Shown here one piece after another: positions 1 through 63,363 of a DNA stretch of 63,363 nucleotides (the stretch's first letter is position 1; every line of letters begins with the position of its first letter). A model generated the notes under the pieces. It ran no database searches and was not told where the DNA came from. It saw nothing but the letters and a program-made list of their open reading frames with translations. The translations under genes were made by a program, and so were the position numbers. The stretch spans positions 1 through 63,363 of the forward strand of contig JAKAKT010000009.1 in the NCBI GenBank assembly GCA_021813385.1, written 5' to 3'. The stretch is from Candidatus Micrarchaeota archaeon. Its GTDB lineage: Archaea; Micrarchaeota; Micrarchaeia; Burarchaeales; JAKAKT01.

Positions 1-1563
1 GAGACTTTCAGGGCGATTTTCGGGGAATGCAACGTTACCCTCGAGGAGCTGAAGCCCTATCTCCTGAGGAACCACTACCAGCCAGCTGTTCTGAGGAAAT
101 CCTCGGTCTCCGGGAAGGATGTCGTTGTTTCCCACTCCAGGTACCCGGAGGATGCGAGGTATGTTTCTCAAGACGAGATTGATTACCTGAAGAAGTTCCA
201 GCCCCTTTCAATAAACGAGATAAAGGACATCGACTCGCTGCTGGAAGCGATTGGCGACAGGATTGCCTATGCCGGGAACAAGGTTTTCGGCAACTGTGCA
301 AACTTCGAGAAGGCGGACAACTGCACGGACAGCTTTCACGTTTATGACGCCCACACAATCGTCTCTTCGAAATATGTCGCCTTATCGGCTTACGTAAGGA
401 GCGACAGCGAATACATCTTCGGTTCCTCCCCGCTGATTCGCGGGAAATATCTCATAAGAGTCATTGGGTCTGACAGGCTCACCCGGGCCTTTGAGACCTG
501 CGTAACGACAAACTCCTCCGACATGTTCTTCTGCCTGTACTGCCACGGCTGCAGCCAAGCGATGTTCTCGTTCAACCAGAGGGCGAAAAGGTATGTCATA
601 GGAAACCTCGGGCTTGAGAAAGACAAGTATTTCGAATTGAGGAAGAAACTGGTGGACGAGAGCAGGGAATACATCGAGAAGCACAAGTCCTTCTATTCCC
701 TCTTCGACTTTCCTCCGCCGACCAAGGAAGAACTGTCGCTTGTCAATGTCCCTAGGATTCCGAACCCGGAAGGTGACATGAGACCGATAGACGACGCGTT
801 TGCTGACGTAACGAAACTTGTGCTGGGAAAGGAGCTTCGGCCGGTTAAAAAATACGAAAAGTTCCTGACGAGGAGAGTTGAGAAAGTTGGCAAGGTGAAG
901 ACGCCTTTTGGCAATGAAGCTTACTACGCGAGATATTTCTGGGGTGCGAATGCACCGAAAGAGAGGATAATAAGGGTTGAAGAGGGATTCGAGACTGCGA
1001 AGGTGCACGTCAAGCCCGAGGACTGCGAGGGAGCGGACCTAAAGAGGATGATAAAACTCATGTCTCCTTTCGCCTACTATCCTATCCAGTTCAAGGAGGG
1101 TGAGAACATCAACACCACGGATACGGTCTGCATGTACCATTCGGCCGACACGTATCAGGTGGCTGACGCGACCTATGCGAAGAAATGCGCCTTCTGCGCC
1201 CACATGCAGGATTGCGAGGCGGTGTTCGGGTCCGGCACCCTTCTCGTTGGCTCGAAATACTCCGTAAGGTGCTATGACTGCGTGAATGTCACGATGTGCA
1301 TGGAGATGGACAGCTGCAAGAACTGCCACCGATGCATGTTCTGCCACAACTGCGAGGACCTTTCCGAGTGCCTTTTCTGTTTTAATGCGAAGAACCTGCG
1401 CTATGCCATCGGGAATGTGGAAGTGGGGAAGGAACAGTATGAACGGATAAGGAAAATGCTTGCTGGCGAAATTCTAAAGAGCATTGAAAAAGACGGGGAT
1501 GCCCCGTTTGATATATACGACCTGGGAAGAAGGAGCGGGATTAGGCCATCAGCTTCTCGGTGA
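1..1563 (+). CDS. Cysteine-rich repeat protein, N-terminus lies outside the window (function unknown)
   Basis: Frame 1 is open from nt 1 to the stop at 1561-1563, so track ORF 523..1563 is only the C-terminal part. Two related modules each end in F-x-F-N-x5-R-Y-x-I-G-N followed by a K/E-rich helix. CxxC pairs are dense (CYDC, CKNC, CMFC, CLFC). No family recognised. Confidence 0.55.
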   Translation, partial: ETFRAIFGECNVTLEELKPYLLRNHYQPAVLRKSSVSGKDVVVSHSRYPEDARYVSQDEIDYLKKFQPLSINEIKDIDSLLEAIGDRIAYAGNKVFGNCANFEKADNCTDSFHVYDAHTIVSSKYVALSAYVRSDSEYIFGSSPLIRGKYLIRVIGSDRLTRAFETCVTTNSSDMFFCLYCHGCSQAMFSFNQRAKRYVIGNLGLEKDKYFELRKKLVDESREYIEKHKSFYSLFDFPPPTKEELSLVNVPRIPNPEGDMRPIDDAFADVTKLVLGKELRPVKKYEKFLTRRVEKVGKVKTPFGNEAYYARYFWGANAPKERIIRVEEGFETAKVHVKPEDCEGADLKRMIKLMSPFAYYPIQFKEGENINTTDTVCMYHSADTYQVADATYAKKCAFCAHMQDCEAVFGSGTLLVGSKYSVRCYDCVNVTMCMEMDSCKNCHRCMFCHNCEDLSECLFCFNAKNLRYAIGNVEVGKEQYERIRKMLAGEILKSIEKDGDAPFDIYDLGRRSGIRPSASR

Positions 1564-2752
1564 GCTCCTCCTCGGCAAATCCAAATGCTGCTCCAAGCTT
1601 CGAGCCCTCCCCTGCACCTGAGATGAAGTTGTCCTGCCCTCCTCCTTTCCCATTCATCTTCGCGAACGCCTTTTCCGCGACCTCTTTTATGTCAATATAA
1701 GTGTCTGGGCTCTTGGCGATAACCAGGAAACCCTTATCCCCTTCCTTGTTTGCCAAAAGGACTATCGTCCTGCCTGTCTTTATGAGCTCCCCGACTTTCT
1801 CCATCAATTTCTTGTTATCCATGCCAGAAAGGAGCTTTGAATAGAGGTAGTGGTCCTTGAGCCGAGCCGGCTTCATCTCATCAAGAATCCTCTCGTTGAG
1901 CGATTTCACGGCATATTCGAGCCTCTCCTTCTCGGCCCTCAGGTTGCCGGCAGTCTTCTCAAGCTTGTCGGATGTTGTTTGCAGGATTGAACAGGCCCTC
2001 TCGCAGGCGAGCTTGGTTTGGAGCAGGTAGTCCTGCGCATCCTGGCCTACGAGGAACGAAATCTTGTGCTGCCCGGTGCCTTCGCGTGTGAGGTTCGAAA
2101 TTGCTATTATTCCAATCTCGTCAGTTTTTTTGACGTGGAGCCCCGCGCATGCACATATGTCGAAATCGCCGATATGGATTACCCGCACTATTTCGGAATC
2201 AATATTTTCAAGTTTCGCCCGAGTCCCTTTTGGAATCTCTTCCTTCTTGTATTCCTTAACCGTGACTTTAAGGCGCTTGTTGGCTATGGAGTTGGCGCAC
2301 TTTTCTGCTTCAATGACATTATCCATGAGGAGTTCGCCAGGATATCTTACGAAAATGCTTGAACCGTCTTGGGCTATCTGCACCTTGACCATTTCGATGT
2401 CCTTGAGTATATCCTTGAGGCAATGAAAGAGTATGTGCTCTGCAGTGTGAGACTTCATCATCGTATAGCGCCGTTCCCAGTCGATGAGGCCCTCGACTTT
2501 CTGGCCGCTGGAAAACGAGCCGCTCATCTCACACTCATGCCAGATTTTCCCGTCCTTCTCGTATACGTTTATGACCTGGGCGAGGCCTGAGCCCGCATCA
2601 AGAGTGCCCTTGTCGCAACCCTGCCCTCCGCCGCCTGGGTAAAAAGCAGTTGAGTCTAGGACTATATGAAGCCGTTCGTCCTTTTCAAGCACTTCCCCTA
2701 CGAATGCGCTGAATTTCGACTCGTAAGCGTCCCTCTCGTAAATCTTTTCCAA
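1541..2752 (-). CDS. alaX: AlaX-L type alanyl-tRNA trans-editing protein
   Basis: 403-aa ORF with the HxxxH (HTAEH) and CxxxH (CAGLH) zinc motifs of the AlaRS editing domain and a C-terminal DHHA1-like region (GKGGGQ). Lies 9 nt downstream of cca on the same strand. Confidence 0.85.
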   Translation of the reverse strand: MEKIYERDAYESKFSAFVGEVLEKDERLHIVLDSTAFYPGGGGQGCDKGTLDAGSGLAQVINVYEKDGKIWHECEMSGSFSSGQKVEGLIDWERRYTMMKSHTAEHILFHCLKDILKDIEMVKVQIAQDGSSIFVRYPGELLMDNVIEAEKCANSIANKRLKVTVKEYKKEEIPKGTRAKLENIDSEIVRVIHIGDFDICACAGLHVKKTDEIGIIAISNLTREGTGQHKISFLVGQDAQDYLLQTKLACERACSILQTTSDKLEKTAGNLRAEKERLEYAVKSLNERILDEMKPARLKDHYLYSKLLSGMDNKKLMEKVGELIKTGRTIVLLANKEGDKGFLVIAKSPDTYIDIKEVAEKAFAKMNGKGGGQDNFISGAGEGSKLGAAFGFAEEELTEKLMA

Positions 2753-2761
2753 TAGAACACC

Positions 2762-4135
2762 TCAGGGGAGAGACCGGCAAAGGTAAATCGCGAGCAGTTC
2801 GAGGTTTTCCTTGATGGCTATCTCTTCGCCTTTGAGGATTCTTGCTCGTGTGAATGTTTCTGCAAGGTGTTCGGGAATCCCGTAATTTCTCGGGTTTTTT
2901 ACTAGTTCCTTTAGTGCAGATTCCGGGCTCGTGTGCTTTCTCTTTTCCAGGGCAACGAGCCTGTCCCCTTCAATCCAAACCCCATGAGGCGATTTCGCGT
3001 GCTTTTCCACAAAATTTTCACAATCTACGGGTTGGAATGTCGGAGGCCCGGGCGCTTTCCTGACTGCAGGCAGGCAGCAGGAGCTAAACTCGAAAAGGAG
3101 CGCGCAGTGCTTTTCTTCGTCTGACCAGTGTGCGTGGCCCAAGAGAACGAACTCTTCGAGCTCGAGCTGCTTCGCTAGGTTCTTCTCTGCTCTCTTGAGT
3201 TGCGGCCAGAGTATGTCTGGGACAACTTCTGGGGCTTTGAAGAAGAGGCAGATGAAGGTACTTCCCCTTGACTCCATTAGCTCTTTCGCCTTCTGAAGAG
3301 AAAATGGTTTCTTTTCTGAGAAGAAGAACTCCTCCTTCGGCTTCTTGAGGAATTCCCTTGCTGAGTAGACGAGCCTGCTTACCGATGTCTTGGAGACAAC
3401 TGCGGAAACGTTCCGGTCCCTGTCAACCGGGTCCACTACAACGAGGGGGGCGAGGAATCTCCCAGCGAGCTCGTGCTCGCCATAATGCCTCTCGATATCG
3501 AGAACTATCTGGCCCTTCCACTGCTCAGCAGACTTGAGGAGCTGCTTGAACGAACCGTAGTATGTGATTAAGAGTTCGCAAAGGTAGCCTGAGAACCCTT
3601 CTGTCTTTAGCTCGGCCCCGTAAATGCCTATGTTCTTGAGGAACCGTTTCAGCAGCCTCACTTGGTCCTTCTGGGAAGGCGTTAGCTTCGAATTGATGTA
3701 TTGGGTGTGAAGGGGCGAGCGGTCCACTGAGGAAGCTCTCTCGTCTATGTGGGAAATCTTGAACGAAGGCACTATGTCAAGTTTCGAACCCTTGTAATTG
3801 GCACGGAGATAGGGGTGCTCGGCATAGCCAATATGCCATTTGTGCGGTTCCACTGCCTTTTTCGCCCAATCGAGGCCCATCACTTCGAGGTCCTTGAGTG
3901 AGTGCGAGAGCGGGAACAGAAGGAAAAGGTCGAAGTCCCTGTCGCCCCGCAGGTTCGTGTCCTTGGCTATCGAGCCGGCCATCATCACTTCTATGAAAGG
4001 CGGAACGACTTTTCTCAGCCTGGCCGTTATCTCTTCAACGAGTTTTTCCTCTTCTCGCTTCTCGGCCTGAGTCGGCTTTATTCTCGCAATCACCTTAGCA
4101 AGAACCGAATCAACCTCGTGCTCAAGGACGTACAT
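2762..4135 (-). CDS. cca: CCA-adding tRNA nucleotidyltransferase, archaeal class I
   Basis: 457 aa. N-terminal class I nucleotidyltransferase signature (MAGSIAKDTNLRGDRDFDLFLLFP) and a length typical of archaeal CCA enzymes. Confidence 0.9.
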   Translation of the reverse strand: MYVLEHEVDSVLAKVIARIKPTQAEKREEEKLVEEITARLRKVVPPFIEVMMAGSIAKDTNLRGDRDFDLFLLFPLSHSLKDLEVMGLDWAKKAVEPHKWHIGYAEHPYLRANYKGSKLDIVPSFKISHIDERASSVDRSPLHTQYINSKLTPSQKDQVRLLKRFLKNIGIYGAELKTEGFSGYLCELLITYYGSFKQLLKSAEQWKGQIVLDIERHYGEHELAGRFLAPLVVVDPVDRDRNVSAVVSKTSVSRLVYSAREFLKKPKEEFFFSEKKPFSLQKAKELMESRGSTFICLFFKAPEVVPDILWPQLKRAEKNLAKQLELEEFVLLGHAHWSDEEKHCALLFEFSSCCLPAVRKAPGPPTFQPVDCENFVEKHAKSPHGVWIEGDRLVALEKRKHTSPESALKELVKNPRNYGIPEHLAETFTRARILKGEEIAIKENLELLAIYLCRSLP

Positions 4136-4239
4136 AATTAGCTATTGGGGGAGGGGTTTAAGAATTTATGGAACGCCAACTTTTACCCATTTTAACAAGT
4201 GGATACGGCGTTTACTGGAAACCTACCCTCCTAGCCCTT

Positions 4240-5400
4240 TTATTCGGAGCGACTGAGGGGTAATCATGCTATCATACAAATTCAGGCTTTACCCTTCAAA
4301 AACTCAAGAAAAGAGTCTCAGTTCTCACCTATGGCAGTCAAAGGAATTGTGGAATGAGATGCTTGAATTTGTGAAAGAGTTCTACAAAAACTTCGAAAAA
4401 TTTCCGACGAAGAGCGCCCTTATGGAATTCGTCAAGCACAGTGGTCTTTATTCACAAACCGCGCAGGCGGTTGCAAACAGACTCTACGATTCGGTGTGGA
4501 AAAAGAGCGGCCCAAAGGCCGGCTTTCCGCGCTTCAAATCATTTGACAGGATGAAGAGTCTTTATTATCCACAGTTTGGTTTTTTCCTTGGGAAGAAACT
4601 CAAAGTCACTCCTTTCGGAGAGATTTCAATCAAGAAGCACCGCGAGATTAAAGGATTTGTCAGAACGCTGACCTTGAAAAGAGAAGCTTCTGGAAAGTGG
4701 TTTGCAATATTCTGTGTTCAAAAAGAGAAACACTTTCCAAAAGAAAATAGAGGAGAAAAAGTTGGAATTGACTTGGGATTGACGAACTTTGCGGCACTCT
4801 CAAACGGAATAATCATCAGAAACCCAAAGCACTTCAAAAAGCACGAAGAGCGCCTTGCCTCTCGTCAGAAGCGCTTTTCAAGATGTAAAAAAGGCAACCG
4901 AAACAGGGAGAAGGCGAAATTAAAAATCGCAGTTGAGTATGAAAGAATCTCAAATTGCAGGAGCGATTTCCTTCACAAGCTTTCGAATGGGCTTGTGAAC
5001 AGCTATTCTTTGATTGCGCTAGAAGCTCTCAGGAGTAAGGAAATGGCTGAGCATAGGTTTGGAAAATCAATTCACGATGCAGGTTGGAACATGTTTGCGA
5101 ACATGCTCGTCTACAAGGCGGAAGGAGCTGGTTGCGAGGTAATGTTCGTAGACCCAAGAAACACGACAAAAGGTTGCAGCTGCTGCGGCGCTGTTGTAGA
5201 AAAGAAGCTTTCAGACAGAACGCATGCATGCCCTTTCTGCGGTCTGACTATGGATAGGGACATAAACGCCGCAAGAAACATACTCAATCGAGCTACCGCA
5301 GGAACTGCGGGAAGTAACGCTTCTGGAGATGAGATAGCAATTTCATCGAGGAAAGAAGATGCCACCCGATTTATCGGGTGGTAGTTCACATAAGGTATAT
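4240..5400 (+). mobile_element. tnpB-only IS200/IS605-family element (ends not defined)
   Basis: Inserted between cca and a small hypothetical gene. Boundaries are approximate because no terminal repeats or target duplication could be identified by eye. Hairpins sit at 5296-5310 and 5362-5381 at the 3' end of tnpB. Confidence 0.35.
4266..5384 (+). CDS. tnpB: TnpB-like RNA-guided endonuclease (IS200/IS605 family OrfB, IS1341-like)
   Basis: 372 aa. Typical N-terminus MLSYKFRLYPSKTQ. RuvC-like residues in GIDLGL, ALEAL and DRDINAARNI. Zinc finger CSCCG..x..CPFCG between RuvC-II and RuvC-III. No tnpA adjacent. Confidence 0.85.
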   Translation: MLSYKFRLYPSKTQEKSLSSHLWQSKELWNEMLEFVKEFYKNFEKFPTKSALMEFVKHSGLYSQTAQAVANRLYDSVWKKSGPKAGFPRFKSFDRMKSLYYPQFGFFLGKKLKVTPFGEISIKKHREIKGFVRTLTLKREASGKWFAIFCVQKEKHFPKENRGEKVGIDLGLTNFAALSNGIIIRNPKHFKKHEERLASRQKRFSRCKKGNRNREKAKLKIAVEYERISNCRSDFLHKLSNGLVNSYSLIALEALRSKEMAEHRFGKSIHDAGWNMFANMLVYKAEGAGCEVMFVDPRNTTKGCSCCGAVVEKKLSDRTHACPFCGLTMDRDINAARNILNRATAGTAGSNASGDEIAISSRKEDATRFIGW

Positions 5401-5425
5401 AAACGAATTTTAGGAGAATATTAGC

Positions 5426-5851
5426 ATGGTCGCGACGATGCCAATCCAGCAGAGGCCGGACATAAGCCAGCACGTCAGGGACATGCTCGACAGGAGGGAG
5501 AGCCTGGCTCCTAGGGAGATAAAGGAAAAGGCCCACGAATTCGCCAGCGCCCTTGCCCATGCCCAGAGCATCGACCACCAGAACCGCCTCACTGGAAAGC
5601 CCGATAGCAATGTGGCCCGGGTCAAGAAGGATATATACGAGGAATGCACGGGGAGCCCCGAGTTCAAGAAAGAATGGGAATCCGTTACAAAAGACATGCA
5701 CGATGCGTATTATGCGATGCGTGAGCAGAATGTGTTTTCGGATGGGGGACCCAAGAAAATCCAGCTCGACCCGATTGCGCTTGAGAAGGCGCAGAAGCTT
5801 GCTGAACTTGAAAAACTGCTCGGGCACATGAAAGACGCGCACAAAGGCTAG
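5426..5851 (+). CDS. Hypothetical protein (141 aa, helical, charged)
   Basis: ATG preceded by a TATA-like GGTATATAAAC about 30 nt upstream. No motif recognised. The longer antisense ORF 5111..5842 overlaps tnpB and is judged spurious. Confidence 0.5.
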   Translation: MVATMPIQQRPDISQHVRDMLDRRESLAPREIKEKAHEFASALAHAQSIDHQNRLTGKPDSNVARVKKDIYEECTGSPEFKKEWESVTKDMHDAYYAMREQNVFSDGGPKKIQLDPIALEKAQKLAELEKLLGHMKDAHKG

Positions 5852-5936
5852 CTTCCCACCAATCCCTTATCACTCGTCGCCGTTATTCTTCTCGCCCAGC
5901 TCGCGGAGCATTTTCTCGCCTTTTCCCTCGCACCCG

Positions 5937-6746
5937 CTAGCTTTTCCTCAATTCCTTGTCGCTTGTAATTTCGAGCCCCGAGTTCTTCGCGAACCCGGTT
6001 ATTTTCTCCCTCTGCGAGCCCTTCAGGCCTTTCCAGTCAAGGACGAGAAGTTTTGTTCCGCTCTTTTCAACTGCCTGCACGAATGTCTCTTCCTCCAACA
6101 AATCGACTGCGTAATTCGGAATAATATGCGCGAAAGCGAGGTCTGTCTCTAGTTCGAGCTTCGAGAATGAGGGGCAGTAGTGGGTCCCGCCAGCTCCAAT
6201 CGCTATTCTGAATTTCTGGAGTTCCGGACCCGTTATTTTCATTATGGCATCTGCGATAATCTCTCCAGCTCTTTCATTCACCCACTCCTTTTCAGTGCTC
6301 CCGATTTCGATGAACATGAGCGGAGTCTTCATGTTTGTCGGGCCGTGGTGCGTGCATTCCATAGTCAGCTCGAAGCCTTCCAAAGGGGTTTTCGCGAGGT
6401 GCTGGAATGCGACCTTTTTCGGGATTGGGGCTGAATAAGCTAGTTCTCTTTGCCTTCCGCCAACCTTCGCTTCTGGCCCCCAGTTCCCGCAGGTGTGGAC
6501 AGTGAAGCTCGGCTTGCCTGATTCACTCTTGTGCTTGCTTGCGAAAATGTAGAAATCAGCCGCGAAATATTCGTCCAGGTAATCGACTTCAACTAATTTC
6601 TCGGGGGCTTCAATCATCAGAAGCTCACCCTTCTCCCAGGCCTTGAATTTTTCGTGCTCCGCTTTCGCAAACCCGTGCTTCCTGATGAGCCATTCCTTGA
6701 TGTTCTGGCCTGCCTTGCACTGCTCGGAGCAGATTATAACTGGCAT
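5937..6746 (-). CDS. dtdA: D-aminoacyl-tRNA deacylase, archaeal DTD2 type
   Basis: 269 aa with DTD2-type motifs HTCGNWG, ECTHHGP, IEIGSTEKEW and GAGGTHY. Confidence 0.8.
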   Translation of the reverse strand: MPVIICSEQCKAGQNIKEWLIRKHGFAKAEHEKFKAWEKGELLMIEAPEKLVEVDYLDEYFAADFYIFASKHKSESGKPSFTVHTCGNWGPEAKVGGRQRELAYSAPIPKKVAFQHLAKTPLEGFELTMECTHHGPTNMKTPLMFIEIGSTEKEWVNERAGEIIADAIMKITGPELQKFRIAIGAGGTHYCPSFSKLELETDLAFAHIIPNYAVDLLEEETFVQAVEKSGTKLLVLDWKGLKGSQREKITGFAKNSGLEITSDKELRKS

Positions 6747-6797
6747 ATTTGGTTATTCGAGGGACTGTTTATTAAATTTGGTTTCCAGAGTGACTGT

Positions 6798-7292
6798 ATG
6801 GCTGAGCTGAAGAACGGGAAAGTTGTTGTTTCGAAGGACTTCGAGCCCATTGCCGAGCAGGGCTTCGGGGAAAAAGAGGGTAAATTGTTAGTGCTTGCCC
6901 CATTCGAAGCCCTTTACTTGGTTGAGAAGAAGAAAATCGAAGTTAGCAAGAAAAACAAAAAAATCGATTTCGCTTCGCTTCTCTCGGAATTCGAGAAGAA
7001 AAATAAAGGAATCCGGGACTTGTTCCTTGTTTTTAGGGATTTGAGGGCTGCTGGCTATGTGGCGAGGGACGGCAAGACTGAAACTCCGTCTTTTCGGGTC
7101 TATGCGAGGGGCTCGAGGCCTGAGGAGGAGCCTGCGAGGTATCTGGTCTGGGTTGTTGAAAAGGGGAAAGCCACCCTAAAAGAGCTTCGCGGAATGCTCG
7201 AGCGGGCGCATGCTGTCAGGAAGCGGGCTGTTTTTGCAGTTGTCGAGAAGGGCACCATAACGTATTTTAAGATTGACACGACTAAATTCTGA
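6798..7292 (+). CDS. endA: tRNA-splicing endonuclease subunit (short, single-unit form)
   Basis: The track ORF starts at a GTG at 6654 that overlaps dtdA. The ATG at 6798 (MAELKNGKVVV) gives 164 aa with the EndA N-domain (FEALYLVEKKKIEV, FRDLRAAGYVARDG) and C-terminal catalytic domain (FRVYARG..., AHAVRKRAVFAVV). Confidence 0.8.
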   Translation: MAELKNGKVVVSKDFEPIAEQGFGEKEGKLLVLAPFEALYLVEKKKIEVSKKNKKIDFASLLSEFEKKNKGIRDLFLVFRDLRAAGYVARDGKTETPSFRVYARGSRPEEEPARYLVWVVEKGKATLKELRGMLERAHAVRKRAVFAVVEKGTITYFKIDTTKF

Positions 7293-7298
7293 AGCATT

Positions 7299-7370
7299 GC
7301 CCCAGTAACTCAGAGGTAGAGTGTTTGCATGGTAAGCAAAAAGCCGCGAGTTCGATTCTCGCCTGGGGCT
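7299..7370 (+). tRNA. tRNA-Thr (anticodon GGU), intron-less, CCA not encoded
   Basis: Cloverleaf drawn by hand: GCCCCAG-TA-ACTC-AGAGGTA-GAGT-G-TTTGC-ATGGTAA-GCAAA-AAGCC-GCGAG-TTCGATT-CTCGC-CTGGGGC-T. Confidence 0.9.
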
Positions 7371-7446
7371 ATCTGATTCTGTAGTGATGGAAACGTTTAT
7401 AATTCTTATTTCAGAAATACAATTCTGAAAACCGAAAGTGATAATT

Positions 7447-8073
7447 ATGTACCTCGAAAGGATAACTGGAACAGGCACGAAAATAGGTATTCTTAATGTG
7501 CTGGTCAATCATCCAGATAAGGCTTATGTTGAGAAGGACCTTGCGAAGGCTGCCGGAACGGCTTTGTCAGAAACGAACAGGCAGATGCCGGACCTCGTCG
7601 GGAGCGGGCTTGTGCGTCTTGAGAGAGTCGGGAAAACGAAGCTTTACTCACTGAATAGGAAGCACTTTCTCGTGCCTGCCTTAAAGAGGCTGTTTAAGGA
7701 CTTGAACGCCGTTTACTTGGATGCTTCGCGGAAGATAACTGAATTTGCGGTTTCCTCATCCAAAAGCGTGGAGGCAGTAATCCTTTTTGGAAGCGTCGCA
7801 AAACGAAAGGTAAAAAGCGACCTCGTGAAGGCTCCGAGCGACATCGATTTGGTGTTTGTCTTAAAAGACGAAAGTGAGAAGGAGAAACTGTTTGATTCCC
7901 TTGTTTCGTACATAAACAACGAGATAAGTTTGGCGTATGGGATGGTGTGTTATCCGGTTGTGATGACTAAAGCTGAGTATGTTGAAGCCCTTGAGAGGAA
8001 GGACGCGTTCATTCTGAACGTGCAATCCGAAGGAGTTGAGCTGCATGGAAGGAAGCCGAGAAGATTTGGTTAA
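7447..8073 (+). CDS. Minimal nucleotidyltransferase (MNT) with N-terminal winged-helix domain, antitoxin-like
   Basis: GS-x(n)-D-x-D motif (LFGSVAKRK...SDIDLVFVL) and an N-terminal wHTH (GKTKLYSLN). The track start is a GTG at 7438; the first ATG is 7447. A TATA-like TTTATAAT lies at about 7394. Confidence 0.75.
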   Translation: MYLERITGTGTKIGILNVLVNHPDKAYVEKDLAKAAGTALSETNRQMPDLVGSGLVRLERVGKTKLYSLNRKHFLVPALKRLFKDLNAVYLDASRKITEFAVSSSKSVEAVILFGSVAKRKVKSDLVKAPSDIDLVFVLKDESEKEKLFDSLVSYINNEISLAYGMVCYPVVMTKAEYVEALERKDAFILNVQSEGVELHGRKPRRFG

Positions 8074-8455
8074 GTGGGCTCTTGAGAAAACTGAGCAATA
8101 TTTGATGTCGGCCAAGAACAACCTTGAGGAGGACAGACCGTTCGTTGCTGCAGAGGAAGTTTTCAGGGCGATTGAGAACTCCCTTGAGGCGATGCTTTAC
8201 CAGCAGGGGATAAAGAGGATAGCTTATCCTGGCGGAGAGAAAGAGTTCACCGGAAGGCTGGCGCTGCAGTTCTTGGTCAGGGACAACCTGCTTGAGAAAA
8301 AGATAATCTCGAGAGCGGATTACGACAGGTACCTCGGCTATGCCACAAAGCTCCACCAGGCCGGCTACAGGTACGGCTCATTTGAAGAAAAAGTGTTGCA
8401 GGATGCGCTCGAATACGCGGAAGATTTGTACCATCGAGCTTTAGCGAGAAAGTAA
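8045..8455 (+). CDS. HEPN domain protein, toxin-like partner of the MNT
   Basis: About 136 aa, all-helical. Overlaps the MNT 3' end by 29 nt. AGGAG lies 9 nt upstream of ATG 8045. C-terminal R/H-containing segment (RADYDRYLGYATKLHQAGYRYG) sits where HEPN Rx4-6H motifs occur. Confidence 0.65.
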   Translation: MEGSREDLVKWALEKTEQYLMSAKNNLEEDRPFVAAEEVFRAIENSLEAMLYQQGIKRIAYPGGEKEFTGRLALQFLVRDNLLEKKIISRADYDRYLGYATKLHQAGYRYGSFEEKVLQDALEYAEDLYHRALARK

Positions 8456-8481
8456 CTCATCGAAACGAGCTATCTGACCAA

Positions 8482-8500
8482 CGAGCTAGATTCTCGCCTG
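8482..8500 (+). repeat. Partial direct copy of the tRNA-Thr T-arm/acceptor junction (att-like)
   Basis: CGAGCTAGATTCTCGCCTG matches tRNA-Thr 7347-7365 CGAGTTCGATTCTCGCCTG at 17 of 19 positions, with 12 contiguous. Same orientation, 1.1 kb downstream. Confidence 0.5.
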
Positions 8501-9343
8501 AAGCCAATTTAGAGCCTCTTCGTTTTTGATTTCTCGTTCTTCTTCCAAATAGTCAAAGAATTTGAATAATGAGTAGTAAACCTTGTCTATATCTGGAGCT
8601 CCAAGTATATACCTTTTTACGTATTTCTTGAAATCCGTCTTAAGCATTGTCTTTGTAACTTTGCTAAACGAATCGACTTCAAGTTCGGTTTCCAGGAAAA
8701 ACATGAGTAAATTTACGTTTTCCGTGTGCTTGTCCGCCGTTTTCTCACTGAGATTTTCTTCAGAAACTAGGTATTTGAAAAAGCCCACTAAGTAATCGCT
8801 CCATGAATCGCGAAATTTTCTATGGTTCTTCATTTTTATGAAAAGCGTGTTATCCTCAAATGGGATAATCGGCCCTGGGGCGAAATACTTGCCATTCCCT
8901 TTTGAGTTGAGTCTTGCTATGACTGCGGTTCCTGTTTTGATAGTTTCCAAATTTATGGTGTCAACGAAAAAAGTTTTTCCAGATGTGTCCACTAATTTAA
9001 GTTCGCTCTCAATTTGTGATTTGACGTTAAAAACTCCGAATATGCTTTCCCTCGCGCCAAACAAAACTTCTGCTTCTTCTTTCGTGAGGTTGCGGCCGTG
9101 GTGCTTGATGTACCAGCGAATCAGTGGCTCATTTTCTTTCATAAAACATGGGATGAGCCAGGCTAGAAAAAACCAATTGAACATGTGTTCGTCAAAAGGA
9201 ATTTTATTGAAAAACCAATGGAGGTCGTAAGAAAAAACACGGGTTGCGGTCTGTAAGTCAGTCTTGTCAAGAGCTTTGACTATTTTACCTACGGCACTAT
9301 TCCAGATTCTCGCATGTTCGCTATTATCGTTCTGCCAATCCAT
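8486..9343 (-). CDS. Hypothetical protein with a C-terminal tyrosine-recombinase core-binding (SAM-like) type domain and no catalytic domain
   Basis: 285 aa in visibly AT-richer DNA. The last ~100 aa (YLVGFFKYLVSEENLSEKTADKHTENVNLLMFFL...YYSLFKFFDYL) resemble the four-helix core-binding domain of integrases. The ORF stops inside the att-like repeat. Confidence 0.5.
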   Translation of the reverse strand: MDWQNDNSEHARIWNSAVGKIVKALDKTDLQTATRVFSYDLHWFFNKIPFDEHMFNWFFLAWLIPCFMKENEPLIRWYIKHHGRNLTKEEAEVLFGARESIFGVFNVKSQIESELKLVDTSGKTFFVDTINLETIKTGTAVIARLNSKGNGKYFAPGPIIPFEDNTLFIKMKNHRKFRDSWSDYLVGFFKYLVSEENLSEKTADKHTENVNLLMFFLETELEVDSFSKVTKTMLKTDFKKYVKRYILGAPDIDKVYYSLFKFFDYLEEEREIKNEEALNWLQARI

Positions 9344-9468
9344 AGACGTACCTCGAATATCTTAACCTACGCAGACTATTATAATCTTGTTGCTAGAACC
9401 ATGTCGAAAATAAGCGCTTCTTGGAAGCTTCAAGACGAGCGCCTAGGGCTCTGAACCCAGGGGGCACA

Positions 9469-9525
9469 TCCGATTTTTCTCCCAAGAGAAAAATGGACCA
9501 CAAGTGCCAGAGCACTTGTCGGTCC
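9469..9525 (+). repeat. Double-hairpin element, copy A
   Basis: TCCGATTTTT, then hairpin TTTTTCTC/CCAA/GAGAAAAA (9474-9493), then TGGAC. A 13-bp hairpin follows, GGACC-A-CAAGTGC/CAGA/GCACTTG-T[C]GGTCC (9495-9525). Collinear with copy B at 43517-43574. Confidence 0.6.
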
Positions 9526-9579
9526 CCCTAGGTTTCAAGCTCCTCCTGACCCCCTGACGACTTATCTTTGCTTGGTTCA

Positions 9580-9646
9580 ACCCCAGATTTTGCGCTGGGG
9601 CGCAAAAACCCTCACAAAGGTTCGTTCTGTTCGGTCGCCTGGGGCC
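9580..9646 (+). pseudogene. Decayed tRNA-Thr-like remnant (D-arm missing)
   Basis: Blocks collinear with tRNA-Thr 7299-7370: CCCCAG, TTTGC, GCAAAAA, GTTCG, TTCT, TCGCCTGGGGC. There is no D-arm, the anticodon loop is altered, and no valid cloverleaf can be drawn. Confidence 0.55.
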
Positions 9647-9746
9647 ATAAGCCAAGAGTCCTATTTCTCCAGACTTGCTTATTTTTAACGTATTCTGTAG
9701 TAAGCCTTAAAACCCTTAAGCATCGTTAATTTATCGGGGTCAGGGT

Positions 9747-9914
9747 ATGGAATTGAAGAGCATCAAAATTCCAAACTGGCTCGTTTTCATTCTTTGGTTA
9801 GTGGCTCTATATTTTTCCCGGGGCGCAATACAATGGGCGCTTTCGTTCTTTGGTTGGTATTTTGCTTATTGGTTTGTTTTCAAGAGGGATAAAAAAGGTA
9901 AGTGGTGGATATAA
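9747..9914 (+). CDS. Possible small membrane protein (55 aa)
   Basis: Below the track cutoff. Reads MELKSIKIPNWLVFILWLVALYFSRGAIQWALSFFGWYFAYWFVFKRDKKGKWWI, with two hydrophobic segments and a basic tail. A 10-bp hairpin at 9935-9962 and a T-run near 10003 follow it. Confidence 0.3.
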   Translation: MELKSIKIPNWLVFILWLVALYFSRGAIQWALSFFGWYFAYWFVFKRDKKGKWWI

Positions 9915-10053
9915 CGCTTAATCTCCGTTATGGGGAGTAAATAAGGTTCTCTTTATTTACTCGGTTCCCATACTCCAGCTTTACTCGGCGAATTCTAGCC
10001 CGCTTTTTTAGTATCCTTGTTTACTCCTAGTTTCTTGTCCCGGGGTTTCTGGC

Positions 10054-10989
10054 TCAGTCCTTTTTCTTTCCCAATTCCTTTTTCGAAAGCCAGAAGAAAT
10101 AGCCGATTATTGCGAAAGTGGCTATCGGGGAAATGAAGCTCGGGATGTGGGCCCCGAATGCATCCAAGAGCATGATGACACCAAGCACGAGAATCGAATA
10201 CATTGCCCCATTCTTCAAGAATTTGTACTTCTTCACGGACTCGATGTTTGAAATTGTGACTTGTCTCACTATGAGCGCCCCGAGCCCGTTCCCAATCATT
10301 ATGAGCGGAACCGACATCGTGAAAGCAAATGCCCCGACAACACCGTCGATTGAGAAGGTCGCGTCTATCACTTCAAGATACAGGATTTTGCTCAAGTCGC
10401 TCATGTGGGCTGAACCTTCTCCCCCGAGAAGCTCCTTCTCCTTTTCCTCTGCATTCTGCTTGAACCCATGGGTGATGAAGAACGCAGTGGAACCGACAAC
10501 TGCCCCGAACGCCATCATCGTGTTCGCTTGCAGTGCGAACCAGACTATGGCGGTTAGGGCGATGGACACCACGGTGTAGAACCAGACTCCCTGCTTCATG
10601 AAGAACTCCTCAGCCGACGGGAGCCCATAGTGCTTGGGCTCGAGGAAAAGCCAGTGGAAGAAGAGGAACACAAGGAAAACCCCTCCCCCAGCGAGCAGTA
10701 TTGGGGAGCTCGCCTCAACTGCTTGCGCAATTTTCATGTCCCCGCTGAACGCAGCTAGAAGAATGTCGAGCGGGGAAAGCGACGGGTTTGCGACCCAGAC
10801 AATGGCGAGAGGAAGGGCAAGCCGAAGAACGAAAACTGCGATTAGGATTCCGTAGAGGAGGAACCACCTGCGGGCCCTCGCGCTCATCTTGGTGAGCACT
10901 TCGGCGTTTATCACGGCATTGTCGACGCTGCTGATGGTCTCGAAAAGCGCGAGCCCGGCGATTGTAAGCAGTATCGGGACGAAATCCAT
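10054..10989 (-). CDS. TerC/DUF475-family integral membrane protein
   Basis: 311 aa and polytopic. N-terminal FETISSVDNAVINAEVL motif is typical of the DUF475/TerC superfamily. Confidence 0.75.
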   Translation of the reverse strand: MDFVPILLTIAGLALFETISSVDNAVINAEVLTKMSARARRWFLLYGILIAVFVLRLALPLAIVWVANPSLSPLDILLAAFSGDMKIAQAVEASSPILLAGGGVFLVFLFFHWLFLEPKHYGLPSAEEFFMKQGVWFYTVVSIALTAIVWFALQANTMMAFGAVVGSTAFFITHGFKQNAEEKEKELLGGEGSAHMSDLSKILYLEVIDATFSIDGVVGAFAFTMSVPLIMIGNGLGALIVRQVTISNIESVKKYKFLKNGAMYSILVLGVIMLLDAFGAHIPSFISPIATFAIIGYFFWLSKKELGKKKD

Positions 10990-11023
10990 GGGCTAGTATT
11001 GGAAAACAAAGATATAAAATAAG

Positions 11024-11176
11024 TTAGACGTTGTCCTTCGGGCCTTCCTTCATCTTCCTTTCAAGCTCCTGTTCGCCTTTCCTGCTTTTCATAAAGAAGT
11101 ATATGGCGAGGAGCAGGGCAAGTATCCCGATTAGAAAGGAGCTGCCACAGCAAAAAAGCCCCCCGATTTCCGTCAT
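11024..11176 (-). CDS. Possible small single-TM protein (50 aa)
   Basis: Below the track cutoff. Starts 9 nt after the ybjQ-like stop. Reads MTEIGGLFCCGSSFLIGILALLLAIYFFMKSRKGEQELERKMKEGPKDNV. Confidence 0.3.
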   Translation of the reverse strand: MTEIGGLFCCGSSFLIGILALLLAIYFFMKSRKGEQELERKMKEGPKDNV

Positions 11177-11185
11177 TTTTTCATC

Positions 11186-11518
11186 TCACTGTGGATTTTC
11201 CAGTATCATCGCAGTCCCGGTTGCAGTGACAACTATGATTGAAGTCCCTAGGTCGGCTGTTTCGACATCGACGCTCACTACTGCGTTCGCCCCGAGCCCG
11301 AGCGCCTTCTCGCGCATCCGCTCAATTGCCTCGAATCTGGCTTTCTCAATCTCGGTGGTATATGCACTGACTTCGCCACCCCCAATCGCCTGGAGCCCTG
11401 CCAGGAATTGACCGCCCATCCCTCTTGTTCTTGAGGTAACGCCGGTAACTAAACCGAATATCTTCTTGACCTTATAGCCGGGCGGGACCGGCGAGTTCAC
11501 GAGCAATATATCAGGCAT
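11186..11518 (-). CDS. YbjQ/UPF0145 family protein
   Basis: 110 aa. Pattern IFGLVTGVTSRTRG...GGEVSAYTT...R..A..RM...A...GANAVV is typical of UPF0145. Confidence 0.8.
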   Translation of the reverse strand: MPDILLVNSPVPPGYKVKKIFGLVTGVTSRTRGMGGQFLAGLQAIGGGEVSAYTTEIEKARFEAIERMREKALGLGANAVVSVDVETADLGTSIIVVTATGTAMILENPQ

Positions 11519-11566
11519 CTAAATCACCTCTTGGAATAACGGAGTTCAACATTTTAACCTTTTGGC

Positions 11567-12487
11567 CTAATCCCCCAATTTCCCGAAAATCTCTTTCGCG
11601 ACTTTGGTATTCTGGAAGATGAAGAGGTGTATTCCCGGGGCCCCTGCTTTCTTCAATTCCCTGCAGAGTGAAACGGTTTGCTCGATTCCCTTTTTCCTGA
11701 ATTCCGACTCATCCTCGATTCCCGCGAGCGGGGCAAAGAACGACTCGGGCACAGGGATATTGAAATTCGATTCCGCAAGCTCGAGCTTGTTCTTCGAGTC
11801 AACCGGGAGAACGCCAGCAATAACCGGGATTTGGACCCCGAGTTCTCGAACCTCTTCAACGAATTCCTTGTATCGAGTTGGGTCGAAAACCATCTGGGTT
11901 ATCGCGAAATGGGCCCCTGCATCCACTTTCCTTTTGAGGTATTCCGCCCTCTTGCCCGGCACCTCCTGCGGATGGGCAGCGACACCTATGCAGAAATCGG
12001 TTTTTGCGCCGGGGTGATACTCGAGGGATTCGTCATCGAATCCTGCCCGCTTGATGTATCTCCCCCCGTTCGCCCTCGTTATCTGCTCGACCAGCTGGTA
12101 AGCGTATTTGTGCTCGCCCCTCCATTCTTTTCCTTTCGCCCCAGCAGGCGGGTCGCCCCTGAGCGCGAGTATGTTGTTTATCCCGAAGTAGTTCTGGTCC
12201 ACTACCAGGTTCTCTACCTCGTAGCGGTTTATCTCCCTGCAGGTGAAGTGCGCAATTGAGGGCATCTTGTATTTTGAATAAGCGAAATATGCGAGGGGAA
12301 GGGTCCCTCCCCGCAAGCTTCCTCCAGCGCCTTTGGTGACACTTAGAAAATCAATCCCGATTTCGCGCAATTCCTTGAGTTTTTCAAAAAGCTCGTCTAT
12401 GCCCGAGCAGTTTCTGGGCGGAACCAGCTCTACTGAATGGGTAAACCCGCTATCGAGCAGCTCGGTTATTTTTTTCATCCCTTTCAT
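11567..12487 (-). CDS. metF: 5,10-methylenetetrahydrofolate reductase
   Basis: 306 aa. MTHFR-type TIM barrel motifs (SVELVPPRN, FLSVTKGAGGS, ILALRGDPP). Lies immediately downstream of metH. Confidence 0.85.
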   Translation of the reverse strand: MKGMKKITELLDSGFTHSVELVPPRNCSGIDELFEKLKELREIGIDFLSVTKGAGGSLRGGTLPLAYFAYSKYKMPSIAHFTCREINRYEVENLVVDQNYFGINNILALRGDPPAGAKGKEWRGEHKYAYQLVEQITRANGGRYIKRAGFDDESLEYHPGAKTDFCIGVAAHPQEVPGKRAEYLKRKVDAGAHFAITQMVFDPTRYKEFVEEVRELGVQIPVIAGVLPVDSKNKLELAESNFNIPVPESFFAPLAGIEDESEFRKKGIEQTVSLCRELKKAGAPGIHLFIFQNTKVAKEIFGKLGD

Positions 12488-12495
12488 TTCATCAT

Positions 12496-15400
12496 CTAAA
12501 AATATTTCGCATTCGGGTTGTGGAACACGAGGGCGGAAACACTTGCCTCCGGGTCCATCATGAGCCCGCTGGAAAGCTTGACTCCGATATTCTCCGGCTT
12601 TAGAAGCTTAAATAATTTCTTCTGCTCCCCGAGGTCCCTGCACATCGGGTAGCCATAGCTTATGCGTATCCCCTGGGGCTTGTTTTTTTGGGCTCCTTTC
12701 GCCTCGATGCCCCATTCCTCCCGAATCCTCTTGTGGACCATGTCGGCGAGCGCCTCGGCGCACTCAAGCGCCAGGAGCTGGAGCAGGTGGGACTTCAGGT
12801 ATTCCCCAGATTCTCGGAGCTCTTCTGCCTTTTCCCGAACTCCCTTCCCGCAGGAAGTAACAAACAGGCATATTGAGTCCCTGCCTGCTCCCTCTTGGGC
12901 GACGAAATCGGAAACGCAAAGCCCTTCCCCTCCTTTCTGCCTCTCGAAATCCAAAGTCTCGGGTTCTTTTTCGCCTTGAAAGACGACTATCGAAGTTCCC
13001 CTTGAATTGCACTCGAAGAATTGGTAGATGGCACGGGGCTCAAGCAGGTTGTTTTTTATTATGAATGATTCCGTTTCCTCCACTTGCCCGGTCAGAATCT
13101 TCGCCTTCCCTTCGTTGCCCTCAAGGCCGAGGTGCATCGAGTAGAGCCTTTTTTTGTCAATGTTGGAGAAGACTTCCTGAAGGTCGAAATCCTTTAGGAT
13201 GCGGGGCAAGAGATCGGGGGCCTTTCTTGGATGAGCTGGGGCGGAGTGGGGAGGTGCGGGACCTTCTTTCATCTGCTCTGTTCTCGGAGGAACAGCTGCC
13301 TCTTGCGGAACCTTTTCCTTTTTCACTTTCCCCTTATGCGAGATTAATTCCTCCACTTGGCGGAGCCCTGCCATCGCATCCTTTGAGTAAAGAACAGGTC
13401 CGGAGTAAGCCTTCGCTATCTTTTCCTTAGTGAACTTCTCTGTGAGGGCTGCCCCGCCAACAAGGAGCGGAACCGAAATTCCTGCTTCCTTGAGCGCTTC
13501 AGCTGTCACGACCATCATCTCAGCGGATTTCACGAGAAGGCCTGAAAGGCATATCACATCCGGCTTATGCTCCTTGCAGGCGGCAATGATTTTTTCAGGG
13601 GGCACTTTAATCCCGAGGTCAATGACCTCATAATAGTTGTTCTTCAGCAGGATATGGACGAGGTTCTTGCCTATGTCGTGGACATCTCCCTTAACTGTCG
13701 CTAGAATGACCTTGCCCCTCTTTGCAGTAGAGCCCGTTTCCATGAAATTCTCCAGGTAAGAAATCGCAGCCTTCATCGACTCAGCGCTCTGGAGAACCTC
13801 GGAAACTATGAGCTTGTTCTCCCTGAAGAGGTCGCCCACCTTCCGCATTCCCCCCATTAGCGGGCCGTTTATTATTTCAAGCGGGGTTCTTGCTTTTCGT
13901 GCCTCTTTTAGAGCCTCGGTCAAGCCATCCTTTCTGCCTTCAGTTATGAATGACTCGAGCCGTTCGTCAAGCGGCAGTTCGCTCCTCTTAACCTGTTCCT
14001 CAACCTTGTCACGATACATATTCACAAACGGGGTTATCGGGTCCTTTGTGCGCTCAAAAAGCAAATCCTCTGCCAGCTCCCTCTCTTTTTTCGAAATTGA
14101 TGGGTACCGGATGAGCTTCTCGGAATTGACGATTGCCATGTCGAGCCCTGCATTCACCGCGTGATAAAGAAAAACGGAGTTGAGGATTTCCCTGCCTGCA
14201 GGGGGTAAGCCGAAGGAGACGTTGCTCACCCCGAGGATTGTCTTTGATTTCGGGAAAGCCTTCTTTAGCTCCCGAATCGCGTCAATAGTCGTTTTGGCAC
14301 TGCCGGAATAGTTTGCATCCCCGCTTGCTGCTGGGAATGTGAGCGGGTCGAGTATTATGTCCTCCTCTGGGAATCCCCATTCCTTAACCAGGTAATCGCG
14401 AGCCCGTTGAGCTATCGAGAGCTTTTTCTCGACTGTTTTCGCCATCGCCTGTCCGCCGTCCTCGTCGATAGTCCCGAAAACAATCGCAGCCCCGTATTCC
14501 TTGGCCAGCGGCATCACTTCCTTAGCCCTTCCGAACCCGTCCTCGAAATTGAGCGAGTTGATGATGCACTTCCCCTGGGTTCTCTCCAGCGCCATAACAA
14601 TTGCCTTTGGGTTCGTTGAGTCTATCATCAGCGGAACCCGGACTTTTTTAGTGACAATCGAATAGAATTTCTCGGTGTCGGAGGGCTCGTCCCTTTCCGG
14701 GTTTGCAAGGCAAATGTCGATGATGTGCGCCCCTTTCTCGACTTGCGCCCGCCCTATCTCCGCAGCAATTTCAAGCTGCCCTGATGCGATGAGCTCGCGG
14801 AACTTCTTGCTCCCTATGCTGTTCGTCCTCTCGCCAACAATAACCGGCCTCGTGTCTTCATCTATGGCTACGGTTTCGATTCCAGATAGAGCTGAACGGG
14901 AAACAGACGGGATGCGGCGAATTTCGGAATTCGAAATGAGCTTTCTTAGTTTTGCAATGTGCTTCGGGGTTGTCCCGCAGCACCCGCCGACAATGTTCGC
15001 GAGCTTCTGCTTCATTATTTTCTTCATGATGTTTGCGAATTCCGCTGGCGAAAGCGGGAAAGTGCCGTCTTCCCTGGGCATTCCGGCATTCGGATAGCAG
15101 ATTGTGTTGGTTGAAGCAATCCCTGAAAGCTCTTTTAAGTGCCCCTGCATCATGTCAGGCCCTAACCCGCAGTTCATGCCGACTGCGAATGGCTTTGCGT
15201 GCGCAATTGAGACATAGGCCGCCTCGATGTCCTGCCCTGCGAGCATGACTCCCCCTTTCTCGATTGTGAAGGAGAACGCGACCGGAAGCTCGCTGCTATC
15301 GGAGAAGAGGCGCTGAAGGCCTGAGAACGCGGCCTTTGCGTTCAGCGTGTCGAAAATCGTTTCAATTAGGAAAAAGTCGACTCCGCCCTTCGCAAGCCCT

Positions 15401-15840
15401 TTCGCCTGCTCGTAGTAGGAATCCCTCATTTGCCCAAATGTGACTTCCTGGGAAAGGGAGAGCGACTTGTTCGTGGGCCCAATCGAGCCAGCGACAAACC
15501 TGGGCTGTTCTTCTGTACTGAATTCATCAGCGCATTCGCGGGCTAGCTTTGCTGCTGCGAGATTGATTTCGAATGTCCTTTCCCCGAGGCCGAACTCGGA
15601 AAGCGTAAGCCTCGAGCCTGCGAATGAGTTTGTCTCTATGATATCTGCGCCAGCCTTCAGATAGTCCTCGTGCACTGAGCGGACTGCATCCGGGCGCGTG
15701 AGCGAGAGGATTTCATTGCAACCTTCAAATTTCTCTTCCCCGAAGTCCGATGGTGTTAGGCCCTTGCCCATGAGGCAGGTTCCCATGGCCCCGTCCAGGA
15801 GAAGTATTCGGGACTTAATCCTTTCGCTTAACTTTTCCAT
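12496..15840 (-). CDS. metH: Cobalamin-dependent methionine synthase, four-module MetH type
   Basis: 1,114 aa. Contains an Hcy-binding domain (GGCCGTTP), a pterin-binding domain, a B12-binding DxHxxG motif (GDVHDIGKN) and a C-terminal AdoMet activation domain (RISYGYPMC). Confidence 0.9.
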   Translation of the reverse strand: MEKLSERIKSRILLLDGAMGTCLMGKGLTPSDFGEEKFEGCNEILSLTRPDAVRSVHEDYLKAGADIIETNSFAGSRLTLSEFGLGERTFEINLAAAKLARECADEFSTEEQPRFVAGSIGPTNKSLSLSQEVTFGQMRDSYYEQAKGLAKGGVDFFLIETIFDTLNAKAAFSGLQRLFSDSSELPVAFSFTIEKGGVMLAGQDIEAAYVSIAHAKPFAVGMNCGLGPDMMQGHLKELSGIASTNTICYPNAGMPREDGTFPLSPAEFANIMKKIMKQKLANIVGGCCGTTPKHIAKLRKLISNSEIRRIPSVSRSALSGIETVAIDEDTRPVIVGERTNSIGSKKFRELIASGQLEIAAEIGRAQVEKGAHIIDICLANPERDEPSDTEKFYSIVTKKVRVPLMIDSTNPKAIVMALERTQGKCIINSLNFEDGFGRAKEVMPLAKEYGAAIVFGTIDEDGGQAMAKTVEKKLSIAQRARDYLVKEWGFPEEDIILDPLTFPAASGDANYSGSAKTTIDAIRELKKAFPKSKTILGVSNVSFGLPPAGREILNSVFLYHAVNAGLDMAIVNSEKLIRYPSISKKERELAEDLLFERTKDPITPFVNMYRDKVEEQVKRSELPLDERLESFITEGRKDGLTEALKEARKARTPLEIINGPLMGGMRKVGDLFRENKLIVSEVLQSAESMKAAISYLENFMETGSTAKRGKVILATVKGDVHDIGKNLVHILLKNNYYEVIDLGIKVPPEKIIAACKEHKPDVICLSGLLVKSAEMMVVTAEALKEAGISVPLLVGGAALTEKFTKEKIAKAYSGPVLYSKDAMAGLRQVEELISHKGKVKKEKVPQEAAVPPRTEQMKEGPAPPHSAPAHPRKAPDLLPRILKDFDLQEVFSNIDKKRLYSMHLGLEGNEGKAKILTGQVEETESFIIKNNLLEPRAIYQFFECNSRGTSIVVFQGEKEPETLDFERQKGGEGLCVSDFVAQEGAGRDSICLFVTSCGKGVREKAEELRESGEYLKSHLLQLLALECAEALADMVHKRIREEWGIEAKGAQKNKPQGIRISYGYPMCRDLGEQKKLFKLLKPENIGVKLSSGLMMDPEASVSALVFHNPNAKYF

Positions 15841-15893
15841 GAGCCTATTGGGCTTCCAATTGTTTTAAATGTTTTCGAGGCAAAGTCCATTCC

Positions 15894-16646
15894 ATGAAGC
15901 TCATCTTCCTCGGGACAAACGGCTGGTATTGCACGAAAACCGGAAATACTGTCTGCGCCGCGATTGTCGCAAAGGACAGGTTGATTGTGCTGGATGCCGG
16001 GGACGGGTTTGAGAAAGTCCCGGAACTCGCAGAAAAGGAAAAAAAGAAAAAAATCGATGTCTTCCTCTCGCACCTTCACCTCGACCACGCCGGGGGCCTG
16101 CACGCGCTCCCAAAATTCGAGAAAACGCACCGCGTCAGGATTTTCGCAGCCTGGGAATACATGAAAGACCTCGAGTATTTGCTTGACCATCCATTCACCG
16201 CGAATTTGAAGCAGCTGAAAGCCTGTGTGGAATTGCTTCCGCTCAAATGCGGCCTTAACCGGCTGCCTTATGCTCTCCATGCCCTTCCCTTGGTCCACGC
16301 GGACCCCTGCCTGGGATTCAGGTTCGAGCTTGAGGGGAAGGTTATTGCATATTGCACTGACACCGGGCCTTGCGGGAACATACCCGAACTGGGGAAAGAG
16401 GCTGATGCCCTGATAACTGAGTGCTCCCTTCCTCCGAGGACAAAGCCCCTCAGGCACTGGCCGCACCTCTCCCCTGAAATCGCCGCGAGACTGGCTAGGG
16501 AAGCAAGAGCGAAGCTTCTCATACTCGACCATTTCGACGCGAACAACTACCGCGAGATGGGCGAGAGAAAGATTGCAGAGCGGGTTGCGAGAGGAATTTT
16601 TGCGAAAACGATTGCCGCGAAGGACGGGCTGGTTCTTTCAGTTTAG
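15894..16646 (+). CDS. MBL-fold metallo-hydrolase (RNase Z/BN-like)
   Basis: 250 aa. HxHxDH motif (LSHLHLDHAGG) and downstream His/Asp ligands. Confidence 0.75.
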   Translation: MKLIFLGTNGWYCTKTGNTVCAAIVAKDRLIVLDAGDGFEKVPELAEKEKKKKIDVFLSHLHLDHAGGLHALPKFEKTHRVRIFAAWEYMKDLEYLLDHPFTANLKQLKACVELLPLKCGLNRLPYALHALPLVHADPCLGFRFELEGKVIAYCTDTGPCGNIPELGKEADALITECSLPPRTKPLRHWPHLSPEIAARLAREARAKLLILDHFDANNYREMGERKIAERVARGIFAKTIAAKDGLVLSV

Positions 16647-16730
16647 CAGTAATGAGATAAGGCTAAAGTGATAATATTTCTAGATAGCGAAATATGCTGC
16701 TGGCGTTAGGCTAAAGGAGGGGCGTAACAT

Positions 16731-17312
16731 TCATGGGTAGATATTCTGGAGCGTAGTCGAATAAGATGACGGGGTAGTGCCCTCAATCACAGTAGTTGAC
16801 CCGAACTCCGGTATCAGCTCGAACCTGAATTGGGAACGGGTCGGGAAATAGACTGTTGTTGCCGGGATTATGTTTATTTGAACGAGGGAGGATCCGTCGA
16901 TTACTGGAGTCTGAGGATTGAAGAGGTTAGTCGGGTCGCGAATTTCGGTGATATTGAAGAAATTGCCGGCGGCCGCAGATGTGCGGTTATATGTTAGAGT
17001 GCTCTGGTTGAAATTATTGCCAACCCTAACAACGAGGGTGCTCAGGTCGGTCCTGCTTGCACCTGCTGCTGCCGTAACGAATATTGTAAAGTTCTCGATG
17101 TTGGTCATGCCGGAGTTGGTAGTGCCGATGATGCTGGACACAAGAAGATTGCCTGAGACCTGGGAAATCGCTTCTTTCCCGGTCTTCATCGCCTTTTGCT
17201 GGAGAATCCCAGAGACGTTTATGAGAACTGCTGCTGCAATGGCGGCGACGAGAACCATTGCGATGAATATGATAAGCGTTCCTATGCCAACCGCACCCTT
17301 CTTGTTTGTCAA
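16731..17312 (-). CDS. Archaellin/type IV pilin-like protein with class III signal peptide
   Basis: The conserved N-terminus KKGAVGIGTLIIFIAMVLVAAIAAAVLINVSGILQQKA must be near the protein start. An in-frame TTG at 17312 gives M-TNKKG|AVGIG, with a TATA (TTTTTTATACC) 30-40 nt upstream. The track ORF extension to 17588 is judged non-coding for this gene. Confidence 0.7.
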   Translation of the reverse strand: MTNKKGAVGIGTLIIFIAMVLVAAIAAAVLINVSGILQQKAMKTGKEAISQVSGNLLVSSIIGTTNSGMTNIENFTIFVTAAAGASRTDLSTLVVRVGNNFNQSTLTYNRTSAAAGNFFNITEIRDPTNLFNPQTPVIDGSSLVQINIIPATTVYFPTRSQFRFELIPEFGSTTVIEGTTPSSYSTTLQNIYP

Positions 17313-17341
17313 ATTGTCACCAGGAATAATGTATATGGCTA

Positions 17342-17371
17342 GGTATAAAAAAGATTCAGTAGTATATATAC
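17342..17371. promoter_or_regulatory. Probable bidirectional TATA region
   Basis: GGTATAAAAAAG and GTATATATAC lie between the pilin start (17312, minus) and the small plus-strand ORF start (17385). Confidence 0.35.
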
Positions 17372-17384
17372 GTTGGGATTTGTT

Positions 17385-17597
17385 ATGGGTGAGGCGATAA
17401 GTGCAATTGGCAAGCTCGTTATAAGCATAATCGCTGCCGCCATAATAGCCGGGAGCGTCTACAACTCGTTCAACCTTTTCGGGCTCAACCGTTACTTGAA
17501 TTTCCCTTACTCGGTGGAAATCTGCGCTGGTTCGCTTGGGCTGCTTGTTTTGGTTATCGTTTACGCGCTTATGATGAGGCTCAAGCACCAGCTATAG
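17385..17597 (+). CDS. Possible small two-TM membrane protein (70 aa)
   Basis: ATG at 17385 within track ORF 17373..17597. Two hydrophobic helices (AISAIGKLVISIIAAAIIAGSVY and AGSLGLLVLVIVYALMM). Competes with the antisense pilin ORF extension. Confidence 0.35.
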   Translation: MGEAISAIGKLVISIIAAAIIAGSVYNSFNLFGLNRYLNFPYSVEICAGSLGLLVLVIVYALMMRLKHQL

Positions 17598-17610
17598 GCC
17601 CCGCAATAAT

Positions 17611-20600
17611 CTATTTCAGCCGCTCCATCTCCCTTTCGACTTTTCTCAGTTCCTCATCGTATTTCTGGGAGAGCTGGTCAAATGAGCCACGGTCCATGCT
17701 GCGTTCCACGAAGTAGTCGCTCTGGACTCTCCTTTGCTTCTCGACTATCTCTTGCTTCTGTTCGAGCAATTTCCTTAGTTTCTCCCTCTTACGTACGAGC
17801 TGCAGGTAATAAGCGGAAACGGACAAGGCAACGAGGAGTATGGCGATTATCGGAATCCAGTAGAGCTTGATGTAATACCAGGGGGAGTAGCCTTGGACCT
17901 TCAATGGAACTTGCGCAATTCCGTAGTTTTCATATGGGTCTCTCGCAAAAATAATCATTGTGTTTGCGCCCTGAAGACCTGGGTCGAGCTCGAGGGACGA
18001 GCCATAAACGCCACGTTCAACCTGCCGGGCGGTTATGCTCCTGTCCTTTAGCCTTACCAGTAGAACAATGTTGTCTGCTGGCTTTTCCTCTGAGTAAGAG
18101 GCCAGGACATTGATGGGGAGAGTCTCGCCTATCGAATAGTCCTGCTTCGCAGGCTCCGTTATCACCAATTTTATAGGGACGTCTGTTATCGCTACGACTG
18201 TCGAGGCAGCGCCTCCGTGGAGAACGCCGTTTTCAGTCTTATACACCCGGCTCTGCAATTCCCATATCCCGCTTGGGTCATCCAGGGATATCTTGTACGT
18301 CGAGCTGTAGACCCCGTCCCCGACCTCCTCAAGTGGGAATGCCTTGTGCTTCGGGCCATAAGCCTTGGCCTGGGCACCTGTGATTGGGTTCCCGGCATCT
18401 GTGACCTTGATGGTAATCGGGACATCCTGCCCTTTAAGGTAGGCCCCCGGCACCGGGCTTAAGTATTCAACTGAGAGGAATTTTTCCGGGACCGGCTCTT
18501 CAACTGCTATCAGCTTCGAAACCATTCTGGTATTGTTATCATCATCAATCACGGTGATGGTTGCAATCCAATTCCCGGCTGAATCAAGGAAGGATGTCCG
18601 GTATGCGAAATCAAAATCCCCCTTGGTCCTCTTGGATTGCTTGCTTATATCCGAATCGTACGCCGAGAGGTCGAGCAAAACTTCGTGCTCCGTGTCATCC
18701 GACCCTCCTGACACATTCCCCGATATGAACACGGTATCGCCAAGCTCAAGCGTTGGTGTGTCAAGGACCATATTTAGGGCAAGGTTGTTGGTTATGAGTA
18801 TTACTGAAGAACGTTTCCCGTTGGAATCCCCTACCCGGGCATCAAAAGAAATTGCCTGGGGCCCGTAGGGAACCCAGCTGCTTATATCGACGTAAGCCCC
18901 GTAAAGCCCATCTCCGGGTGCCCCGTCCCCGTGCATGCCATCATCGTATAGGATGACTTTTCCGAAGAAGCCTGAAGCGCTTACGATGGCGTTCGCGGCT
19001 GGGACGAACTCGGCAAAGACCTTTACTGCCAGGTGCATCCTGTCGCCACGCAAGAAATCTTGGCCGAAGCTTGGCGAGTATATCCTGAGCGAGAGGAATT
19101 CTGGCGGGCAATCGGTTGAGCATGTGAAGAAATTCTCCGGCTTCTCGCAGGCCCCGTTTCCGCAGCAATTTGGAATCGTCGTGCAGGAGCAGCCATCCGG
19201 AGTGCACTTGAACTGGGTGCAATCGCCTGCGCATTTCCCTGAGCATGACCCGCAGTCGGATGGGCAGTTGCATTTGTTCTCCTGCGCGTCGCAGAAGCCG
19301 TTACCGCAGGAGAGGAGGCAGTCTGTGGGACAATTCGTGTTTGACTCGCCGGCGGATGGCTCGCAGATGGAGTTCCCGCAACAGTCTGGCTTTAGGGACT
19401 CGATGCAATCTCCAAGAACGCAGGCGTATTGCTGGCAGGATTTCCCAGGCACGTCGCCCTTGCATGTGGGAGAGCAAGTGGGACTGCAGTCTGAATCATT
19501 AAGGGAAGTGCAGCCGGCCGGGCAGCATCCGTCTTTGCTCAAGCACGAGGTTATCGGGGCATGGGCGCAAATGGCCGAGCAGTTCGAGCCTGAGCATGAA
19601 TCGATTGTGCAGGTGTCGCCGTCGCTGCAGTCTTTCTGTGAAGTGCAGACGCTCTTGCACGAGCCGCCGCAACAGAGGCCACCGCCGGGGCAGGCGTTAC
19701 CGCCGATTGCCAAACCCAATGGGTCGCAGTCAGGGTCAGAGCCATAGCATGATGGACCGGGGCAAGTGCCATCGCAAATTCCACAAGTGCCGCAGTAACC
19801 GATAGTGAATCGCGCAGTAGTGGGATTGTAGCCGAAGAGCGAAGCTTGTACCTCGTATTGGCCAGTTTCGTTGGGAGTGAAGACGTATCTCCCGGCAGCG
19901 TCCGTGAAGCCGGTTTCGACGATTTGCCATAAAACACCTTGGCGGAGTATTTTGATGGAAACGCCTGGGACCGGGCCAGAATCGCTGCTTATTGTTATTG
20001 TCGAAGTCTGGTTCACGCAATTTCCGGATATTGAGGCAGACAGCGAAGGGGTTGGATGCGGGCAATTTGGCGGGCAGCCTGCAGGGGCAGCCTGGATATT
20101 AACGCTCGCGTTAGTTGCTGTCCCGTTTGCAAACCCGTCGAACGGGGTTACCTGGCAAGTCCAGGTCTCGCCGTTAGTGGTGTTCGCTCCTGCCAACAAG
20201 AATGTGGTGCTATTCGTAAAGGTTGTCGCGACTTGCGTGACCCCATTCCACCAGATGTATGTGAAGTTTATGCTGTCGCCATCTGCGTCAGTTGCGAGGG
20301 CCGAGCAAGTGACGTCGCTCCCCTGGGCTGCCGGAGAGGGCGAGATGGAGACGGCAGTTGAGGGCGGCGTGTTGATGATTGTCACAGAAGTCGAGATGTT
20401 CTCGAGCGAATATTTCGAATCCCAGCCTGTGTCAGAACTGTCCTGCGAGCAATTAATCGTATCTCCCCTGTTCCCTGCCCCTGCCTGGGAGAGGTCGAGG
20501 GTCTGCGAGATCTGCCCGGGAATAACTGTCCCATTCAGGAACCATCCCCAAACCCGCGAGCCCTCGGAGTCGTTGTCGGCGTCCGAGAAGGAGCCGTTGT

Positions 20601-23600
20601 TGCAAAGCAAGACCGAATCAGTGTAAGGCGAAGTGTCGTTTATCGACGGGGCTGTTACCCACGGGGCAGTGTTGTTTACAGTAGCTGCCACTGAACCATT
20701 TATCCGGTTTGAGGAATACTCGCCGTCATAAGCCGATACCTCGCAAATCCAAGTGTCGCTCTTTCGCAGGGCCCCTGGGGGGAAGCTGTTCGGGTAGGAA
20801 ATTGACGCATTCGGGACATTATCCAGCGAGACAACAGAATAAGCGGTGCTGTTCCTGTAGAATGTAAAGTTTACTTGCAGGATTGTCGAATTTTCTGCGT
20901 CGGTTATGTTGGCGGAGCAGTTTAGGGAGTCGTTAAGGTAAATCGCTGAACCGATGGGCAGGCACGCAGTTCCCTTGCAAAGGGTGGCGTTGTTTGGGAT
21001 AGGGGCGCTCGAGGTTGTGAGCGTCACCGTGGTGCTGTTCTGCCTCGTGCTGTTCTTCGGGTCATAGCCTGAATCCTCGGACATGTGCTCGCAGATTATC
21101 TGGTCAGTAGCCTGGGCCCCAATGGCGAGAAGGCTTAAGGATTGGCTCGTCTGCCCTCCAAGGACCGACCCATTCCAAAACCAGCGCCAATACCCCATTC
21201 CAGGTTGGTCACCGTCTGCGTCGGAGAATGTTCCGTTGTCGCAGCTGATGGTGCTCGTGTTTATCGGGGAGGTGTTGTTGATGCTCGGCGCACCTATTGA
21301 GGGTGCGGTATTGTTCACAGTGACAGTTGATGAGTTGAGCGCGCTTCCGAATTGCAGGCCATCGTAAGGCCTTGCCTCGCATCCCCAGGTGTCGCTCTTA
21401 TTGACGGCGGCGGCTGGAATGGGCGAAGCAGCATACGCAAATGTAGCATTCGGCACCGCATACCTGATGCTGTCGTATCCAGAAGAATAGCTCCCATTCA
21501 CGAACCATTTGAAGTAGACGTCTATGCTTGAATTGAAGTCATCCGTGACGTTGGCTGAGCAATTCAGCGAGCTTCCCCTGGATATTGGGACCGGGGAGCA
21601 TGTGTCATTTGCGCATATTTGCGTGTTCGAGACCGACGGGGCAATATCGACTGTGACCCAGAGAGGTCCGCTCGAGCCCGTGTTATTCACTGTGTCGTTG
21701 CAGTAAACTGTGAACGAGTGGTTTGTGGAATAGGAAAGCGGGGCCATAGTGGCATACCAAACCGTTGAATTGAGCTGGCTCATCGCGTAGAAACCGGAAC
21801 TGTTCTGAACCAAGCACGAAATTGCCGCTTCGCTTATGCTCACATTGAGGAATACGGAATTCGAGACCTGGTTCGAGTTGTTGCTCGGGGTCGGGGGAAC
21901 GAACGAGACTGTTGGAGTAATTGTGTCAATCCGGACAGTCCTTGGGCCGATGTTCCCGCTGTTGTTCGCCGAATCGTTCACATGCGCAGTGTAAGAGCAA
22001 ATTCCATCGCCCAAGCTCGTCATGTTCCTGTACCAAACAGTCGAGTTCAGTTGGCTCATCGAGTAGAATGTGCCGTTCCAATCTAGAAGAGCGGATATTA
22101 TTCGCTCGTTAGCGCTGACATTGATGTATGCCCAGTTGGTCGATAGGTTGGCATTGTCGCTCGGAGTCGGATAAACGAAAGTTGGAATCGGGTTCACCGT
22201 ATCAACTAAAACCCACCTGGTTTCGCTGTAGCCAAGATTGTTGAGGGAATCGTTGCCTCTTGCCTGGAATGAATAGTTTCCGTCGGCTAGGTTGCTCATG
22301 TTCAGGTACCATTCGATGGAGCTAGTGTTCTGCATGGAGTAATCGGTCCCATTCCAGTTGAGGGTTGCGTTGTCAAGAGCCTTGTCGGATGTCATGTTCA
22401 CGTAGCTCCAGTTGTAATTAATGAACTCGTCATTGTTGGTCGGGAAGACGAAAGTGAGCATCGGGGCGCTGGTGTCAACTGTGACGTTCTGGGTGAGTGA
22501 GGTGCCGTTGTTGCCCAGGGTATCATTTGCCGAAACATTGTATACGTAGGTTCCGTTCGCCAAGCCAGTTATGTTGAAGTACCAGTTTGTCGGTGATGAG
22601 TTGAGCAAGTAATAACTGGTCCCATTCCAGTATACTGATGCGTTATCCACACGCTCGTTAGTTGTCACATTTACAAAGACCCAGTCCCTCGAGGTTGTGG
22701 AATCCGGCCCAGGAGTCATCGACACGAAAGTTATGATGGGGCCGATTGTATCTATCAGGACCCATCTGGTTTCAGTCGTGTTCGTATTCGAGGCAAAATC
22801 GCTAGCATTCGCGAAGAAAGAATAATTGCCATCGCCTAAGCCCGTTCTGTTGAGATACCAGTTGATTCCGCTTCCCCCCATCGGATAGTCCGTCCCGTTC
22901 CAATTCAAGGTTGCATTGGCAAGATTTTCATTCGAAGACAGGTTTACATAACTCCAGGCATAATTCACAGATTCGTTGTTGTGCGTGGGGGAAACCAGGG
23001 TGAGGGCTGGCTGGGTCGTGTCTATCGTCAAGTTCTGAGTAGAGGACGTTCCGGTGTTGTTCGCGCTGTCGTTCGCTTGGACGTAATAGTCATAAGTCCC
23101 TTCGGAAAGGCTCGTCATGTTTCTATACCAACTGGTTGGATTCAGCTGAGAGAACTGATACCAAGTTCCGTTCCAGTTAATCAGGACCGATACCGCATAT
23201 TCGCTCGTCGTTATGTTTACATATGCCCAGTTTTGTGACAAGTTCGAGTTGTTGGGCGGGGTCGGGGTGACGAAGGTGATTACGGGTGAGACTGTGTCGA
23301 TTGTGAGGTTCCTTGTCTCTGAAATCCCCGTGTTGTTTATCGTGTCGTTGGCTGAGACGTTGTAGGTGTAGGTCCCGTTGCCTAGTACTGTCATGTTCCT
23401 GAACCAGTTTGTGGATGAGGATTGGGTCAATGAGTAGAAGGTACCGTTCCAGTTGATTACTGCTGAGATTATTGGCTCATTTGAGGTTATGTTGATGTAG
23501 GCCCAGTTCTGGGAGAGGTTTGAGTCGTTTGGAGGCGTTGGGGTGACGAATGTGATTGCTGGGGCTGAGGTGTCGATTGTGACATTCATCGTTCCTGTGC

Positions 23601-26600
23601 TGCCGGTGTTGTTCACTGAATCGTTAACGTAGACTCGGTAAGCGTAAGAGCCGTTAGACAGCCCAGTCATGTTGCGGTACCAATTTGTCGAAGAGCCCTG
23701 GGTCATTGCGTAATAAGTGCCGTTCCAATCAACTATGGCTGAAACTGTCTCTTCATTTGTTGTGACATTCACATAAACCCAGGATTGGGAGAGGTTTGTG
23801 TTGTTTGCTGGGGTCAGGGGTACGAATGTGACGACTGGGGCAGTATTGTCGATTCTGATTGTGACATATTCGGTTGCATTCGTGTTTGAATAAAGGTCGG
23901 TTGCGTTGATAGTCACATTGTAGTAGCCATCAGACAGGGCAGTTGTAATGAATGTTGCGTTGAAGCTTGTTGCAGTTGTGTTGCTCATTTGGATCCAAGG
24001 AGTTACGTTTCCTGTTGTGTTTGAGAGCCAGTAGTAGACTTTGGAGGCGTCGGGATTAGCATCAGTAACCGTCGCGTTAATCAGAGTTGGGCCACTCACG
24101 TTCTGGTTCGCTGAAGGGGCGGTTATTGTGACGCTGGGGGGCAAATTATCGCCCGCATAAAGAGTCAGGTTAACTGTTGATGACGAGGTTATGTTCATTG
24201 AAGTTGAGTTTATTGCATAATTAGCCAGGCTTGCGTTTATCGTGTGATTAGTGTAGCTCACGTTAGTGCTGCCGTTCATCACCATTTCAGTCACGATGAC
24301 GTAATTAGTTAGGCCTCCCGGATTAGTCAAGTTGTCCGTCATATTTGAAAAGCCAAGGATGTCCGAAATGTTTACGATTGCGTTCTGGAGCGGGGAGCCG
24401 GCTGAGTTCGTGACATTTACGCGGGCGTACCATTGGATTGTGAGATTGTTGATGTCAGTTGTGCCTATAACGACATTCGAGATGTTGAATGTCATGTTCA
24501 GGAATATGTTGTCGTAAACACTCGGGAGGCCGAAATCAGGGCCAACCGCGTAAAAGTTAGTGGCCGAACCATTCGTGATTGTTGAGTTTGCGAAGATTGC
24601 CCGGGTAACTGCACCGAAGTTTGCATCGAGATAAACGGAAGTCGCAGCAGTCGTGATGGTGTTGTTAGTAAGAGCCGTGTCAGTAACAGAGCGTGCAAGA
24701 TACATGCCGAAAGCGCTGCCCCCAGTGGTGGTTATCGTGTTCGAATACACTGAAGTGTTGTACATGTTCCTGTAAACGTATGCGCCATAGCCGGATGAGC
24801 TTAGGATTGTGTTCAGGTAAGCGGAGTTGTTGCTGCCTGTAGTGGAAAAAGTTATGCCCGTTCCTCCTCCGGATGCGTTTATGTTGTTCGAATAGAGCGA
24901 GTTGTTGTAAATCACTGTCACGGCGAATATTCCGCCTCCTGATGAGTTTGCTGTAAGGTTGTTAGAGTAGACTGAAGAGGAATTTGTCCTTGTGAGATAG
25001 ATTGCTGACGCGGTGGTTCCATTTGTTACGACTTTATTCGAGTAGATGTTGTGGAAGCCGCCAATGCTCGCGTAAATCCCGTAGCTCGAGGAGCCATAGG
25101 TGTAGATTGTGTTGTTTTCAACTGTGTTGTTGTCGGCCCCGGTTTGTATCGCGATGGCATAGCTGCTGCTTGTGCTGACATTCCCCTCTGAGAAAATGCA
25201 GTTCTTTATGGTGACATTATCGTAGCCTGTATTGTTTACCCCATATCTTCCATTTACCGAGCCAGTGTCGTATGTGACAATGTGCCCGTTGCAGTCGAGG
25301 AATACATTGTGGGCGGTTATGTTGAAGCATGTTCCAGATGAAGTCACATCGCTGACGAGGGTGGTATTTGCACTTACTTGGCTGCAAATTGTTCCAGGCA
25401 TTTGGTATAGCGTGAGGTTGGTTGTAGAGGTCGAGGTAATGTTTGCTGACGTGGTGTTGATGAGATAGCCCGTAAGGGTCGCGTTAATTGTCTGATTGTT
25501 CAAAGCGAAGTTCCCGGAACTTGAATAGTTTGTGTCGTTCACCACAACGAACCCGGTCAACCCGTTCGAGTTCGTCAGGTTAACGACCATCGCAGGCATC
25601 CCGTTGATGTCCGATATGTTGACAAGCGCGTTCTGCAAAGCAGTACCTGACGAACTGGTAACATTCACGCGCATAAACCACTGGACGAGGAAATCATCTG
25701 TGCCTGCCCAGGAAACGTTCGAGTAGTTCGCAGTCGTGTTCAGGAAAATGTTGTTCACGGAATTAGTCATGGACCGGATAACGTCTGTTGTAACCGAGGA
25801 GTGATGGATTATTGAGTCCGTGAAGTTTGTGTTGTTCGAGTTCTGCATGTATATCCCATAGATTGCGCGGTCCGAGGTGATGTTGTAGAGCCTGTTTGAG
25901 CGAGAGTTCAGCGAATAAATTCCATAACTAGTGCTGTTGATGGAGATATTCTGGAGTAGGTTCCAGTTAGTACTCGAAAACCGCAACCCATAGGTCGCGT
26001 TCTGAATTTTACCATTCTGGAAAGTATTGTTTTCCGGCGGGGGGTCGAGATCTGATTGAAGAGCGTAAAGGGCAGAAGTCGTCCCATTGCCCCTTGTTAT
26101 ATTGAAGTTTGTGACGTTGGTGCCAGAGGAAAGGGATTCGAGGTATATGCCCGTGCCATTGTAGTCATCAACAGAAAGACCCGTTATATTCACCGGGCAG
26201 TTTATCCGGAAGCCTATGTTGCTCACGTTTACGTCAATATTCTGGAAAGACAAGTTTGCAGCGCATGGGTAGACCGTATGAATTCCATATCCGTTTGACA
26301 TGTTCTTTAAGCTCACCTTGGACACTGAAGAGTTTGAGACGTATGTGAAGTAGAGTCCGTAGCCGCGGTAGACATACGTGTCGCCCCCTTGCAGGTAAGC
26401 GCGCCGTCCCGAGCCAAGAAACACCGACGTCTCATCCAGGTAAGCGCCATAGTGGCGGATGTCTTGCTCCAGGGCATTGCTGGAAATCGCCCCGATGCTC
26501 TCGCCTATTGCTTCGGACAGCGTGTAGTGGCGTGACTCATGGTCGTTTCCTGCCGGGTTGACGATGGTGGTGACCAAGGTTCCTGAATGGTTCCTCCCGC

Positions 26601-29600
26601 TGTAGTTGCTTATCAAGAGGCTATCCACTGTATTCGCGTAGATGCCGTAGGCGAAGCCGCCTTTGTCTGCGAATTGCCCGGTTGGCACGGAAGTCACTAT
26701 GTTCCAGTCTGTGTGGTTCGTAATGTTGACGAGACTGCAGCTTATCAGGTTGATTCCGATTGCATTGCTATAGATGGAGCTGCTGCCGTACCCGCAGTCA
26801 TGAATCGTGTTGTTCAGGAAAGAGAGGTTCTGGGAGTTTTGTGCCCATATGCTATTGATGAACTGGGTGATTATGCAGTTCTTTATTGTGATGTTCGATC
26901 TCCCGGACATGTAAACGGCATAAGCGTTGAGGGACGTGGTACCAGTTATTGTGTGGCCGCTGCAGTCTAAGAAAATGTTGTCTGCGGCCATCGTGAAGCA
27001 GGTAGAGCCGGTCTGCGCAGTCACATCGCTGCTTAATGTGGTGTTGTGGTAAACGCTCTTGCAGTCAGTTGTTGGGATAGTCAGATTCACTTGCGTCATT
27101 CCGGTAATGTTGTAAACAGTGAGATTGGATGACCCGTCTGCCCATGAGGCGTAGAACGTGTGGTTGTTGTAATTGAATGACTGGACTGAGTTCTGGGTCT
27201 CTTCGGTAATGGAGTAATAGGCAGTCGGATTGGGGGTCGATGAACCGGAATAGATTGTGCGGCCGTTTGTTTCGTTGATTTGGAACGAGCCGCCAGCTCC
27301 CAACTGGTCTCCGAATTTATCTGTGAAATTGATCCGGACAGGCCAGGCGAAGCTCAGGTTCCCGGACAAAAGTAAAATATTGTTCCTGTTGAACGACGTG
27401 CAGTTGAAGATTATGTCATCGGTCGACACGTCGGTGTTCACTGCATCGTACGAAGTAGCGGATGCGAAGGAGGAAGTGTTGATTGTGTTCCAGTTCGAGG
27501 AAGATGCAAACTCGAGGTTGTCCACATTCCCGATAAAACTGTTGTTAAAGACATTATTTAGACTTGATGACTCGATTGTAAGCCCTGAGCCGCTCGAGTT
27601 GAGCGTGTTGTTCGAAAGAAGTGAGCTATTGGTTGAGTTAAAGTAAACGGAACGCTGGTAATCGCTTACAATGCAGTTCTTTATCGTTATGTTTTTCCTG
27701 CCCTCGGCGTATATCCCATAGCCCGCATCAGCGGAGTCGTTCCCGGTTATCCTATGGCCGGCGCAGTCAAGAGCTACGTTGTCGGCCGAGAAAGTGACAC
27801 AGGTTCCGTTCGAGGCGAGGTTTGACAGGAGTGTCGTGTTCACGCTTACCTGAAGGCATTCCGAAAGGTAAAGGCTGGCATTATATGTCTGCGATGATGT
27901 GACGTTCAGGCTTGATGAGTTGAATGCGCCTGCCTTTGAAACGTTGATTGTGTAATTGTTGAACGTGAAATTGTTGGTTGAGTTCATGTAAGTGATGTTG
28001 ATTAGGGTGAAGTTGGTAAGGCCGCTCGAATTTGTGACGCTCTGGACCATTATCTGTTTTCCATAAGCATCTGTGATATTCACTAGTGCGCCGCTGACCG
28101 GGCCTCCGAGATAGTAGGTTGCATTTACCCGCAGGTAATGCTGGAGGGTCAGGTTGTTTGTCCCGCTTCCCCAGGCGAATGTTGATGGCCCAGAGTAGCC
28201 ATATTGTGGTGGACCCCGGATTATGTTGTTCAGGGAAGTCTGGTTCGAAGTTATTTCCCTGACATAAGTACTCGCAAATGACGAGTTCTCGATAACATTC
28301 GAAGAGCTCGCGTTGAGATATATTGAATAGTTCTGGTAATCGAAAAACTCGTTGATGAACTGGTTCGAGTTCGAGGACTCGAGGATGACGTCGTAATTGT
28401 TATAAAAGAATGTCAGGTCAGAGAAGTTGTTTCCAGACGAGGAGTTCAGGTAGGCGCCGATTTGGTTAAGGTAAACTTGGCATCCACTGGTATTCAATGT
28501 GTTGTTGTGGGAATCCGAGAGGTAGGCCCCATAGAAGTTTCTCCAAGGGCAGCCGAACCCCCGGATGCTGCTCCTGTTCGTTCCTGAGAGCATTATGCCG
28601 GCGGAATAATTTATCGGGTAGCAGTCCTTTATGGTTATGTTCGTCCTCCCGGGCGCATAAATGGCGTAGGTGCCCAAAGTATGGTTCCCGACTATCCCCT
28701 TGCTTCCGCAGTCGAGCGTTATGTTGTCTGCCCCGAAAGTGAAGCAGGTGTCGTTGTAGTATATGTCCACTCCCGTGTAAAGGCTCTGCGTCAATACTCC
28801 GCAATCGTACTGGGTGAATGTGATTGTCTTGGTGCTCGTCACGTTGTTGGTTTTTGTCTGGAACTGGGAGAATGATACGTTTATCATGTGGTTGTTGAAC
28901 GAGAAGTTCTGCAGCACCGAGCCAGATTTGTTCATAATCATCTCGTTGGCTATGGCCCAGTTGGTGTAACCGTTCGAGCCCGTTAAGTTGTCAATCATCA
29001 ACTGCTTTCCGTAGGCATCCGAGATGTTAACTATTGCCCCTTGTATCGGGGAAACGTTGGTCGCATAAACGCGCAAGTACCACTGGACGGTCAGGTTGCA
29101 GGGCGAGCACGTCCCGAACCCGACCTTGCTTGTATTGAAAGTGGAATTGAGAATTGTGTTGTTCTGGGAGCTCCCGTCTAGATAGATGTCGCTAGTTGAA
29201 GTCTGGGAGATTGTTGAGTTCGACATGTTGTAATCGGTCGTGCTCGCGCCTGTGAGATAAACCCCGTAGCCGTTCCCATAGGCGAGCCCGGTGCTCCCGG
29301 GGTTGCCACGAGTCGAGTTCGTGAGAGTAGATGTCTTGATAACCCCGTACCTGCCCGCGGCGGTGACGACGTAGCTCGTTCCCCCAATCCCGGCAGTACT
29401 CGAACATGCCGTTGGATCTCCCCCGTTCCCAGCGGTGAAGTACGAGAGGGTCGCGTTCTCAATGGTTGCGTTTGCATTTGTTGCGCTTACATTGAATCCG
29501 AAGGAATCTCCCCCTGCCCCTCCTGTTCCGCTACCAATGTCACCGCAGTCCCCAGCAGTCCCTCCTGACCCACCAGTTACGTTGTTTATCGAACCGGTGA

Positions 29601-32600
29601 ATATGTTGTTCGCCGAGCGCAGATAGACTCCGCCCCCGGCTCCGCCGTTGCCTCCGTTGGCGTTGGTGTTGACCGAGGGAGTCGTCCCTCCGTTCCCCCC
29701 TGTTCCGCCAAAGACCTGGGAGATGCTCATCAGGAGCATCGAATTGTTCGCTGAGCCGCTGTCAGTTATGTAGATTGCGTAGGTTAATCCTCCGGCGCTC
29801 CCGTTCCCTCCGTATTTGAGTCCGGTCGCATTGCCGCCGTCCCCTCCGTTCCCGCCCGTCAGTCTTGTGAGCGTGTCGCTTGTGAATGTGGTGTTCAAGG
29901 AGTTGCTAATCAGATAAATCCCGTAAATACTCCCACCCACTCCGCCGTTGCAACCATTGCTGCTCGCTCCAGACCCGTTCCCGCCGGTCCCGCCTTTCCC
30001 GCCCGAAAGGTTTGAAATCGCATTGCTCGCAATCGAATTGTTTTTCGAGTTCGTGAGGCTGATTCCGTACAGCGAGTACCCGTCTCCCCCATTAGTGCAG
30101 GAAGCGCCATTGTTCCCACCGGTTCCAGCGACTCCGCTCGTGTTATAAATCGTGTTGCTGGTTATGAAACTGTTATTCGTGCCGGTGAAGAGGATGGCGG
30201 TCGTGTAGTTGCTTATGAGGCAGTTCTTTACTGTTATGTTATTCCTACCGCTCGCGAGAACCCCGTAGGCATTGGCCTGGGTGCCGGTTATCGTGTAGCC
30301 AGCGCAGTCCAAGGTGATGTTGTCCGCCCCGATTGTCATGCAGGTACTCGTAGTCGAAGCGATGCTGTTTGTGAGCGTCGTGTCTGAGTATATTGTAGCG
30401 CAACCGGAGTATAAGGAAAAGTTCAGCGTTAATGTGCCCGTGATATTGATATTTGTCGTATTGAAGAGAGACGAACTGCTCACGTTGATTGTGTGGTTGT
30501 TGAATGTGAAGTTTTGGCTCGGCCCCATATACATCTCAGTGACTGTTGCCCAGTTCGTGAGGCCATCGGAGCCGGTTAGGTTGTTCGCAATTACTTGCTT
30601 CCCATAGATATCTGAGATGTTCACGAGCGCGTTTTGGACGGGCGAGCCTGACGGGCCGGTAACGTTTACCCTCACATACCACTGGAGAGTTAGGTTGCTG
30701 GTCGCATCCAGGGTCACTTGTGATTTGTTGAAAGTCATGTTGAGGAATATGATGTTGTAGGCATTGTAAGAAACAAGGTTAAGCGCCGAGCCGTTTGTTA
30801 TCGTTGAGTTCTCGAAGCTGTTGTTGCGGATATACCCCGTGCTTCCATCGAAATACAGCGAAGCTGCCGCTGTTGTTATGGTGTTGTTCCAGAACCTGTT
30901 GTCGTATATGATCTGTTTCAGATGTATCCCATAAGCACTGCTTCCGGTTGTAGTTATGGAATTTGAATAAACCAAGCTGTTTGAAACTCCAATCCAGAGA
31001 TAAAGGCCGTCACTGCTTGAACTGTTTGTAGTGATGTTGTTGAAGGAAATCGCCGTGTTGTTGACTCCGCCGCTAGCTAAGTAAACACCAATGCTTGAAG
31101 TGCCGTTCGTGGAGATTCTGTTCGAGGTTATGTTATTGTTGGGTGAGGTCGAAGCAACATAAACGCCTTCGCTGCCTGATCCATAAGTGGTGATTGTGTT
31201 GTTTATCACGCTGTTATTGTTCGCATTGGTGAAGAAGACCCCGTGCTTGCTGCTTGTGCTTGTGTTTCCATCGATTAGGACGCAGTTTTGAACAGTCGTG
31301 CGGTTGTAGCCGGTATTGTTGACGCCGTACCTGGCATTGTTCGGGCCTGTCCCGTAGGTTATTGAAAATCCGTTGCAGTCAAGCGTGATATCATTCGCCA
31401 ATATCGTGAAGCAGGTATCGTTTGAGTTTACGTTGCTGTTCAATGTAGTGTTCGAGGTTAGGTTTCCGCAGATTGAGGGGGTTAGGGATACTTCGGCGTA
31501 TGAAGACACGTTGTAGGTCGAGTCCGAGCAGGTGAAGTTCGCGCCCCAGGTGTCATACCAGCTCAAGTTGCCCGATGAGATATTCGACGGATTCATGCTA
31601 ACATTCGAGCTGATTGTATTATTGCCCTGGAAATAGGGGGAAATTGTAAGATTATCGAACTCGTAGAAGAGCGCCTGCGCGTTGCTTGCGTCATCGAGAA
31701 GGAAGCCGATTGTGAACATGCTGTTCGCAATGTTTTGGTTCATGAACGATGCGTTCGTTGCGCTCCAGGCGTTCCAGGTGGTGGCGGGGATGTAGTTGGT
31801 CTTGTTGCTCAGGGAATTTGTCGTATTGCCGGCGCCACAGTTGGTGGTCTGGGAGAGGTTGTGGCAAGGAGTGACGTTGCCTGCCCAAATGTACGCAGTT
31901 ACATTGAGCGCCTGGGAGGTGTGATATCCTCTCCACCACCAGGAAATGTTGTAGGTCCCGGAGGAAAGCGGGAGTTTGAATGCCCGGTAAGCCCACAAGC
32001 TCCCTTGCCCGGTGTTGTCAGTGCGGGCGTGGAAATCCGGGGAAGGAACCCCGTCGCTTGAGTTCTGAGAGACAATCCATCCGCTTCCTGGGTCCGATGC
32101 GGTATACCTGTCCTCGGAGATCCCATACCAGCCATTCGTGCAGTTCGTGCAGAACGAGTTGCTCGGCGAGCAGGATGACCAGGAAGCGCATGTCCAGTTG
32201 CCATCAAACAGGTTTCGGAGGTTCCATAGGTAAGAAAGGTTCAGCGTCGGATTGTCCGGGTCGTTGCAGGTTACGTTCAGTTTGAGGGTGTCTGAAGTTA
32301 TTGGGGAAGTTGGGGTGATTCGCGTCTCTACGACTGTCGGAGTGAGGTTGAGGTTGTGGGTGATTTCCAGGTACGGGCCGTTCGCCAATCCGCACACATC
32401 GAAACCGCGTTCGTAGTCAGGGTCAAGGATGGATCCAATATCGAGGGAATTTTTATAAGCGGCACCGACTACTGGGTAGTAGTCTGGATGGTTTATCCTG
32501 ATTGTGAGGTTCTTCTCGCCTGCCCCGTATGCCGCCTTGGTGATGTTCGTGACGTTGATGCACATGTAGCCGCCTGGCGCGTCATAAAAACTGTAGGCAG

Positions 32601-34374
32601 TCGTAACGTTGTCATAAACCATTGCTTGATATTGTGAACCGGTTAATGACCAGGTAGTGGTCCAGCTTTGGTTCGTTATATGGGAGACGTTCGCCCTGTA
32701 GTCGAGAAGAGCAGGAAAGGTGTTGGGGTGAAGGCACAACGTGGAGTTCTGTATCGTTTCCCCGCTTGCAAGATTCGAAATGTCCCACTTGATTTGGATT
32801 TCTATAGGCCAGGACCCAGCATTTTGATAACCATACAGGTGAATTAGGCAGTAAGTATCCGTGAACTGCGTCGTCGGGTCTATTTCAATCGGGTAAACCG
32901 AGCGCATCAGCCATGAGAGCGGGACTGAAGTTGCGTAAAACGTCCTGCCGTTCCCCTGGAAAATCCCTGCCGGCATTGCCTTCGTGTCCGGGTATGGGAT
33001 TTCCCTCCCGTCAATAAGGGCTTTCGAGGAGTCCAAAGCGAGCGAAGGGAGGAAGGAATAGGCTTTCGAGCCGGACGAATCGAGGAAATCTATTTTTGAA
33101 AGAGTTTCCTCCCCGTTGGGAAGAGCAACCCCGTTTGCTGTGGGCGTTAAGCCATCGATGTCGACTTCAGACAAGAAATATATCGGGGTATCCTGGGGCA
33201 GGCCCAAGCCGGCAACAAGGGACCTGAACTCATCAGTTAATGTTATCGTTTCCTTGAACCTTCCGCTCTCGTAATCATATCTTATGTCGGTCCCTGTGAA
33301 TACTGTCGGGTATGTGACTGAGTTCTCATTCGGGATTCCAATTGAGGATGAAGAAATCTGTATATACGAGAGCCCGCCCCAGGAAGGGTCCTTGTATGCT
33401 ATTGCGAAAGGCTTCATCCCGAGCTTCTTGCCTCCCTTCTCTGCGAGCACAGGCCAAGCTGAACTGGCATCAGGTTTGAAATACGCTTTATAGGCTCCTT
33501 TCTCAACACCAGTCCGGTAGTCGCTGGAATAAAGCGGGTTGTCTTCGGGAAGTTCCACAATCGAGAGGTTGATTGGCGAGTATTCGGACCCGTTCCAATA
33601 GTCGGAAGAGGTCCCGTAGAAAGTATCTGTGTCGCTGTTGCCTTCGATTAATCTCCCATGGGCTTCTCCTACCGGAGTCACCTCTTTCTTCGCCCTTGCC
33701 GCATTTACTGTTTCTTTGGCAGGGCAAATGCTTGCATAGCGGCCCTTTACGCTCGTAACACCAAAAGGCGAGTAGAATGATGCATTCCAGGTCCCATTTG
33801 TGCAGGGAGTGACGTTATAGCGGAGGAGGAACGCCCTCTTTGCGCCCTCCTTGAAGGAGAAATGGGATTCGTCGACAGGAATCCATCTGTAGTAATCAAC
33901 TTCCTCTTCTGAGCCGTCCGCCTTCTTCTTCGCCTCATGACCGAAAAACGTCGATTGCCAGAGGGTTGCTTCCCGCGGGGCTTCAGAAAAACCAAGGGTA
34001 AAGTAAACCTTGAAGTCATTTATCTCGCCCGCAAGGTTCTCGAGGTTGAACTGGGATTCGCACTTCCCATCCTTGGAGCACAGGGCCAGTTTTTCATTGG
34101 AGGCAAAGAAACCGCTCTCCTTCTGCAGTTTCTTTGCTTCTGAGGTGTGGCTCGGGCTTATTTCCGGTCTCGCCTTCGGAAGCTCGGAGTATTTCGAGAT
34201 GTCGAGCTTGTGCCCTATGACCTGCGCATCTTTCAGGCTCGCCTTGAATTCAGCTGGAGCCCCCGCGTCAACCCCCACTTGGGCGGGGAGAGCGAGGAGT
34301 AATAGTAGGGAAAACGCTAAGCCTAACGGGAGAATTGCTATTATCCCACGTGAAACTGAATGCTTTTTTTGCAT
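17611..34374 (-). CDS. Giant (5,587 aa) modular, membrane-anchored surface protein, putative glycosylated adhesin
   Basis: Uninterrupted 16,764-nt ORF with an N-terminal signal-like hydrophobic segment. Six parallel-beta-helix-like modules are followed by about nine tandem Ig-like units, PKD/cadherin-like units, a Cys-rich region and about four further Ig-like domains. One C-terminal TM (about 17806-17860) precedes a K/E/R-rich tail. N-x-S/T sequons occur throughout. Confidence 0.9.
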   Translation of the reverse strand: MQKKHSVSRGIIAILPLGLAFSLLLLLALPAQVGVDAGAPAEFKASLKDAQVIGHKLDISKYSELPKARPEISPSHTSEAKKLQKESGFFASNEKLALCSKDGKCESQFNLENLAGEINDFKVYFTLGFSEAPREATLWQSTFFGHEAKKKADGSEEEVDYYRWIPVDESHFSFKEGAKRAFLLRYNVTPCTNGTWNASFYSPFGVTSVKGRYASICPAKETVNAARAKKEVTPVGEAHGRLIEGNSDTDTFYGTSSDYWNGSEYSPINLSIVELPEDNPLYSSDYRTGVEKGAYKAYFKPDASSAWPVLAEKGGKKLGMKPFAIAYKDPSWGGLSYIQISSSSIGIPNENSVTYPTVFTGTDIRYDYESGRFKETITLTDEFRSLVAGLGLPQDTPIYFLSEVDIDGLTPTANGVALPNGEETLSKIDFLDSSGSKAYSFLPSLALDSSKALIDGREIPYPDTKAMPAGIFQGNGRTFYATSVPLSWLMRSVYPIEIDPTTQFTDTYCLIHLYGYQNAGSWPIEIQIKWDISNLASGETIQNSTLCLHPNTFPALLDYRANVSHITNQSWTTTWSLTGSQYQAMVYDNVTTAYSFYDAPGGYMCINVTNITKAAYGAGEKNLTIRINHPDYYPVVGAAYKNSLDIGSILDPDYERGFDVCGLANGPYLEITHNLNLTPTVVETRITPTSPITSDTLKLNVTCNDPDNPTLNLSYLWNLRNLFDGNWTCASWSSCSPSNSFCTNCTNGWYGISEDRYTASDPGSGWIVSQNSSDGVPSPDFHARTDNTGQGSLWAYRAFKLPLSSGTYNISWWWRGYHTSQALNVTAYIWAGNVTPCHNLSQTTNCGAGNTTNSLSNKTNYIPATTWNAWSATNASFMNQNIANSMFTIGFLLDDASNAQALFYEFDNLTISPYFQGNNTISSNVSMNPSNISSGNLSWYDTWGANFTCSDSTYNVSSYAEVSLTPSICGNLTSNTTLNSNVNSNDTCFTILANDITLDCNGFSITYGTGPNNARYGVNNTGYNRTTVQNCVLIDGNTSTSSKHGVFFTNANNNSVINNTITTYGSGSEGVYVASTSPNNNITSNRISTNGTSSIGVYLASGGVNNTAISFNNITTNSSSSDGLYLWIGVSNSLVYSNSITTTGSSAYGIHLKQIIYDNRFWNNTITTAAASLYFDGSTGYIRNNSFENSTITNGSALNLVSYNAYNIIFLNMTFNKSQVTLDATSNLTLQWYVRVNVTGPSGSPVQNALVNISDIYGKQVIANNLTGSDGLTNWATVTEMYMGPSQNFTFNNHTINVSSSSLFNTTNINITGTLTLNFSLYSGCATIYSDTTLTNSIASTTSTCMTIGADNITLDCAGYTITGTQANAYGVLASGRNNITVKNCLISNYTTAILFTGTNNSFITSNTIYNTSGVAGTGGNNGASCTNGGDGYSLYGISLTNSKNNSIASNAISNLSGGKGGTGGNGSGASSNGCNGGVGGSIYGIYLISNSLNTTFTSDTLTRLTGGNGGDGGNATGLKYGGNGSAGGLTYAIYITDSGSANNSMLLMSISQVFGGTGGNGGTTPSVNTNANGGNGGAGGGVYLRSANNIFTGSINNVTGGSGGTAGDCGDIGSGTGGAGGDSFGFNVSATNANATIENATLSYFTAGNGGDPTACSSTAGIGGTSYVVTAAGRYGVIKTSTLTNSTRGNPGSTGLAYGNGYGVYLTGASTTDYNMSNSTISQTSTSDIYLDGSSQNNTILNSTFNTSKVGFGTCSPCNLTVQWYLRVYATNVSPIQGAIVNISDAYGKQLMIDNLTGSNGYTNWAIANEMIMNKSGSVLQNFSFNNHMINVSFSQFQTKTNNVTSTKTITFTQYDCGVLTQSLYTGVDIYYNDTCFTFGADNITLDCGSKGIVGNHTLGTYAIYAPGRTNITIKDCYPINYSAGIMLSGTNRSSIRGFGCPWRNFYGAYLSDSHNNTLNTSGCQVYLNQIGAYLNSSSGNNFSDLTFFYNNYDVILESSNSNQFINEFFDYQNYSIYLNASSSNVIENSSFASTYVREITSNQTSLNNIIRGPPQYGYSGPSTFAWGSGTNNLTLQHYLRVNATYYLGGPVSGALVNITDAYGKQIMVQSVTNSSGLTNFTLINITYMNSTNNFTFNNYTINVSKAGAFNSSSLNVTSSQTYNASLYLSECLQVSVNTTLLSNLASNGTCVTFSADNVALDCAGHRITGNDSADAGYGIYAEGRKNITIKNCIVSDYQRSVYFNSTNSSLLSNNTLNSSGSGLTIESSSLNNVFNNSFIGNVDNLEFASSSNWNTINTSSFASATSYDAVNTDVSTDDIIFNCTSFNRNNILLLSGNLSFAWPVRINFTDKFGDQLGAGGSFQINETNGRTIYSGSSTPNPTAYYSITEETQNSVQSFNYNNHTFYASWADGSSNLTVYNITGMTQVNLTIPTTDCKSVYHNTTLSSDVTAQTGSTCFTMAADNIFLDCSGHTITGTTSLNAYAVYMSGRSNITIKNCIITQFINSIWAQNSQNLSFLNNTIHDCGYGSSSIYSNAIGINLISCSLVNITNHTDWNIVTSVPTGQFADKGGFAYGIYANTVDSLLISNYSGRNHSGTLVTTIVNPAGNDHESRHYTLSEAIGESIGAISSNALEQDIRHYGAYLDETSVFLGSGRRAYLQGGDTYVYRGYGLYFTYVSNSSVSKVSLKNMSNGYGIHTVYPCAANLSFQNIDVNVSNIGFRINCPVNITGLSVDDYNGTGIYLESLSSGTNVTNFNITRGNGTTSALYALQSDLDPPPENNTFQNGKIQNATYGLRFSSTNWNLLQNISINSTSYGIYSLNSRSNRLYNITSDRAIYGIYMQNSNNTNFTDSIIHHSSVTTDVIRSMTNSVNNIFLNTTANYSNVSWAGTDDFLVQWFMRVNVTSSSGTALQNALVNISDINGMPAMVVNLTNSNGLTGFVVVNDTNYSSSGNFALNNQTINATLTGYLINTTSANITSTSTTNLTLYQMPGTICSQVSANTTLVSDVTSSGTCFNITAHNVFLDCNGHIVTYDTGSVNGRYGVNNTGYDNVTIKNCIFSEGNVSTSSSYAIAIQTGADNNTVENNTIYTYGSSSYGIYASIGGFHNIYSNKVVTNGTTASAIYLTRTNSSSVYSNNLTANSSGGGIFAVTVIYNNSLYSNNINASGGGTGITFSTTGSNNSAYLNTILSSSGYGAYVYRNMYNTSVYSNTITTTGGSAFGMYLARSVTDTALTNNTITTAATSVYLDANFGAVTRAIFANSTITNGSATNFYAVGPDFGLPSVYDNIFLNMTFNISNVVIGTTDINNLTIQWYARVNVTNSAGSPLQNAIVNISDILGFSNMTDNLTNPGGLTNYVIVTEMVMNGSTNVSYTNHTINASLANYAINSTSMNITSSSTVNLTLYAGDNLPPSVTITAPSANQNVSGPTLINATVTDANPDASKVYYWLSNTTGNVTPWIQMSNTTATSFNATFITTALSDGYYNVTINATDLYSNTNATEYVTIRIDNTAPVVTFVPLTPANNTNLSQSWVYVNVTTNEETVSAIVDWNGTYYAMTQGSSTNWYRNMTGLSNGSYAYRVYVNDSVNNTGSTGTMNVTIDTSAPAITFVTPTPPNDSNLSQNWAYINITSNEPIISAVINWNGTFYSLTQSSSTNWFRNMTVLGNGTYTYNVSANDTINNTGISETRNLTIDTVSPVITFVTPTPPNNSNLSQNWAYVNITTSEYAVSVLINWNGTWYQFSQLNPTSWYRNMTSLSEGTYDYYVQANDSANNTGTSSTQNLTIDTTQPALTLVSPTHNNESVNYAWSYVNLSSNENLANATLNWNGTDYPMGGSGINWYLNRTGLGDGNYSFFANASDFASNTNTTETRWVLIDTIGPIITFVSMTPGPDSTTSRDWVFVNVTTNERVDNASVYWNGTSYYLLNSSPTNWYFNITGLANGTYVYNVSANDTLGNNGTSLTQNVTVDTSAPMLTFVFPTNNDEFINYNWSYVNMTSDKALDNATLNWNGTDYSMQNTSSIEWYLNMSNLADGNYSFQARGNDSLNNLGYSETRWVLVDTVNPIPTFVYPTPSDNANLSTNWAYINVSANERIISALLDWNGTFYSMSQLNSTVWYRNMTSLGDGICSYTAHVNDSANNSGNIGPRTVRIDTITPTVSFVPPTPSNNSNQVSNSVFLNVSISEAAISCLVQNSSGFYAMSQLNSTVWYATMAPLSYSTNHSFTVYCNDTVNNTGSSGPLWVTVDIAPSVSNTQICANDTCSPVPISRGSSLNCSANVTDDFNSSIDVYFKWFVNGSYSSGYDSIRYAVPNATFAYAASPIPAAAVNKSDTWGCEARPYDGLQFGSALNSSTVTVNNTAPSIGAPSINNTSPINTSTISCDNGTFSDADGDQPGMGYWRWFWNGSVLGGQTSQSLSLLAIGAQATDQIICEHMSEDSGYDPKNSTRQNSTTVTLTTSSAPIPNNATLCKGTACLPIGSAIYLNDSLNCSANITDAENSTILQVNFTFYRNSTAYSVVSLDNVPNASISYPNSFPPGALRKSDTWICEVSAYDGEYSSNRINGSVAATVNNTAPWVTAPSINDTSPYTDSVLLCNNGSFSDADNDSEGSRVWGWFLNGTVIPGQISQTLDLSQAGAGNRGDTINCSQDSSDTGWDSKYSLENISTSVTIINTPPSTAVSISPSPAAQGSDVTCSALATDADGDSINFTYIWWNGVTQVATTFTNSTTFLLAGANTTNGETWTCQVTPFDGFANGTATNASVNIQAAPAGCPPNCPHPTPSLSASISGNCVNQTSTITISSDSGPVPGVSIKILRQGVLWQIVETGFTDAAGRYVFTPNETGQYEVQASLFGYNPTTARFTIGYCGTCGICDGTCPGPSCYGSDPDCDPLGLAIGGNACPGGGLCCGGSCKSVCTSQKDCSDGDTCTIDSCSGSNCSAICAHAPITSCLSKDGCCPAGCTSLNDSDCSPTCSPTCKGDVPGKSCQQYACVLGDCIESLKPDCCGNSICEPSAGESNTNCPTDCLLSCGNGFCDAQENKCNCPSDCGSCSGKCAGDCTQFKCTPDGCSCTTIPNCCGNGACEKPENFFTCSTDCPPEFLSLRIYSPSFGQDFLRGDRMHLAVKVFAEFVPAANAIVSASGFFGKVILYDDGMHGDGAPGDGLYGAYVDISSWVPYGPQAISFDARVGDSNGKRSSVILITNNLALNMVLDTPTLELGDTVFISGNVSGGSDDTEHEVLLDLSAYDSDISKQSKRTKGDFDFAYRTSFLDSAGNWIATITVIDDDNNTRMVSKLIAVEEPVPEKFLSVEYLSPVPGAYLKGQDVPITIKVTDAGNPITGAQAKAYGPKHKAFPLEEVGDGVYSSTYKISLDDPSGIWELQSRVYKTENGVLHGGAASTVVAITDVPIKLVITEPAKQDYSIGETLPINVLASYSEEKPADNIVLLVRLKDRSITARQVERGVYGSSLELDPGLQGANTMIIFARDPYENYGIAQVPLKVQGYSPWYYIKLYWIPIIAILLVALSVSAYYLQLVRKREKLRKLLEQKQEIVEKQRRVQSDYFVERSMDRGSFDQLSQKYDEELRKVEREMERLK
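21655..24150 (-). repeat. Tandem array of about nine ~92-95-aa Ig-like units inside the giant ORF
   Basis: Recurrent unit boundary (I/V)D(T/N)xxPxx(T/S)FVxPTPxNxSNLSQxW.Y(V/I)N(V/I)T...WNGT.Y...W(Y/F)(R/L)NM(T/S).L..G.Y.Y. Boundaries seen near 23850, 23570, 23290, 23010, 22740, 22460, 22190 and 21910. Coordinates are approximate. Confidence 0.7.
24150..31490 (-). repeat. Six large beta-helix modules (about 260-560 aa each) inside the giant ORF
   Basis: Each module opens with C-x-T-x-x-A-D/H-N-(I/V)-x-L-D-C-x-G-x-x-I-T and N-(I/V)-T-(I/V)-K-N-C. Each closes with NLT(L/V/I)QW(Y/F).RVN(V/A)T...(A)(L/I)VNI(S/T)D..G. Module starts lie near 31480, 30395, 28800, 27850, 27060 and 25385 (approximate). 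Confidence 0.65.
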
Positions 34375-34403
34375 TATCGACGGTGAACATATGGGCTCGA
34401 TGC

Positions 34404-34412
34404 TAATAAATA
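34404..34412 (-). promoter_or_regulatory. TATA-like box upstream of the giant ORF
   Basis: Minus-sense TATTTATTA is centred about 34 nt upstream of the ATG at 34374, implying a near-leaderless transcript. Confidence 0.3.
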
Positions 34413-34540
34413 GGTTTTGTTTTTTTCGAATGCGTAGGAAAAGAGAACAGTACTCGAGGTGGAGCCAAAGGACGCCAAAAAACCTTGGAGGAACGAAAGA
34501 ATAAATAGTGGTTCGTGCAATTCTTCCTTAAGGTGATCGG

Positions 34541-35947
34541 ATGAGGCTGCTTCCAGTTGCTCTTAGCTTATTGTCCATTATCTTGATTTCCTCCTTTGCA
34601 TGGGGGCTTGCTTGCGAGAAATCAGTTGAAAAATATCTCGACTCTGGCGAGAGCTATTCTTACCTGAATGTGACAGCTGGCTCCGGCCAGAGCTACTTGC
34701 TCTTTTCGATAAATGGCGGATACTCGATGCTCGCCGAGTGCGGGTCTGAGCCGAAGTTCCTTGAGAGCTATGACGAGATTGAGGCTGTTTTGGGCTCTTA
34801 TGCTAAAACATACCAGAAACCAGCGGACATTGTCCCTGGCGAGGAATGGCAGAAGAGGATGGGCGGTTTGCTGGACAAGTTCTCAGCAAGCAGGGCCAAG
34901 GAGGCAGAGTGCAAGAGATACGTTGGGATTGACATGTTCCCCTGCAACGACAGGCAAAGCTGCATAAAATCCTGCTATACCCCGATGTGCAATGAGCTCA
35001 AGCAGTCGAACGAGTGCGACAAGGACCCAAAAGCCTGTGGATTCATAGATAGCATCGTCTCCTTTGCAAATAACCTGACAATTCTTGACAAGGGTACAGC
35101 CCAGCTACGCTCGCTCGTCTCGGGGATAGCGAAAATCGGGGGGACGGAGCCCCTTGACGCTGGAATCGAGGCTTGCGAAAATATGCTCGAGAGCGCGGAC
35201 CTGATAAACGGGAACGCCCTGATGCAAGAGAACGGGTATTATTTCTGCCCGAGAGTGGCGTATGACGGGGCATCGGTTCAGGCAATCAAGGACGAGCTAG
35301 TGGTCCTCAGGAACAAGTTCGCCCTCATGATAACGCCTGGGACGACCGCAAAGAACGTTGCCTCAGAAACGCAGAGGAGGCTCGAACTGATTGATAATCT
35401 TGACAGGTGCGCTTCGAACATTGAATATGCGAAAAAAGCGTTGGGGGAAATGTCGGGTTCGAAGCATCCTGCTGTGAATTATTCTGAAGTGACAGCACCA
35501 GTCGGGATGATGAACAATATTGCCGGTGAGCTTCAAAGCCTATGCGCTTCAAGGAAATTCCCTGAGGCTGGGGGCGCGATGAACAGGTTCCTCGAGGAAG
35601 AGGGAAGGGCGAAATCGGCGCTTGCAAATGTTTCTGCTGAATACGACGCCACAAAGGAACTGTACCAGACGGTCCTTGGTGAAATCAGCACGCTCCCCCC
35701 GGATGTGAACATAAGCAAATTTACGGAGAGCATGAAGATGGTTGATAGGGAAATCGCACTTGTGAAAAACGCCTCTGACCTCGGGGTGCTCAAGGGCGTC
35801 ATCCTTCAGAACCAAAAAGAGGCGGAGGAGCTTGCGAAACCAAAGCAAAACCCGCTGGACCAAGTCTGGGTCCCACTCGGGATAGCCATAGCAGTTACGC
35901 TCCTCTTGTATGTCCTGATGAGGAAGACGAAGCGAAGAGGACTCTGA
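34541..35947 (+). CDS. Hypothetical secreted/lipobox-like protein with C-terminal TM anchor
   Basis: 468 aa. Signal peptide ends in WGLAC. Contains a Cys-rich patch (CKRY..CNDRQSCIKSCYTPMCNELKQSNECDKDPKAC) and a long helical region. C-terminal TM (VWVPLGIAIAVTLLLYVLM) is followed by a basic tail. Divergent from the giant ORF. Confidence 0.6.
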   Translation: MRLLPVALSLLSIILISSFAWGLACEKSVEKYLDSGESYSYLNVTAGSGQSYLLFSINGGYSMLAECGSEPKFLESYDEIEAVLGSYAKTYQKPADIVPGEEWQKRMGGLLDKFSASRAKEAECKRYVGIDMFPCNDRQSCIKSCYTPMCNELKQSNECDKDPKACGFIDSIVSFANNLTILDKGTAQLRSLVSGIAKIGGTEPLDAGIEACENMLESADLINGNALMQENGYYFCPRVAYDGASVQAIKDELVVLRNKFALMITPGTTAKNVASETQRRLELIDNLDRCASNIEYAKKALGEMSGSKHPAVNYSEVTAPVGMMNNIAGELQSLCASRKFPEAGGAMNRFLEEEGRAKSALANVSAEYDATKELYQTVLGEISTLPPDVNISKFTESMKMVDREIALVKNASDLGVLKGVILQNQKEAEELAKPKQNPLDQVWVPLGIAIAVTLLLYVLMRKTKRRGL

Positions 35948-36679
35948 TTATTTCTTTCCAATAGCTTGGGAGTCCGGCAGGGCCATCCTCTTCGGCTCGA
36001 ACGAAGTCAGGGCCTTCATTTTCGCATCGAAGTCCTCGAATGTGCTCGACCGGCACGCCAGATCTATCGAGATGGTGAAGAATTGCCCGAGCCGCGATAT
36101 GAAGAGCTCTGAGTATTCCTTCTTTCCCTGCTTTTGCGGATGGTTTTTAAGAAGGAGGAGATAAAAATCAAGCATCGGGAAGCGGGGCGGGTTTTCTGAA
36201 CCAGTATCCGACCATAGGTAATTTGAGAGCTGCCCGTCAGATGGAGCTACCCCGAGGATGCTGAGTTCATCAAAGTAGCTTCTTCTCGTGGCTTGATCGC
36301 TTTTAAGGTATTCTTTCTTGAATGTCTTGAATGCGTTGCTCTCAACGAGCAAGTTCTTCGAATATCCTTCGACTACGTTGTCAGGAAAGCTCTTAGCGAT
36401 TGCCTCAATCTCCTGCAAGGTCTTCTCCCCTTTTGAAATTGAGTTCAGGGAATCTACAAGCCGCTGCGCGTCTCCCACAGTAACGCCTTTTGCGATGAGC
36501 GAAATCAAGTCTCCGAAAATCCAGAGCTTTTTCCCTGCGTTAATCTTTGATTGCTGCCCGCTTGCCTCGCTTTTGGTATAGGAGCGAAAGACCTTTTCGA
36601 ACTGGTCGAGGACTAAAAGAAACCTTTCGGCTTCTCCAGCTCCGTTTTGAACTGGTTGGGGGACCTGCGCTAGTGACAT
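35948..36679 (-). CDS. Hypothetical protein (243 aa)
   Basis: The ORF abuts the stop of 34541..35947 convergently. No motif recognised. Confidence 0.5.
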   Translation of the reverse strand: MSLAQVPQPVQNGAGEAERFLLVLDQFEKVFRSYTKSEASGQQSKINAGKKLWIFGDLISLIAKGVTVGDAQRLVDSLNSISKGEKTLQEIEAIAKSFPDNVVEGYSKNLLVESNAFKTFKKEYLKSDQATRRSYFDELSILGVAPSDGQLSNYLWSDTGSENPPRFPMLDFYLLLLKNHPQKQGKKEYSELFISRLGQFFTISIDLACRSSTFEDFDAKMKALTSFEPKRMALPDSQAIGKK

Positions 36680-36816
36680 GCTATGATTTAGGCGCTGAGT
36701 TTTAAAAAACGATATGGAAGGCTGCCGTATTATTCTCTAAAAAAACAGTTTAACGCGAAATCTGCACGGACAACGGCAGGATAGATATTTAAAACATCTC
36801 GAAAAAGTATTAACCA

Positions 36817-37092
36817 ATGATTCCGTTCAGGAAATTCTTTCTAATCTGGGTCTTGCCGAAGGACAGAGAGACCCTCAACGACTGGCTCGCCCTGATGGAA
36901 ATAACGAAAATAATCGTAGCCCTCATTTTCGTCGCCTCGCTCGCGATGACGCTGATGCAGACTGAGTTTGTGAGAATGGTCCGCTCAACTATGCTCACGG
37001 CGATGGTATTCATTTTCATATGGTTTTTGGCGATTGTCCAATATTTGATGGCGATTGAGTTCAACACGCGCAAGGAGGATGGAAAACGGTGA
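36817..37092 (+). CDS. Hypothetical small membrane protein (91 aa)
   Basis: Two hydrophobic helices (IIVALIFVASLAMTL and MLTAMVFIFIWFLAIVQYLMAI). Its stop overlaps the next ORF's GTG start by 4 nt. Confidence 0.45.
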   Translation: MIPFRKFFLIWVLPKDRETLNDWLALMEITKIIVALIFVASLAMTLMQTEFVRMVRSTMLTAMVFIFIWFLAIVQYLMAIEFNTRKEDGKR

Positions 37093-37964
37093 GCACAAGC
37101 ACTCAGATGGCGACCAGTCCTCGATTTAGCGGAGCGGGGCAAGCCCCCCTGGCAACACTCGAGTTTAGCAGAATTTCCCGCGAGCCTGGCCAGGTTCTCA
37201 GGGATGTCCAGCTTCAGCTGTTCGGGCTTTGGAACCCGGAACGAAAGGCCCACATCGAAGCGCTTGGGAGGGTATATGACATACTGAAACCACTTGGCAG
37301 GTTAGCCGAGGAAAAGGGGATTGGCCCAAGGTTGGCTTCAGTTCTTTCTAAGATTGAGGATTTCATGATTGACCTTGGGGGCGTTCATCTTCTCGAGCGC
37401 CTGAATGACGAGCGCGGGTGGGATGGACTGAACAAGATTGCGATGCACCACGAGGGGGAAGACAGGGTGCCTGCTGTCCGCGCTCTTGCCCGGCTCGGCC
37501 AGCTCAAGAAACTCGAGACGATTGCCGAGTGCCAGTCTGACCCCTTGGTCGCCTCTGCTGCTGTTCTCGAGGTGGGCAAGCGCCCGGTAATCAACAGGCA
37601 CGACCCTCCGTTCAATGAACCATATTCCGAGGTCGTTTACAATCTGGGGAGGCTCGCAACCGAAGCGAAGTCCCCCGAAGCTAAAAACGTCGCCATGTTC
37701 GAACTCGAGAAGCTGGCTAGGAGGGAGGACGAAGTTGGAAGGGCGGCAGAAAATGAGCTCAGGAGGATAAGTGTGAAAGGAGTAAACTTGATGGCTGCTA
37801 AAGCGGCCATTAAAAGAACCGCGAGCGAGGTGGAAGCTGGCGTTGAAGGAGTGCCCGATGTACCCGACGAGGCATTCAAGAGCAACGCTTGGGCTGATTG
37901 GCGTAAACACGGCAATCTTCAGAAACTCAATGACCAGATAGAGATTGTGGCCGGAATGCTTTGA
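37089..37964 (+). CDS. Hypothetical protein with HEAT/PBS-lyase-like repeats
   Basis: 291 aa with a GTG start. Contains VPAVRALARLGQ...DPLVASAAVLEVG-type helical repeats. Confidence 0.5.
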   Translation: MSTSTQMATSPRFSGAGQAPLATLEFSRISREPGQVLRDVQLQLFGLWNPERKAHIEALGRVYDILKPLGRLAEEKGIGPRLASVLSKIEDFMIDLGGVHLLERLNDERGWDGLNKIAMHHEGEDRVPAVRALARLGQLKKLETIAECQSDPLVASAAVLEVGKRPVINRHDPPFNEPYSEVVYNLGRLATEAKSPEAKNVAMFELEKLARREDEVGRAAENELRRISVKGVNLMAAKAAIKRTASEVEAGVEGVPDVPDEAFKSNAWADWRKHGNLQKLNDQIEIVAGML

Positions 37965-37972
37965 ACTCTTGG

Positions 37973-38728
37973 CTAGAGCACGAATTTTCCCTTCTGAAAA
38001 TCCCTCAAAACTACTTTCGCAGCCTCGAAAATGTTAGGCTCCCCTCCCTTGAGAAGCATGCCCCGTTTCATCGCAATTGATGAGAGGATGTCCAGGGAGT
38101 CGCTTGTGTTCTCGACACCATAGTTAAAGAGAAGTGAATCGTTTCCTGATTCTGCGAATTTTTCAATCAGTTTAATTGCCACTCTCTCCGGGTCCTTGAG
38201 CTTCTCGACATCAATTGCGGCATTGAGAACAAGCTCGTCTGCAGTTGCTGTGAGCCCAACTACCCCCGGAGTGTCGAGCAGGAGAATGTCGTCTTTCACC
38301 TTAATCCATTGCGGGCCGCGCGTGATTCCGGACCTAAAGCCCGTTGCCACTGTGTGCTTTCCTCTAATCGCGTTGATAAGTGAGGACTTCCCGACATTCG
38401 GGATTCCGAAAATTACGAGCTTGACGAATTTGAGCCCCCTCTTTTTCTGGCGGGCCCGTATCTCCTTGAATATTTCATCGAGCCCCCCGCGAGTTCTCGA
38501 GGAGAAAAATATCACTTGCTCGCCTTCGAGCGAGTTTTGCTCTCTTGATTTCTTGCTTGCCAGGTCCGCTTTTGAAGCCACAAGGATGACCTTGCTCCTG
38601 AATTCCCGGTCTAAGTTCCTCATCCTTGTCCCTTCGATGTCCCGCGCATCCACTACCTCGATGGCAAGGTCGCATCTTCGGAGCAGCCGATAGACCTGCG
38701 AAAAAGTCCTCTTCCTGAAGTCAGGCAT
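37973..38728 (-). CDS. Circularly permuted GTPase (YlqF/RbgA/YawG-like ribosome-biogenesis GTPase)
   Basis: The motif order G4 (ASKADL), G1 (GIPNVGKSSLIN), G3 (DTPGV) is diagnostic of circular permutation. The ATG at 38728 (MPDFRKRTF) is preferred over the track start at 38839, which overlaps the upstream gene. Confidence 0.8.
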   Translation of the reverse strand: MPDFRKRTFSQVYRLLRRCDLAIEVVDARDIEGTRMRNLDREFRSKVILVASKADLASKKSREQNSLEGEQVIFFSSRTRGGLDEIFKEIRARQKKRGLKFVKLVIFGIPNVGKSSLINAIRGKHTVATGFRSGITRGPQWIKVKDDILLLDTPGVVGLTATADELVLNAAIDVEKLKDPERVAIKLIEKFAESGNDSLLFNYGVENTSDSLDILSSIAMKRGMLLKGGEPNIFEAAKVVLRDFQKGKFVL

Positions 38729-38760
38729 GGTAATGGTTTGGGAGCGAAGATATAAGTAGG

Positions 38761-39459
38761 TTAGAGCTTGTGAAGGTCGTTTCCGCAAGATTCGCACGTG
38801 CCCGCGTTCCCCTTGTGGATTTTCAGGCACGCAACGCAATAGAGCATCCCCATTGTCGTCTGCTGCTTTGGTTCAGGTTCAGGCACTGGTTCTTTGTTGC
38901 TCTTGAGGAATACCACCAGGTTCCGAATCATCATTTCATGGCGCAATTCGTCGGATGCTATTCCTGAGACATCGGCTTTCTGGGAATCAGCAGCGAGAAT
39001 CTCGGCGAGCTTGTGATAGAGCGAATACGCGGTCTTTTCTTCCCCCGAAAATATATCGAGGGCCCGTATAGTCGCTTTGAGTGTTATATCGTGGGACTCG
39101 ATGAAATCCTCCATGCTGGAGTCCGAGAGGCCGCTCACCTTGTTCTTGTACCATTGAAATGCTTCGTCAGTCAGCCTGAACTTCGGATTTTTTGCGGCAA
39201 GTTCAGATACTCGCTGGTCTATTTCCTCGAGCTTGAGCGAGTGCTTCGATGCGAGTTCTAGTATTATTCCCGAAACTCTCGAGGCGTGCCCCTTGCTTTC
39301 CCTGATAAGTATTTCCAGGACGCCCATCACTTTTTGGTTATGGCACAGCTCGCGCACTTGCGAGTAGGTGTCTATCATCTGGAACTCTTCCCCGAGTGCG
39401 GTAAGTATCAGGGATTTCTCGAGCTCAAGCGATTCGTCGGGCATATTATCGATAACCAT
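38761..39459 (-). CDS. Ferritin-like/rubrerythrin-like helical protein with C-terminal zinc ribbon
   Basis: 232 aa. E..H-type pairs (ESKGH, DELRHE) lie in long helices. C-terminal CVAC-x12-CESC. Confidence 0.45.
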   Translation of the reverse strand: MVIDNMPDESLELEKSLILTALGEEFQMIDTYSQVRELCHNQKVMGVLEILIRESKGHASRVSGIILELASKHSLKLEEIDQRVSELAAKNPKFRLTDEAFQWYKNKVSGLSDSSMEDFIESHDITLKATIRALDIFSGEEKTAYSLYHKLAEILAADSQKADVSGIASDELRHEMMIRNLVVFLKSNKEPVPEPEPKQQTTMGMLYCVACLKIHKGNAGTCESCGNDLHKL

Positions 39460-39511
39460 TGGCGCGGTGGATATTAAATGATTGCCTGCCTAATTTGGGT
39501 AAACTGTGGTG

Positions 39512-40195
39512 ATGCGTATTCCAAAGGGGAAGCTAAGCTTTTCGGACGTGTCAGTAGTGATGGGTTCCAGGAACGAGGAGAAAGCGATACGAAAAGTCAT
39601 AACTGACATAAGGCAGGCGACCAAGGGCCAGGCCGAAATTGTTGTTGTGGATGGGTCAAGCGACAGGACTCCTGAGATTGCGGAAAAACTCGGGGCCAAA
39701 GTCATAAGGCAAAAGCCCCAAGGATACGGGGTTGCAGTGAAGGCAGCAGTCCTTGCTGCGAGCAAAGACATCATCATTACTGTCGATTGCGATGACACTT
39801 ATCCTGCAGAACGGATTCCAGAATTTGTTGAATTGATAAGGAAAGGGTATGATGTAGTCAGCGGGTCGAGGCTGGGGGGGAAAACGCGGAATATGACTGC
39901 GCTCAACAACTTCGGGAACACGCTGTTCGCGCTCATTGGCTCCCTGCTTTACGGCATCAGCGTAAGCGATGTAACAACTGGCATGCGAGCTTACAGGCGA
40001 AACGTAATCCAAAGCATCGAGTGGACAGAGAATGTAGGGCTTTCTGCAGAGCTTATCCTGAGGCCTGCAAGGCACGGGTATAAGATTACGGAAATCCCGA
40101 TTGCTTATCGGCCAAGGCTCGGGGACACAAAATTGAACCCACTCAGCGGTGGGCTCGGAATTTTCAAATCAATAATAAAGTGCCGCTTCTTTTAA
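39512..40195 (+). CDS. Family 2 glycosyltransferase (dolichyl-phosphate sugar synthase-like)
   Basis: GT-A fold motifs VSVVMGSRNEE, VVVDGSSDRT and TVDCDDTYP (DxD). The first ATG is at 39512 within the track ORF from 39506. Confidence 0.8.
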   Translation: MRIPKGKLSFSDVSVVMGSRNEEKAIRKVITDIRQATKGQAEIVVVDGSSDRTPEIAEKLGAKVIRQKPQGYGVAVKAAVLAASKDIIITVDCDDTYPAERIPEFVELIRKGYDVVSGSRLGGKTRNMTALNNFGNTLFALIGSLLYGISVSDVTTGMRAYRRNVIQSIEWTENVGLSAELILRPARHGYKITEIPIAYRPRLGDTKLNPLSGGLGIFKSIIKCRFF

Positions 40196-40218
40196 AAAAA
40201 ATTGGTCGAAAAATAAAA

Positions 40219-40371
40219 TGGGCCCGCGGTGAATTGAACACCGAATCTCCACCTGTCAGAAACCCCGAACGGAAAAAACGCGTGAGGTTTTGTAAGGGTG
40301 GCGTCTTAACCGTTGTCGGCTTTGCCGACAAGTTTTCGACACTTGTGGCGAAAGCATTCGACTACGGGCCC
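40219..40371 (-). tRNA. tRNA-Val (anticodon UAC) with two introns (D-loop ~40313-40356; anticodon loop ~40255-40290)
   Basis: Exons assemble to GGGCCCG-TA-GTCG-AACGGTTA-AGAC-G-CCACC-CTTACAA-GGTGG-AGATT-CGGTG-TTCAATT-CACCG-CGGGCCC-A, 73 nt. The locus is 153 nt. Splice junctions are uncertain by 1-2 nt. Confidence 0.8.
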
Positions 40372-41796
40372 CTATCCAACCTCTCTATTATCTGAACTTC
40401 CCTTTTTATAATGATAGTCGCTCATCTCGGCCTTGAACCAGCTTCCGTACTTGTCGTTGATTTGCTCCTCGACTCCCTTGCCTTTTATTGCCGCGACTTT
40501 CATGTGCTCTTCAGTTATGAACTGCGCTCCCTCGAGGGCAGCAATATCGCCGGCGAGCTTGATGATGCCTGAGAGGTCGCGAAGCCGCAGCGTCAGCCCA
40601 CTCGTATCATCGATTAGCTTAGCCCTCCTCTTCGCCTCTTGAATCAGGATCTCGATTGCCTCATGGGTCGCGTGGGGGATTTTCCCGTCCTTTCGTATCT
40701 CTTGCGAGGCGAATCGCGCGAGCGCATCCCTGTTCTCCTCCGTGTCAGGCATCACCGTGCTCATCAGCACTTCATAGCCATTCCCGGTTATCCTTGAGCG
40801 GAGGGGTGGGAGGAGCTTCGGCAAATCCGCAGTGTTGATTGCTCCAACAAATAGGAAATCACAGGGCACGTGCTCAACTTTCACAGCCGCCCCGGTGCTC
40901 GAGGGGTTCCTGCCCGCGATGGAGAATCTTTTCTCCTGCATGGCAGTGAGGAGGTATCTCTGCAGATAGCCGAGGGTCGAGAGCTCGTCGATGAACAAGA
41001 CCCCCTCGTGCGCCTCGTGGATTGCGCCCGGCACCACACGCTGGTATGGGGGAATTCCTGCTTCGGGATGCCCCCCGTATGGGTCGTGCTTTATGTCCCC
41101 GAGCAATTCGGTTTCGCTTGCCCCAGTCGCCTGAACAAACGGGTTTCTGTGCAGCGGCACTATTATTTTCCTCGGCCTCGCGAATGCGCCGTATTCGAGC
41201 CCCTTGAGCGAGTCCTTGTCATAGGAGACAATCTTCCCGTCCTTTGTCCTTTCGTAAATGACTAATTCCTCTTTCCCGTTCGGGAATGTCCTCGTCGTAT
41301 GGACCCTGTCCTCGAGAACTTCAGCCTGGAAACCGAAAAGCAAATCGTCGAAGGGCGTTGATTCTTTCCTGTACTTGTCTGAGCCGCACGATGGGCATGC
41401 GTGTATGTTGTGGGGGGAAAGCGCCCCACATCTCCTGCACCGGAAGCCGAGCCTCTCAGCGACGAAAACAGGCACCTGTGACGGCGAGTGGGACTTTCCT
41501 GCATCCTTCTTTTTCTTGAATGTCTTCTCTATCGAATCCTTCTCCCTCACCTCGACAATTGGCCGTTCTGGGTTGTTGGGGTTGTGTATGACCGATATTT
41601 CCTGCTGTGGCCTTGGAAGAAGGACAGAAATCGCCTGAGCGACCATGCTTTTCCCGGTTCCGGGCGGGCCTACAAGGAGCATGTTCCTGCGCTGGCGCGC
41701 GACGACGCGCGCAATCCTCACGGCCTCTTCCTGCCCTATTATCGTCTTGAGCGGGTCTTCGGGCAGCGGGATGTCTGCAGTGGTCGTGAAACGCAT
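40372..41796 (-). CDS. LonB-like AAA+ ATPase without protease domain, with a zinc-ribbon insertion
   Basis: Walker A GPPGTGKS, Walker B/sensor region GVLFIDEL and LonB-type PCDFLFVGAIN...LRSRITGNGYEV. CRRCG-x10-CPSCG is inserted where LonB carries its TM hairpin. The ORF ends after the alpha-helical lid. ATG 41796 (MRFTTTADIPLPE) is preferred over the track start. Confidence 0.75.
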   Translation of the reverse strand: MRFTTTADIPLPEDPLKTIIGQEEAVRIARVVARQRRNMLLVGPPGTGKSMVAQAISVLLPRPQQEISVIHNPNNPERPIVEVREKDSIEKTFKKKKDAGKSHSPSQVPVFVAERLGFRCRRCGALSPHNIHACPSCGSDKYRKESTPFDDLLFGFQAEVLEDRVHTTRTFPNGKEELVIYERTKDGKIVSYDKDSLKGLEYGAFARPRKIIVPLHRNPFVQATGASETELLGDIKHDPYGGHPEAGIPPYQRVVPGAIHEAHEGVLFIDELSTLGYLQRYLLTAMQEKRFSIAGRNPSSTGAAVKVEHVPCDFLFVGAINTADLPKLLPPLRSRITGNGYEVLMSTVMPDTEENRDALARFASQEIRKDGKIPHATHEAIEILIQEAKRRAKLIDDTSGLTLRLRDLSGIIKLAGDIAALEGAQFITEEHMKVAAIKGKGVEEQINDKYGSWFKAEMSDYHYKKGSSDNREVG

Positions 41797-41860
41797 GAAA
41801 AAATATTGGAGGGAAAATAATAAAAGAATGAAGTGGGCGCCAGAGCGCCCGTTTGCCCAA

Positions 41861-43219
41861 CTATTTCTTTGTGTGGATGAGCATCCCCTCAGGCCTCCTG
41901 AAGAGATTCCCGCTCCTGACACCAATCAGCATCGCCGTACCCTTGCTCTCGGCAAGGTCAACAAGCCTCTGGGTGATTATTCCATCGAAGACGACCGCGT
42001 GAATCCCGGGGGATTCCCCGAGCGTCTTGATGAGGTCCCGGACCGGAATCTCGTTCACCTGCTCGTTGTTTGGGCCGTAGAGCCTTGCCCTGAGGGTATT
42101 CTCGAGCTCGTCAAGGCTCTTCAGCAGCCCTTCAGGTGCCTGGGCAGCTGATGCAGAAGGGGAGGCTGTCTCAACGGGCGCGCTTGCCTGCTGGCCTTGT
42201 GCCTCAGAACGCTCGAACATCGGCTGTATCGATTCGGCTGGGGATTCCACAGGTTCCTTCCCCTCGCTAATGTCCTCTTCCCTCCTGGATTCAAAAGGCC
42301 TGCGCGTCCTCGCGAACCTCGACCTGTCTTCTTGCGCCTGCCTCGGCCTGTCGTCGGCGAGCTGCTCAAGCGGGAGCGCTGCCTGCCTTGGCTTCCCTCC
42401 GTTTATCTGCTCGAAAGGAACACGGCTTCTTATCGCCTTTATTATCTCCTTCCTTGAGAGTTCCTCCACTTCCCTTCCTGGAGGCGCCCTAGCTACGAAA
42501 TCGATTTCAGTCTGCTGGGAGAGCTCCTTGAGGATTATGTCCCCGCCCCTGTCCCCATCGAGGAAGACAGTCACTTCTTTCTCCCTGCATAGGCCGATGA
42601 CGGTCTTGGGAACATTCGCCCCTCCGATAGCAACCGCATTGTTTATGTCGTTCTTGAGCAGGTTTAGCACATCCGCCCTGCCTTCGACTATCACAATCGC
42701 ATCGGAAGTCCTTATGCCCGGACCAGCAGGCAGCTTCTCGGGGCCATAGCTCTCTATTTCAGCAATCTTGACCTCTTGCCTCACGAGTTCCGAAATCTCC
42801 TTGCTTTCAGGAATCTCGTTGGTGAGAAGAATCTTTAAGAGTCTCTTCGCCCTGTCGATGACTGCTTTCCTCTTCACGTTCCTCGTGTCCTCTATTTTCT
42901 CGACGTTTATCTTCGCGTCGCACGGCCCGACCCTGTCGACCGCCTCGAGCGCAGCTGCGAGAATGCTCGTCTCGACCATGTCGAGGCTCGAGGGAAGGAG
43001 AATCCTCCCCACGCTCTTGCCCCCCTTGCCCTGAAGCTCGACCTCGATTCTCCCGATTCTCCCGTTCTTCTGGAGCTCGCGCAAATCAAGCTCGTCCCCA
43101 AGAAGCCCTTCGGTCTGGCCGAATATCGCGCCAACAACGTCGGGCTTTTCTACGAGCCCGCCTATCTCTAGGTTCGCGTAAACCAAATATTTCACTGTGT
43201 CAATGTATGTCTTTCCCAT
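41861..43219 (-). CDS. dnaG: Archaeal DnaG primase (Toprim)
   Basis: The canonical archaeal DnaG N-terminus MGKTYIDTVKYLVYANLEIGGLVEKPDVVGAIFGQTEGLL starts at ATG 43219, preceded by GGTGA (43225-43229). Toprim motifs IVIVEGRADV and FLDGDRGGD. The ORF stays open upstream to 43600. Confidence 0.85.
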   Translation of the reverse strand: MGKTYIDTVKYLVYANLEIGGLVEKPDVVGAIFGQTEGLLGDELDLRELQKNGRIGRIEVELQGKGGKSVGRILLPSSLDMVETSILAAALEAVDRVGPCDAKINVEKIEDTRNVKRKAVIDRAKRLLKILLTNEIPESKEISELVRQEVKIAEIESYGPEKLPAGPGIRTSDAIVIVEGRADVLNLLKNDINNAVAIGGANVPKTVIGLCREKEVTVFLDGDRGGDIILKELSQQTEIDFVARAPPGREVEELSRKEIIKAIRSRVPFEQINGGKPRQAALPLEQLADDRPRQAQEDRSRFARTRRPFESRREEDISEGKEPVESPAESIQPMFERSEAQGQQASAPVETASPSASAAQAPEGLLKSLDELENTLRARLYGPNNEQVNEIPVRDLIKTLGESPGIHAVVFDGIITQRLVDLAESKGTAMLIGVRSGNLFRRPEGMLIHTKK

Positions 43220-43728
43220 AGTTTTCACCTTAATTGTTCGGTTTCCCTTATGTTCCCCGAATCTTTTGTCAAATTCCTGGAAATTCGAAAGGCCCAGGGC
43301 ATAACGAAACTTTCTCCTGCAATCGACGTTCGGGCGCACCCCGCATGCGCGGAGCGTTTCAGAGAGCCGTTCAAGCAGCTCCTCCCCCGCACAATCGAAA
43401 TCAGTGAGTATTATCGCCTCGTTCTCGCCAGCGAGCCTTTCGCAGGCTTCCCTTGGCCTTCCATTCACAGGAATTATCCTTTTTATCATTGTATTGGAAT
43501 TTGCTAATTCCAATGCGGACACAGTCATTTTCTCGGGAAAATGACGTCCATTTTTGCCTCGGGCAAAAATCGGAAATTTCCGTTGAAATTTGTCCTGCAC
43601 CTTTCCAAGGACTCCTTGTCCCTCTTTCCCTCAACTATAACCGGCTTTCCCGGCATCTCCTCGAGCGCCCGAAGAAGGGCTTTACGCCTCGCGACAAGCT
43701 TTCGTTCGCCTGCTGAACTCATCCTCAT
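43220..43728 (-). pseudogene. Small Toprim-domain gene split across two frames by a hairpin-dense segment; its 3' part reads into dnaG
   Basis: Frame A (43728..43525) encodes the Toprim Glu motif PVIVEGKRDKESLER. Frame B (from 43489) encodes IIPVNGRP...AIILTDFDCAGEEL (DxD motif). About 105-110 nt of stacked hairpins separate them. There is no stop before the dnaG ATG. Confidence 0.5.
43517..43574 (-). repeat. Double-hairpin element, copy B (inside the Toprim interruption)
   Basis: Minus-sense TCCGATTTTT, then hairpin ATTTTTGCC/CGA/GGCAAAAAT, then TGGAC. Hairpin GTCATTTTC/CCGA/GAAAATGAC follows, then TGT-GTCC. Collinear with copy A. Confidence 0.6.
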
Positions 43729-43933
43729 TTAGGTCCACCTCCAGGACCTTTTTCCTTGAGGTTAAGCCGCGAACAACCCTTATCCCGCACCCGAGCAGCT
43801 TTTTCATCTCGCGCTCAAGTTCGAGGTTCGCCTTCCCTTTTTCTGGTCTGGAAACCACACGGGCTTTCCATCCATCCTTATAGCGAAACCCGAACTTTTT
43901 CGAGTTGGGGGATACCTTTACCTCGAGCAACAC
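43682..43933 (-). CDS. DUF167/YggU-family protein
   Basis: 83 aa. Pattern VKVSPNSKK....RVVSRPEKGKAN.EL...........V.VVRGLTSRKKVLEV is typical of UPF0235/DUF167. Confidence 0.7.
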   Translation of the reverse strand: MLLEVKVSPNSKKFGFRYKDGWKARVVSRPEKGKANLELEREMKKLLGCGIRVVRGLTSRKKVLEVDLNEDEFSRRTKACREA

Positions 43934-44079
43934 AATAGCTCACCAGTTCGTATGAAATACAGATAGAACTAGGGCAGGAATATGTACTGTGCAATGTTGA
44001 CCGCATTTCATAGCTCGCTATTACTCCAGCAGCCATCCGTTGCACAGCACGTTAATTTGCAAGCGCGACGTATATAACC

Positions 44080-44622
44080 TTATACCTCATCCTCTTCCCT
44101 GCATTCGTCGCAAACGAATTTCCCGCGCGACTTCAGGAGGGTTTCGGAATATGAGCCGCAGCTCTCGCAGACGCCAACAAATGAAGCCTCATCGCCGAAC
44201 TCGTGCATCTTGTAATCCTCGATGAGTACTTCGACAAGGTCCGGGAAGACGCTGATGAGGTCGTCATCGGATATTATCCCGACGAGCCTCTGCTCGCTGT
44301 CAACCACTGGGACCCGTTTCACCTTATGCTCACGCATCAGGCTGGCGACTTCCGCTATTTTCGCATCAGCCTTTGTCGTCTTGAGTGGAGAGCTCATAAT
44401 CTTATTCAAGGGCGTTTTCTCGGGGTTCATCCCGCCAGCCACCACCTTGTAGGCCAGGTCGGTTTCAGTCACTATCCCGACGGCTTTCTGGTCTGCTGTG
44501 ACAACTATGCTCCCTATGCGGTGCTTTTTCATGATTTTTGCCGCATCGATGGCGCTGTCAGTGGCTTTGAGGGTCACTACCCCCTTTCGCATGCAATCTC
44601 CTACCCTTAAGTCTGTTTTCAT
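44080..44622 (-). CDS. CBS-domain pair protein with C-terminal zinc ribbon
   Basis: Two CBS repeats (GIVTETDL and GIISDDDL) and a C-terminal CESCG-x12-CDEC. Confidence 0.8.
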   Translation of the reverse strand: MKTDLRVGDCMRKGVVTLKATDSAIDAAKIMKKHRIGSIVVTADQKAVGIVTETDLAYKVVAGGMNPEKTPLNKIMSSPLKTTKADAKIAEVASLMREHKVKRVPVVDSEQRLVGIISDDDLISVFPDLVEVLIEDYKMHEFGDEASFVGVCESCGSYSETLLKSRGKFVCDECREEDEV

Positions 44623-44698
44623 ACTGGGATATGTTGTGTAGTGGAAAACTTTTAAACCTACTATATGGAGGGGAGTATCAACTCGATTTGATAAACCT

Positions 44699-46165
44699 CT
44701 AGTTGTCTAGTGAAGAGGCTACGATGCTTTCTATGGGCGCACGGTCATCTGTCAGGACGAGGCCCGGTTCTATGGTGCCTGAATAGGGGCCTGGGCCATT
44801 TCCCTCCGGAAAAAACTGCGCCCGGAGTTCTGAAAGCTTCTCCTCGTCAAGTTTCGTCTCGTCAGTTGCAAAAAATACTACGTTCTGGACCTCTTCCGGC
44901 TTTTCTGGATTGGTCAGAAAAACGTAGAGTTCTGGGAAGACTTGGGAGTAGGTTGAAACGATTGCGCAAAAAACCCCAGAGCGGCTTCCCTTTGCTGCTG
45001 AGATTACGTTCACTGCGACTACTCCTCCGGGCTTAAGTTTTGCCTTCATTCTTTCGACAGCCTCGACTGTCGTAAGATGGTATGGCATCGAATGCCGGGA
45101 TGCATAAGCATCAACAAAAATGATGTCATAGTTAGAGTTCTCATCGCTGTTCAGGAAGACCCGCGCATCCTGTGCGAATATCCTGGTCCTGCCCGGGATT
45201 TCCGGAAAACCGAAGTATTTTTTAGCGACCTCGACGACTGCCGGGTCTATCTCGATTGCATCAACCGATGCATCGGTATTCTCGAGAAAGTAGCGGCCTA
45301 TCGTGCCTCCTCCCATTCCGACGAGCAGCACCTTGCCCGGATTTGGCACGAACGCCAGTGAGAACGGGAAGACCCGGACGTAGTGATAAAGGTAGTCATT
45401 CGTGCCCAAGTGCATGGCGCTCTGCATATCGGAATCCAGCGCAAGCGTACGCGTAGAGTTTGCATCTCCAACTATTATGTGATAGTATTCCGAATCCGAC
45501 TGGAAAAGTGGAGGCTCTTTTGTTGCAAAAAGCATGTTTGGCGCCCAAAGCGCGATTATAAGAAGGGCGGCAAAAAAAGCAAAGACCATACGGCTTCTCA
45601 AGAACATTAGGCCGGTTGCCATCACCAGTGAAGCAGTGAGCAAAAGCGTCGCCTTAATCCCAAAGTTTGGAATCAGGAAGAAGCCTGCGAGCAGTGTGCC
45701 GGTTATGCTTCCAATAGTGGAAAAAGCATACAAGGAGCCTGCAACCCCGCCAACCTTTTCGACCTCTTTTGCTTTTAGCCTTATGGCAAATGGAGAGACG
45801 AGCCCAAACAGAAAAGACGCTGGTGAAAAAAGGATGAGTGACGCAACTAGCGGCCCATATTTTGCCCCCATTGGGACGCCCAGGTACATTGCAACCGGGA
45901 CTAGCGCCTGGATGAAAACCACTGAAGCCCCGCACAGGAGGACAACCGCGAAATATGTCTTCTCGCTCGGGCCTCTGTCTGAGAGCCTTCCCCCGTACCA
46001 ATATCCTGCGCTGAGGGAGCCGAGGATGACTGCTATGATGCTTGCCCAGGAATATAGCGATACACCGAGGTAGGGAGCGATTATCCTGCTCCCAGCAATC
46101 TCGACAATCATTAGGGCTGCTCCGCAAACAAAGACAGAAAACTCGAGGCGCCCGAACCCTTTCAT
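44699..46165 (-). CDS. Membrane-fused spermidine synthase-like methyltransferase-fold protein
   Basis: An N-terminal domain of about 7 TM helices is followed by a spermidine-synthase-like domain (VLLVGMGGGT, AIEIDPAVVEVAKKYF, YDIIFVDAY). Confidence 0.7.
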   Translation of the reverse strand: MKGFGRLEFSVFVCGAALMIVEIAGSRIIAPYLGVSLYSWASIIAVILGSLSAGYWYGGRLSDRGPSEKTYFAVVLLCGASVVFIQALVPVAMYLGVPMGAKYGPLVASLILFSPASFLFGLVSPFAIRLKAKEVEKVGGVAGSLYAFSTIGSITGTLLAGFFLIPNFGIKATLLLTASLVMATGLMFLRSRMVFAFFAALLIIALWAPNMLFATKEPPLFQSDSEYYHIIVGDANSTRTLALDSDMQSAMHLGTNDYLYHYVRVFPFSLAFVPNPGKVLLVGMGGGTIGRYFLENTDASVDAIEIDPAVVEVAKKYFGFPEIPGRTRIFAQDARVFLNSDENSNYDIIFVDAYASRHSMPYHLTTVEAVERMKAKLKPGGVVAVNVISAAKGSRSGVFCAIVSTYSQVFPELYVFLTNPEKPEEVQNVVFFATDETKLDEEKLSELRAQFFPEGNGPGPYSGTIEPGLVLTDDRAPIESIVASSLDN

Positions 46166-46271
46166 GAACTATAGTCTAATTCCGAACTCTTATATTGTTA
46201 GCGCTGGCGGATGTGGTTAATATCTCGAAATCTCGGTACGTTTTTCTTGTTTCGAGTGACCTGTAACATAT

Positions 46272-47762
46272 TCATTTCGGGACCATGAAGTAGAGCCCCT
46301 CGGTTTCCGATTCAACCTTGTAGTGCTCCCAAATATACTTGTCTATTAACGGCTCGTACTCGCTGAAGTTCTTTCCCCACTGCGGGAGTTTCGAGTATAT
46401 GACAATTTTCGGCTTCCTTTGCCCTAAGTCGAGAACAGCATTCGGCTCTACATCATCCGGCTGGCCCCAGGGCCCAAGGCCCAGATAACGGTAACCTGGT
46501 TCCCGCTTGAGCAGAAGGTAGTTGATGTGCCCGTAAGGGGTGATTAGAATTGTGTCGCTGGGAGTTGTTCGCAAGAGGACGAATCCGCGGATATTGTCAA
46601 GGTCAGTGCCCCTTGTCGACGCAACCCAAAGGGCGGTGAGGAGAGCAAGGGCAAACAAGACTCCAAAGCCGCAGATGAACCGCCTCTGGCTCTTGTCGAG
46701 GTACTTCACAAACAGGGTCCCACCCATGATTGAGAGCAGCGGGAGCGCATGGAAAACCCTGTTCGGCTGGAATCGAACGACAACGGCGTACATTGCGCCG
46801 AGGGCGAGGAGCAGGAGGAGCAGGCTCGCCCTCTTGCCTTTCCTCAAGTCTTCCCGGGCAACCCAGATATACGCCGCAGGAATTACGAGGATGATGAGAT
46901 TTATCGCAAGGTCGAACGGGTCTGACAGCAGCCGTTCATTTGTCTTAAAGAGAATCTGGACCACTACTTGGATGTATGCGTCTCCGAGGGCGCCTAAGGA
47001 GGATAGCCAAGCCAAAACGAGAATCAACGGAATTGAAAACCCGAAAAGAATTTCCCCGCATTCCAAGAGGACTCGAACGGGTTTCCCTTTTGTTAGGAAA
47101 AATCTCGCAATGATGAATGCGAGGGAAACGAGCAGGAGCGCGAGCCCGGGTATTTTGAGGAGAACGAGGATTCCGCAAACGATTCCGGATGAAAAAAGCC
47201 ATTTTGCCTCTCCTTCTTTATCGAAGTGATAAAGGCAAATGAAAAGCAGAAGAACGAGCGGGGCCATCAGCGGCTCTGGCAAAAATATCAGGCTCCCGAA
47301 AGCCGGGGCGAGCAGGACAAAAGCGAATGATGCCGCAATCGCCTCTTCTTCGCCGTATAGTTTCCGGGCCAGGTAGAACGTCATGAAAGTTGTGAGGAGC
47401 ATCGCTGCAGCGAGGAAAAGCCTGGCTGAACTCAGTTCAGGCCCGAGAAGCGCGTATGAGGATGCGGCTATGAGCGAAGTCCCTGGAAGGTATTGGAGAA
47501 GGGCGAATTCCTTGTAAGGAATCCTTCCCTTGTAGAGGAGCCACCCCCCCGTAACATGCGTGCCCTCGTCATTCATGAAAAAAACATTCAAGCTGAGCAG
47601 ATGGCATGCCAGTTGGAAAGCGAGCAGTATCGCAAGCGTTTGGGTTGCTGTCAATTTCACGCTTATGTTTGGAGCTTCATCCCATAAAAACTTTTCACTC
47701 GAGGAGAAATCGGCAACGACCCTTGCCGGGTGCACCCGCCGCTCTTCGCTGTCGGGGAACAA
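46272..47762 (-). CDS. GT-C fold glycosyltransferase (family 39/ArnT/PMT-like)
   Basis: 496 aa and polytopic. The first extracytoplasmic loop carries an acidic motif (MNDEGTHVTGGW). The C-terminal domain is soluble. The call rests on architecture, not on a search. Confidence 0.55.
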   Translation of the reverse strand: MFPDSEERRVHPARVVADFSSSEKFLWDEAPNISVKLTATQTLAILLAFQLACHLLSLNVFFMNDEGTHVTGGWLLYKGRIPYKEFALLQYLPGTSLIAASSYALLGPELSSARLFLAAAMLLTTFMTFYLARKLYGEEEAIAASFAFVLLAPAFGSLIFLPEPLMAPLVLLLFICLYHFDKEGEAKWLFSSGIVCGILVLLKIPGLALLLVSLAFIIARFFLTKGKPVRVLLECGEILFGFSIPLILVLAWLSSLGALGDAYIQVVVQILFKTNERLLSDPFDLAINLIILVIPAAYIWVAREDLRKGKRASLLLLLLALGAMYAVVVRFQPNRVFHALPLLSIMGGTLFVKYLDKSQRRFICGFGVLFALALLTALWVASTRGTDLDNIRGFVLLRTTPSDTILITPYGHINYLLLKREPGYRYLGLGPWGQPDDVEPNAVLDLGQRKPKIVIYSKLPQWGKNFSEYEPLIDKYIWEHYKVESETEGLYFMVPK

Positions 47763-47887
47763 TCACCCGCCCGTACCTGCCGGCCTTGCTAACCATTCGA
47801 AGAAACGGGGCCCGAGCCCCGCAAAGGTTTGGGTTGTTTGTTAAAGTGAGAAGGCGATTAATTAAAATAAGCCAGTCATATTGAATC

Positions 47888-48274
47888 ATGGCGTTTGGAA
47901 CTTATGCCAAGGGGGCCCGAACCGAGCGGGAGCTCATATCGATGTTCTCGGAAAAAGGCTATTCCGTAATCAGGGCGGCAGGAAGCGGGGTTAATTCCCT
48001 TTCCCCTGACTTGCTCGTATTCAGGAAGGGAGCCCAATATGCATTCGAGTGCAAAGCCTGGGGCTCCGGCAGCCTCGGGATACAGAAGGAAAAGTTCCTC
48101 GGGTTGTTGGAATGGGAGCGAAACAGCGGCATAACCACGATGATTGCGTGGAGGATAAACCGGCTCGGCTGGAGGTTCATGCACCTGGCAGAGCTCGAGG
48201 AGAGGGAGAAAAACTACACTGTAACATTAAAAAGGGCCCTTGCGATAAATAGGACATTCGAGGACTTGCTATGA
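47888..48274 (+). CDS. hjc: Holliday junction resolvase Hjc
   Basis: 128 aa. Archaeal Hjc motifs KGARTERELISMFSEKGYSVIRAAGSG, SPDLLV and AFECK. Confidence 0.8.
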   Translation: MAFGTYAKGARTERELISMFSEKGYSVIRAAGSGVNSLSPDLLVFRKGAQYAFECKAWGSGSLGIQKEKFLGLLEWERNSGITTMIAWRINRLGWRFMHLAELEEREKNYTVTLKRALAINRTFEDLL

Positions 48275-50163
48275 GAACCTTATTCGCAATTCTCGCTCTC
48301 GTGCTCCTCTGCTCAACACCCTTGTCGAAGACGTATTTTTTCCAGGAGATTAAGACTGATGCATGGGTAAACCCGGATGGCTCGTTTGATGTCATCGAGA
48401 ACATGACCGTGTCTTTCCTTGGCAGCTTCACCTGGATGCACAAGGAAATACCATTGAAAAGCCCGCAGGGGCAGGAAATAGATATTTCTGAGATTCGGGT
48501 TTTCGATGGGGAGGTAGAAGTTGAGCCCAGGCTCAGCACTGTTGGGGAGAGCCAGAGGATAAACTGGAGCTTCATCGCGAACGATGAGGAAAAACAATTC
48601 GTGCTCAGGTATAAGGTGAAGAATCAGATTCTGAAATACGACGATGTCGCAGATTTCTACTGGGCTTTTCTCGGGGGCCAGTGGGACGTCAGAACGGAAA
48701 ACCTGCTGGCAATCGTCCACCTCCCAGAAGGAGTGACGGACGCAGAAACGCTCGCTTGGGGCCATGGGCCAAAGAACGGGACCACTGCCATTCGCGGTGG
48801 AATTGTCGAGTTTTCTGCAACTGGCATCCCTCCAAGAACTTTCGTTGAGGGGAGAGTGGTTTTCCCCAGCCGAGTAATAACTGGCAACTTCACCACGAAC
48901 AAGGCCGGGAATGGTCTGCAGTCGATAATTGCAGAGGAGAAAAACATTTTCGAAACCAAGGAGAGGAACAAGCAGATATCTTCGGTTCTGCTCGTGCTCC
49001 CGCCTGTTTTGCCCCTGCTGCTGGCGCTCCTCGTGGGGATTTTGTGGTATCTTTATGGAAGGGAGCCGAAGGTGGAGTTCGACCAGAAATATTTCCACGA
49101 GCCGCCCTATGACTACTCCCCTGCAATCCTCGGATGCCTGATGGACGCGGAGAGCAAGAAGCCGGAGATGAAGGCATTCACTGCGACTGTTGTTGACCTG
49201 GCGCAGAAAGGATATTTGAAAATCGAGGAGATAGTGCGAAAAAAAGGCAAGCTTGAGCTCTTCACCTCGGGCAAGGACATAAGGCTCACTGTCCTCAAGG
49301 AGCCTGGCGAAGGCCTGAAGGATTACGAGCGAAACGCTTTTGACATGCTCTTCAGGAAGAACGACCCGTTCGTGCTCGCGATGAAGGAGACAAGCGGGTG
49401 GGGCAAGCTCTTTGGGATGTTTGAGGAAGATGAAAAGGGGAAGAGCGGACAGGCTGCCCCGCTGGCGACATCGGTAACTTTAAGCGAACTTGCGAAGGAC
49501 ATGAACTTCAAGAGGAGCTTCTCGATTCTGTTCGAGAGATGGCAGACGGGCGTAGAAAGGAAGGCAGCAGAATACACATTCCACGAGGAAAAGGCTGCAC
49601 GCATAGCAGTTTATGCGACAGGCGCGGGGATTGCCCTTATCATTCTTTCGATTGTGGTGTTCGTGTTCCTATTCAATAGCGCCTTCCCCTCAGGCGAAGT
49701 TCCTGGGGTCATTTTCTTCGCTTCCGCACTCCTCTCGTTATTCCTCTGCGCTGTGATATTGAAGTACGGCCACAAGGCGCTAGAGAAAAGGACCCCGAAA
49801 GGTGCGCTTCATTATGCGAAGTGGGTGGCTTTCAAGAACTTCGTCTCTGACATGACCCTGCTCAAGCAGTACCCTCCGTCTTCAGTTGCGATGTGGGACC
49901 AATACCTGGTCTATGCGACAGCTCTCGGGTGCGCGGACAAGGTAATCGATACGATGAAGATTCAAATAAGCGAGAAGGAGTATACATCAACCTGGTTCTC
50001 CTCACCCTCTGGGATTGTAGCTCTTGGCGGGCTTGGCAATTCCCTCAACTCTTCCTTCAGCTCCTTTTCCGTATCGCCTAGTTCAGGCGCATCCGGCCAC
50101 GGGGGAAGCTTCGGCGGTGGGGGCGGTGGCGGAGGAGGCGGAGGCGGCGGGGGAGCGGGCTGA
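48271..50163 (+). CDS. DUF2207-family membrane protein with poly-Gly C-terminus
   Basis: 630 aa. An N-terminal signal is followed by a beta-rich ectodomain (VNPDGSFDVIENMTVSF.GSF), internal TM helices and a terminal GGSFGGGGGGGGGGGGGGAG. ATGA start/stop overlap with hjc. Confidence 0.7.
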   Translation: MRTLFAILALVLLCSTPLSKTYFFQEIKTDAWVNPDGSFDVIENMTVSFLGSFTWMHKEIPLKSPQGQEIDISEIRVFDGEVEVEPRLSTVGESQRINWSFIANDEEKQFVLRYKVKNQILKYDDVADFYWAFLGGQWDVRTENLLAIVHLPEGVTDAETLAWGHGPKNGTTAIRGGIVEFSATGIPPRTFVEGRVVFPSRVITGNFTTNKAGNGLQSIIAEEKNIFETKERNKQISSVLLVLPPVLPLLLALLVGILWYLYGREPKVEFDQKYFHEPPYDYSPAILGCLMDAESKKPEMKAFTATVVDLAQKGYLKIEEIVRKKGKLELFTSGKDIRLTVLKEPGEGLKDYERNAFDMLFRKNDPFVLAMKETSGWGKLFGMFEEDEKGKSGQAAPLATSVTLSELAKDMNFKRSFSILFERWQTGVERKAAEYTFHEEKAARIAVYATGAGIALIILSIVVFVFLFNSAFPSGEVPGVIFFASALLSLFLCAVILKYGHKALEKRTPKGALHYAKWVAFKNFVSDMTLLKQYPPSSVAMWDQYLVYATALGCADKVIDTMKIQISEKEYTSTWFSSPSGIVALGGLGNSLNSSFSSFSVSPSSGASGHGGSFGGGGGGGGGGGGGGAG

Positions 50164-50234
50164 ACTTCCCGGCTAGAAAATGTTTATATTCTTTTTTTGT
50201 GATAATAGTTCTCTTATTCTTGGAGGTGCATTCT

Positions 50235-50939
50235 ATGAATCAAGTAAGACCGCCCGCAGGTACTGCTACCAGAACTAATGGAACCACTGTGGACCCAGAG
50301 TTGGCTGCATTGGCTAGAAGACGAGAATTTAAGTTGGATGACAGGACCAGGATGGAACGAACACATAGCATCAGGATAACCGAAGACCCGAACACCCACT
50401 ATGCTGAACTTCGCGAGTTGAGGAGATTGGTAAAGGATCAGGGAGGACACTCGACGCAGACAATCAGGATGCTGTGCGAACTCGCCTCCACTAGAACTCT
50501 TTCTGATTGCGATGTCGGCGGCATGCCCATCAGTAACGAAAACCTAACTGCAGCATCTATGGCAAGGGACGACCTTAAGAAAGAATTGAGGACTTGTGAG
50601 GACATCAATATCACTTGGCTTGGGCTCGTGTTGATGACGCGTGTTGGTGGAGGGCATGAGTTCATACTGGGAATCGCAAAGGATAGCGAGATGCCCGAAG
50701 CTGTAAGGATACGAGCCCTGCAGGCCGCCCACGTTGCCACGCCGTTGGATTCTAGCGAACTCAAAGAAGTCATAGCTACAATCAAACAATTCTCTTCGGA
50801 AACGGGGCCAATCGGGGAAGAAGCAAAGAAATTACTCCGTCTGATGGTTGAGAAAACCCGGTCCATAGCGATACAACTTGGGTTTATGGTCTCAAACGCA
50901 CCAGGACATGTACTTGAGCCGACGCAGGGATGGCCATAA
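50235..50939 (+). CDS. Hypothetical protein, helical-repeat (HEAT-like)
   Basis: ATG 50235 is preceded by GGAGGTG (50222-50228). No catalytic motif recognised. Confidence 0.5.
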   Translation: MNQVRPPAGTATRTNGTTVDPELAALARRREFKLDDRTRMERTHSIRITEDPNTHYAELRELRRLVKDQGGHSTQTIRMLCELASTRTLSDCDVGGMPISNENLTAASMARDDLKKELRTCEDINITWLGLVLMTRVGGGHEFILGIAKDSEMPEAVRIRALQAAHVATPLDSSELKEVIATIKQFSSETGPIGEEAKKLLRLMVEKTRSIAIQLGFMVSNAPGHVLEPTQGWP

Positions 50940-50991
50940 CGGATAGACGGATTATTGCCCCACGCTAAAAACCTGTACTTGTCTCGAGCCG

Positions 50992-51663
50992 CTAGAAATA
51001 GTAAATCCTCGCCAGCACCAATCCCCCGAGAACCAGGAGCGCGAACCAGTCCATCGTCTTCATCTTTAGGTCGTATGGCATCGGAATCCTGTCCGGGTCG
51101 AATGCCCGCGCATCGAGCGAAGTCGATAGGCTTTTTGTTTTTCTCAAGACAGAGTGCATGAGGGGGACTGCGAGCGGTATCGGATTTTTCCCGGAATAGC
51201 CCCGCGAGGATTGCGCAACCCTGACCAAGTCAAACTTCTTCTCGAAAACAGGGAGGAAATGGAGGGAAAGCGCGAGAGAGAATGCAGTTGAAGGGGGAAG
51301 CTTGAAAAAGCGCAGGGCAGCGACTATGGCCTTCCTTTCAGTTGTCAGAATGAACAGTACTGGCATCGTCAGCGCTGATAGGAGTATGGCTGAGTTTATG
51401 ATTCCATATTGCGGGGAAACGAAAAAATAGCCGAAGAGGAAGGGCATCGCAAGTATGAAGGCGAGAAACCTTGGTTTCGGGAAAACCTCTGAGAACGATA
51501 CCGAGGAGAAAACGCACGCGAACAGTGCGATAATGAGCGAGAGCTCCGCCATCTCGATAGTCCTTGTCGAGAACATTATCCCCATAAGCACAACGACCCA
51601 GATTATTTTCACCCTGGGGTCCGATGAATGGCCGAGCGAGTTCCTTTGGAGGTAAGTGAGCAA
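50992..51663 (-). CDS. ecfT: ECF transporter transmembrane (T) component, CbiQ/EcfT family
   Basis: 223 aa and polytopic. Conserved A-x-x-x-R-G coupling motif region (VAQSSRGYSG). Lies downstream of the ATPase. Confidence 0.7.
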   Translation of the reverse strand: MLTYLQRNSLGHSSDPRVKIIWVVVLMGIMFSTRTIEMAELSLIIALFACVFSSVSFSEVFPKPRFLAFILAMPFLFGYFFVSPQYGIINSAILLSALTMPVLFILTTERKAIVAALRFFKLPPSTAFSLALSLHFLPVFEKKFDLVRVAQSSRGYSGKNPIPLAVPLMHSVLRKTKSLSTSLDARAFDPDRIPMPYDLKMKTMDWFALLVLGGLVLARIYYF

Positions 51664-51670
51664 CGGGCCA

Positions 51671-52495
51671 TCACCTTTTTTTCAGTTTTACCTTCTGCTT
51701 GAGGCGGGTTATGAGCTGGGACGGGGTCAGGAGGGATTCCCCGATCTCTTTGGATATCTTCACCGCGCAGGGCACCTTCACTCCTGCGGCCTCGAATTTA
51801 TTATCGAAAAGGATCTGCGGGCCCCCATCAGCTTCTATTTTCCCATTGTTCAAAAACAGTATTCTTGATGCGTATTCAGCAAGCCATTCGGTATCGTGCT
51901 CTGCGATGATGATGGTCTTGCCTGACTTATTGAGTTTCCCGAGAATCGAATATACCTCGTCTGAGCTAAAGTGGTCGAGGTTCGAGACAGGCTCGTCGAG
52001 AACGAATATCTCCGGTTCGACAGCGAGGGCGCAGGCGAAAGCGAGCTTCTGCTTCTGGCCGTACGAAAGCGTGTGCGGGTCGGAGTCGAGATGCTCCCCG
52101 AGGCCGACAGTCCTGAGGGCTTCAAGCGCCCTTCTCTTCGCTTCATCCCCGGCAATCCCGATATTCGAGAGCCCGAAAAGGACTTCGTCCTCAACTCGGA
52201 GCGAGAAAATCTGGTCCTCGGGGTCCTGGAAAACGAAAGCGACCGAGCGGGCAAGTTCGTGGACAGGCGTCTTTGTCGCATCTTTCCCGAGAGTCAGCAC
52301 GGTTCCTGAAAAATTCCCGTTTACCATCTGCGGTATTATCCCATTCAGTGTTAAGAGAAGGGTGCTCTTGCCGCAACCCGTCTTTCCGACAAGCCCCACG
52401 AATTCCCCCTGCTTTATCTTTACCGAAATGCCGGACAGTATTGGTTTGTCGGAATAAGAGAAGGAAAGCTTGTCAATCTGGACTGCGAGCATCAC
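51671..52495 (-). CDS. ecfA: ECF/ABC transporter ATP-binding protein
   Basis: Walker A GKTGCGKST, signature LSYGQKQK and Walker B IFVLDEP. Confidence 0.85.
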   Translation of the reverse strand: MMLAVQIDKLSFSYSDKPILSGISVKIKQGEFVGLVGKTGCGKSTLLLTLNGIIPQMVNGNFSGTVLTLGKDATKTPVHELARSVAFVFQDPEDQIFSLRVEDEVLFGLSNIGIAGDEAKRRALEALRTVGLGEHLDSDPHTLSYGQKQKLAFACALAVEPEIFVLDEPVSNLDHFSSDEVYSILGKLNKSGKTIIIAEHDTEWLAEYASRILFLNNGKIEADGGPQILFDNKFEAAGVKVPCAVKISKEIGESLLTPSQLITRLKQKVKLKKR

Positions 52496-53262
52496 ATAGA
52501 CCCATAATACTGGGAGAACTTGAACTTAAAAGCTATCGCCCAAGCGAATCCCATCTCGATGGCGCCTTGAATTACGTTCCAGCCGAATATTAGGTACCAG
52601 GGAACGGTTTCCATGAATTTCTCAGTGCTAATTCCAAAAAATATAGGGCCAGCATAGTAATAGTTGGCAACCACCATGGACACCCCTCTAACGAGCAGTG
52701 CGAGAGCAGTCACTATTATTATTGACTCCGATTTCGCAAGCGAGGACATCTTCACCTCATGCCCGTATTTCGCCCAAAGGTGGGATATGAAAAGGGAGGA
52801 TAACAGGAGTCCGATGATGGGGGCAATTCCCTCGACGACGATATTGTTGGTGAATGGTTTCAGGGAGGTGTTTATCAGCCCTGAAAACACGAAGAGGATT
52901 AGCGGAAGGGTGAGGGTGAGCAACATGATGGCCCCGAGCCTCCCGAAATCGTTCTTCTTCTTTGATATCAGGAGCCATAGGGCCGGGGCAAGTATCATGG
53001 GAAGGGTTGCCGCAAACTTCATGCTTGCACCGAGCCAAGTCTCCGGGGAAACTAAGGTGACAATGAGGGCTACGAGAACGCAGACTGCAAGTGCCGACTC
53101 AAAGCCGAAGAGAAAAAAGGCGAGCAGGATTGGCATTCCTACAAGGTCCACGGTCATGCCGAAACCGGTAGGGATTCCGATGACCCCATGCAAGAGCTGG
53201 AATATGACCGCTGCTGCGGAAAAAAGCGCGACTGCGACCATCCTAAAGGTTTTCATGCCCAT
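52492..53262 (-). CDS. Putative ECF substrate-capture (S) component
   Basis: 256-aa polytopic membrane protein with a 4-nt overlap with the ATPase start. Assigned from operon position only. Confidence 0.45.
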   Translation of the reverse strand: MGMKTFRMVAVALFSAAAVIFQLLHGVIGIPTGFGMTVDLVGMPILLAFFLFGFESALAVCVLVALIVTLVSPETWLGASMKFAATLPMILAPALWLLISKKKNDFGRLGAIMLLTLTLPLILFVFSGLINTSLKPFTNNIVVEGIAPIIGLLLSSLFISHLWAKYGHEVKMSSLAKSESIIIVTALALLVRGVSMVVANYYYAGPIFFGISTEKFMETVPWYLIFGWNVIQGAIEMGFAWAIAFKFKFSQYYGSM

Positions 53263-53309
53263 GCTTATCCGGCTTTCCCATTTTAACCTTAACTACCCAT
53301 TTTTAAGTA

Positions 53310-54371
53310 TTAACTCATTAATTTGTCGGCAATGAAGAGGAGCCTCCCGCCATCGGGCCTCCCTTTTCCCCTCACCTTTATGCTTGAGCCTGCCAAGGCC
53401 CCGCCTTTCAGCTTGAGCATCGTCTCGAGGGCCACGTCTTCCGGGAGAGATTTCAGGCCGAGCAGGCGCAGCGAGAGGGTCTTTGACAGCAGGACGGCCC
53501 CTTCGCCCCCGCCCTCGAGCCTTAGCTCTAGCCCCTCCCCCAGGGCGGCAATCCCTTCAATTTTTCCCTCCAGTTCGCCTTCGAAATCAGCTGTCAATTG
53601 CCCGGGCGAAATCGGTTTCGCCATCAGAATCACTTTGCTGAACCTTGAGGTCTGTATCTCGCCGTTCTTAAGCCTCGCGCCCTCAATCCGTACTGAGTCG
53701 CCCAGTTTGGCTCCCTCGAGCGCCCTCTCGTTAGGCTCCCAAAGGACAAGCCGTATTTTGCCTGTGCCATCTTCGAGCGTGCAAGAGCCCATCTCGTGGG
53801 TTACGCCCTCTCTTTCATATCTCCTCAGGCCAGAGTATTCTGAAATACTCGCTGTGATGCTCACTGCTTCGCCCTCTGAAAGCCCGGCCAGTTTTTTTTC
53901 AGGCTGCCTTTCAAGGACCGATATGCTGCCCCCATAGCCAAGGGCAAGCTCGTCCCCTTTCATGTAGATTCCGCGGGCCTCGATTAGGTCCCCTTTCATT
54001 ATTTTCCCCCGCTCGACATAATCCACGTCGTCGTTCCAGAGGACCAGCGCCCGCTCGGAGGATTCGTCGCCGACAAACACCCTGCAGACTCTCCCTTCTT
54101 GCCCGTTCTTCTCATAGCGCTTCACGTCAAATATCCGGTTCACTTTCGCGAGGATTGTGGCGCGCCTTATGCCGGGCCCCATCTGGGAGACAGGAATTGG
54201 TTTCTGCGGGGCCTGCAGGTTCATCTCTTTGGAGATTGCAAACAGGGCGGCCTCGCGCGTCAGGAGCCCGTGGAATTTCTCCTCCTTTTCCCGAATCAGT
54301 TCCTCGAGCTTCCCCTCGTCCATCTGCTTAAGAAGTTCTTCTTTCAGCGCTTTCGATTCGTCTGGCTCCAT
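53310..54371 (-). CDS. RPA-like single-stranded DNA-binding protein with repeated OB folds
   Basis: Two OB-fold-like repeats have the archaeal RPA pattern (RVCRVFVGDESSERALVLWNDD...GDLIEARG and MGSCTLEDGTGKIRLVLWEPN...GDSVRIEGA). Confidence 0.6.
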   Translation of the reverse strand: MEPDESKALKEELLKQMDEGKLEELIREKEEKFHGLLTREAALFAISKEMNLQAPQKPIPVSQMGPGIRRATILAKVNRIFDVKRYEKNGQEGRVCRVFVGDESSERALVLWNDDVDYVERGKIMKGDLIEARGIYMKGDELALGYGGSISVLERQPEKKLAGLSEGEAVSITASISEYSGLRRYEREGVTHEMGSCTLEDGTGKIRLVLWEPNERALEGAKLGDSVRIEGARLKNGEIQTSRFSKVILMAKPISPGQLTADFEGELEGKIEGIAALGEGLELRLEGGGEGAVLLSKTLSLRLLGLKSLPEDVALETMLKLKGGALAGSSIKVRGKGRPDGGRLLFIADKLMS

Positions 54372-54423
54372 GGGTTATGATTTGCCGCAATGTTATATAA
54401 AATATGGCGGGCCATTTTTTCGC

Positions 54424-54951
54424 ATGGGAGCTGATGAAGTCGCCAGGGGCGTTAAGGTTATTTATGGGCAGGAATTGAGCTCGAACGTCTATTTGTTGGA
54501 CGATGGAAGGGGAAAAATCCTCGCAATCGATTCAGGCGCCTATCCAGTTATTAACTCCGAACCCGCGATGCTCATCCTCACCCACGCTCACTTCGACCAT
54601 ACGGGAGGGGTCGATGAAGATTGGAAGAACGTCTATCTGCACGAGGGGGATTTCTTCGACGGTCCATTTTTCAAGATTCCGGGGCAGGCAAAAAAAATCG
54701 ATTTCGAGAAATTGAGATGGGGCAACTTCAACCTCGAAATCCTCCACACTCCAGGGCATACCCTCGGCTCGATTTGCCTTTTTGACAGGAAAAAAGGGAT
54801 TTTGTTTTCCGGGGATACTTTATTCGCCGATGGTGTGGGAAGGACCGACCTGGGCGGGGACGAGGAACTCATGGAGAAATCGCTTTCGCTCATCAGGGAA
54901 TTGGATTACAAGTTGCTATGCCCTGGCCATGGACCTGTTTGCAAAAGATGA
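54424..54951 (+). CDS. MBL-fold hydrolase (glyoxalase II-like)
   Basis: Motifs THAHFDHTGG, HTPGHTLGS and GDTLF. ATG 54424 lies about 25 nt downstream of TTATATAAAATA (54393-54404). The track start at 54157 runs antisense through the RPA gene. Confidence 0.75.
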   Translation: MGADEVARGVKVIYGQELSSNVYLLDDGRGKILAIDSGAYPVINSEPAMLILTHAHFDHTGGVDEDWKNVYLHEGDFFDGPFFKIPGQAKKIDFEKLRWGNFNLEILHTPGHTLGSICLFDRKKGILFSGDTLFADGVGRTDLGGDEELMEKSLSLIRELDYKLLCPGHGPVCKR

Positions 54952-55434
54952 GGGCCTCTTTATCGGGGTTGGATTTACGAGAGGACATCCCGGGCTACAA
55001 GCCTGGCAGATATGGAGGCACATCAAGGTATTCTGCACATCAATCGTTGTTGGCCCGGTGGATTTTTCAGCTTGCTTTTTCCTCGCAGCATCCACTTCTG
55101 TGTTAATCGCACCCACTATTTCGGTGCACCTTCCCCGAAGTCCGTTTTGGGTGGTCCGCACAAATCCCTCGAGCATGAACAAGACCGTAAAATAGTCGCT
55201 CTTTACCGTGCCGTCCGAGCCGACTGGCTTATAGTCTCTCGAAATCAAGCCGAGGAACCTCCCTGCGAGTTCAGGACCGTTGTTTAGGAGCGGTTCCATG
55301 AGGTAGTAGGAGTCGCTTTGGCCGCTCTTAAGAAGCAGCTCGGCCCCCGAGAGCATCTTGTCCGCATTGCCTTCGGTAAGCCCTTGGCTTATCATCCTCG
55401 ATGCATTTGAGTGGACATCCGAGTAGATACTCAC
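54916..55434 (-). CDS. Hypothetical protein (172 aa) downstream of nikR
   Basis: ORF only; no motif recognised. Its 3' end overlaps the convergent MBL gene by 36 nt. Confidence 0.4.
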   Translation of the reverse strand: MSIYSDVHSNASRMISQGLTEGNADKMLSGAELLLKSGQSDSYYLMEPLLNNGPELAGRFLGLISRDYKPVGSDGTVKSDYFTVLFMLEGFVRTTQNGLRGRCTEIVGAINTEVDAARKKQAEKSTGPTTIDVQNTLMCLHICQACSPGCPLVNPTPIKRPSSFANRSMARA

Positions 55435-55489
55435 TCCCCCACCGAGCTAATTGCTCGTTTAAGGTATAAAAAGGTATGCGGTAGTATGA

Positions 55490-55897
55490 CTAGCCTGTTC
55501 TTGAGCAGACAAGCTTCCCGCTCTTGACTCCCCGGGCGCTTATCAGGGAGTTGGCGAGCTTCTCGATTCTCTTCGCATTCCCTTTCGCGACTATGACCTC
55601 GAGGCAGTTGTCGTGGTCCAGGTGAACGTGCAGGGAAGAAAGGATTGCCCCCCCGAAATCGTGCTGCATTTCGGTGAGCTTATCGGTTACCCCCCGGGTG
55701 TGGTGGTCATAGAGGAGGGTTATCGTTCCCACCACGTTTCCCCTCCCGCCCTGCCATTCGAGGCCCGAAAGGTGCTCCCTGAAAACGTCCGCCACCGCCT
55801 TCGAGCGGTTCGAATAAGCCCGTTTCCTTATCGCCTTCTCGAACTCCTCGGCAAGCCCTGCTGGAAGCGAGACGGCCATTCTCCTCACTTTTTCCAT
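55490..55897 (-). CDS. nikR: Nickel-responsive regulator NikR (RHH plus ACT-like metal-binding domain)
   Basis: Ribbon-helix-helix N-terminus (RMAVSLPAGLAEEFEKAI). C-domain His/Cys ligand pattern (LYDHHTRG, HVHLDHDNCLEV). ATG 55897 follows GGTGGTTTG. Confidence 0.85.
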   Translation of the reverse strand: MEKVRRMAVSLPAGLAEEFEKAIRKRAYSNRSKAVADVFREHLSGLEWQGGRGNVVGTITLLYDHHTRGVTDKLTEMQHDFGGAILSSLHVHLDHDNCLEVIVAKGNAKRIEKLANSLISARGVKSGKLVCSRTG

Positions 55898-55937
55898 CAA
55901 ACCACCTGGATTTCGGTATTACGGCCAATTCCAAAAA

Positions 55938-55964
55938 GTATTACGAAAATCATGTTTTTAATAC
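55938..55964. promoter_or_regulatory. Candidate NikR operator dyad overlapping the divergent promoters
   Basis: GTATTA-N15-TAATAC. The half-site GTATTACG is also repeated directly at 55916-55923. Confidence 0.4.
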
Positions 55965-55994
55965 TTAACCGGAAAAGGAAACCCGGTGGTTTCA

Positions 55995-56279
55995 ATGGTG
56001 TGTTATGCTGTCCCGACCGCGGCTGCCATGCTGATATTAGGCGGAAGGAAAGTGCTCCATCGGGAGAACGACAAGAACTTCAGGTTCGGCCTTATGATGG
56101 CAGGCGGCTCGATTTTCGGGGTTGTCGACCATCTCTGGAACGGCGAGCTCACGATGGTGGGGCCGGACTTGGCGTCGGACCTCATGCTCGGCCTTGCGAT
56201 AACCGGAGTTATAACAGTCGCTTGGCTCGCAACTGAAGCCCTCTCGCTTGCCCCGCGCCCTGCCCGAGCCGGGGCCTAG
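55995..56279 (+). CDS. Small membrane protein (94 aa) divergent from nikR
   Basis: ATG 55995 follows GGTGGTTTCA, the same context as nikR. Two or three hydrophobic helices. Function unknown. Confidence 0.45.
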   Translation: MVCYAVPTAAAMLILGGRKVLHRENDKNFRFGLMMAGGSIFGVVDHLWNGELTMVGPDLASDLMLGLAITGVITVAWLATEALSLAPRPARAGA

Positions 56280-56953
56280 AAAAAGCCCGCGAGCAGGATT
56301 GCGCCGTAAACCACGCTGACGGTTCCCACCGCGAGATTTACGAATTGGCTGATTCTGGCGCTTTCCATTTTTATTAGCGGGTATGTGAAGAGGAGGCCGA
56401 ACGCCACCATCCCGACCACCACGCCCACTGAGAAAACGAAAACCCCGAAAACCATCTCGAGCAGGCTTGAGAGCCCGAGCGAAACTGTGAGGAGCATGAG
56501 AAGCTCGTCATTGCTCGCGAGACCATGCACAATCCCTATCCCGAACATGTGCTTGTGGGAGTGGTCCGTCTTGGGATGATTTTGCAAGCCCGGGCTTTGG
56601 CCGGCGATGTGGATATGCCAGTGCGGGTGCGTCTCGTCATCGTGAGTGTGCTCATGGGAGTGCCAGACGCGGGAGTTGAGAATCCCGAGAAGCCCGATAC
56701 TTATGAGCATCAGCGCAACGAGAATCTCCATCTTGTCGAGAATGAGCGGGAGGAGCTCGTCCTTGAACACGAACAGCATTACGGTTATGGCCGTCGCCGT
56801 GAGCAAATGCCCAGCAGCCCAGCTGATAGACATCTTTACGGAGTTCCTGACGGATTTTGCGCGAGACAGCAGATTGGAGACTGCTATCAGGTGGTCTGCG
56901 TCGAAGCTGTGCTTGAGCCCGAGGAAAAATGCTAGAACGGCGAATTGGAACAT
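56276..56953 (-). CDS. NicO/NiCoT-type nickel/cobalt transporter with His-rich loop
   Basis: Signature HSFDADH in TM2 and a second GLASNDE-type motif. Central loop HSHEHTHDDETHPHWHIH. Confidence 0.8.
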   Translation of the reverse strand: MFQFAVLAFFLGLKHSFDADHLIAVSNLLSRAKSVRNSVKMSISWAAGHLLTATAITVMLFVFKDELLPLILDKMEILVALMLISIGLLGILNSRVWHSHEHTHDDETHPHWHIHIAGQSPGLQNHPKTDHSHKHMFGIGIVHGLASNDELLMLLTVSLGLSSLLEMVFGVFVFSVGVVVGMVAFGLLFTYPLIKMESARISQFVNLAVGTVSVVYGAILLAGFF

Positions 56954-57042
56954 GAGGATGGTTTGACGGGAAAGAATAAATAATGGGTGATTACCCCGTA
57001 GTTGACCAATATATTTTATAACCTGAAAACCAAAATCCTCGT

Positions 57043-57687
57043 ATGGACAAGCCTAAAGCGGTGCTCTTCGACTGGGACGGGACGCTTTATGATTCCGTGA
57101 AGCTGTGCTTCGAGATTTACGAGGAGCTGTTCGAGCGCTTCGGGGCCGGGAAGATAACTTTCGAGGAGTTCAGGAGCGATTTCTCCGGGGATTACCACCG
57201 CTACCAGGCGAAGCACGGGCTTGGCGAGAAGATGTGGCCCAAGGTCGATGCAGCTTGGTATGATATTTATTATGCAAAGCAGGACGGGGCAAAACTTTTC
57301 TCAAAAACTAAGCCGACTTTGATGGCTCTTGAAAAGATGGGAATCCCGATTGGGCTGGTGACGAATGCCACGAAAAAAAGAATCGAAGGCGAACTCTCGA
57401 AACTCGGGCTTCTTGGCTATTTTGGCACTGTTGCCGCAATCGAGGATGCTGAGTGGGAGTTCAAGCCCTCCCCGAGGCTCATCAACATCGCCTGTGAGGA
57501 GCTTAGGGTTAATAAGGGGGATGCGCTCTACATAGGAGATATGGCGGAGGACGTGATTGCCGGCAAGAGGGCTGGGGCACGGACAGGCGTTGTTGCGACC
57601 GGAGTCCACACCATAAGGAAGCTCGCGCTTGAGGAGCCTGATTTCATTTTTGAGAATGTTGGTGATGTTCTCGGTGTTTTCGTATGA
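57043..57687 (+). CDS. HAD-superfamily phosphatase (phosphoglycolate phosphatase-like)
   Basis: Motif I VLFDWDGTLYDS, motif II VTNA and motif IV GDMAEDV. Confidence 0.8.
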   Translation: MDKPKAVLFDWDGTLYDSVKLCFEIYEELFERFGAGKITFEEFRSDFSGDYHRYQAKHGLGEKMWPKVDAAWYDIYYAKQDGAKLFSKTKPTLMALEKMGIPIGLVTNATKKRIEGELSKLGLLGYFGTVAAIEDAEWEFKPSPRLINIACEELRVNKGDALYIGDMAEDVIAGKRAGARTGVVATGVHTIRKLALEEPDFIFENVGDVLGVFV

Positions 57688-58715
57688 GGAGAGTGACTGC
57701 GATAGCATTGCTCCTGCTGCTAGCTGCATTCACTTACTCACAGACTGCAGAGGAGTCGATGTATTGGGAGCTGTTCGGAATCCTTTCTTACCTCGGAGTC
57801 CTGCTCCTCAGTTTCCTCTTCGCCCTCATTGCCGCGATACCGTTTGTCGAAGAAGTAATGGGGAAAAAGGAAGTCGATGTCGTTATCGGGCCAGCCACGG
57901 ACAGGCGGATATGGGCGATTGAGGTGCTGATAGGGATATTCCTTGTTTCGCTGACGTTAACCCCGGAGGGGAGGCGGACGTTTGGCGACAGCGAATTGCT
58001 CGCCTACGCCATAGCGGCCATCTGCGCGCTACTGCCCTTTGTGATATTCGCGGTTATGGCGTTCATCTCGAACGTTTATCGGCGCAATCTCCTGAAGAAC
58101 ATCTTCTCACTGATGCTTTGGGGCGTATTCGCTGGGGGCGCCGCATTGTTTCTGAACCAATCTGCAGGGGGAGTCATCAGGTCTTATGCCGGCCTGGGCG
58201 CAGCAGTCGTGGTGTTTACGGTCATATCAGCATTCTTCGAGGAAGCCCTTAAAGGCCTCGGGCTTGCCGAGTTTATAAAGAAAAAGGGAACGGCCCGGGT
58301 TCTCGGGATGCTTTATGGGTTCTCAATCGGGGTCGGGTTCTCAATGCTTGAGAACTGGCTTTACTTCTCATATGGGAATACTCCTTACACCATTGGAGTC
58401 CAGGGATGGACACAGGTTCTTTTCTACCGCTCGTTCTTCACCACGATGGCGCATGGGTTCTTCACTGCGTTCAACGCATTCGTTGTGTGCAGCTTGCCTG
58501 GCAACAAGTCTAAGTTCGGGCTTGGGCTATTAACTGCCTTCATCCTTCACCTATCGTATAATGCCGCACTGCTTTCTAATCTTGGGCTCGTAGGCCCGTT
58601 CATCGTGCTTGGCTTGTCGGTCGTATTCCTGTATTTGGTATATTCGGAGATGAAGCGCGAGAGAGGAGCCAAGCAGGGGAAAGCGAGGCGCAACCCCGCA
58701 ACTAATTTATATTAA
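57684..58715 (+). CDS. PrsW-family intramembrane protease
   Basis: Polytopic. Motifs FFEEALKG and FSMLENWLY, plus the MAHGFFTAFN His motif. ATGA overlap with the HAD gene. Confidence 0.7.
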   Translation: MRRVTAIALLLLLAAFTYSQTAEESMYWELFGILSYLGVLLLSFLFALIAAIPFVEEVMGKKEVDVVIGPATDRRIWAIEVLIGIFLVSLTLTPEGRRTFGDSELLAYAIAAICALLPFVIFAVMAFISNVYRRNLLKNIFSLMLWGVFAGGAALFLNQSAGGVIRSYAGLGAAVVVFTVISAFFEEALKGLGLAEFIKKKGTARVLGMLYGFSIGVGFSMLENWLYFSYGNTPYTIGVQGWTQVLFYRSFFTTMAHGFFTAFNAFVVCSLPGNKSKFGLGLLTAFILHLSYNAALLSNLGLVGPFIVLGLSVVFLYLVYSEMKRERGAKQGKARRNPATNLY

Positions 58716-58733
58716 ACCCCCAAATAAACGAAC

Positions 58734-59138
58734 ATGAAAGAGTTCGTGATAGTGACCAACGACAGGGTAGGTCTTCTCGCTGACTTATCTGGCGCCCTCG
58801 CGAAACGAAACATCAATATCGAGGGAGTGGACGTCACGGTTGTCGGCAAGAAGGCAGTCTGCCGTGTGCTCACCCGCAAGAAGGATGAAGCGGTTGCGAG
58901 GGCCGAACTTGAGAAGATTGGCTTCAAGGTGCTCGACTCGGATGTCCTCGTCGTGAAGCTCGAGAATAAGCCTGGGGAGCTGTCTGGAATCGCAAGGAAG
59001 CTCGCGGACGGCGGGGTTAATATAAAGAACGTCCACCTATTGGGGAGCTCCGGGGAGGATATCCTCTACGCGCTCGAGGTGGACAAGCCTTCAGCAGCGA
59101 GGGGGCTGTTGGATAGCTATCTGCATATAAGTGATTAG
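58734..59138 (+). CDS. Tandem ACT-domain protein
   Basis: Two ACT-like beta-alpha-beta-beta-alpha-beta repeats (VTNDRVGLLADLSGALAKRNINI and LENKPGELSGIARKLADGGVNI). Confidence 0.7.
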   Translation: MKEFVIVTNDRVGLLADLSGALAKRNINIEGVDVTVVGKKAVCRVLTRKKDEAVARAELEKIGFKVLDSDVLVVKLENKPGELSGIARKLADGGVNIKNVHLLGSSGEDILYALEVDKPSAARGLLDSYLHISD

Positions 59139-59897
59139 ATGGGCCTTCTCGACATCCTCGGCGGAGGGAACACCCTCTATTACCCGGGCTGCCTCACCAA
59201 GGTCGTTCTTCCGGAAATCGAGGCCAACTACAAAACCATCCTTGGCAAACTCGGGGTGGATTTCATCATGCTCGGGGAGAAGGAGCTCTGCTGCGGCTCG
59301 CCCCCGAAGAGCCAGGGCTACGACGCGGATGTGGAGGAACTCGCAAGAAAAAATCTCGCTCTCTTCAAGGCTCACGGAGTGAAAAAAATCGTCACATCCT
59401 GCCCGACTTGCCATTCGGTATTGAACGGGCACAAGAAAGTTGTGGACTGGGACATCCCGGTCGACCACATGGTCACTTATATCGAGAAGTCGCTCGGGAA
59501 GGTCAAGTGGCCTGGCTACAAGGGCCTTAAGGCGACCTACCACGACCCGTGCCACATGGGCAGGTATTCGGGAATGTATGAGCAGCCGAGAAAAATACTC
59601 TCTTCGCTTGGGATTGAGCTCCTTGAGATGAAATATTCGCGCGAGCGGGCGATTTGCTGCGGAGGCGGGGGAGGGGTTAGGGCGAACTACCCGGAGCTCG
59701 CGCGAACAGTTGCCGAGGAAAGGATGAGTTATGCTGAAAAGACCGGGGCCGACATCCTGGTGACCCCCTGCCCGATGTGCTACATCTGCCTCAAGGAAGC
59801 TTCAAAAGGGATAGAAGTTTACGAACTCTCGCAGCTGCTTGTTGGGATGAAGAAGGAGAACCTCCCGAAGAACTCGAAGCTGGCGAAATACTGTTAG
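59139..59897 (+). CDS. CCG-domain (Fe-S) oxidoreductase subunit, HdrB/GlcF/LutA-like
   Basis: Two cysteine-rich CCG motifs (YYPGC...CCGSP and YHDPCH...CCGGGGG). Starts on the base after the ACT gene stop. Confidence 0.75.
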   Translation: MGLLDILGGGNTLYYPGCLTKVVLPEIEANYKTILGKLGVDFIMLGEKELCCGSPPKSQGYDADVEELARKNLALFKAHGVKKIVTSCPTCHSVLNGHKKVVDWDIPVDHMVTYIEKSLGKVKWPGYKGLKATYHDPCHMGRYSGMYEQPRKILSSLGIELLEMKYSRERAICCGGGGGVRANYPELARTVAEERMSYAEKTGADILVTPCPMCYICLKEASKGIEVYELSQLLVGMKKENLPKNSKLAKYC

Positions 59898-59970
59898 AGA
59901 TGTTGAAGCTCGAATTCAAATCGGCCAGATATCGCTAAACAACTAAAAACTCGCTCGAGGGCTCGAGCCA

Positions 59971-60204
59971 TTATGGTTTTTTTGTCTCTGTATTGCACTT
60001 CTCTTTCATCACTGAATCATTTATGTCCAGGCAAACGGTTGTGTCGTTGGTCTGTTTCGCGACGTCGAAAAAGCACGCGTCCTGTTCGGTCTGGTTGTCT
60101 ATGAACTCGCAGGGCGTCGAGTCCTCGGCTGTCCTTGCGACCCGGGCGCACCCGAAAATTGAGAGTGCGAGGAGCAGAAACGCGATTGTGGCCATCATTT
60201 TCAT
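59971..60204 (-). CDS. Small secreted/lipobox-like Cys-containing protein (77 aa)
   Basis: Signal peptide ending LSIFGC, followed by four further Cys residues. Confidence 0.45.
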   Translation of the reverse strand: MKMMATIAFLLLALSIFGCARVARTAEDSTPCEFIDNQTEQDACFFDVAKQTNDTTVCLDINDSVMKEKCNTETKKP

Positions 60205-60272
60205 TCCATCACCAATGTCTCTCTTTTATCCGCTCGCCAATTTTTTAAAACCTTCCCTCCATAAACACCTCC

Positions 60273-62402
60273 ATGCAGCTCATAGTTTGCGAGAAGCCAA
60301 AGGTCGCCGAGAAGGTGGCGAGGGCCCTGGGGAACGGGAAATACGAGAGGAAGTCCAAGGGCCAAGCCAGCTACTATGAGCTTGAGCGCGGCGGGAAAGA
60401 GATAACTGTCGTCGCCGCTGTCGGGCACATCTATGGATTGAGGCAGAAGGTTAGCGGGGGGGGATACCCTGTCTTCGATATCGAGTGGGCGCCTGCCTAC
60501 GAGGTGAGCGAGGGCTCAGCCTTCACGAAACAATACCTGAAGCTTATAGAATCGCTGGCGAAGGGCTGCAAGGAGTTCGTGAACTCCTGCGACTATGACC
60601 TCGAGGGCTCGCTCATCGGCTATAATGTGATTAGGTTTGCCGGAAAGAGCGAGAAAGGGATGAGGATGAAGTTCTCGGCCCTGACTGACGATGACCTGAT
60701 CGAAGCATACGAGACTATGGGCGAACTTGATTATAACAACGCCCTTGCAGCAGAGACAAGGCACATTCTCGACTGGTATTATGGGATAAACTTGAGCCGG
60801 GCGCTCATGCACGCTGTCCGGGCTGCGGGGATTTACCGGGTTCTGTCAATAGGGAGGGTGCAGGGCCCGGCGCTTTCCATTCTCGCGAAAAGGGAGAGGG
60901 AGATTTTGGCTTTCAAGCCAGAGCCTTATTGGCAGCTCTATGCACTCGTGAAGAGCACGCGTTTCCTTAATACGCGGGGCAGCATGAAGGACAAGGCAGA
61001 GGCTGAGAAGGCGCTTGCCGAGTCGTCTAGGAAAGGATTAGTGGAGAAAATTGACCGGAAGGCGTTCAAGCAGGCCCCGAACCCGCCTTTCGACTTGACG
61101 AGCCTACAGGTCGAGGCGTACAGGCTTTTCGGTTTTTCACCTACGCTCACGCTCCAGCTCGCGCAGTCGCTCTATGAGGACTCTCTCATAAGCTACCCTA
61201 GGACTTCGTCCCAGAAACTCCCAAAGAAGCTCAATTTCCCGAAAATATTCGGAGGCCTTGAGAGGAATTCAAGTTACTCTGCTCTTGTTGCGAAGCTGCG
61301 CTCGCAAAACCGCTTCACGCCTCTCGAGGGAGCGAAGAGCGACCCGGCCCATCCGGCCATTCACCCGACCGGGCTGTCTGGAAAACTCGATGGGGGCGCT
61401 GGGAAGCTCTATGACCTTATTTGCAGGAGGTTCCTTTCGTGCTTCGCTGAATTCGCCGAGAGGGAAAGCGTGAAAGTGACCCTCAAGCTCGGCAATGAAA
61501 ACTACCTGGCAGGCGGGATAAGGACCGTTTCCCCTGGCTGGTTCGAGTTTTACGGGAGTTATGTGAAGCTCGAGGACAAGGAGCTGCCTTCATTCAAGGA
61601 AGGCGAACCGGTCGAGGCCTCGGAGCTCGAGGTTGAGGAGAAGGAGACGAAGCCGCCGAACAGGTACACGCCGGCAAGCATTGTCCAAACACTTGAAACG
61701 AAGGACCTCGGGACCAAGGCCACCCGCTCCGTGATAATTGAGACCTTGTTCAAGCGCGGATATCTCGCTGACACGAAAATAAAAGTCACTGATTTCGGGC
61801 TGTCGGTCAACGACACCCTCACCCAGTACGCGCCCCAAATCCTGGACGAGGAGCTCACGAGGAACTTCGAAAACGAGATGGAGGACATCCAGGAAGGCAA
61901 GAAGGGCGAAGGGGAGGTAGTCGAAGAGGGAAGGGAAGTTCTTGTGAAGATTCTCGAAGAAATGAAGGGGAATGAAGGAAACATCGGAAAGGGGCTCGTG
62001 AGCGCCCTTCGCGGGATGGAACACAAGGACCGGGTGCTCGGCAAGTGCCCAAAGTGCGGAGGCGACCTCGTCAAGCTGAAATCCCGCTTCGGCAAGTTCT
62101 TCGTCGGCTGCTCCGATTACCCGAAGTGCACGAATACTTATCCGCTTCCGCAGAATTACCCAGTGAAAGCGACTCCGAAAGTTTGCCCATTCTGCAATGC
62201 GCCAGTAGTCTGGGTCTCCATGAAGAAAAGGGGCTTTGAGATGTGCATAACCCCGGGATGCGAGAGCAAGAAGGACTGGGGGAAAAAAGAGGAGACTGAG
62301 CAAAAACCTGAAGCCAAAACAACTCCAAAACCCGCGACTCCCCCGAAGGAAACCAAACCGAAGAAGCCGAGGAAAGCCAAGGCCAAGAAGCCTGCTGCCT
62401 AG
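60273..62402 (+). CDS. topA: Type IA DNA topoisomerase
   Basis: Toprim N-terminus MQLIVCEKPKVA, the active-site region SYPRTSS (catalytic Tyr), and C-terminal zinc ribbons (CPKCGG..CSDYPKC and CPFC..CITPGC). Ends in a Lys/Pro-rich tail. Confidence 0.9.
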   Translation: MQLIVCEKPKVAEKVARALGNGKYERKSKGQASYYELERGGKEITVVAAVGHIYGLRQKVSGGGYPVFDIEWAPAYEVSEGSAFTKQYLKLIESLAKGCKEFVNSCDYDLEGSLIGYNVIRFAGKSEKGMRMKFSALTDDDLIEAYETMGELDYNNALAAETRHILDWYYGINLSRALMHAVRAAGIYRVLSIGRVQGPALSILAKREREILAFKPEPYWQLYALVKSTRFLNTRGSMKDKAEAEKALAESSRKGLVEKIDRKAFKQAPNPPFDLTSLQVEAYRLFGFSPTLTLQLAQSLYEDSLISYPRTSSQKLPKKLNFPKIFGGLERNSSYSALVAKLRSQNRFTPLEGAKSDPAHPAIHPTGLSGKLDGGAGKLYDLICRRFLSCFAEFAERESVKVTLKLGNENYLAGGIRTVSPGWFEFYGSYVKLEDKELPSFKEGEPVEASELEVEEKETKPPNRYTPASIVQTLETKDLGTKATRSVIIETLFKRGYLADTKIKVTDFGLSVNDTLTQYAPQILDEELTRNFENEMEDIQEGKKGEGEVVEEGREVLVKILEEMKGNEGNIGKGLVSALRGMEHKDRVLGKCPKCGGDLVKLKSRFGKFFVGCSDYPKCTNTYPLPQNYPVKATPKVCPFCNAPVVWVSMKKRGFEMCITPGCESKKDWGKKEETEQKPEAKTTPKPATPPKETKPKKPRKAKAKKPAA

Positions 62403-62406
62403 TTCT

Positions 62407-63105
62407 TTAGATGTCGTGCGCGAGGAAATAGACTGCTTTCGGTCTTCCGACCACGAGGCGCTGGGTCGTTGATTTCACGAGCCCTCCCCGAATAAGGAGC
62501 CCCAGCCTCTTCCTTAAATTGGACTTGTTCATCCTTAGCTCCCTCGCGAGCTCTTCGATGTCCAATGGTCGGATTAGCGTTTCGGCGACTTTTGACTTGA
62601 ATAACTCCTGCTCTTTTGAGGAGACTTTCCTGAGATTCGAGCGAGAGCCTTCGAATCTCTCGCTCGAGGAGCCGGGCTGGGCAAGGCGGGTGACCTCTCT
62701 CACGATTACGCCAGCAGCCCCGGTGTCAAAAAGCCTTTCTTTGAGGGATTCCGTCTCTTTGCGCAGAAGGTTCAGCCTGCGCGTGTATTCCCCGATTTCG
62801 CCCTCGCAGACCCCTCTCTTCGCCCATTTCGAGAGTGCCTCGAGCTCATCAGCAAATTTAGTGCGGAATAGCTCCCCGTTTATCGGCACGAGGAGTACTT
62901 TCCCCTTAAGCCATCGCTCATTTGCGCTGTCGAGCTCCTTGTCCTCGATGTCGGCTTTCATTACTTTTCCTTTCCCGAGCCTTTCAAGATGCTCGCGGGC
63001 AGAAGTCGGGAAGATAGTCGTTGAGCGGGAGAGGTTAAGGTGTGGGTATCTCTGGGACCTGACCGGAACCTTCTCGCTGTGCACGAACAGGAGCGCTTTC
63101 GACAT
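62407..63105 (-). CDS. Hypothetical protein with C-terminal winged-helix DNA-binding domain
   Basis: C-terminus IEELARELRMNKSNLRKRLGLLIRGGLVKS...GRPKAVYFL resembles ArsR/TrmB-type wHTH. The N-terminal limit is uncertain. Confidence 0.5.
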   Translation of the reverse strand: MSKALLFVHSEKVPVRSQRYPHLNLSRSTTIFPTSAREHLERLGKGKVMKADIEDKELDSANERWLKGKVLLVPINGELFRTKFADELEALSKWAKRGVCEGEIGEYTRRLNLLRKETESLKERLFDTGAAGVIVREVTRLAQPGSSSERFEGSRSNLRKVSSKEQELFKSKVAETLIRPLDIEELARELRMNKSNLRKRLGLLIRGGLVKSTTQRLVVGRPKAVYFLAHDI

Positions 63106-63156
63106 AAAACTCCGATTAACGATGTGTCAGGTAAGGATTATAAGCCATTCTTTTGT

Positions 63157-63363
63157 CTAGGGTGGGAGAGGGTTGGCGGATATATCAATTCCGAACTTAG
63201 CAATCGTTTTTTGAGAATTGTCGAGGTATTGCTCAAAGAACTCCGAGACCTGCTCAATCGTGTGGATGTTGCTCCTGTCAAGGCTCCTTAAGATTCTCGC
63301 CCTGGTCTGGAGCTCGTCCATCACTTCCTTGGACGTTATACCGGCTGCTTCAGCGAGCCTGTC
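63157..63363 (-). CDS. Partial ORF (C-terminal 68 aa; start lies beyond the window edge), HTH-like
   Basis: The minus-strand frame is open from the window edge to the TAG at 63157-63159. Reads DRLAEAAGITSKEVMDELQTRARILRSLD... Absent from the track because no start lies in the window. Confidence 0.4.
   Translation of the reverse strand, partial: DRLAEAAGITSKEVMDELQTRARILRSLDRSNIHTIEQVSEFFEQYLDNSQKTIAKFGIDISANPLPP

Follow-up and report, generated by a model that had tools for sequence, protein, structure and literature searches.

Two double-hairpin modules in a Micrarchaeota contig belong to a small, previously undescribed element family

REP sequences and BIMEs are palindromes of 20–40 nt that carry a GTAG or CGTC tag; they are strictly extragenic, exceed 100 copies per genome and are associated with a RAYT gene. 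We know of no RAYT described in Archaea. For PATEs derived from IS200/IS605 elements, insertion takes place 3′ of a fixed target of four or five nucleotides and causes no duplication. BHB introns are defined by two 3-nt bulges around a 4-bp helix at the exon–intron borders and lie on the same strand as the gene. Micrarchaeota have genomes of ~1 Mb and depend on a host, so any selfish DNA that they tolerate is informative.

The archaeal cases in a 2024 review of prokaryotic MITEs come from Sulfolobus, Halobacterium, Haloquadratum, Desulfurococcus and a few others, and none is from DPANN (PMC10969869). RPEs are palindromic repeats of ~100–150 bp that form sequence families with a conserved peptide, occur both between genes and in frame inside them, and have no known mobiliser (PMC10969869). 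IS200/IS605 is the commonest archaeal IS family and has been reported in >65% of Micrarchaeota genomes (PMC13343696).

Here we describe a double-hairpin module that occurs twice in a stretch of 63,363 nt from a Candidatus Micrarchaeota archaeon (contig JAKAKT010000009.1 of GCA_021813385.1). We refer to this whole stretch as the window; contig DAHXPG010000006.1 of GCA_027364455.1 matches it at 100% identity, and the nearest named relatives of the window's proteins belong to Candidatus Micrarchaeota/Micrarchaeia. The two copies are real members of a small, previously undescribed family of Micrarchaeota elements, and literature searches returned no such element described in Micrarchaeota or DPANN. 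A preliminary description of the window had located both copies, and when we re-read the window their coordinates and quoted sequences proved exact. The following features were defined from the sequence, a pattern search, covariance models and folds (the two copies) or from the minimum-free-energy fold (the outer repeat):

9469–9525, plus strand: copy A of the double-hairpin module, consisting of TCCG, hairpin 1 ATTTTTCTC-CCAA-GAGAAAAAT, G, hairpin 2 GACC-ACAAGTGC-CAGA-GCACTTGT-C-GGTC, and C
43517–43574, minus strand: copy B of the double-hairpin module, consisting of TCCG, hairpin 1 ATTTTTGCC-CGA-GGCAAAAAT, G, hairpin 2 GAC-GTCATTTTC-CCGA-GAAAATGAC-TGT-GTC, and C
9455–9533, plus strand: imperfect outer inverted repeat around copy A, pairing ACCCAGGGGG (9455–9464) with CCCCCTAGGT (9524–9533)

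The pattern TCCGATTTTT-N-AAAAATGGAC gave two matches in the window and none in 100 dinucleotide-preserving shuffles. Copy A scored 51.3 bits with covariance model R1, built from three members, and 64.2 bits with model R2, built from 24 aligned matches; the corresponding scores of copy B were 31.8 and 54.7 bits. Neither model found a further member within the 63-kb window. As RNA, each copy folds into two adjacent hairpins (z = −5.7 for copy A and −4.8 for copy B), and 0 of 200 shuffles were as stable. Folding of single-stranded DNA gave z-scores from −6.7 to −9.2 for both strands of both copies.

These folds change the reading of the sequence blocks that the two copies share. They had been taken for unpaired junctions and are in fact stem bases: ATTTTT/AAAAAT makes up the lower half of hairpin 1. 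The GTCC-type block is likewise paired, as (G)GAC(C) with G(G)TC(C) closes hairpin 2. The bulge at the foot of hairpin 2 measures 1 nt (C/T) in copy A and 3 nt (TGT) in copy B.

The module was found well beyond the window. When one genome of each prokaryotic species was scanned for the 20 conserved bases, 46 loci were returned; among them, hairpin 2 and GGTC follow the pattern only in loci from Micrarchaeota or from unclassified ‘archaeon’ MAGs, and the bacterial loci lack the second perfect hairpin and GGTC. Model R2 separates the members (45–78 bits) from the remaining pattern matches (≤27 bits). A scan of JGI metagenomes added two members and no more. In total, the family comprises 16 modules in six Micrarchaeota genomes and two JGI metagenome contigs; MAG DeMMO2_7 accounts for six of them, spread over three contigs, and the window, binchicken_co33_516 and E14 bin.186 for two each. 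The pattern scans and the covariance-model search, the latter suggested in the preliminary description, produced 14 further members, all with the same invariant bases and with different stems.

Other searches were negative. Two pattern scans of viral contigs returned no real member; the 39 viral matches to a looser pattern were rejected as chance matches, the best of them scoring 23 bits and lacking hairpin 1 pairing. About 75 kb of DNA from close relatives contained zero modules in the R2 scan, so that the module density in the sampled DNA is low (2 in 63 kb of the window, 0 in ~75 kb of relatives). Scanning generically for pairs of adjacent hairpins gave too much noise to add members. At the Rfam gathering threshold, which was applied to the whole window and so covered the copy B region, tRNA-Thr alone matched; the surroundings of copy A gave no match at E up to 10, and eight member-bearing loci gave none at E up to 1.

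The consensus of the family reads TCCGAT-[stem/loop]-ATGGACC-A[stem/loop]T-(C/T)-GGTC(C), with a unit length of ~54–61 nt. Fixed bases occur only at the foot and the junction (TCCGAT, ATGGACC and YGGTC). The stem sequence is free across members provided that pairing is kept, to the point that stems are wholly different between copies, and the loop sequences also vary. A second loop of the form C-N-G-A, noted earlier for the two window copies, indeed holds for copy A (CAGA) and copy B (CCGA) but not for the family, in which TTCG, CAAA, CTTG and TGAG are found elsewhere.

Because MAFFT alone failed on the stems, the alignment used for covariation was fitted to the structure by a covariance model; it also includes reverse-strand rows. 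With pair counts that are consequently biased towards the structure, standard pairs filled 96.8% of the cells, as against 71% in shuffles and 34–49% with slid partners. Double-sided changes were observed at 20 of the 24 pairs, and 0 of 500 shuffles reached any of these measures. Together with the 16 members, these values bear out the initial proposal of selection on structure as opposed to a recent duplication. Copies within one genome have unrelated stems, which makes a picture unlike that of a recent burst.

The module has a pseudo-dyad architecture, CCG[hairpin 1]GG-A-CC[hairpin 2]YGG. In other words, it consists of two ~27-nt imperfect palindromes set back to back in inverted orientation, with one bulged base near each foot. 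Since the fixed bases form this dyad, the reverse strands score almost equally with R1 and R2. Neither strand was singled out by wobble pairs or by UNCG, GNRA or CUUG loops in a hand count on the alignment, and in each typical copy both strands contain a T5 run. When lengths are taken relative to a 54-nt insertion (locus L026, below), 9 of the 13 measured units (8 of the 12 independent ones), intergenic copies included, are divisible by three (p ~0.02, a binomial estimate).

The genomic position of copy B is the most informative in the window. It lies in a small Toprim gene, in sense orientation, and the relevant features are as follows:

43490–43596, minus strand: the full inserted block of 107 nt with copy B (DNA alignment with loci L047, L048 and L049, protein alignment and fold)
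43591–43574, minus strand: hairpin H0, AAATTTC/GAAATTT
43513–43494, minus strand: hairpin H3, TTGGAATT/AATTCCAA
43597–43728, minus strand: N-terminal part of the Toprim gene upstream of the insert, 44 codons to ...LERC
43253–43489, minus strand: C-terminal part of the Toprim gene, MIKRIIPVNG...RFGE, in another frame than the N-terminal part
43585–43591, minus strand: heptamer A_AAU_UUC, in phase with the upstream frame (three-frame translation)

That copy B lies inside an interrupted Toprim gene had been stated from the window alone, and the comparison with relatives confirms it. Uninterrupted homologs exist (in protein alignment, 84% identity for P0001 and ~60% for P0002 and P0003), and the interruption is an exact extra block of 107 nt that is missing from L047 and L048, whose flanking DNA is ~90–94% identical, and from L049. 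The block is made up of four hairpins, H0, the two-hairpin module and H3, that is, of the module with one extra perfect hairpin on each side. Its borders read ...GAAAGGTGC (ending in GGTGC) and ATGATAAAAAGG, which gives the site GGTGC^ATGATAAA; a direct repeat at this site matches at 6 of 8 positions only (AGGACAAA/ATGATAAA).

The length of 107 nt is not divisible by three, and a stop within the block ends the upstream Toprim frame, leaving a predicted truncated product of 67 residues. Five independent assemblies and a strain of 97.6% identity all carry the block unchanged, which rules out an assembly error as the source of the frame break. The gene bears a second lesion, a 2-nt deletion between 43252 and 43251 (minus strand) relative to L047, by which the stop codon is lost and the C-terminal half is joined in frame to dnaG. 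This deletion accounts for the 555-residue gene-caller product (41861–43600, minus strand), which starts inside the inserted block. In comparison with a relative, dN/dS is 0.33 for the Toprim gene and 0.068 for the adjoining dnaG, a difference of about five-fold. In three-frame translation, a −1 shift at A_AAU_UUC enters a frame that is open across the entire insert. We regard this putative recoding signal as a lead and not as a finding, and the 2-nt deletion together with the two dN/dS values makes decay or remodelling the simpler reading.

A second filled/empty pair was resolved in an ABC ATPase gene (L026), so the insertion polymorphism between relatives that the preliminary description proposed to look for was observed twice, with 107 nt for copy B and 54 nt for L026. 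The L026 module lies antisense within the gene, in frame and free of stops, as the insert CCGAT...ATTGGT. The protein gains 18 residues in comparison with its 92%-identical ortholog P0127/L063 from another Micrarchaeota MAG. All other aligned ABC ATPase homologs are also without them, and MJ0796, the sequence of a solved structure, shows a 15-residue gap at the insert. Alignment of the filled and empty DNA revealed no target duplication at this site. Two features of the locus are given here:

L026, resolved insertion site: CTTCTTCC^CGCGCGG
L026, predicted ABC ATPase peptide that bears on in-frame translation: DQSAASRGWSIFRFREKSE

The resolved sites, of which there are only two, have no target motif in common, and their inserts differ in size (54 vs 107 nt). 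Copies within ORFs number three, the third, L041b, being a diverged member in the sense orientation whose frame agrees with that of the surrounding HD-domain ORF. In addition, the modules of L006 and L045 are found in 5′ gene regions, where the frame agrees with possible extensions of the N terminus. The translated module segments share only the residues that the fixed bases force.

Copy A lies in a different setting, among remnants of elements integrated at tRNA-Thr, which agrees with the decayed islet next to this tRNA gene noted in the preliminary description. Partial direct repeats of the 3′ end of this tRNA gene (7299–7370) are present at 8482–8500, 9304–9316 and 9635–9648, and copy A is located between the last two of them. 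The stretch from 7299 to 9650 also contains a nucleotidyltransferase/HEPN pair (7438–8455) and an ORF (8486–9343, minus strand) with an N-terminal SAM-like integrase domain alone, and looks like stacked remnants of tRNA-integrated elements. Synteny around the TerC-like gene is lost in relatives, so no empty site was obtained for copy A. On the other side of tRNA-Thr, a tRNA-splicing endonuclease gene (6777–7292, plus strand; Pfam tRNA_int_endo and tRNA_int_endo_N) stops 6 nt short of it.

Intergenic copies were often found just past gene ends. L042c, for example, lies 16 nt 3′ of the gene for FttA, an aCPSF1-type termination factor; L041a is flanked by two convergent genes, and L050 follows a gene at a distance of ~90 nt. 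Module orientation relative to the neighbouring genes is mixed, and several copies per genome occur in unrelated contexts. Outer helices comparable to that of copy A also flank L051, L042c and three composites (L003, L042 and L009), two of which are copies of the same composite:

L003 7165–7407, plus strand, and L042 2097–2339, minus strand: 243-nt composite of MAG DeMMO2_7, in unrelated flanks

This composite holds an inverted pair of modules, with ends of ~13 nt (GGGACCGACTYGT), and is bounded by an 11-nt inverted repeat, CAACAACTGCG/CGCAGTTGTTG. The L003 and L042 versions differ at ~17 positions, among which there are three compensatory double changes. L009 is a related single-module composite that has three hairpins in place of hairpin 2; the motif GGAGGAGCGCACC is common to both kinds. 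The 5′/3′ closing helix and the adjacent hairpins of these composites suggested SRP RNA or RNase P, an identity that was rejected because they have neither an Rfam match nor the conserved helix-8 motif.

A separate array of four consecutive perfect hairpins with stems of 7–9 bp was noticed at L051 5459–5559 (plus strand), within a 76-residue ORF. It lies ~1.1 kb from the L051 module and has no sequence relation to it. The multi-hairpin composites and this array together suggest that these genomes more widely contain short hairpins in series.

How does the module compare with the described systems? Its likeness to RPEs is a likeness of habit: both are short palindromic repeats of reduced genomes that occur between and inside genes, in-frame copies add a peptide without destroying the gene (the ABC ATPase of L026 and the HD protein of L041), and neither has a known mobilising enzyme. 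The module is, however, only ~54–60 nt long, has an archaeal host and bears no sequence relation to RPEs. Because its stems are unrelated between copies, there is no conserved peptide, unlike in RPEs. The resemblance is one of behaviour, not of membership.

The architecture, by contrast, recalls REP, BIME and REPIN sequences. The ~27-nt halves, CCG-A-stem-loop-T-GG, are imperfect palindromes in which the foot bases are fixed and one base is bulged, and the two are inverted as a doublet, as in BIMEs and REPINs. As with REPs, many copies lie past gene ends, the structure but not the stem sequence is kept, and no duplication is seen at the L026 site. The module differs in having no GTAG or CGTC tag (its fixed bases are CCGA...TGG), in its low copy number in the sampled DNA in place of hundreds, and in that some copies are intragenic. 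Since the halves of a doublet have different stems, one long REPIN hairpin is impossible. In the subset of ORFs neighbouring the modules that was run against Pfam, no Y1 transposase was matched.

With archaeal MITEs and PATEs the module shares a small size, a non-coding, multi-copy and non-autonomous nature, polymorphism between relatives and hairpin ends. The unit and its compound forms (107 and 243 nt) stay under ~600 bp and have no ORF of their own, and the same window contains a TnpB gene of the IS200/IS605 family. In contrast to MITEs, there are no long terminal inverted repeats but just CCGAT/ATYGG (~13 nt in the L003/L042 inverted pair), target duplication is absent at L026 and amounts to the 6/8 direct repeat at copy B, and the copies within one genome are dissimilar in sequence. 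The DNA examined contained no IS with ends matching the module. Similarity to the ends of the TnpB element of the window (4266–5384) was also considered and rejected, as R1 and R2 gave no match there; the two have only the 5-nt CCGAT/ATCGG of the TnpB 3′ hairpin in common. Of the MITE/PATE-type reading put forward in the preliminary description, a mobile DNA element is favoured (filled/empty sites, orientations and dyad), whereas an IS200/IS605-derived PATE origin is left without a model match. In summary of this comparison, the element fails some defining features of each of the MITE, REP, PATE and RPE classes yet works like them.

We put at roughly 0.6 the probability that the module is a small non-autonomous palindromic mobile DNA element specific to Micrarchaeota. 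It is placed in either orientation, between and inside genes, without evident target duplication at the clean site (L026). A length of 3n without a stop codon leaves the host gene open and adds ~18 residues to its product, as with RPEs. The element also takes the form of an inverted pair, or carries extra hairpins, in larger composites. A structure-specific enzyme acting in trans may recognise its hairpins in single-stranded DNA; recognition of this kind would account for the conservation of structure and foot bases alongside a free stem sequence. The lack of duplication at the clean site and the dependence on hairpins would point to a single-strand enzyme of the IS200/IS605–RAYT kind. We infer that an HUH/Y1 transposase of this kind is the most plausible candidate mobiliser, to which the reported presence of IS200/IS605 in most Micrarchaeota genomes and the TnpB gene of the window may lend support. 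The neighbours examined contained no transposase gene linked to any module, and our searches found no transposase, RAYT, TnpA, module-flanked gene or parent IS with matching ends that could serve as the mobiliser. Copy B is a 107-nt compound insertion, module plus two hairpins, that broke the frame of a Toprim gene now lesioned twice, and copy A rests in the debris of elements integrated at tRNA-Thr.

A more far-reaching version, which we consider doubtful, sees in the module the substrate of hairpin-specific single-stranded DNA transposition in DPANN, and hence either the first archaeal REP/RAYT-like system or a new enzyme. The ~54-nt unit would then be defined by its fold plus ~15 fixed bases, would insert without duplication and would be biased to lengths of 3n so as to survive in genes; copy B would perhaps be decoded by a −1 shift, giving a Toprim–DnaG fusion.

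The main competitor is a functional structured RNA, which we judge unlikely; it is conceivable for the intergenic copies but does not account for the intragenic ones. The module could be a protein-binding motif, a transcript-end motif acting in termination or stability, or part of a non-coding RNA, with the intragenic copies being secondary. The strong covariation and the compensatory changes between the two paralogous composites fit this, and compensatory change between paralogous copies would also agree with a structure that has a function at the host level; outer closing helices surround several copies, and L042c, L041a and L050 lie just downstream of gene ends. On the opposite strand hairpin 2 is followed by GGTCCATTTTT, and a terminator-like scan flags both window copies. 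Hairpin followed by a T5 run, however, occurs on the opposite strand only; a bacterial-type intrinsic terminator was rejected, since the T run precedes the GC stem and pairs with the A run after it, which is the reverse order. A host RNA also sits poorly with the mixed orientation relative to neighbours, with copies lying inside coding sequence both ways round, and with a dyad consensus in which, by hand count, wobble pairs and tetraloops pick out neither strand. Rfam was silent even at permissive thresholds (copy A and eight member loci), no common promoter is evident upstream, and presence or absence between close relatives is unexpected for a required host RNA. It is the two filled/empty sites, the placement in either orientation to genes and the dyad on both strands that favour a DNA element over an RNA family. 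As part of the mobile-element reading, intergenic copies past gene ends, with T5 on both strands, may secondarily affect transcript ends.

Removal or bypass of the intragenic copies, either as BHB introns cut by the endonuclease encoded at 6777–7292 or, for copy B, by a −1 frameshift at A_AAU_UUC, appears very unlikely to us. Several points speak for it: the module is a short structured insert in an archaeal gene with a splicing endonuclease gene nearby, copy B is in sense orientation, removal of its block would restore the Toprim frame, and both Toprim halves are intact with dN/dS at 0.33. The frame break is the same across independent assemblies, and the slippery heptamer is in phase, with an open frame through the insert and hairpins downstream. 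Upon inspection, though, no arrangement of 3-nt bulge, 4-bp helix and 3-nt bulge could be drawn at the borders of copy B or L026, and BHB introns were rejected; the folds at the insertion borders are continuous helices with a 1-nt bulge (widened to 3 nt on a single side in copy B). In L026 the module is antisense and in frame, so that no removal is needed, and the same element is found between genes in both orientations. The second Toprim lesion better fits decay or remodelling, as does a dN/dS about five times that of dnaG, and an in-phase heptamer in an A/T-rich hairpin is expected by chance in an estimated 5% of cases. That the copies resemble each other by chance, or as a decayed relic of one duplication, is scarcely credible any longer. 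The window has just two copies with unrelated flanks, which by itself might have suggested it; the shuffles without a match, the genome scan, the further members with the same invariant bases on different stems and the covariation refute it.

If the module is such a mobile element, it may provide an archaeal parallel to Rickettsia, in that palindromic elements could colonise coding genes in frame in DPANN as well. A unit that keeps its fold and ~15 fixed bases while its stem bases are free should lend itself well to a search for the protein behind its recognition. The covariance model is useful in annotation, as it flags inserts that would otherwise be called split genes (Toprim) or unexplained loop insertions (ABC ATPase), and presence or absence of the module could serve as a strain marker.

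Two further features of the window are worth recording. The TnpB gene (4266–5384, plus strand) encodes OrfB_IS605, Cas12f1-like TNB and HTH_OrfB_IS605 domains according to Pfam, and no TnpA was found near it. At its 3′ end lies a perfect hairpin (5362–5381), CCACCCGAT-TT-ATCGGGTGG, whose arms carry CCGAT/ATCGG; the same bases bound the module, which may be a coincidence. Giant surface proteins are typical of DPANN archaea, and the window contains a single ORF of 5587 residues (17611–34374, minus strand) with an N-terminal signal-like segment.

Follow-up and report, generated by a model that had tools for sequence, protein, structure and literature searches.

Results

Genomic locus and integrity of the giant gene

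The window analysed here, a 63,363-nucleotide stretch of DNA from a Candidatus Micrarchaeota archaeon (contig JAKAKT010000009.1), carries on its minus strand a giant gene of 16.8 kb. As described in an earlier note on this DNA, the gene is a single intact open reading frame, which stays open for 5,587 codons from an ATG to one terminal stop (Table 1). A TATA-like box preceded by an A-rich run constitutes a putative promoter of the gene, and its distance from the ATG implies a very short leader. The gene downstream encodes an archaellin (PF01917, E = 1e-30; TIGR02537). The archaellin and the giant gene were considered as a functional unit, and this was rejected, as the adjacency is not conserved for the relatives of the giant gene.

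The Topo I encoded in the window is 86%, 84% and 69% identical to proteins from Micrarchaeota metagenome-assembled genomes (MAGs), and the majority of the 80 matches kept, including the closest ones, are titled Micrarchaeota or Micrarchaeia. Together with the confinement of the relatives of the C-terminal cassette (see below) to DPANN MAGs, these matches identify the organism as a DPANN archaeon, in agreement with the small-genome, episymbiotic lineage guessed from the sequence earlier. The genome encodes MetH, MTHFR and an ECF transporter; given the first two, its dependence on a host may be weaker than that of the classical ARMAN organisms. MetH itself had a single match, an Opitutaceae gene at 35% identity.

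Two independent short-read assemblies (ERZ27237554 from ENA and SRR13300764 from Logan) both break within the gene, as might be expected if the reading frame were an assembly artefact, i.e. a repeat-driven chimera, a product of repeat collapse or several genes fused into one. However, at the 3' end their contigs match with 100% and 99.99% identity over 17.5 kb and 13.1 kb, respectively, and their 5'-side contigs, which were placed by gene content, contain the same upstream gene and cover 5.5 kb and 2.1 kb of the 5' end of the giant gene. The independent contigs read cover the gene outside aa ~1840-3620. Repeats inside the gene have diverged at the DNA level, to no more than 83% identity across 35 nt, and TRF arrays are absent from it, so that repeat collapse is unlikely. 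Each of the two flanking genes is present in five records of 50-200 kb. Finally, the orthologue P0001 is colinear with the giant protein across aa 47-3104 (~3,100 aa), and in the orthologue L005 the Ig super-units continue into the C-terminal cassette in a single frame. An artefactual origin of the giant reading frame is therefore very improbable.

Table 1. Features of the giant gene and its product, with positions in the protein and in the window
Feature	Protein (aa)	Window	Strand	Basis
TATA-like box CTATTTATTA, ~34 nt 5' of the ATG, preceded by an A-rich BRE-like run		34404..34413	-	sequence reading
Complete ORF, 5,587 aa + stop	1-5587	17611..34374	-	read from sequence
Sec-type signal peptide, hydrophobic core aa 10-30, ...ALPA/QVG, cleavage site predicted	1-31	34282..34374	-	hydropathy scan
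Family-specific N-terminal beta domain	~45-235	33670..34242	-	only in P0001, P0002 and P0003; all-beta model, pLDDT 60-84
Domain X, widespread extracellular beta domain without a Pfam model	~236-505	32860..33669	-	most of 162 relatives align; pLDDT >90
CBM96/DNRLRE-like module	~506-672	32359..32859	-	homologues match PF24517; model matches 8wab_A
Short Ig-like repeat unit	~673-722	32209..32358	-	matches multi-copy ~50-aa repeats of P0005, P0008 and P0017
CBM4/CBM61-like beta-sandwich	~723-925	31600..32208	-	homologues P0009, P0014, P0018, P0029 and P0047; model matches
Six tandem modules, each a right-handed beta-helix + CarboxypepD_reg-like beta-sandwich	~965-3408	24151..31482	-	Pfam, self-comparison, motifs, model
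Nine tandem 92-aa Ig-like units (Big_7/Big_13)	3409-4250	21625..24150	-	Pfam, 276-nt spacing, self-comparison
Two ~212-aa super-units + partial third, Ig-like by sequence character, DADGD motifs	4251-4795	19990..21624	-	self-comparison
CarboxypepD_reg-like beta-sandwich	4796-4860	19795..19989	-	Pfam 3.4e-7, just under the gathering score
Cys-rich stalk, 47 Cys, two CCGNxxCE repeats, 2 sequons	4861-5110	19045..19794	-	motif and Cys counts; invariant Cys columns in alignment A2
Four membrane-proximal Ig-like domains, 'choice-of-anchor X' at aa 5141-5164, ending in VQGYSPWYY	5111-5498	17881..19044	-	alignment A2; NCBIfam NF041940 4.5e-6; relatives carry PF01835 (MG2)
Single TM helix, core aa 5506-5523 WIPIIAILLVALSVSAYY (17806-17859)	5499-5528	17791..17880	-	hydropathy scan
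Conserved cytoplasmic tail, motif Q..YF..[RK]S[MI]D+..F..L..KY[DE]EEL	5529-5587	17614..17790	-	alignment A2; motif also in short paralogues; heptad check

Membrane topology

A Kyte-Doolittle scan of the whole protein detected exactly two hydrophobic segments, the signal-like one at aa 6-39 and the C-terminal helix at aa 5499-5528, both of which had been recognised previously. With such signals only at the two ends and K/R-rich sequence following the helix, the topology read from the sequence is type I. The charged, heptad-like cytoplasmic tail, proposed before at ~65 aa, comprises 59 aa past the helix (67 aa if counted from AYY) with 18 K+R and 14 D+E residues. Two short helix-prone stretches of the tail fit a heptad pattern, hydrophobic residues occupying 5 of 8 and 6 of 7 a/d positions, respectively. 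In alignment A2 (10 proteins, 41 invariant columns), the tail residues L787, Q802 and Y805 are invariant or near-invariant. No archaeosortase substrate signal (PGF-CTERM and similar) was matched in NCBIfam; the protein ends in the TM helix and the conserved tail.

Beta-helix modules, Ig-like units and Cys-rich stalk

The six beta-helix modules recognised in the first reading are confirmed by cap motifs (C...LDC.G) at aa 998, 1355, 1887, 2202, 2469 and 3026, and each of the six helices is followed by a beta-sandwich with the signature QWYxRVNVT; module 2 is Gly-rich. Two Pfam families are matched above their gathering scores, NosD (PF05048; E = 8.3e-13, 48.7 bits versus 23.6) and Beta_helix (PF13229; E = 2.1e-9, 37.7 bits versus 25.9), and module 1 is a beta-helix in the AF2 model. 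The Ig-like units that follow, previously estimated at about nine, number exactly nine and share 40-60% amino acid identity with each other. They match Big_13 in five stretches (E = 4.8e-30, 104.5 bits) and Big_7 (E = 1e-7, 32.9 bits), in both cases above the gathering score.

The super-units at aa 4251-4795 are 61% conserved in L005. The earlier note had called them PKD/cadherin-like, a designation that finds no support in Pfam: PKD, PKD_4 and cadherin gave no match there, and the Pfam matches within aa 4251-4860 are limited to aa 4796-4860. The Cys-rich stalk and the four Ig-like domains in front of the TM helix are present as proposed. The Cys-rich stretch does not match the myxococcal cysteine-rich repeat (PF13948/DUF4215) at E<=1, and many of its phmmer relatives carry PF13948.

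Distal head

The N-terminal region of roughly 950 aa, which the initial reading left unassigned, can now be divided into five domains. The family-specific domain at aa ~45-235 has no match in Pfam. Domain X, for which no confident PDB match was found, is accompanied in other proteins by LamG, PKD, beta-helix and M28 peptidase domains.

The assignment of aa ~506-672 as CBM96-like rests on homologues and on a predicted model. Three homologues that align to aa ~500-700 (P0010, P0013 and P0022) match PF24517, with the best E-value of 1.9e-23 for P0013; the giant protein itself has no PF24517 (CBM96) match at E<=0.1 within aa 1-958. The model of this module (mean pLDDT 74) matches the chondroitin-sulfate-binding CBM 8wab_A with a probability of 1.00 and a TMt of 0.55. 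The model of aa 723-925 resembles TmCBM61 (2xon, TMt 0.61), a CBM4 (1gui, 0.56) and a hyaluronan-binding module (4d0q, 0.55), as well as CBM11. Enzymes, too, frequently contain CBM-like folds.

The 162 relatives of the N-terminal part were collected by an exhaustive HMMER search, whereas word-indexed searches with aa 1-958 and aa 235-720 returned zero matches, so the latter are index failures rather than signs of missing relatives. A scan of the genome collection with N-terminal peptides gave no relatives.

Sequons

The giant protein contains 324 N-x-S/T sequons (131 NxS and 193 NxT), whereas shuffled versions of the sequence (n=2,000) contain 134±9.8 and no more than 170, and the reversed motif [ST]xN occurs 151 times. 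The density is 5.8 sequons per 100 aa for the whole protein and 7.3 for aa 501-4750, compared with 0.36 for the 31 other genes of the window, a 16-fold excess per residue over the neighbouring genes. The ectodomain is thus sequon-saturated, as the earlier note had it, but aa 1-500 and the final ~840 aa are sequon-poor, and the cassette is sequon-poor throughout its relatives. Of 160 aligned sequon positions, 96 (~60%) are common to P0001, an orthologue at 34-50% identity. Structural Asn/Thr ladders may account in part for the sequons within the beta-helices.

This excess and the positional conservation suggest that the giant protein is probably heavily N-glycosylated, as had been supposed. In Micrarchaeota, N-glycosylation genes are reportedly expressed and an S-layer protein is reported to be glycosylated (bioRxiv 10.1101/2021.04.28.441871).

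C-terminal cassette and its relatives

The final ~700 aa of the protein, i.e. the Cys-rich stalk, four Ig domains, TM helix and tail, form a cassette that recurs in other proteins. Most of the cassette is covered at 26 genome loci (starting between query residues 1 and ~290 and running to 824-838), and full-length relatives are confined to MAGs titled Micrarchaeota, Iainarchaeum, Parvarchaeota or 'archaeon'. Orthologues of the giant protein itself were found in other Micrarchaeota (P0001, P0002, P0151, P0152, L005 and L006). For SRP141376_co3_467, the C-terminus is 49% identical, versus 69% for Topo I; on this sequence comparison, the giant protein diverges faster than housekeeping genes.

Stand-alone cassette proteins (P0155 and P0159-P0165; L007-L030, L155 and L156), which are annotated as hypothetical, share these final ~700 aa with the giant protein at 24-33% identity. 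The elements are colinear in both: CCGNxxCE repeats, four Ig domains, a VSGYSxxYY junction, the TM helix and the tail motif, which for the family as a whole takes the form Q..YF..SID...Y..L..KYEEEL. The stand-alone proteins are 800-1,100 aa long with N-termini of the DUF2341 or MG2 type, whereas the giant protein has a 4,800-aa shaft and head in this place. They also differ in gene context. The stand-alone genes form clusters that also contain a short paralogue and the gene of a KaiC-like ATPase (PF06745); the latter is present in 19 of the 26 loci, while tblastn found no KaiC-like gene in the available DNA of the three giant-type loci (the 63-kb window, L005 and L006).

In the stand-alone relatives, the cassette nearly always has a short paralogue, a KaiC-like ATPase and response regulators as neighbours. 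Instead of being a passive anchor, the cassette may be a DPANN-specific outside-in coupling device, whose strictly conserved tail would dock a KaiC-type signalling ATPase so that contact of the head with a host would be reported to the cytoplasm. We regard this idea as speculative and rather improbable.

Discussion

Little is known of the way in which DPANN archaea locate and attach to their hosts, and the candidate molecules proposed come mainly from Nanohaloarchaeota and Nanoarchaeota. Giant membrane-anchored surface proteins have been reported as host-interaction candidates in DPANN archaea (PMC10266531), and large surface proteins together with LamG expansions have been reported in the micrarchaeote Mia14 (PMC5498576). 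The general kind of protein described here is therefore already known, while no name for its family or for the anchor cassette was found in the libraries searched. The earlier note could not name a matching family either. Searches of Pfam, NCBIfam and PDB sequences returned generic domains only: at E<=1, Pfam produced no credible match to the N-terminal domain, aa 720-960, the Cys-rich stretch, the C-terminal Ig domains or the tail, and PDB sequence and profile searches gave no meaningful match for any part of the giant protein.

We favour, with some reservation, the interpretation of the giant protein as a long, heavily N-glycosylated, glycan-binding tether of the micrarchaeal cell. The type I topology, the Ig/beta-helix architecture and a head with two CBM-like folds are consistent with the giant adhesin or envelope fibre suggested at the outset. 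The protein would be exported via its Sec signal peptide and retained in the membrane by the C-terminal helix, with the conserved tail on the cytoplasmic side. The four Ig domains and the disulfide-rich stalk, being sequon-poor, would cross the zone by the membrane and the S-layer. Beyond them, a shaft of ~4,200 aa composed of Ig-like and beta-helix modules, with about one sequon per 14 residues, would project the distal head of ~900 aa; the extended length is estimated at 100-200 nm. The head, which combines the CBM96-like and CBM4/61-like domains with two uncharacterised beta domains, would bind glycans of a partner surface such as the host glycocalyx, S-layer glycans or biofilm exopolysaccharide.

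The placement of CBMs before a beta-helix is also a typical CAZyme layout, and the protein could be a cell-bound polysaccharide-degrading machine. At least one of the six beta-helix modules would then be an active GH or lyase (of the disaggregatase, GH87, pectate-lyase or tailspike type), which the CBMs would target to host or biofilm glycans, and the cell would use a glycan layer as food or break through it. The best Foldseek matches of the aa 700-1300 model are indeed the catalytic domain of a GH87 alpha-1,3-glucanase (E = 1.4e-6), the polysaccharide lyase RbmB, a polygalacturonase and phage tailspikes, but their TM-scores are low (0.25-0.29, rmsd ~18 Å), so that they reflect a generic arrangement of beta-sandwich and beta-helix. 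CBM96/DNRLRE and Disaggr_repeat matches occur among homologues, whereas sequence searches matched the giant protein neither to a GH or PL family of Pfam or NCBIfam nor to a PDB chain, and no catalytic residues are identifiable. Moreover, the six tandem helices, with Ig domains between them, resemble elements of a shaft. We consider an enzymatic role unlikely.

About equally unlikely is a self-directed role in the envelope, in which a glycocalyx or spacer fibre would protect the cell or organise its own S-layer or biofilm position without host recognition. The extreme sequon density would make a dense glycan coat, the metabolism (MetH, MTHFR, ECF transporter) exceeds that of minimal symbionts, and biofilm formation is, by the title of PMC8975820, reportedly important in Micrarchaeota cultivation. 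Nevertheless, a distal head with two CBM-like folds and a divergence faster than that of housekeeping genes fit partner recognition better, and a single gene of 16.8 kb is costly for a passive coat.

Two further interpretations have little to recommend them. As a large, membrane-anchored and probably glycosylated surface protein, the giant protein could be taken for the organism's S-layer protein or for a stalk of its S-layer, the more so as beta-helix and PKD-type domains are known from archaeal surface-layer proteins (Jing et al. 2002, cited in PMC5498576); yet S_layer_N, S_layer_C and TIGR01567 are all missing from its Pfam and NCBIfam matches, and its 5,587 aa lie far beyond the quoted 40-200 kDa range of S-layer proteins, which makes this very doubtful. 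The S-layer protein described in Micrarchaeota, SLP_Mh, is ~101 kDa in size, with an N-terminal S-layer domain and phylum-wide homologues (10.1101/2021.04.28.441871). Hardly credible is a SPEARE-type protein, in which the surface part would be coupled to a VirB4/TraG-like ATPase for the secretion of effectors into the host: the SPEARE proteins of Nanohaloarchaeota (for example SVXNc_0300, 9,409 aa; BNXNv_0298, 8,880 aa; PMC10266531) look similar in their DPANN genome of ~1 Mb, Sec signal, huge Ig-rich ectodomain, C-terminal membrane anchorage and proposed host interaction, but their cytoplasmic part includes a VirB4/TraG-like ATPase domain and a second VirB4-like gene lies downstream of theirs, whereas the cytoplasmic part here is the 59-aa tail without an ATPase domain in Pfam or NCBIfam, the downstream gene encodes archaellin, the ectodomain has six beta-helix modules and a CBM-like head, and sequence similarity to SPEARE proteins was absent from every search.

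Other known systems resemble the proposed tether in parts. Archaeal surface proteins such as those of Methanosarcina (NosD/PbH1 beta-helix, PKD, DNRLRE/CBM96, disaggregatase-related) also have capped right-handed beta-helices, CBM96/DNRLRE-like modules and Ig-like spacers. The giant protein differs from them by six helices per chain, a type I anchor with a conserved tail, head domains not represented in Pfam and its sequon density; Disaggr_repeat and Disaggr_assoc were not found in the giant protein itself. The likeness to bacterial giant repeat adhesins of the Big/BapA/LapA type, in which a long Ig-like rod presents ligand-binding domains, and to phage tailspikes, which have a glycan-binding or glycan-cleaving beta-helix fold, is at the level of fold only: the protein described here is archaeal, carries N-glycosylation sequons and has a TM helix in place of a T1SS retention module or sortase anchoring.

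Conclusions

The giant protein does not overturn current views; it extends a known theme by a new family. It provides a concrete candidate for host attachment in Micrarchaeota, with a head (aa 45-925) that is a defined, expressible unit, and its 324 partly conserved sequons would be an unusually rich substrate for the study of N-glycosylation in organisms that are reportedly unable to produce activated sugars of their own. The cassette is common to Micrarchaeota and Iainarchaeota MAGs, and its conserved tail together with the KaiC-like neighbour offers a testable hypothesis of membrane signalling. If the cassette does couple head contact to the cytoplasm, the giant gene would encode an integrin-like sensor with a reach of 150 nm.

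Origin and integrity of the giant gene

The single giant ORF described in the earlier note was recovered at 17611-34374 as 5,587 sense codons on the minus strand, with an ATG start and one stop at its end. A TATA-like box and an A-rich stretch upstream of the ATG suggest transcription from a dedicated archaeal promoter, with a very short leader. The proposed source, an episymbiotic archaeon with a small genome, proved right as to phylum: the topoisomerase I of the window shares 86%, 84% and 69% identity with three Micrarchaeota MAGs; of the 80 matches kept, most, including all of the closest, bear Micrarchaeota/Micrarchaeia titles; and the gene context is archaeal (CCA-adding enzyme, DtdA, tRNA-splicing endonuclease, and archaellin).

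Repeat collapse, a concern raised earlier, is unlikely, since TRF found no tandem arrays, the closest direct repeats at the DNA level show 62-83% identity, and the protein-level repeats are 40-60% identical to each other. The NCBI counterpart of the window is contig DAHXPG010000006.1 of GCA_027364455.1. Two contigs assembled independently, one from Logan (SRR13300764) and one from ENA (ERZ27237554), extend over the 3'-terminal 5.9 kb and 2.7 kb, respectively, and match the window over their full lengths of 17.5 kb and 13.1 kb at 100% and 99.99% identity; further contigs of these assemblies hold the same gene upstream and appear to extend into the 5' part of the giant gene by 2.1 kb and 5.5 kb. 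Both short-read assemblies break inside the gene, and residues ~1840-3620 lie outside their readable contigs. Three observations argue against a chimeric origin: each flanking gene is carried by five records of 50-200 kb, the orthologue P0001 is colinear with residues 47-3104, and in the orthologous locus L005 a single reading frame joins the Ig super-units to the C-terminal cassette. Over 2496-25840, 5 of 23,345 positions differ between the window and NCBI record L001, but Logan contig L002 matches the window at 100%, so the window may come from a sister assembly for the same population.

Domain organization

Exactly two hydrophobic segments were detected by the hydropathy scan, the second being the C-terminal TM helix, located where it had been proposed (core at 17806-17859) and followed by a charged 59-aa K/R/E-rich tail with a heptad pattern in two short stretches. 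The previously listed six beta-helix modules, about nine tandem Ig-like units, and about four membrane-proximal Ig domains were found as six (module 2 is the Gly-rich one), nine, and four. The suggested Pfam-type HMM searches returned NosD, Big_7/Big_13, and CarboxypepD_reg-like matches; the PKD/cadherin label for residues 4251-4795 gained no support from Pfam. Domain X, which has neither a Pfam model nor a PDB match, is combined in other proteins with LamG, PKD, beta-helix, and M28 peptidase domains. The model of the CBM96-like module matches a chondroitin-sulfate-binding CBM, 8wab_A (prob 1.0, TMt 0.55). The ~50-aa Ig-like unit at residues 673-722, single here, reaches up to 26 copies in other very large proteins of the public set, P0005 (5,318 aa), P0008, and P0017.

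Features of the giant protein (aa) and of the surrounding window (nt)
Feature	Position	Strand	Evidence or remark
TATA-like box CTATTTATTA	34404-34413	-	~34 nt upstream of giant-gene ATG, behind A-rich stretch
Signal peptide	aa 1-31		hydropathy scan (hydrophobic segment aa 6-39)
Beta domain	aa ~45-235		only in closest relatives P0001-P0003
Domain X	aa ~236-505		in most of 162 relatives out of 1.84 billion representatives; model pLDDT >90
CBM96/DNRLRE-like module	aa ~506-672		aligned homologues match PF24517 down to 1.9e-23
Short Ig-like repeat	aa ~673-722		similarity to relatives' repeats
Beta-sandwich	aa ~723-925		model matches CBM61, CBM4, CBM11, hyaluronan-binding module (TMt 0.55-0.61)
Six modules	aa ~965-3408		each right-handed beta-helix (NosD 8.3e-13), then CarboxypepD_reg-like sandwich
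Nine 92-aa Big_7/Big_13 units	aa 3409-4250		Pfam, internal repeat comparison
Two ~212-aa super-units plus a partial third	aa 4251-4795		self-comparison
CarboxypepD_reg-like sandwich	aa 4796-4860		Pfam
Cys-rich stalk (47 Cys, CCGNxxCE repeats)	aa 4861-5110		alignment A2, motif positions
Four Ig-like domains, including 'choice-of-anchor X' motif	aa 5111-5498		alignment A2, NCBIfam
TM helix and tail	aa 5499-5587		hydropathy scan (hydrophobic segment aa 5499-5528)
OrfB/TnpB gene, IS605 family	4266-5384	+	OrfB_IS605, Cas12f1-like TNB domain
tRNA-Thr(GGT)	7299-7370	+	sole tRNA gene of window, ~2 kb from OrfB/TnpB gene
MetH (1,114 aa) and MTHFR	11567-15840	-	MetH full-length, five-domain
MBL-fold hydrolase	15894-16646	+	between MetH and archaellin
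Archaellin, 193 aa	16731-17312	-	TTG start; ~300 nt downstream of giant gene
Archaellin TATA-like box	17341-17348
70-aa called gene	17386-17598	+	between giant-gene stop and archaellin promoter, opposite strand
GT2 glycosyltransferase	39506-40195	+	within 5-15 kb of giant gene
PMT_2/GT-C-type membrane glycosyltransferase	46272-47762	-	within 5-15 kb of giant gene
DUF2207 membrane protein	48271-50163	+	within 5-15 kb of giant gene

Sequon content

The ectodomain had been described as sequon-saturated, and counting bears this out: the protein contains 324 N-x-S/T sequons (x not Pro), versus 134±9.8 (maximum 170) in 2,000 shuffles of its residues and 151 occurrences of the reversed motif. The density is 5.8 per 100 aa overall and 7.3 in residues 501-4750, against a mean of 0.36 for 31 other window genes; the ends are spared, with 5 sequons in the first 500 aa and 4 in the last ~730 aa. 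Orthologues P0001 and P0002 have similar densities (6.1 and 5.0), and 96 of 160 sequons occupy the same position in P0001 in colinear alignments at 34-50% identity. The excess is thus a conserved property that composition alone does not explain, although part of it could come from Asn/Thr ladders of the beta-helices. Two glycosyltransferase genes and a DUF2207 gene lie nearby; no AglB/STT3 was found in the 63-kb window.

The C-terminal anchor cassette

Alignment A2 matches the final ~700 aa throughout to complete 800-1,100-aa proteins bearing their own signal peptides. It has 41 invariant columns, among them those of the Cys pattern, the VSGYSxxYY junction that precedes the TM helix, and the Q and Y of the cytoplasmic motif Q..YF..SID...Y..L..KYEEEL. 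Among 185,579 species genomes, most of the cassette was located at no more than 26 loci, and every MAG concerned bears the title Micrarchaeota, Micrarchaeia, Iainarchaeum, Parvarchaeota, or just 'archaeon'; the Cys-rich repeat alone is also present in Myxococcota, CPR bacteria, and Woesearchaeota.

A short paralogue (~380-406 aa: Ig domains, TM helix, same tail) follows or lies near the stand-alone cassette gene. At 19 of the 26 loci, a KaiC/RecA-like ATPase gene (PF06745), often with Response_reg genes, is found no more than a few kb away. Large cassette protein, short same-tail paralogue, and ATPase form a conserved DPANN cluster (L007-L030, L155 at 2093-7276, L156 at 5217-10181), for which we found no published description. 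The strict conservation of the tail argues for a putative intracellular partner, and the KaiC-like ATPase is a candidate; none is encoded in the DNA available at the three giant-type loci (window, L005, L006).

Neighboring genes

The archaellin matches PF01917 (1e-30) and TIGR02537, and its signal peptide, MTNKKGA/VGIGTLIIFIAMVLVAA, is of the classic class III type; its adjacency is not conserved beside relatives of the giant gene. The 70-aa gene has no family match and is possibly spurious. MetH is cobalamin-dependent; its relatives from pattern scans are bacterial only (Opitutaceae L004 and Omnitrophota L036, 35-37% identity), and MetH/MTHFR may have been acquired horizontally. The pair suggests greater metabolic autonomy than in classical ARMAN organisms. 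The MBL-fold hydrolase has a precomputed match to the anti-Pycsar Apyc1 family (PF23023), and a minus-strand ORF overlapping it (15828-16532) is probably spurious.

Proposed function

By topology, the N-terminal head would be the part farthest from the membrane, and its two modeled CBM-like folds may bind glycans. The shaft would consist of rigid, repetitive modules densely carrying sequons, and the cassette, sequon-poor in all relatives, would fit a region buried under the S-layer. Within the same genome pair, the C-termini of giant-protein orthologues share 49% identity versus 69% for topoisomerase I; such faster divergence is usual in partner-recognition proteins. Together, these features support, with moderate confidence, a glycan-binding tether.

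The main rival is that some beta-helix modules are catalytic, as the best multi-domain Foldseek matches (GH87 alpha-1,3-glucanase, RbmB lyase, and phage tailspikes) would suggest; however, their TM-scores are low, and the modules carry no family-level sequence signal for enzymes. Alternatively, the protein might have a self-directed role in the glycocalyx. An S-layer protein was rejected (no S-layer domains; the Micrarchaeota SLP is ~101 kDa, 10.1101/2021.04.28.441871), as was a SPEARE protein (no VirB4-like domain or neighbor; PMC10266531).

Giant surface proteins are an established theme in DPANN archaea (PMC10266531, PMC5498576), so the kind of protein is already known. For this family, with its head, six-helix shaft, and DPANN-restricted anchor cassette, Pfam and NCBIfam offer no name, and we found no solved structure of a relative of these parts and no description of them in the literature accessible to search. 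The finding is useful and testable, yet no surprise to a specialist.

What the first reader, a model, noticed from the sequence alone, without database searches (positions are those of the whole stretch)
40219..40371. tRNA-Val(UAC) gene with two introns, one in the D-loop
The 153-nt minus-strand locus gives a normal 73-nt cloverleaf only after two inserts are removed: GGGCCCG-TA-GTCG-AA[44 nt]CGGTTA-AGAC-G-CCACC-CTTACA[36 nt]A-GGTGG-AGATT-CGGTG-TTCAATT-CACCG-CGGGCCC-A.
- **Insert 1 (about 40313-40356)** lies at about position 15/16, which is non-canonical. It has bulge-helix-bulge-like geometry: exon GTCG pairs with intron CGAC over 4 bp, flanked by 3-nt bulges AAT and AAC, followed by the inner helix GCTTT/AAAGC.
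- **Insert 2 (about 40255-40290)** lies at or near the canonical 37/38 site. I could not draw a strict 3-4-3 motif for it.

The gene starts on the base after the TAG of the Lon-like ORF, so co-transcription and processing out of an mRNA is likely. Multi-intron tRNAs with non-canonical positions are documented mainly in Thermoproteales and some ultrasmall archaea.
Basis: partly seen in the sequence, partly recalled or inferred. Interest (0 to 1): 0.65.

Follow-up and report, generated by a model that had tools for sequence, protein, structure and literature searches.

The report
Two-intron tRNA-Val gene in a Micrarchaeote
The locus is a real valine tRNA gene (anticodon UAC) of an acid-mine-drainage Micrarchaeota archaeon, interrupted by one intron in the D-loop and one beside the anticodon; this is correct but expected, because this archaeal group is already known for tRNA genes broken up in this way.

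Summary
Window 40219-40371 (minus strand, 153 nt) gives a 73-nt tRNA-Val(UAC) only after a 44-nt insert (40313-40356, between tRNA positions 15 and 16) and a 36-nt insert (40255-40290, between 37 and 38) are removed.

Evidence:
- ARAGORN calls the spliced sequence tRNA-Val(UAC).
- Relatives with the same upstream AAA+ gene carry the same tRNA with each insert present or absent. One relative's spliced product is identical to the window's, 73 of 73 bases, although its introns differ.
- 30 spliced or intron-free homologues form a cloverleaf with compensatory changes.
- 24 same-site D-loop introns keep the 4-bp helix, the two 3-nt bulges and an inner helix that shows compensatory changes.

Both junctions are relaxed bulge-helix-bulge motifs, not strict ones. 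The organism is a Micrarchaeota (ARMAN-like) archaeon. That group is documented to have multi-intron, non-canonical tRNA genes and a broad-specificity epsilon2 splicing endonuclease.

Weak points:
- No RNA data cover the locus.
- No EndA gene lies in the window.

Verdict: a new member of a known kind, of modest interest.

The parts
40219..40371 (-). Whole tRNA-Val(UAC) gene, a 153-nt precursor body. The 3'-terminal CCA is not encoded.
   Evidence: ARAGORN with the intron option reports the same ends.
40357..40371 (-). Exon 1 (tRNA positions 1-15): acceptor 5' strand GGGCCCG, U8 A9, D-stem 5' strand GUCG, A14 A15.
   Evidence: Identical or near-identical in homologues.
40313..40356 (-). Intron 1, 44 nt, in the D-loop between positions 15 and 16. 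The 5' bulge is A14 A15|U. The inner helix h' is GCUUU (40351-40355) with AAAGC (40319-40323), extended by GCC/GGC and ACAAGU/ACUUGU. The central helix H pairs intron CGAC (40315-40318) with exon GUCG (40359-40362). The 3' bulge is A A|C16.
   Evidence: Fold. Across 24 same-site introns H is 100% paired and h' 85.8% paired, with all 5 h' pairs showing changes on both sides. L124, L125 and the intron-free L008, L014, L034 and L083 lack this intron.
40291..40312 (-). Exon 2 (positions 16-37): the rest of the D-loop CGGUUA, D-stem 3' strand AGAC, G26, anticodon-stem 5' strand CCACC, and loop CUUACA holding anticodon UAC.
40255..40290 (-). Intron 2, 36 nt, at the canonical 37/38 site. The 5' bulge is C36 A37|A. 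The inner helix h' is AACCUC (40284-40289) with GGGGUU (40261-40266). The 3' strand of H is UCUG (40257-40260), facing C32 U33 U34 A35, and only the two outer pairs form. The 3' bulge is A C|A38.
   Evidence: Constrained fold. Homologous introns in L122, L004 and L124 share the 3' end GGGUU(C/U)UGAY, and their h' helices show compensatory changes. The intron is absent in L001, L002, L123, L125 and L006.
40219..40254 (-). Exon 3 (positions 38-73): A38, anticodon-stem 3' strand GGUGG, variable loop AGAUU, T arm CGGUG-UUCAAUU-CACCG, acceptor 3' strand CGGGCCC, discriminator A73.
40404..40411 (-). TATA-like box TTATAAAA, 40 to 33 nt upstream of the mature 5' end, inside the last codons of the upstream ORF. 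It is the probable promoter of the tRNA gene itself (inferred).
   Evidence: This octamer occurs only 4 times on both strands of the 63-kb window. It is conserved in L001, L002, L004 and L122-L124. tRNA-Thr and the relatives' tRNA-Val genes have a similar A/T box at about -40 to -27.
40209..40218 (-). T-rich tract TTTTATTTTT directly after the discriminator base. It is the probable archaeal oligo-T terminator (inferred).
   Evidence: Sequence.
40372..41796 (-). Its stop codon TAG at 40372-40374 abuts tRNA base 1. It serves as the synteny anchor for finding homologous tRNA loci.
2762..4135 (-). CCA-adding enzyme gene elsewhere in the window. The enzyme is needed because the tRNA gene does not encode CCA. 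The link to this tRNA is inferred.
   Evidence: Pfam matches to tRNA_NucTransf2 (2.4e-43) and CAA_C (1.2e-27).

Best explanation
This is a functional tRNA-Val(UAC) gene of a Micrarchaeota (DPANN, ARMAN-like) archaeon, interrupted by two protein-spliced archaeal introns.

Proposed pathway:
1. The gene is transcribed, most likely from its own TATA box inside the 3' end of the upstream AAA+ gene, and transcription ends at the oligo-T tract.
2. In the precursor, the D-stem 5' strand G10-U11-C12-G13 pairs with the intronic CGAC instead of with its mature partner AGAC. This forms a 4-bp helix flanked by two 3-nt bulges and closed on the intron side by a long helix.
3. The anticodon-loop intron forms the same 3-4-3 spacing between the anticodon stem and an intronic 6-7-bp helix, but its central helix has only two Watson-Crick pairs.
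4. The archaeal splicing endonuclease cuts between the second and third nucleotide of each bulge, which places the cuts at 15/16 and 37/38.
5. An RNA ligase (RtcB type) joins the three exons, the D-stem refolds, RNase P trims the 5' leader, and the CCA-adding enzyme completes the 3' end.

Both motifs are relaxed rather than strict, so the enzyme must have broad specificity, as the epsilon2 endonuclease of ARMAN-1/2 does.

Status of the steps:
- Shown here: gene structure, exon boundaries, motif geometry, and conservation with compensatory changes.
- Inferred: actual cleavage and ligation, the endonuclease type, and promoter use.
For: - In-silico splicing gives a 73-nt sequence that ARAGORN calls tRNA-Val(UAC).
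- Natural intron-free alleles exist for each site among loci syntenic with the AAA+ gene. The D-loop intron is absent in L124, L125, L007, L008, L014, L034 and L083. The 37/38 intron is absent in L001, L002, L123, L125 and L006.
- The spliced L122 is identical to the spliced window (73/73), while its AAA+ protein is only 84% identical and its introns differ in length and sequence.
- For 30 spliced or intron-free homologues, 94.7% of cloverleaf cells are paired and 12 pairs show changes on both sides. Slid controls give 34-49%.
- The tertiary 15:48 pair supports the 15/16 cut: A-U 17, G-C 7, G-U 1, other 5.
- For 24 D-loop introns at the same site, h' is 85.8% paired, all 5 pairs show changes on both sides, and slid controls give 25-50%. 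The metagenome search pattern did not constrain these columns.
- The precursor's minimum-free-energy fold contains the D-loop motif.
- Intron 2 has the canonical spacing, and its h' shows compensatory changes in four homologues.
- The organism is a Micrarchaeote from mine drainage.
- Published work reports ARMAN-1/2 and Mancarchaeum with an epsilon2 EndA that cleaves relaxed motifs and with many non-canonical and multiple introns (PMC3239211, PMC4033280, PMC5829648). Cleavage lies between the 2nd and 3rd bulge nucleotides (PMC12397907). Excision of a D-loop intron has been shown in Aeropyrum pernix (PMC3241643).
Against: - There is no RNA evidence. The three metatranscriptome runs of the same study hold nothing from this locus.
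- No splicing endonuclease or RtcB gene was found in the window, so the enzyme type is assumed from relatives.
- The D-loop motif lacks the outer helix h.
- The central helix of the 37/38 motif has two pyrimidine-pyrimidine mismatches, and cleavage of exactly these shapes has not been tested.
- By sequence alone the D-loop splice site could be 13/14, 14/15 or 15/16. All three give the same mature RNA in the window.
Confidence: 0.9

Rival explanations
1. The gene is a tRNA-Lys(UUU) with a single 61-nt intron and a long variable arm, as ARAGORN's intron mode models it.
For: ARAGORN with the intron option reports tRNA-Lys(ttt) i(33,61) at exactly 40219-40371.
Against: - ARAGORN allows only one intron, and only in the anticodon loop.
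- The model has a poor D arm and a 21-nt extra arm, which a Lys tRNA does not have.
- Removing the D-loop insert turns the call into a clean Val(UAC).
- All homologues, including the intron-free ones, are Val(UAC) with the same anticodon arm CCACC-CUUACAA-GGUGG.
Confidence: 0.01
2. The locus is a decaying tRNA pseudogene that has accumulated two insertions which are never removed.
For: Default tRNA finders and Rfam do not see it. There is no RNA evidence.
Against: - The exons stay identical or change by compensatory substitutions across relatives whose flanking protein is 65-88% identical, while the inserts vary freely.
- The inserts keep a splice-motif geometry with compensatory changes.
- The gene keeps a TATA-like box and an oligo-T terminator.
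Confidence: 0.04
3. The tRNA has no promoter of its own and is cut out of the 3' end of the AAA+ ATPase mRNA.
For: tRNA base 1 directly follows the stop codon. The spacing is 0-4 nt in L001, L002, L004 and L122-L124.
Against: - TTATAAAA lies at -40 to -33, and this octamer is rare in the window (4 occurrences on both strands).
- It sits at about the distance of the A/T box upstream of tRNA-Thr and of tRNA-Val genes that are not adjacent to an ORF (L006, L125, L007, L008, L083).
- The two routes do not exclude each other.
Confidence: 0.15
4. The inserts are self-splicing (group I or II) introns or mobile-element insertions, not endonuclease-type introns.
For: None specific. tRNA genes in Bacteria can carry group I introns at 37/38.
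Against: - The inserts are 36 and 44 nt, far too short for such introns.
- No Rfam intron family matches, even at E up to 10.
- The junctions show bulge-helix-bulge spacing.
- The host is an archaeon.
Confidence: 0.005

Closest known systems
Disrupted tRNA genes of ARMAN-1/2 (Candidatus Micrarchaeum acidiphilum), processed by the epsilon2 splicing endonuclease (Fujishima et al. 2011, PMC3239211; Hirata et al. 2012, PMC3488258; PMC12397907)
   Same: - Same phylum-level group and same habitat (acid mine drainage).
[quoted passage not shown]
- Relaxed bulge-helix-bulge junctions that need a broad-specificity enzyme.
- CCA is not encoded.
   Different: - The published examples are Cys(GCA) at 59/60, Pro(GGG) at 53/54 plus 59/60, and Ile(UAU) at 37/38.
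- I could not see the supplementary tRNA table, so I cannot say whether a Val(UAC) with a 15/16 intron is listed there.
- The window's organism is not shown to be ARMAN-2, and its EndA was not seen.
Multi-intron tRNAs of Thermoproteales (Sugahara et al. 2007, 2008; reviewed in PMC4090602 and PMC4033280)
   Same: - Up to three introns per gene, at canonical and non-canonical sites.
- HBh'/hBH relaxed motifs.
- Rapid gain and loss between close relatives.
- Similar intron sequences recur in different tRNA genes.
   Different: - A different superphylum (TACK) and a different enzyme type, (alpha-beta)2 with the Crenarchaea-specific loop.
- The non-canonical positions listed in the review I could read (3/4, 20/21, 22/23, 25/26, 29/30, 30/31, 45/46, 53/54, 56/57, 59/60, 'etc.') do not name 15/16.
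Aeropyrum pernix pre-tRNA-Thr(UGU) with a D-loop intron (Hirata et al. 2011, PMC3241643)
   Same: The intron is in the D-loop. In that system it was shown experimentally to be removed by the splicing endonuclease alone, more slowly than an anticodon-loop intron.
   Different: That intron is described as a canonical BHB placed in the D-loop and cut by an (alpha-beta)2 enzyme. Here the outer helix is missing, and the central helix borrows the D-stem 5' strand.

Membership tests
tRNA-Val(UAC) | A cloverleaf with a 7-bp acceptor stem, D, anticodon and T arms, a 7-nt anticodon loop with U33 and anticodon UAC, and homology to uninterrupted tRNA-Val genes. | tested here: met
   ARAGORN calls the spliced sequence Val(tac), 73 nt. 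It aligns with the intron-free tRNA-Val(UAC) of L008, L014, L034 and L083 at a mean column identity of 84%. The acceptor, anticodon and T stems are 100% paired, with compensatory changes.
Archaeal endonuclease-spliced (BHB-type) tRNA intron | Removing the insert restores a collinear mature tRNA, and relatives carry the same gene without the insert. | tested here: met
   Each site has intron-free alleles, and the spliced L122 equals the spliced window 73/73.
Archaeal endonuclease-spliced (BHB-type) tRNA intron | Both splice sites lie in 3-nt bulges separated by a 4-bp helix, with the cut after the 2nd bulge nucleotide. | tested here: met
   Intron 1: GUCG/CGAC with bulges AA|U and AA|C. Intron 2: the 3-4-3 spacing is present, but the central helix CUUA/UCUG forms only its two outer pairs. 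The cut position follows PMC12397907.
Strict hBHBh' motif (the substrate class of alpha4 and alpha'2 endonucleases) | Two flanking helices h and h' of at least 2 bp plus a fully paired 4-bp central helix. | tested here: not met
   Intron 1 has no outer helix h; U8-A9 on one side and G18-G19 on the other cannot pair. Intron 2 has h and h', but its central helix has two pyrimidine-pyrimidine mismatches, and these are conserved in L004, L122 and L124.
Archaeal endonuclease-spliced (BHB-type) tRNA intron | The genome encodes a splicing endonuclease able to cut relaxed motifs (epsilon2, or a type with a specificity loop). | not testable with these tools
   No EndA domain was found in the 48 window ORFs scanned. 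There was no PDB match for three unassigned ORFs. The rest of the genome is not available.
Archaeal endonuclease-spliced (BHB-type) tRNA intron | The spliced mature RNA is observed. | not testable with these tools
   Only assembled metatranscriptome contigs of the same study exist, and none covers the locus.
Split or permuted tRNA gene | The exons are encoded at separate loci or in permuted order. | tested here: not met
   The three exons are contiguous and collinear within 153 nt.
Group I or group II self-splicing intron | A ribozyme core of hundreds of nucleotides. | tested here: not met
   The inserts are 44 and 36 nt. No Rfam match was found at E up to 10.

The most novel reading that the evidence does not exclude
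The 15/16 D-loop intron may be more than a one-off. It could be an old intron family specific to Micrarchaeota valine tRNAs.

- I found it at the same site in tRNA-Val with anticodons UAC, CAC and GAC, and in one Val-like tRNA carrying alanine identity (L118).
- 8 of 28 copies share a 3' sequence block, TTGYCRGC...GCCGRCAA.
- Introns at 15/16, 37/38 and the T arm come and go between relatives whose exons stay identical.

If so, this clade would be a second natural system, outside Thermoproteales, for studying tRNA-intron gain, loss and possible transposition. It could also bear on integration at tRNA genes, since small att-like duplications of the tRNA 3' end occur in L002 and L123.
Probability: 0.3. 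Interest if true: 0.5.

Novelty: new member of a known kind. Interest (0 to 1): 0.3.

Why it matters
- **Annotation.** Default tRNA finders and Rfam miss this gene, so genomes of this group look as if they lack tRNA-Val(UAC). One paper (PMC5829648) notes that incomplete tRNA sets in DPANN point to hidden disrupted genes, and this locus is a worked example.
- **Substrates for testing.** The set of natural variants gathered here has the same exons with the three intron sites filled or empty. These are ready-made substrates for testing how far the specificity of the epsilon2-type endonuclease reaches. Two shapes are of particular interest: a D-loop motif without an outer helix, and a 37/38 motif with a mismatched central helix.
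- **Limits.** It does not change what is known about tRNA splicing.

Tried and rejected
- **Default finders.** Default ARAGORN and Rfam at gathering thresholds find only tRNA-Thr in the window. A permissive Rfam scan of the locus gives only chance-level hits.
- **ARAGORN Lys(UUU) model.** Rejected as an artefact of the single-intron limit.
- **Other low-threshold ARAGORN candidates** (9434-9598, 22454-22641, 46137-46299, 46686-46809, 61061-61227). These are weak models, and several lie inside long ORFs. I did not pursue them. My own scan for a 7-bp acceptor stem plus a contiguous T arm found no further convincing hidden tRNA.
- **RNA evidence.** Three metatranscriptome runs of the same study hold nothing of the locus.
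- **EndA in the window.** Not found.
- **Protein-anchored scan of the genome collection.** It did yield the intron-free alleles.
- **Metagenome pattern scan.** 12 of 35 hits were GC-rich chance matches and were discarded.
- **C/D-box guide RNA in the introns.** By eye there is no C box. The conserved CUGA of intron 2 is explained by the splice motif.
- **Papers not held in the library.** Marck and Grosjean 2003 and Sugahara 2007 could not be read, and the ARMAN-2 supplementary tRNA table is not held. I therefore could not establish whether a 15/16 intron has been catalogued before.

Full report
**What is at the locus**

The TAG of the upstream ORF is at 40374-40372, and tRNA base 1 is at 40371.

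- Default ARAGORN and Rfam report only a tRNA-Thr(GGU) at 7299-7370 in the whole window. A permissive Rfam scan of the locus finds only chance-level hits.
- ARAGORN with its intron option finds a gene with exactly these ends. It allows only one intron, in the anticodon loop, so it forces a tRNA-Lys(UUU) model with a 61-nt intron and a 21-nt extra arm.
- When both inserts are removed, ARAGORN calls a clean 73-nt tRNA-Val(UAC). When only the 44-nt insert is removed, it calls Val(UAC) with a 36-nt intron at 37/38.

**Organism**

DNA runs that hold this stretch are mine-drainage metagenomes. The upstream ORF is an AAA+ ATPase whose product is 474 aa. Pfam matches the Mg_chelatase, AAA and Sigma54-activator ATPase domains and no Lon protease domain. 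Its homologues that carry an organism name are almost all from Candidatus Micrarchaeota, and some sources name the family 'Lon protease'. The window is therefore from a DPANN, ARMAN-like archaeon.

**Comparative evidence that the inserts are introns**

The AAA+ gene followed by tRNA-Val(UAC) is a conserved arrangement, which allowed me to fetch the homologous locus from relatives. The table gives intron lengths in nt at each site.

| Locus (AAA+ identity to window) | D-loop 15/16 | Anticodon loop 37/38 | T arm |
|---|---|---|---|
| Window | 44 | 36 | none |
| L001 (88%) | 27 | none | 33 |
| L122 (84%) | 28 | 33 | none |
| L002 (81%) | 19 | none | about 45 |
| L123 (78%) | 26 | none | none |
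| L004 (74%) | 31 | 78 | none |
| L124 (72%) | none | 77 | none |
| L125 (66%) | none | none | 30 |
| L006 (65%) | 39 | none | 28 |
| L007, Burarchaeum (61%) | none | 53 | none |
| L008, L014, L034, L083 | none | none | none |

- Every insert therefore has natural intron-free alleles. The uninterrupted D-loops read GTCGA(A/G)TGG..AAGAC, which is what splicing predicts.
- The spliced L122 sequence is identical to the spliced window sequence at 73 of 73 positions, although the introns differ in length and sequence.
- For 30 spliced or intron-free homologues, 94.7% of cloverleaf cells are paired. The acceptor, anticodon and T stems are 100% paired, and 12 pairs show changes on both sides. With the partner slid by 1-3 columns, only 34-49% pair.

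**The D-loop junction**

- In the minimum-free-energy fold of the precursor (z = -4.66), exon G10-U11-C12-G13 pairs with intronic CGAC. The 3-nt bulges A14 A15 U and A A C16 flank this 4-bp helix. The intron closes it with GCUUU/AAAGC, extended by GCC/GGC and ACAAGU/ACUUGU.
- The ARMAN-2 endonuclease structure shows the cut between the second and third bulge nucleotide (PMC12397907). Applied here, that rule gives exactly the 15/16 junction.
- By sequence alone 13/14, 14/15 and 15/16 would give the same mature RNA in the window. In homologues where exon nucleotide 15 is G, position 48 is usually C. Over all 30 sequences the 15:48 pair is A-U 17, G-C 7, G-U 1, other 5, which favours 15/16.
- One metagenome scan used a pattern that fixed only the exon and the CGRCAR-YGGT end. 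It returned 35 hits: 23 were tRNAs with an intron at this same site, and 12 were GC-rich chance matches.
- All 26 intron-bearing sequences compared up to that point (the window, L001, L002, L004, L006 and 21 distinct complete metagenome hits) are called tRNAs by ARAGORN after in-silico splicing. They comprise 25 Val (anticodons UAC, CAC and GAC) and one Ala(CGC).
- In 24 of these, the five intron pairs next to the bulges are 85.8% paired, and all five show changes on both sides. Slid controls give 25-50%. The search pattern did not constrain these columns.
- There is no outer helix, so the motif is of the relaxed HBh' type rather than a strict hBHBh'.

**The anticodon-loop junction**

Between the anticodon stem and the intronic helix AACCUC/GGGGUU there are seven nucleotides on each strand, which is the canonical 3-4-3 spacing. 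The bulges are C36 A37|A and A C|A38. The central helix is C32 U33 U34 A35 against UCUG, and only its two outer pairs form.

The homologous introns of L122, L004 and L124 keep U(C/U)UG-A(C/U) at the 3' end and have different, compensating inner helices.

**Transcription**

- The octamer TTATAAAA lies 40 to 33 nt upstream of base 1, inside the last codons of the AAA+ gene. It occurs four times on both strands of the 63-kb window.
- It is kept in the six closest relatives.
- A similar A/T box lies at about -40 to -27 upstream of the window's tRNA-Thr, and upstream of tRNA-Val genes in relatives where the tRNA is not adjacent to an ORF.
- TTTTATTTTT follows the discriminator base.
- An own promoter with a short leader is therefore the simpler reading. 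Read-through from the ORF is possible but not required.

**Enzymes**

CCA is not encoded, and a CCA-adding enzyme gene is in the window at 2762-4135. No EndA or RtcB gene was found among the window's ORFs. The proposal of an epsilon2-type, broad-specificity endonuclease rests on the literature for ARMAN-1/2 and Mancarchaeum (PMC3239211, PMC5829648), not on this sequence.

**RNA data**

The only RNA runs of the same study are small metatranscriptome assemblies. They hold nothing of this locus.

**Comparison with what is known**

- Multiple and non-canonical tRNA introns are documented for ARMAN-1 and ARMAN-2 (PMC3239211; PMC4033280, Table 1) and for Thermoproteales (PMC4090602).
- A D-loop intron is excised by the endonuclease alone in Aeropyrum pernix (PMC3241643).
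- PMC5829648 notes that DPANN tRNA sets are incomplete and that hidden disrupted genes are expected.

The finding is therefore a correct, well-supported new example of a known kind. I could not read the ARMAN-2 supplementary tRNA table or the older catalogues of intron positions, so I cannot say whether this exact gene architecture has been listed before.

**Verdict**

- Novelty is low and interest is modest.
- The residual interest lies in two points: the same-site D-loop intron is widespread in valine tRNAs of this group, and the three intron sites turn over quickly between close relatives.

Noticed in passing
window 17611-34374 (-): A single open reading frame of 5587 aa. It lies next to an ORF with an archaeal flagellin/pilin domain (16731-17588, Pfam Arch_flagellin, 1e-30). 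The giant ORF itself was not scanned.
   Followed up: no
window 1541-7370: A cluster of tRNA-related genes: an AlaX-like editing protein (1541-2752), the CCA-adding enzyme (2762-4135), a D-aminoacyl-tRNA deacylase (5937-6746) and tRNA-Thr(GGU) (7299-7370). A TnpB/OrfB_IS605 gene (4266-5384) sits among them.
   Followed up: partly
window 9344-10053: A 710-nt stretch without an ORF of 80 aa or more. It lies next to an ORF (8486-9343) with a weak match to the phage-integrase SAM-like domain. There is no Rfam match, and only a sub-threshold ARAGORN model at 9434-9598.
   Followed up: partly
L002 about 4590-4760 (also L003); L123 about 2225-2350: A second copy of the tRNA-Val 3' end (TTCGATTCACCGCGGGCCCA) lies 110-170 nt downstream of the gene. 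The two copies flank a short element that begins TTCCGAACC and holds a G6/C6 hairpin. The same element start follows the tRNA in L124. This looks like att-type direct repeats of a small insertion at the tRNA 3' end.
   Followed up: no
L118 6225-6340 (-): A tRNA whose body and D-loop intron are Val-like, but which has anticodon CGC and a G3:U70 pair, so it has alanine identity. This may be a tRNA gene recruited from Val to Ala.
   Followed up: no
L001, L002, L006, L125, L092, L094, L104 (T-arm region of each tRNA): Relatives carry a third kind of intron, 28-45 nt, in the T loop or T stem at about 59/60 to 61/62. It is absent from the window gene. L097 has an insert in the variable region with a 10-nt exon duplication.
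   Followed up: partly
window 40313-40331 and 7 other D-loop introns (L006, L090, L091, L092, L109, L116, L118): 8 of 28 D-loop introns share a 3' block, TTGYCRGC...GCCGRCAA, whose halves are inverted repeats. In the window this alternative hairpin is predicted to be less stable than the splice-competent fold (-16.0 against -20.9 kcal/mol). The block may mark a homologous intron subfamily.
   Followed up: partly
window 40357 (tRNA position 15) and 40244 (position 48): This tRNA has A15 paired with U48 instead of the usual archaeal G15-C48. From general knowledge, it therefore lacks the G15 that is normally converted to archaeosine. Homologues switch between A15-U48 and G15-C48.
   Followed up: no
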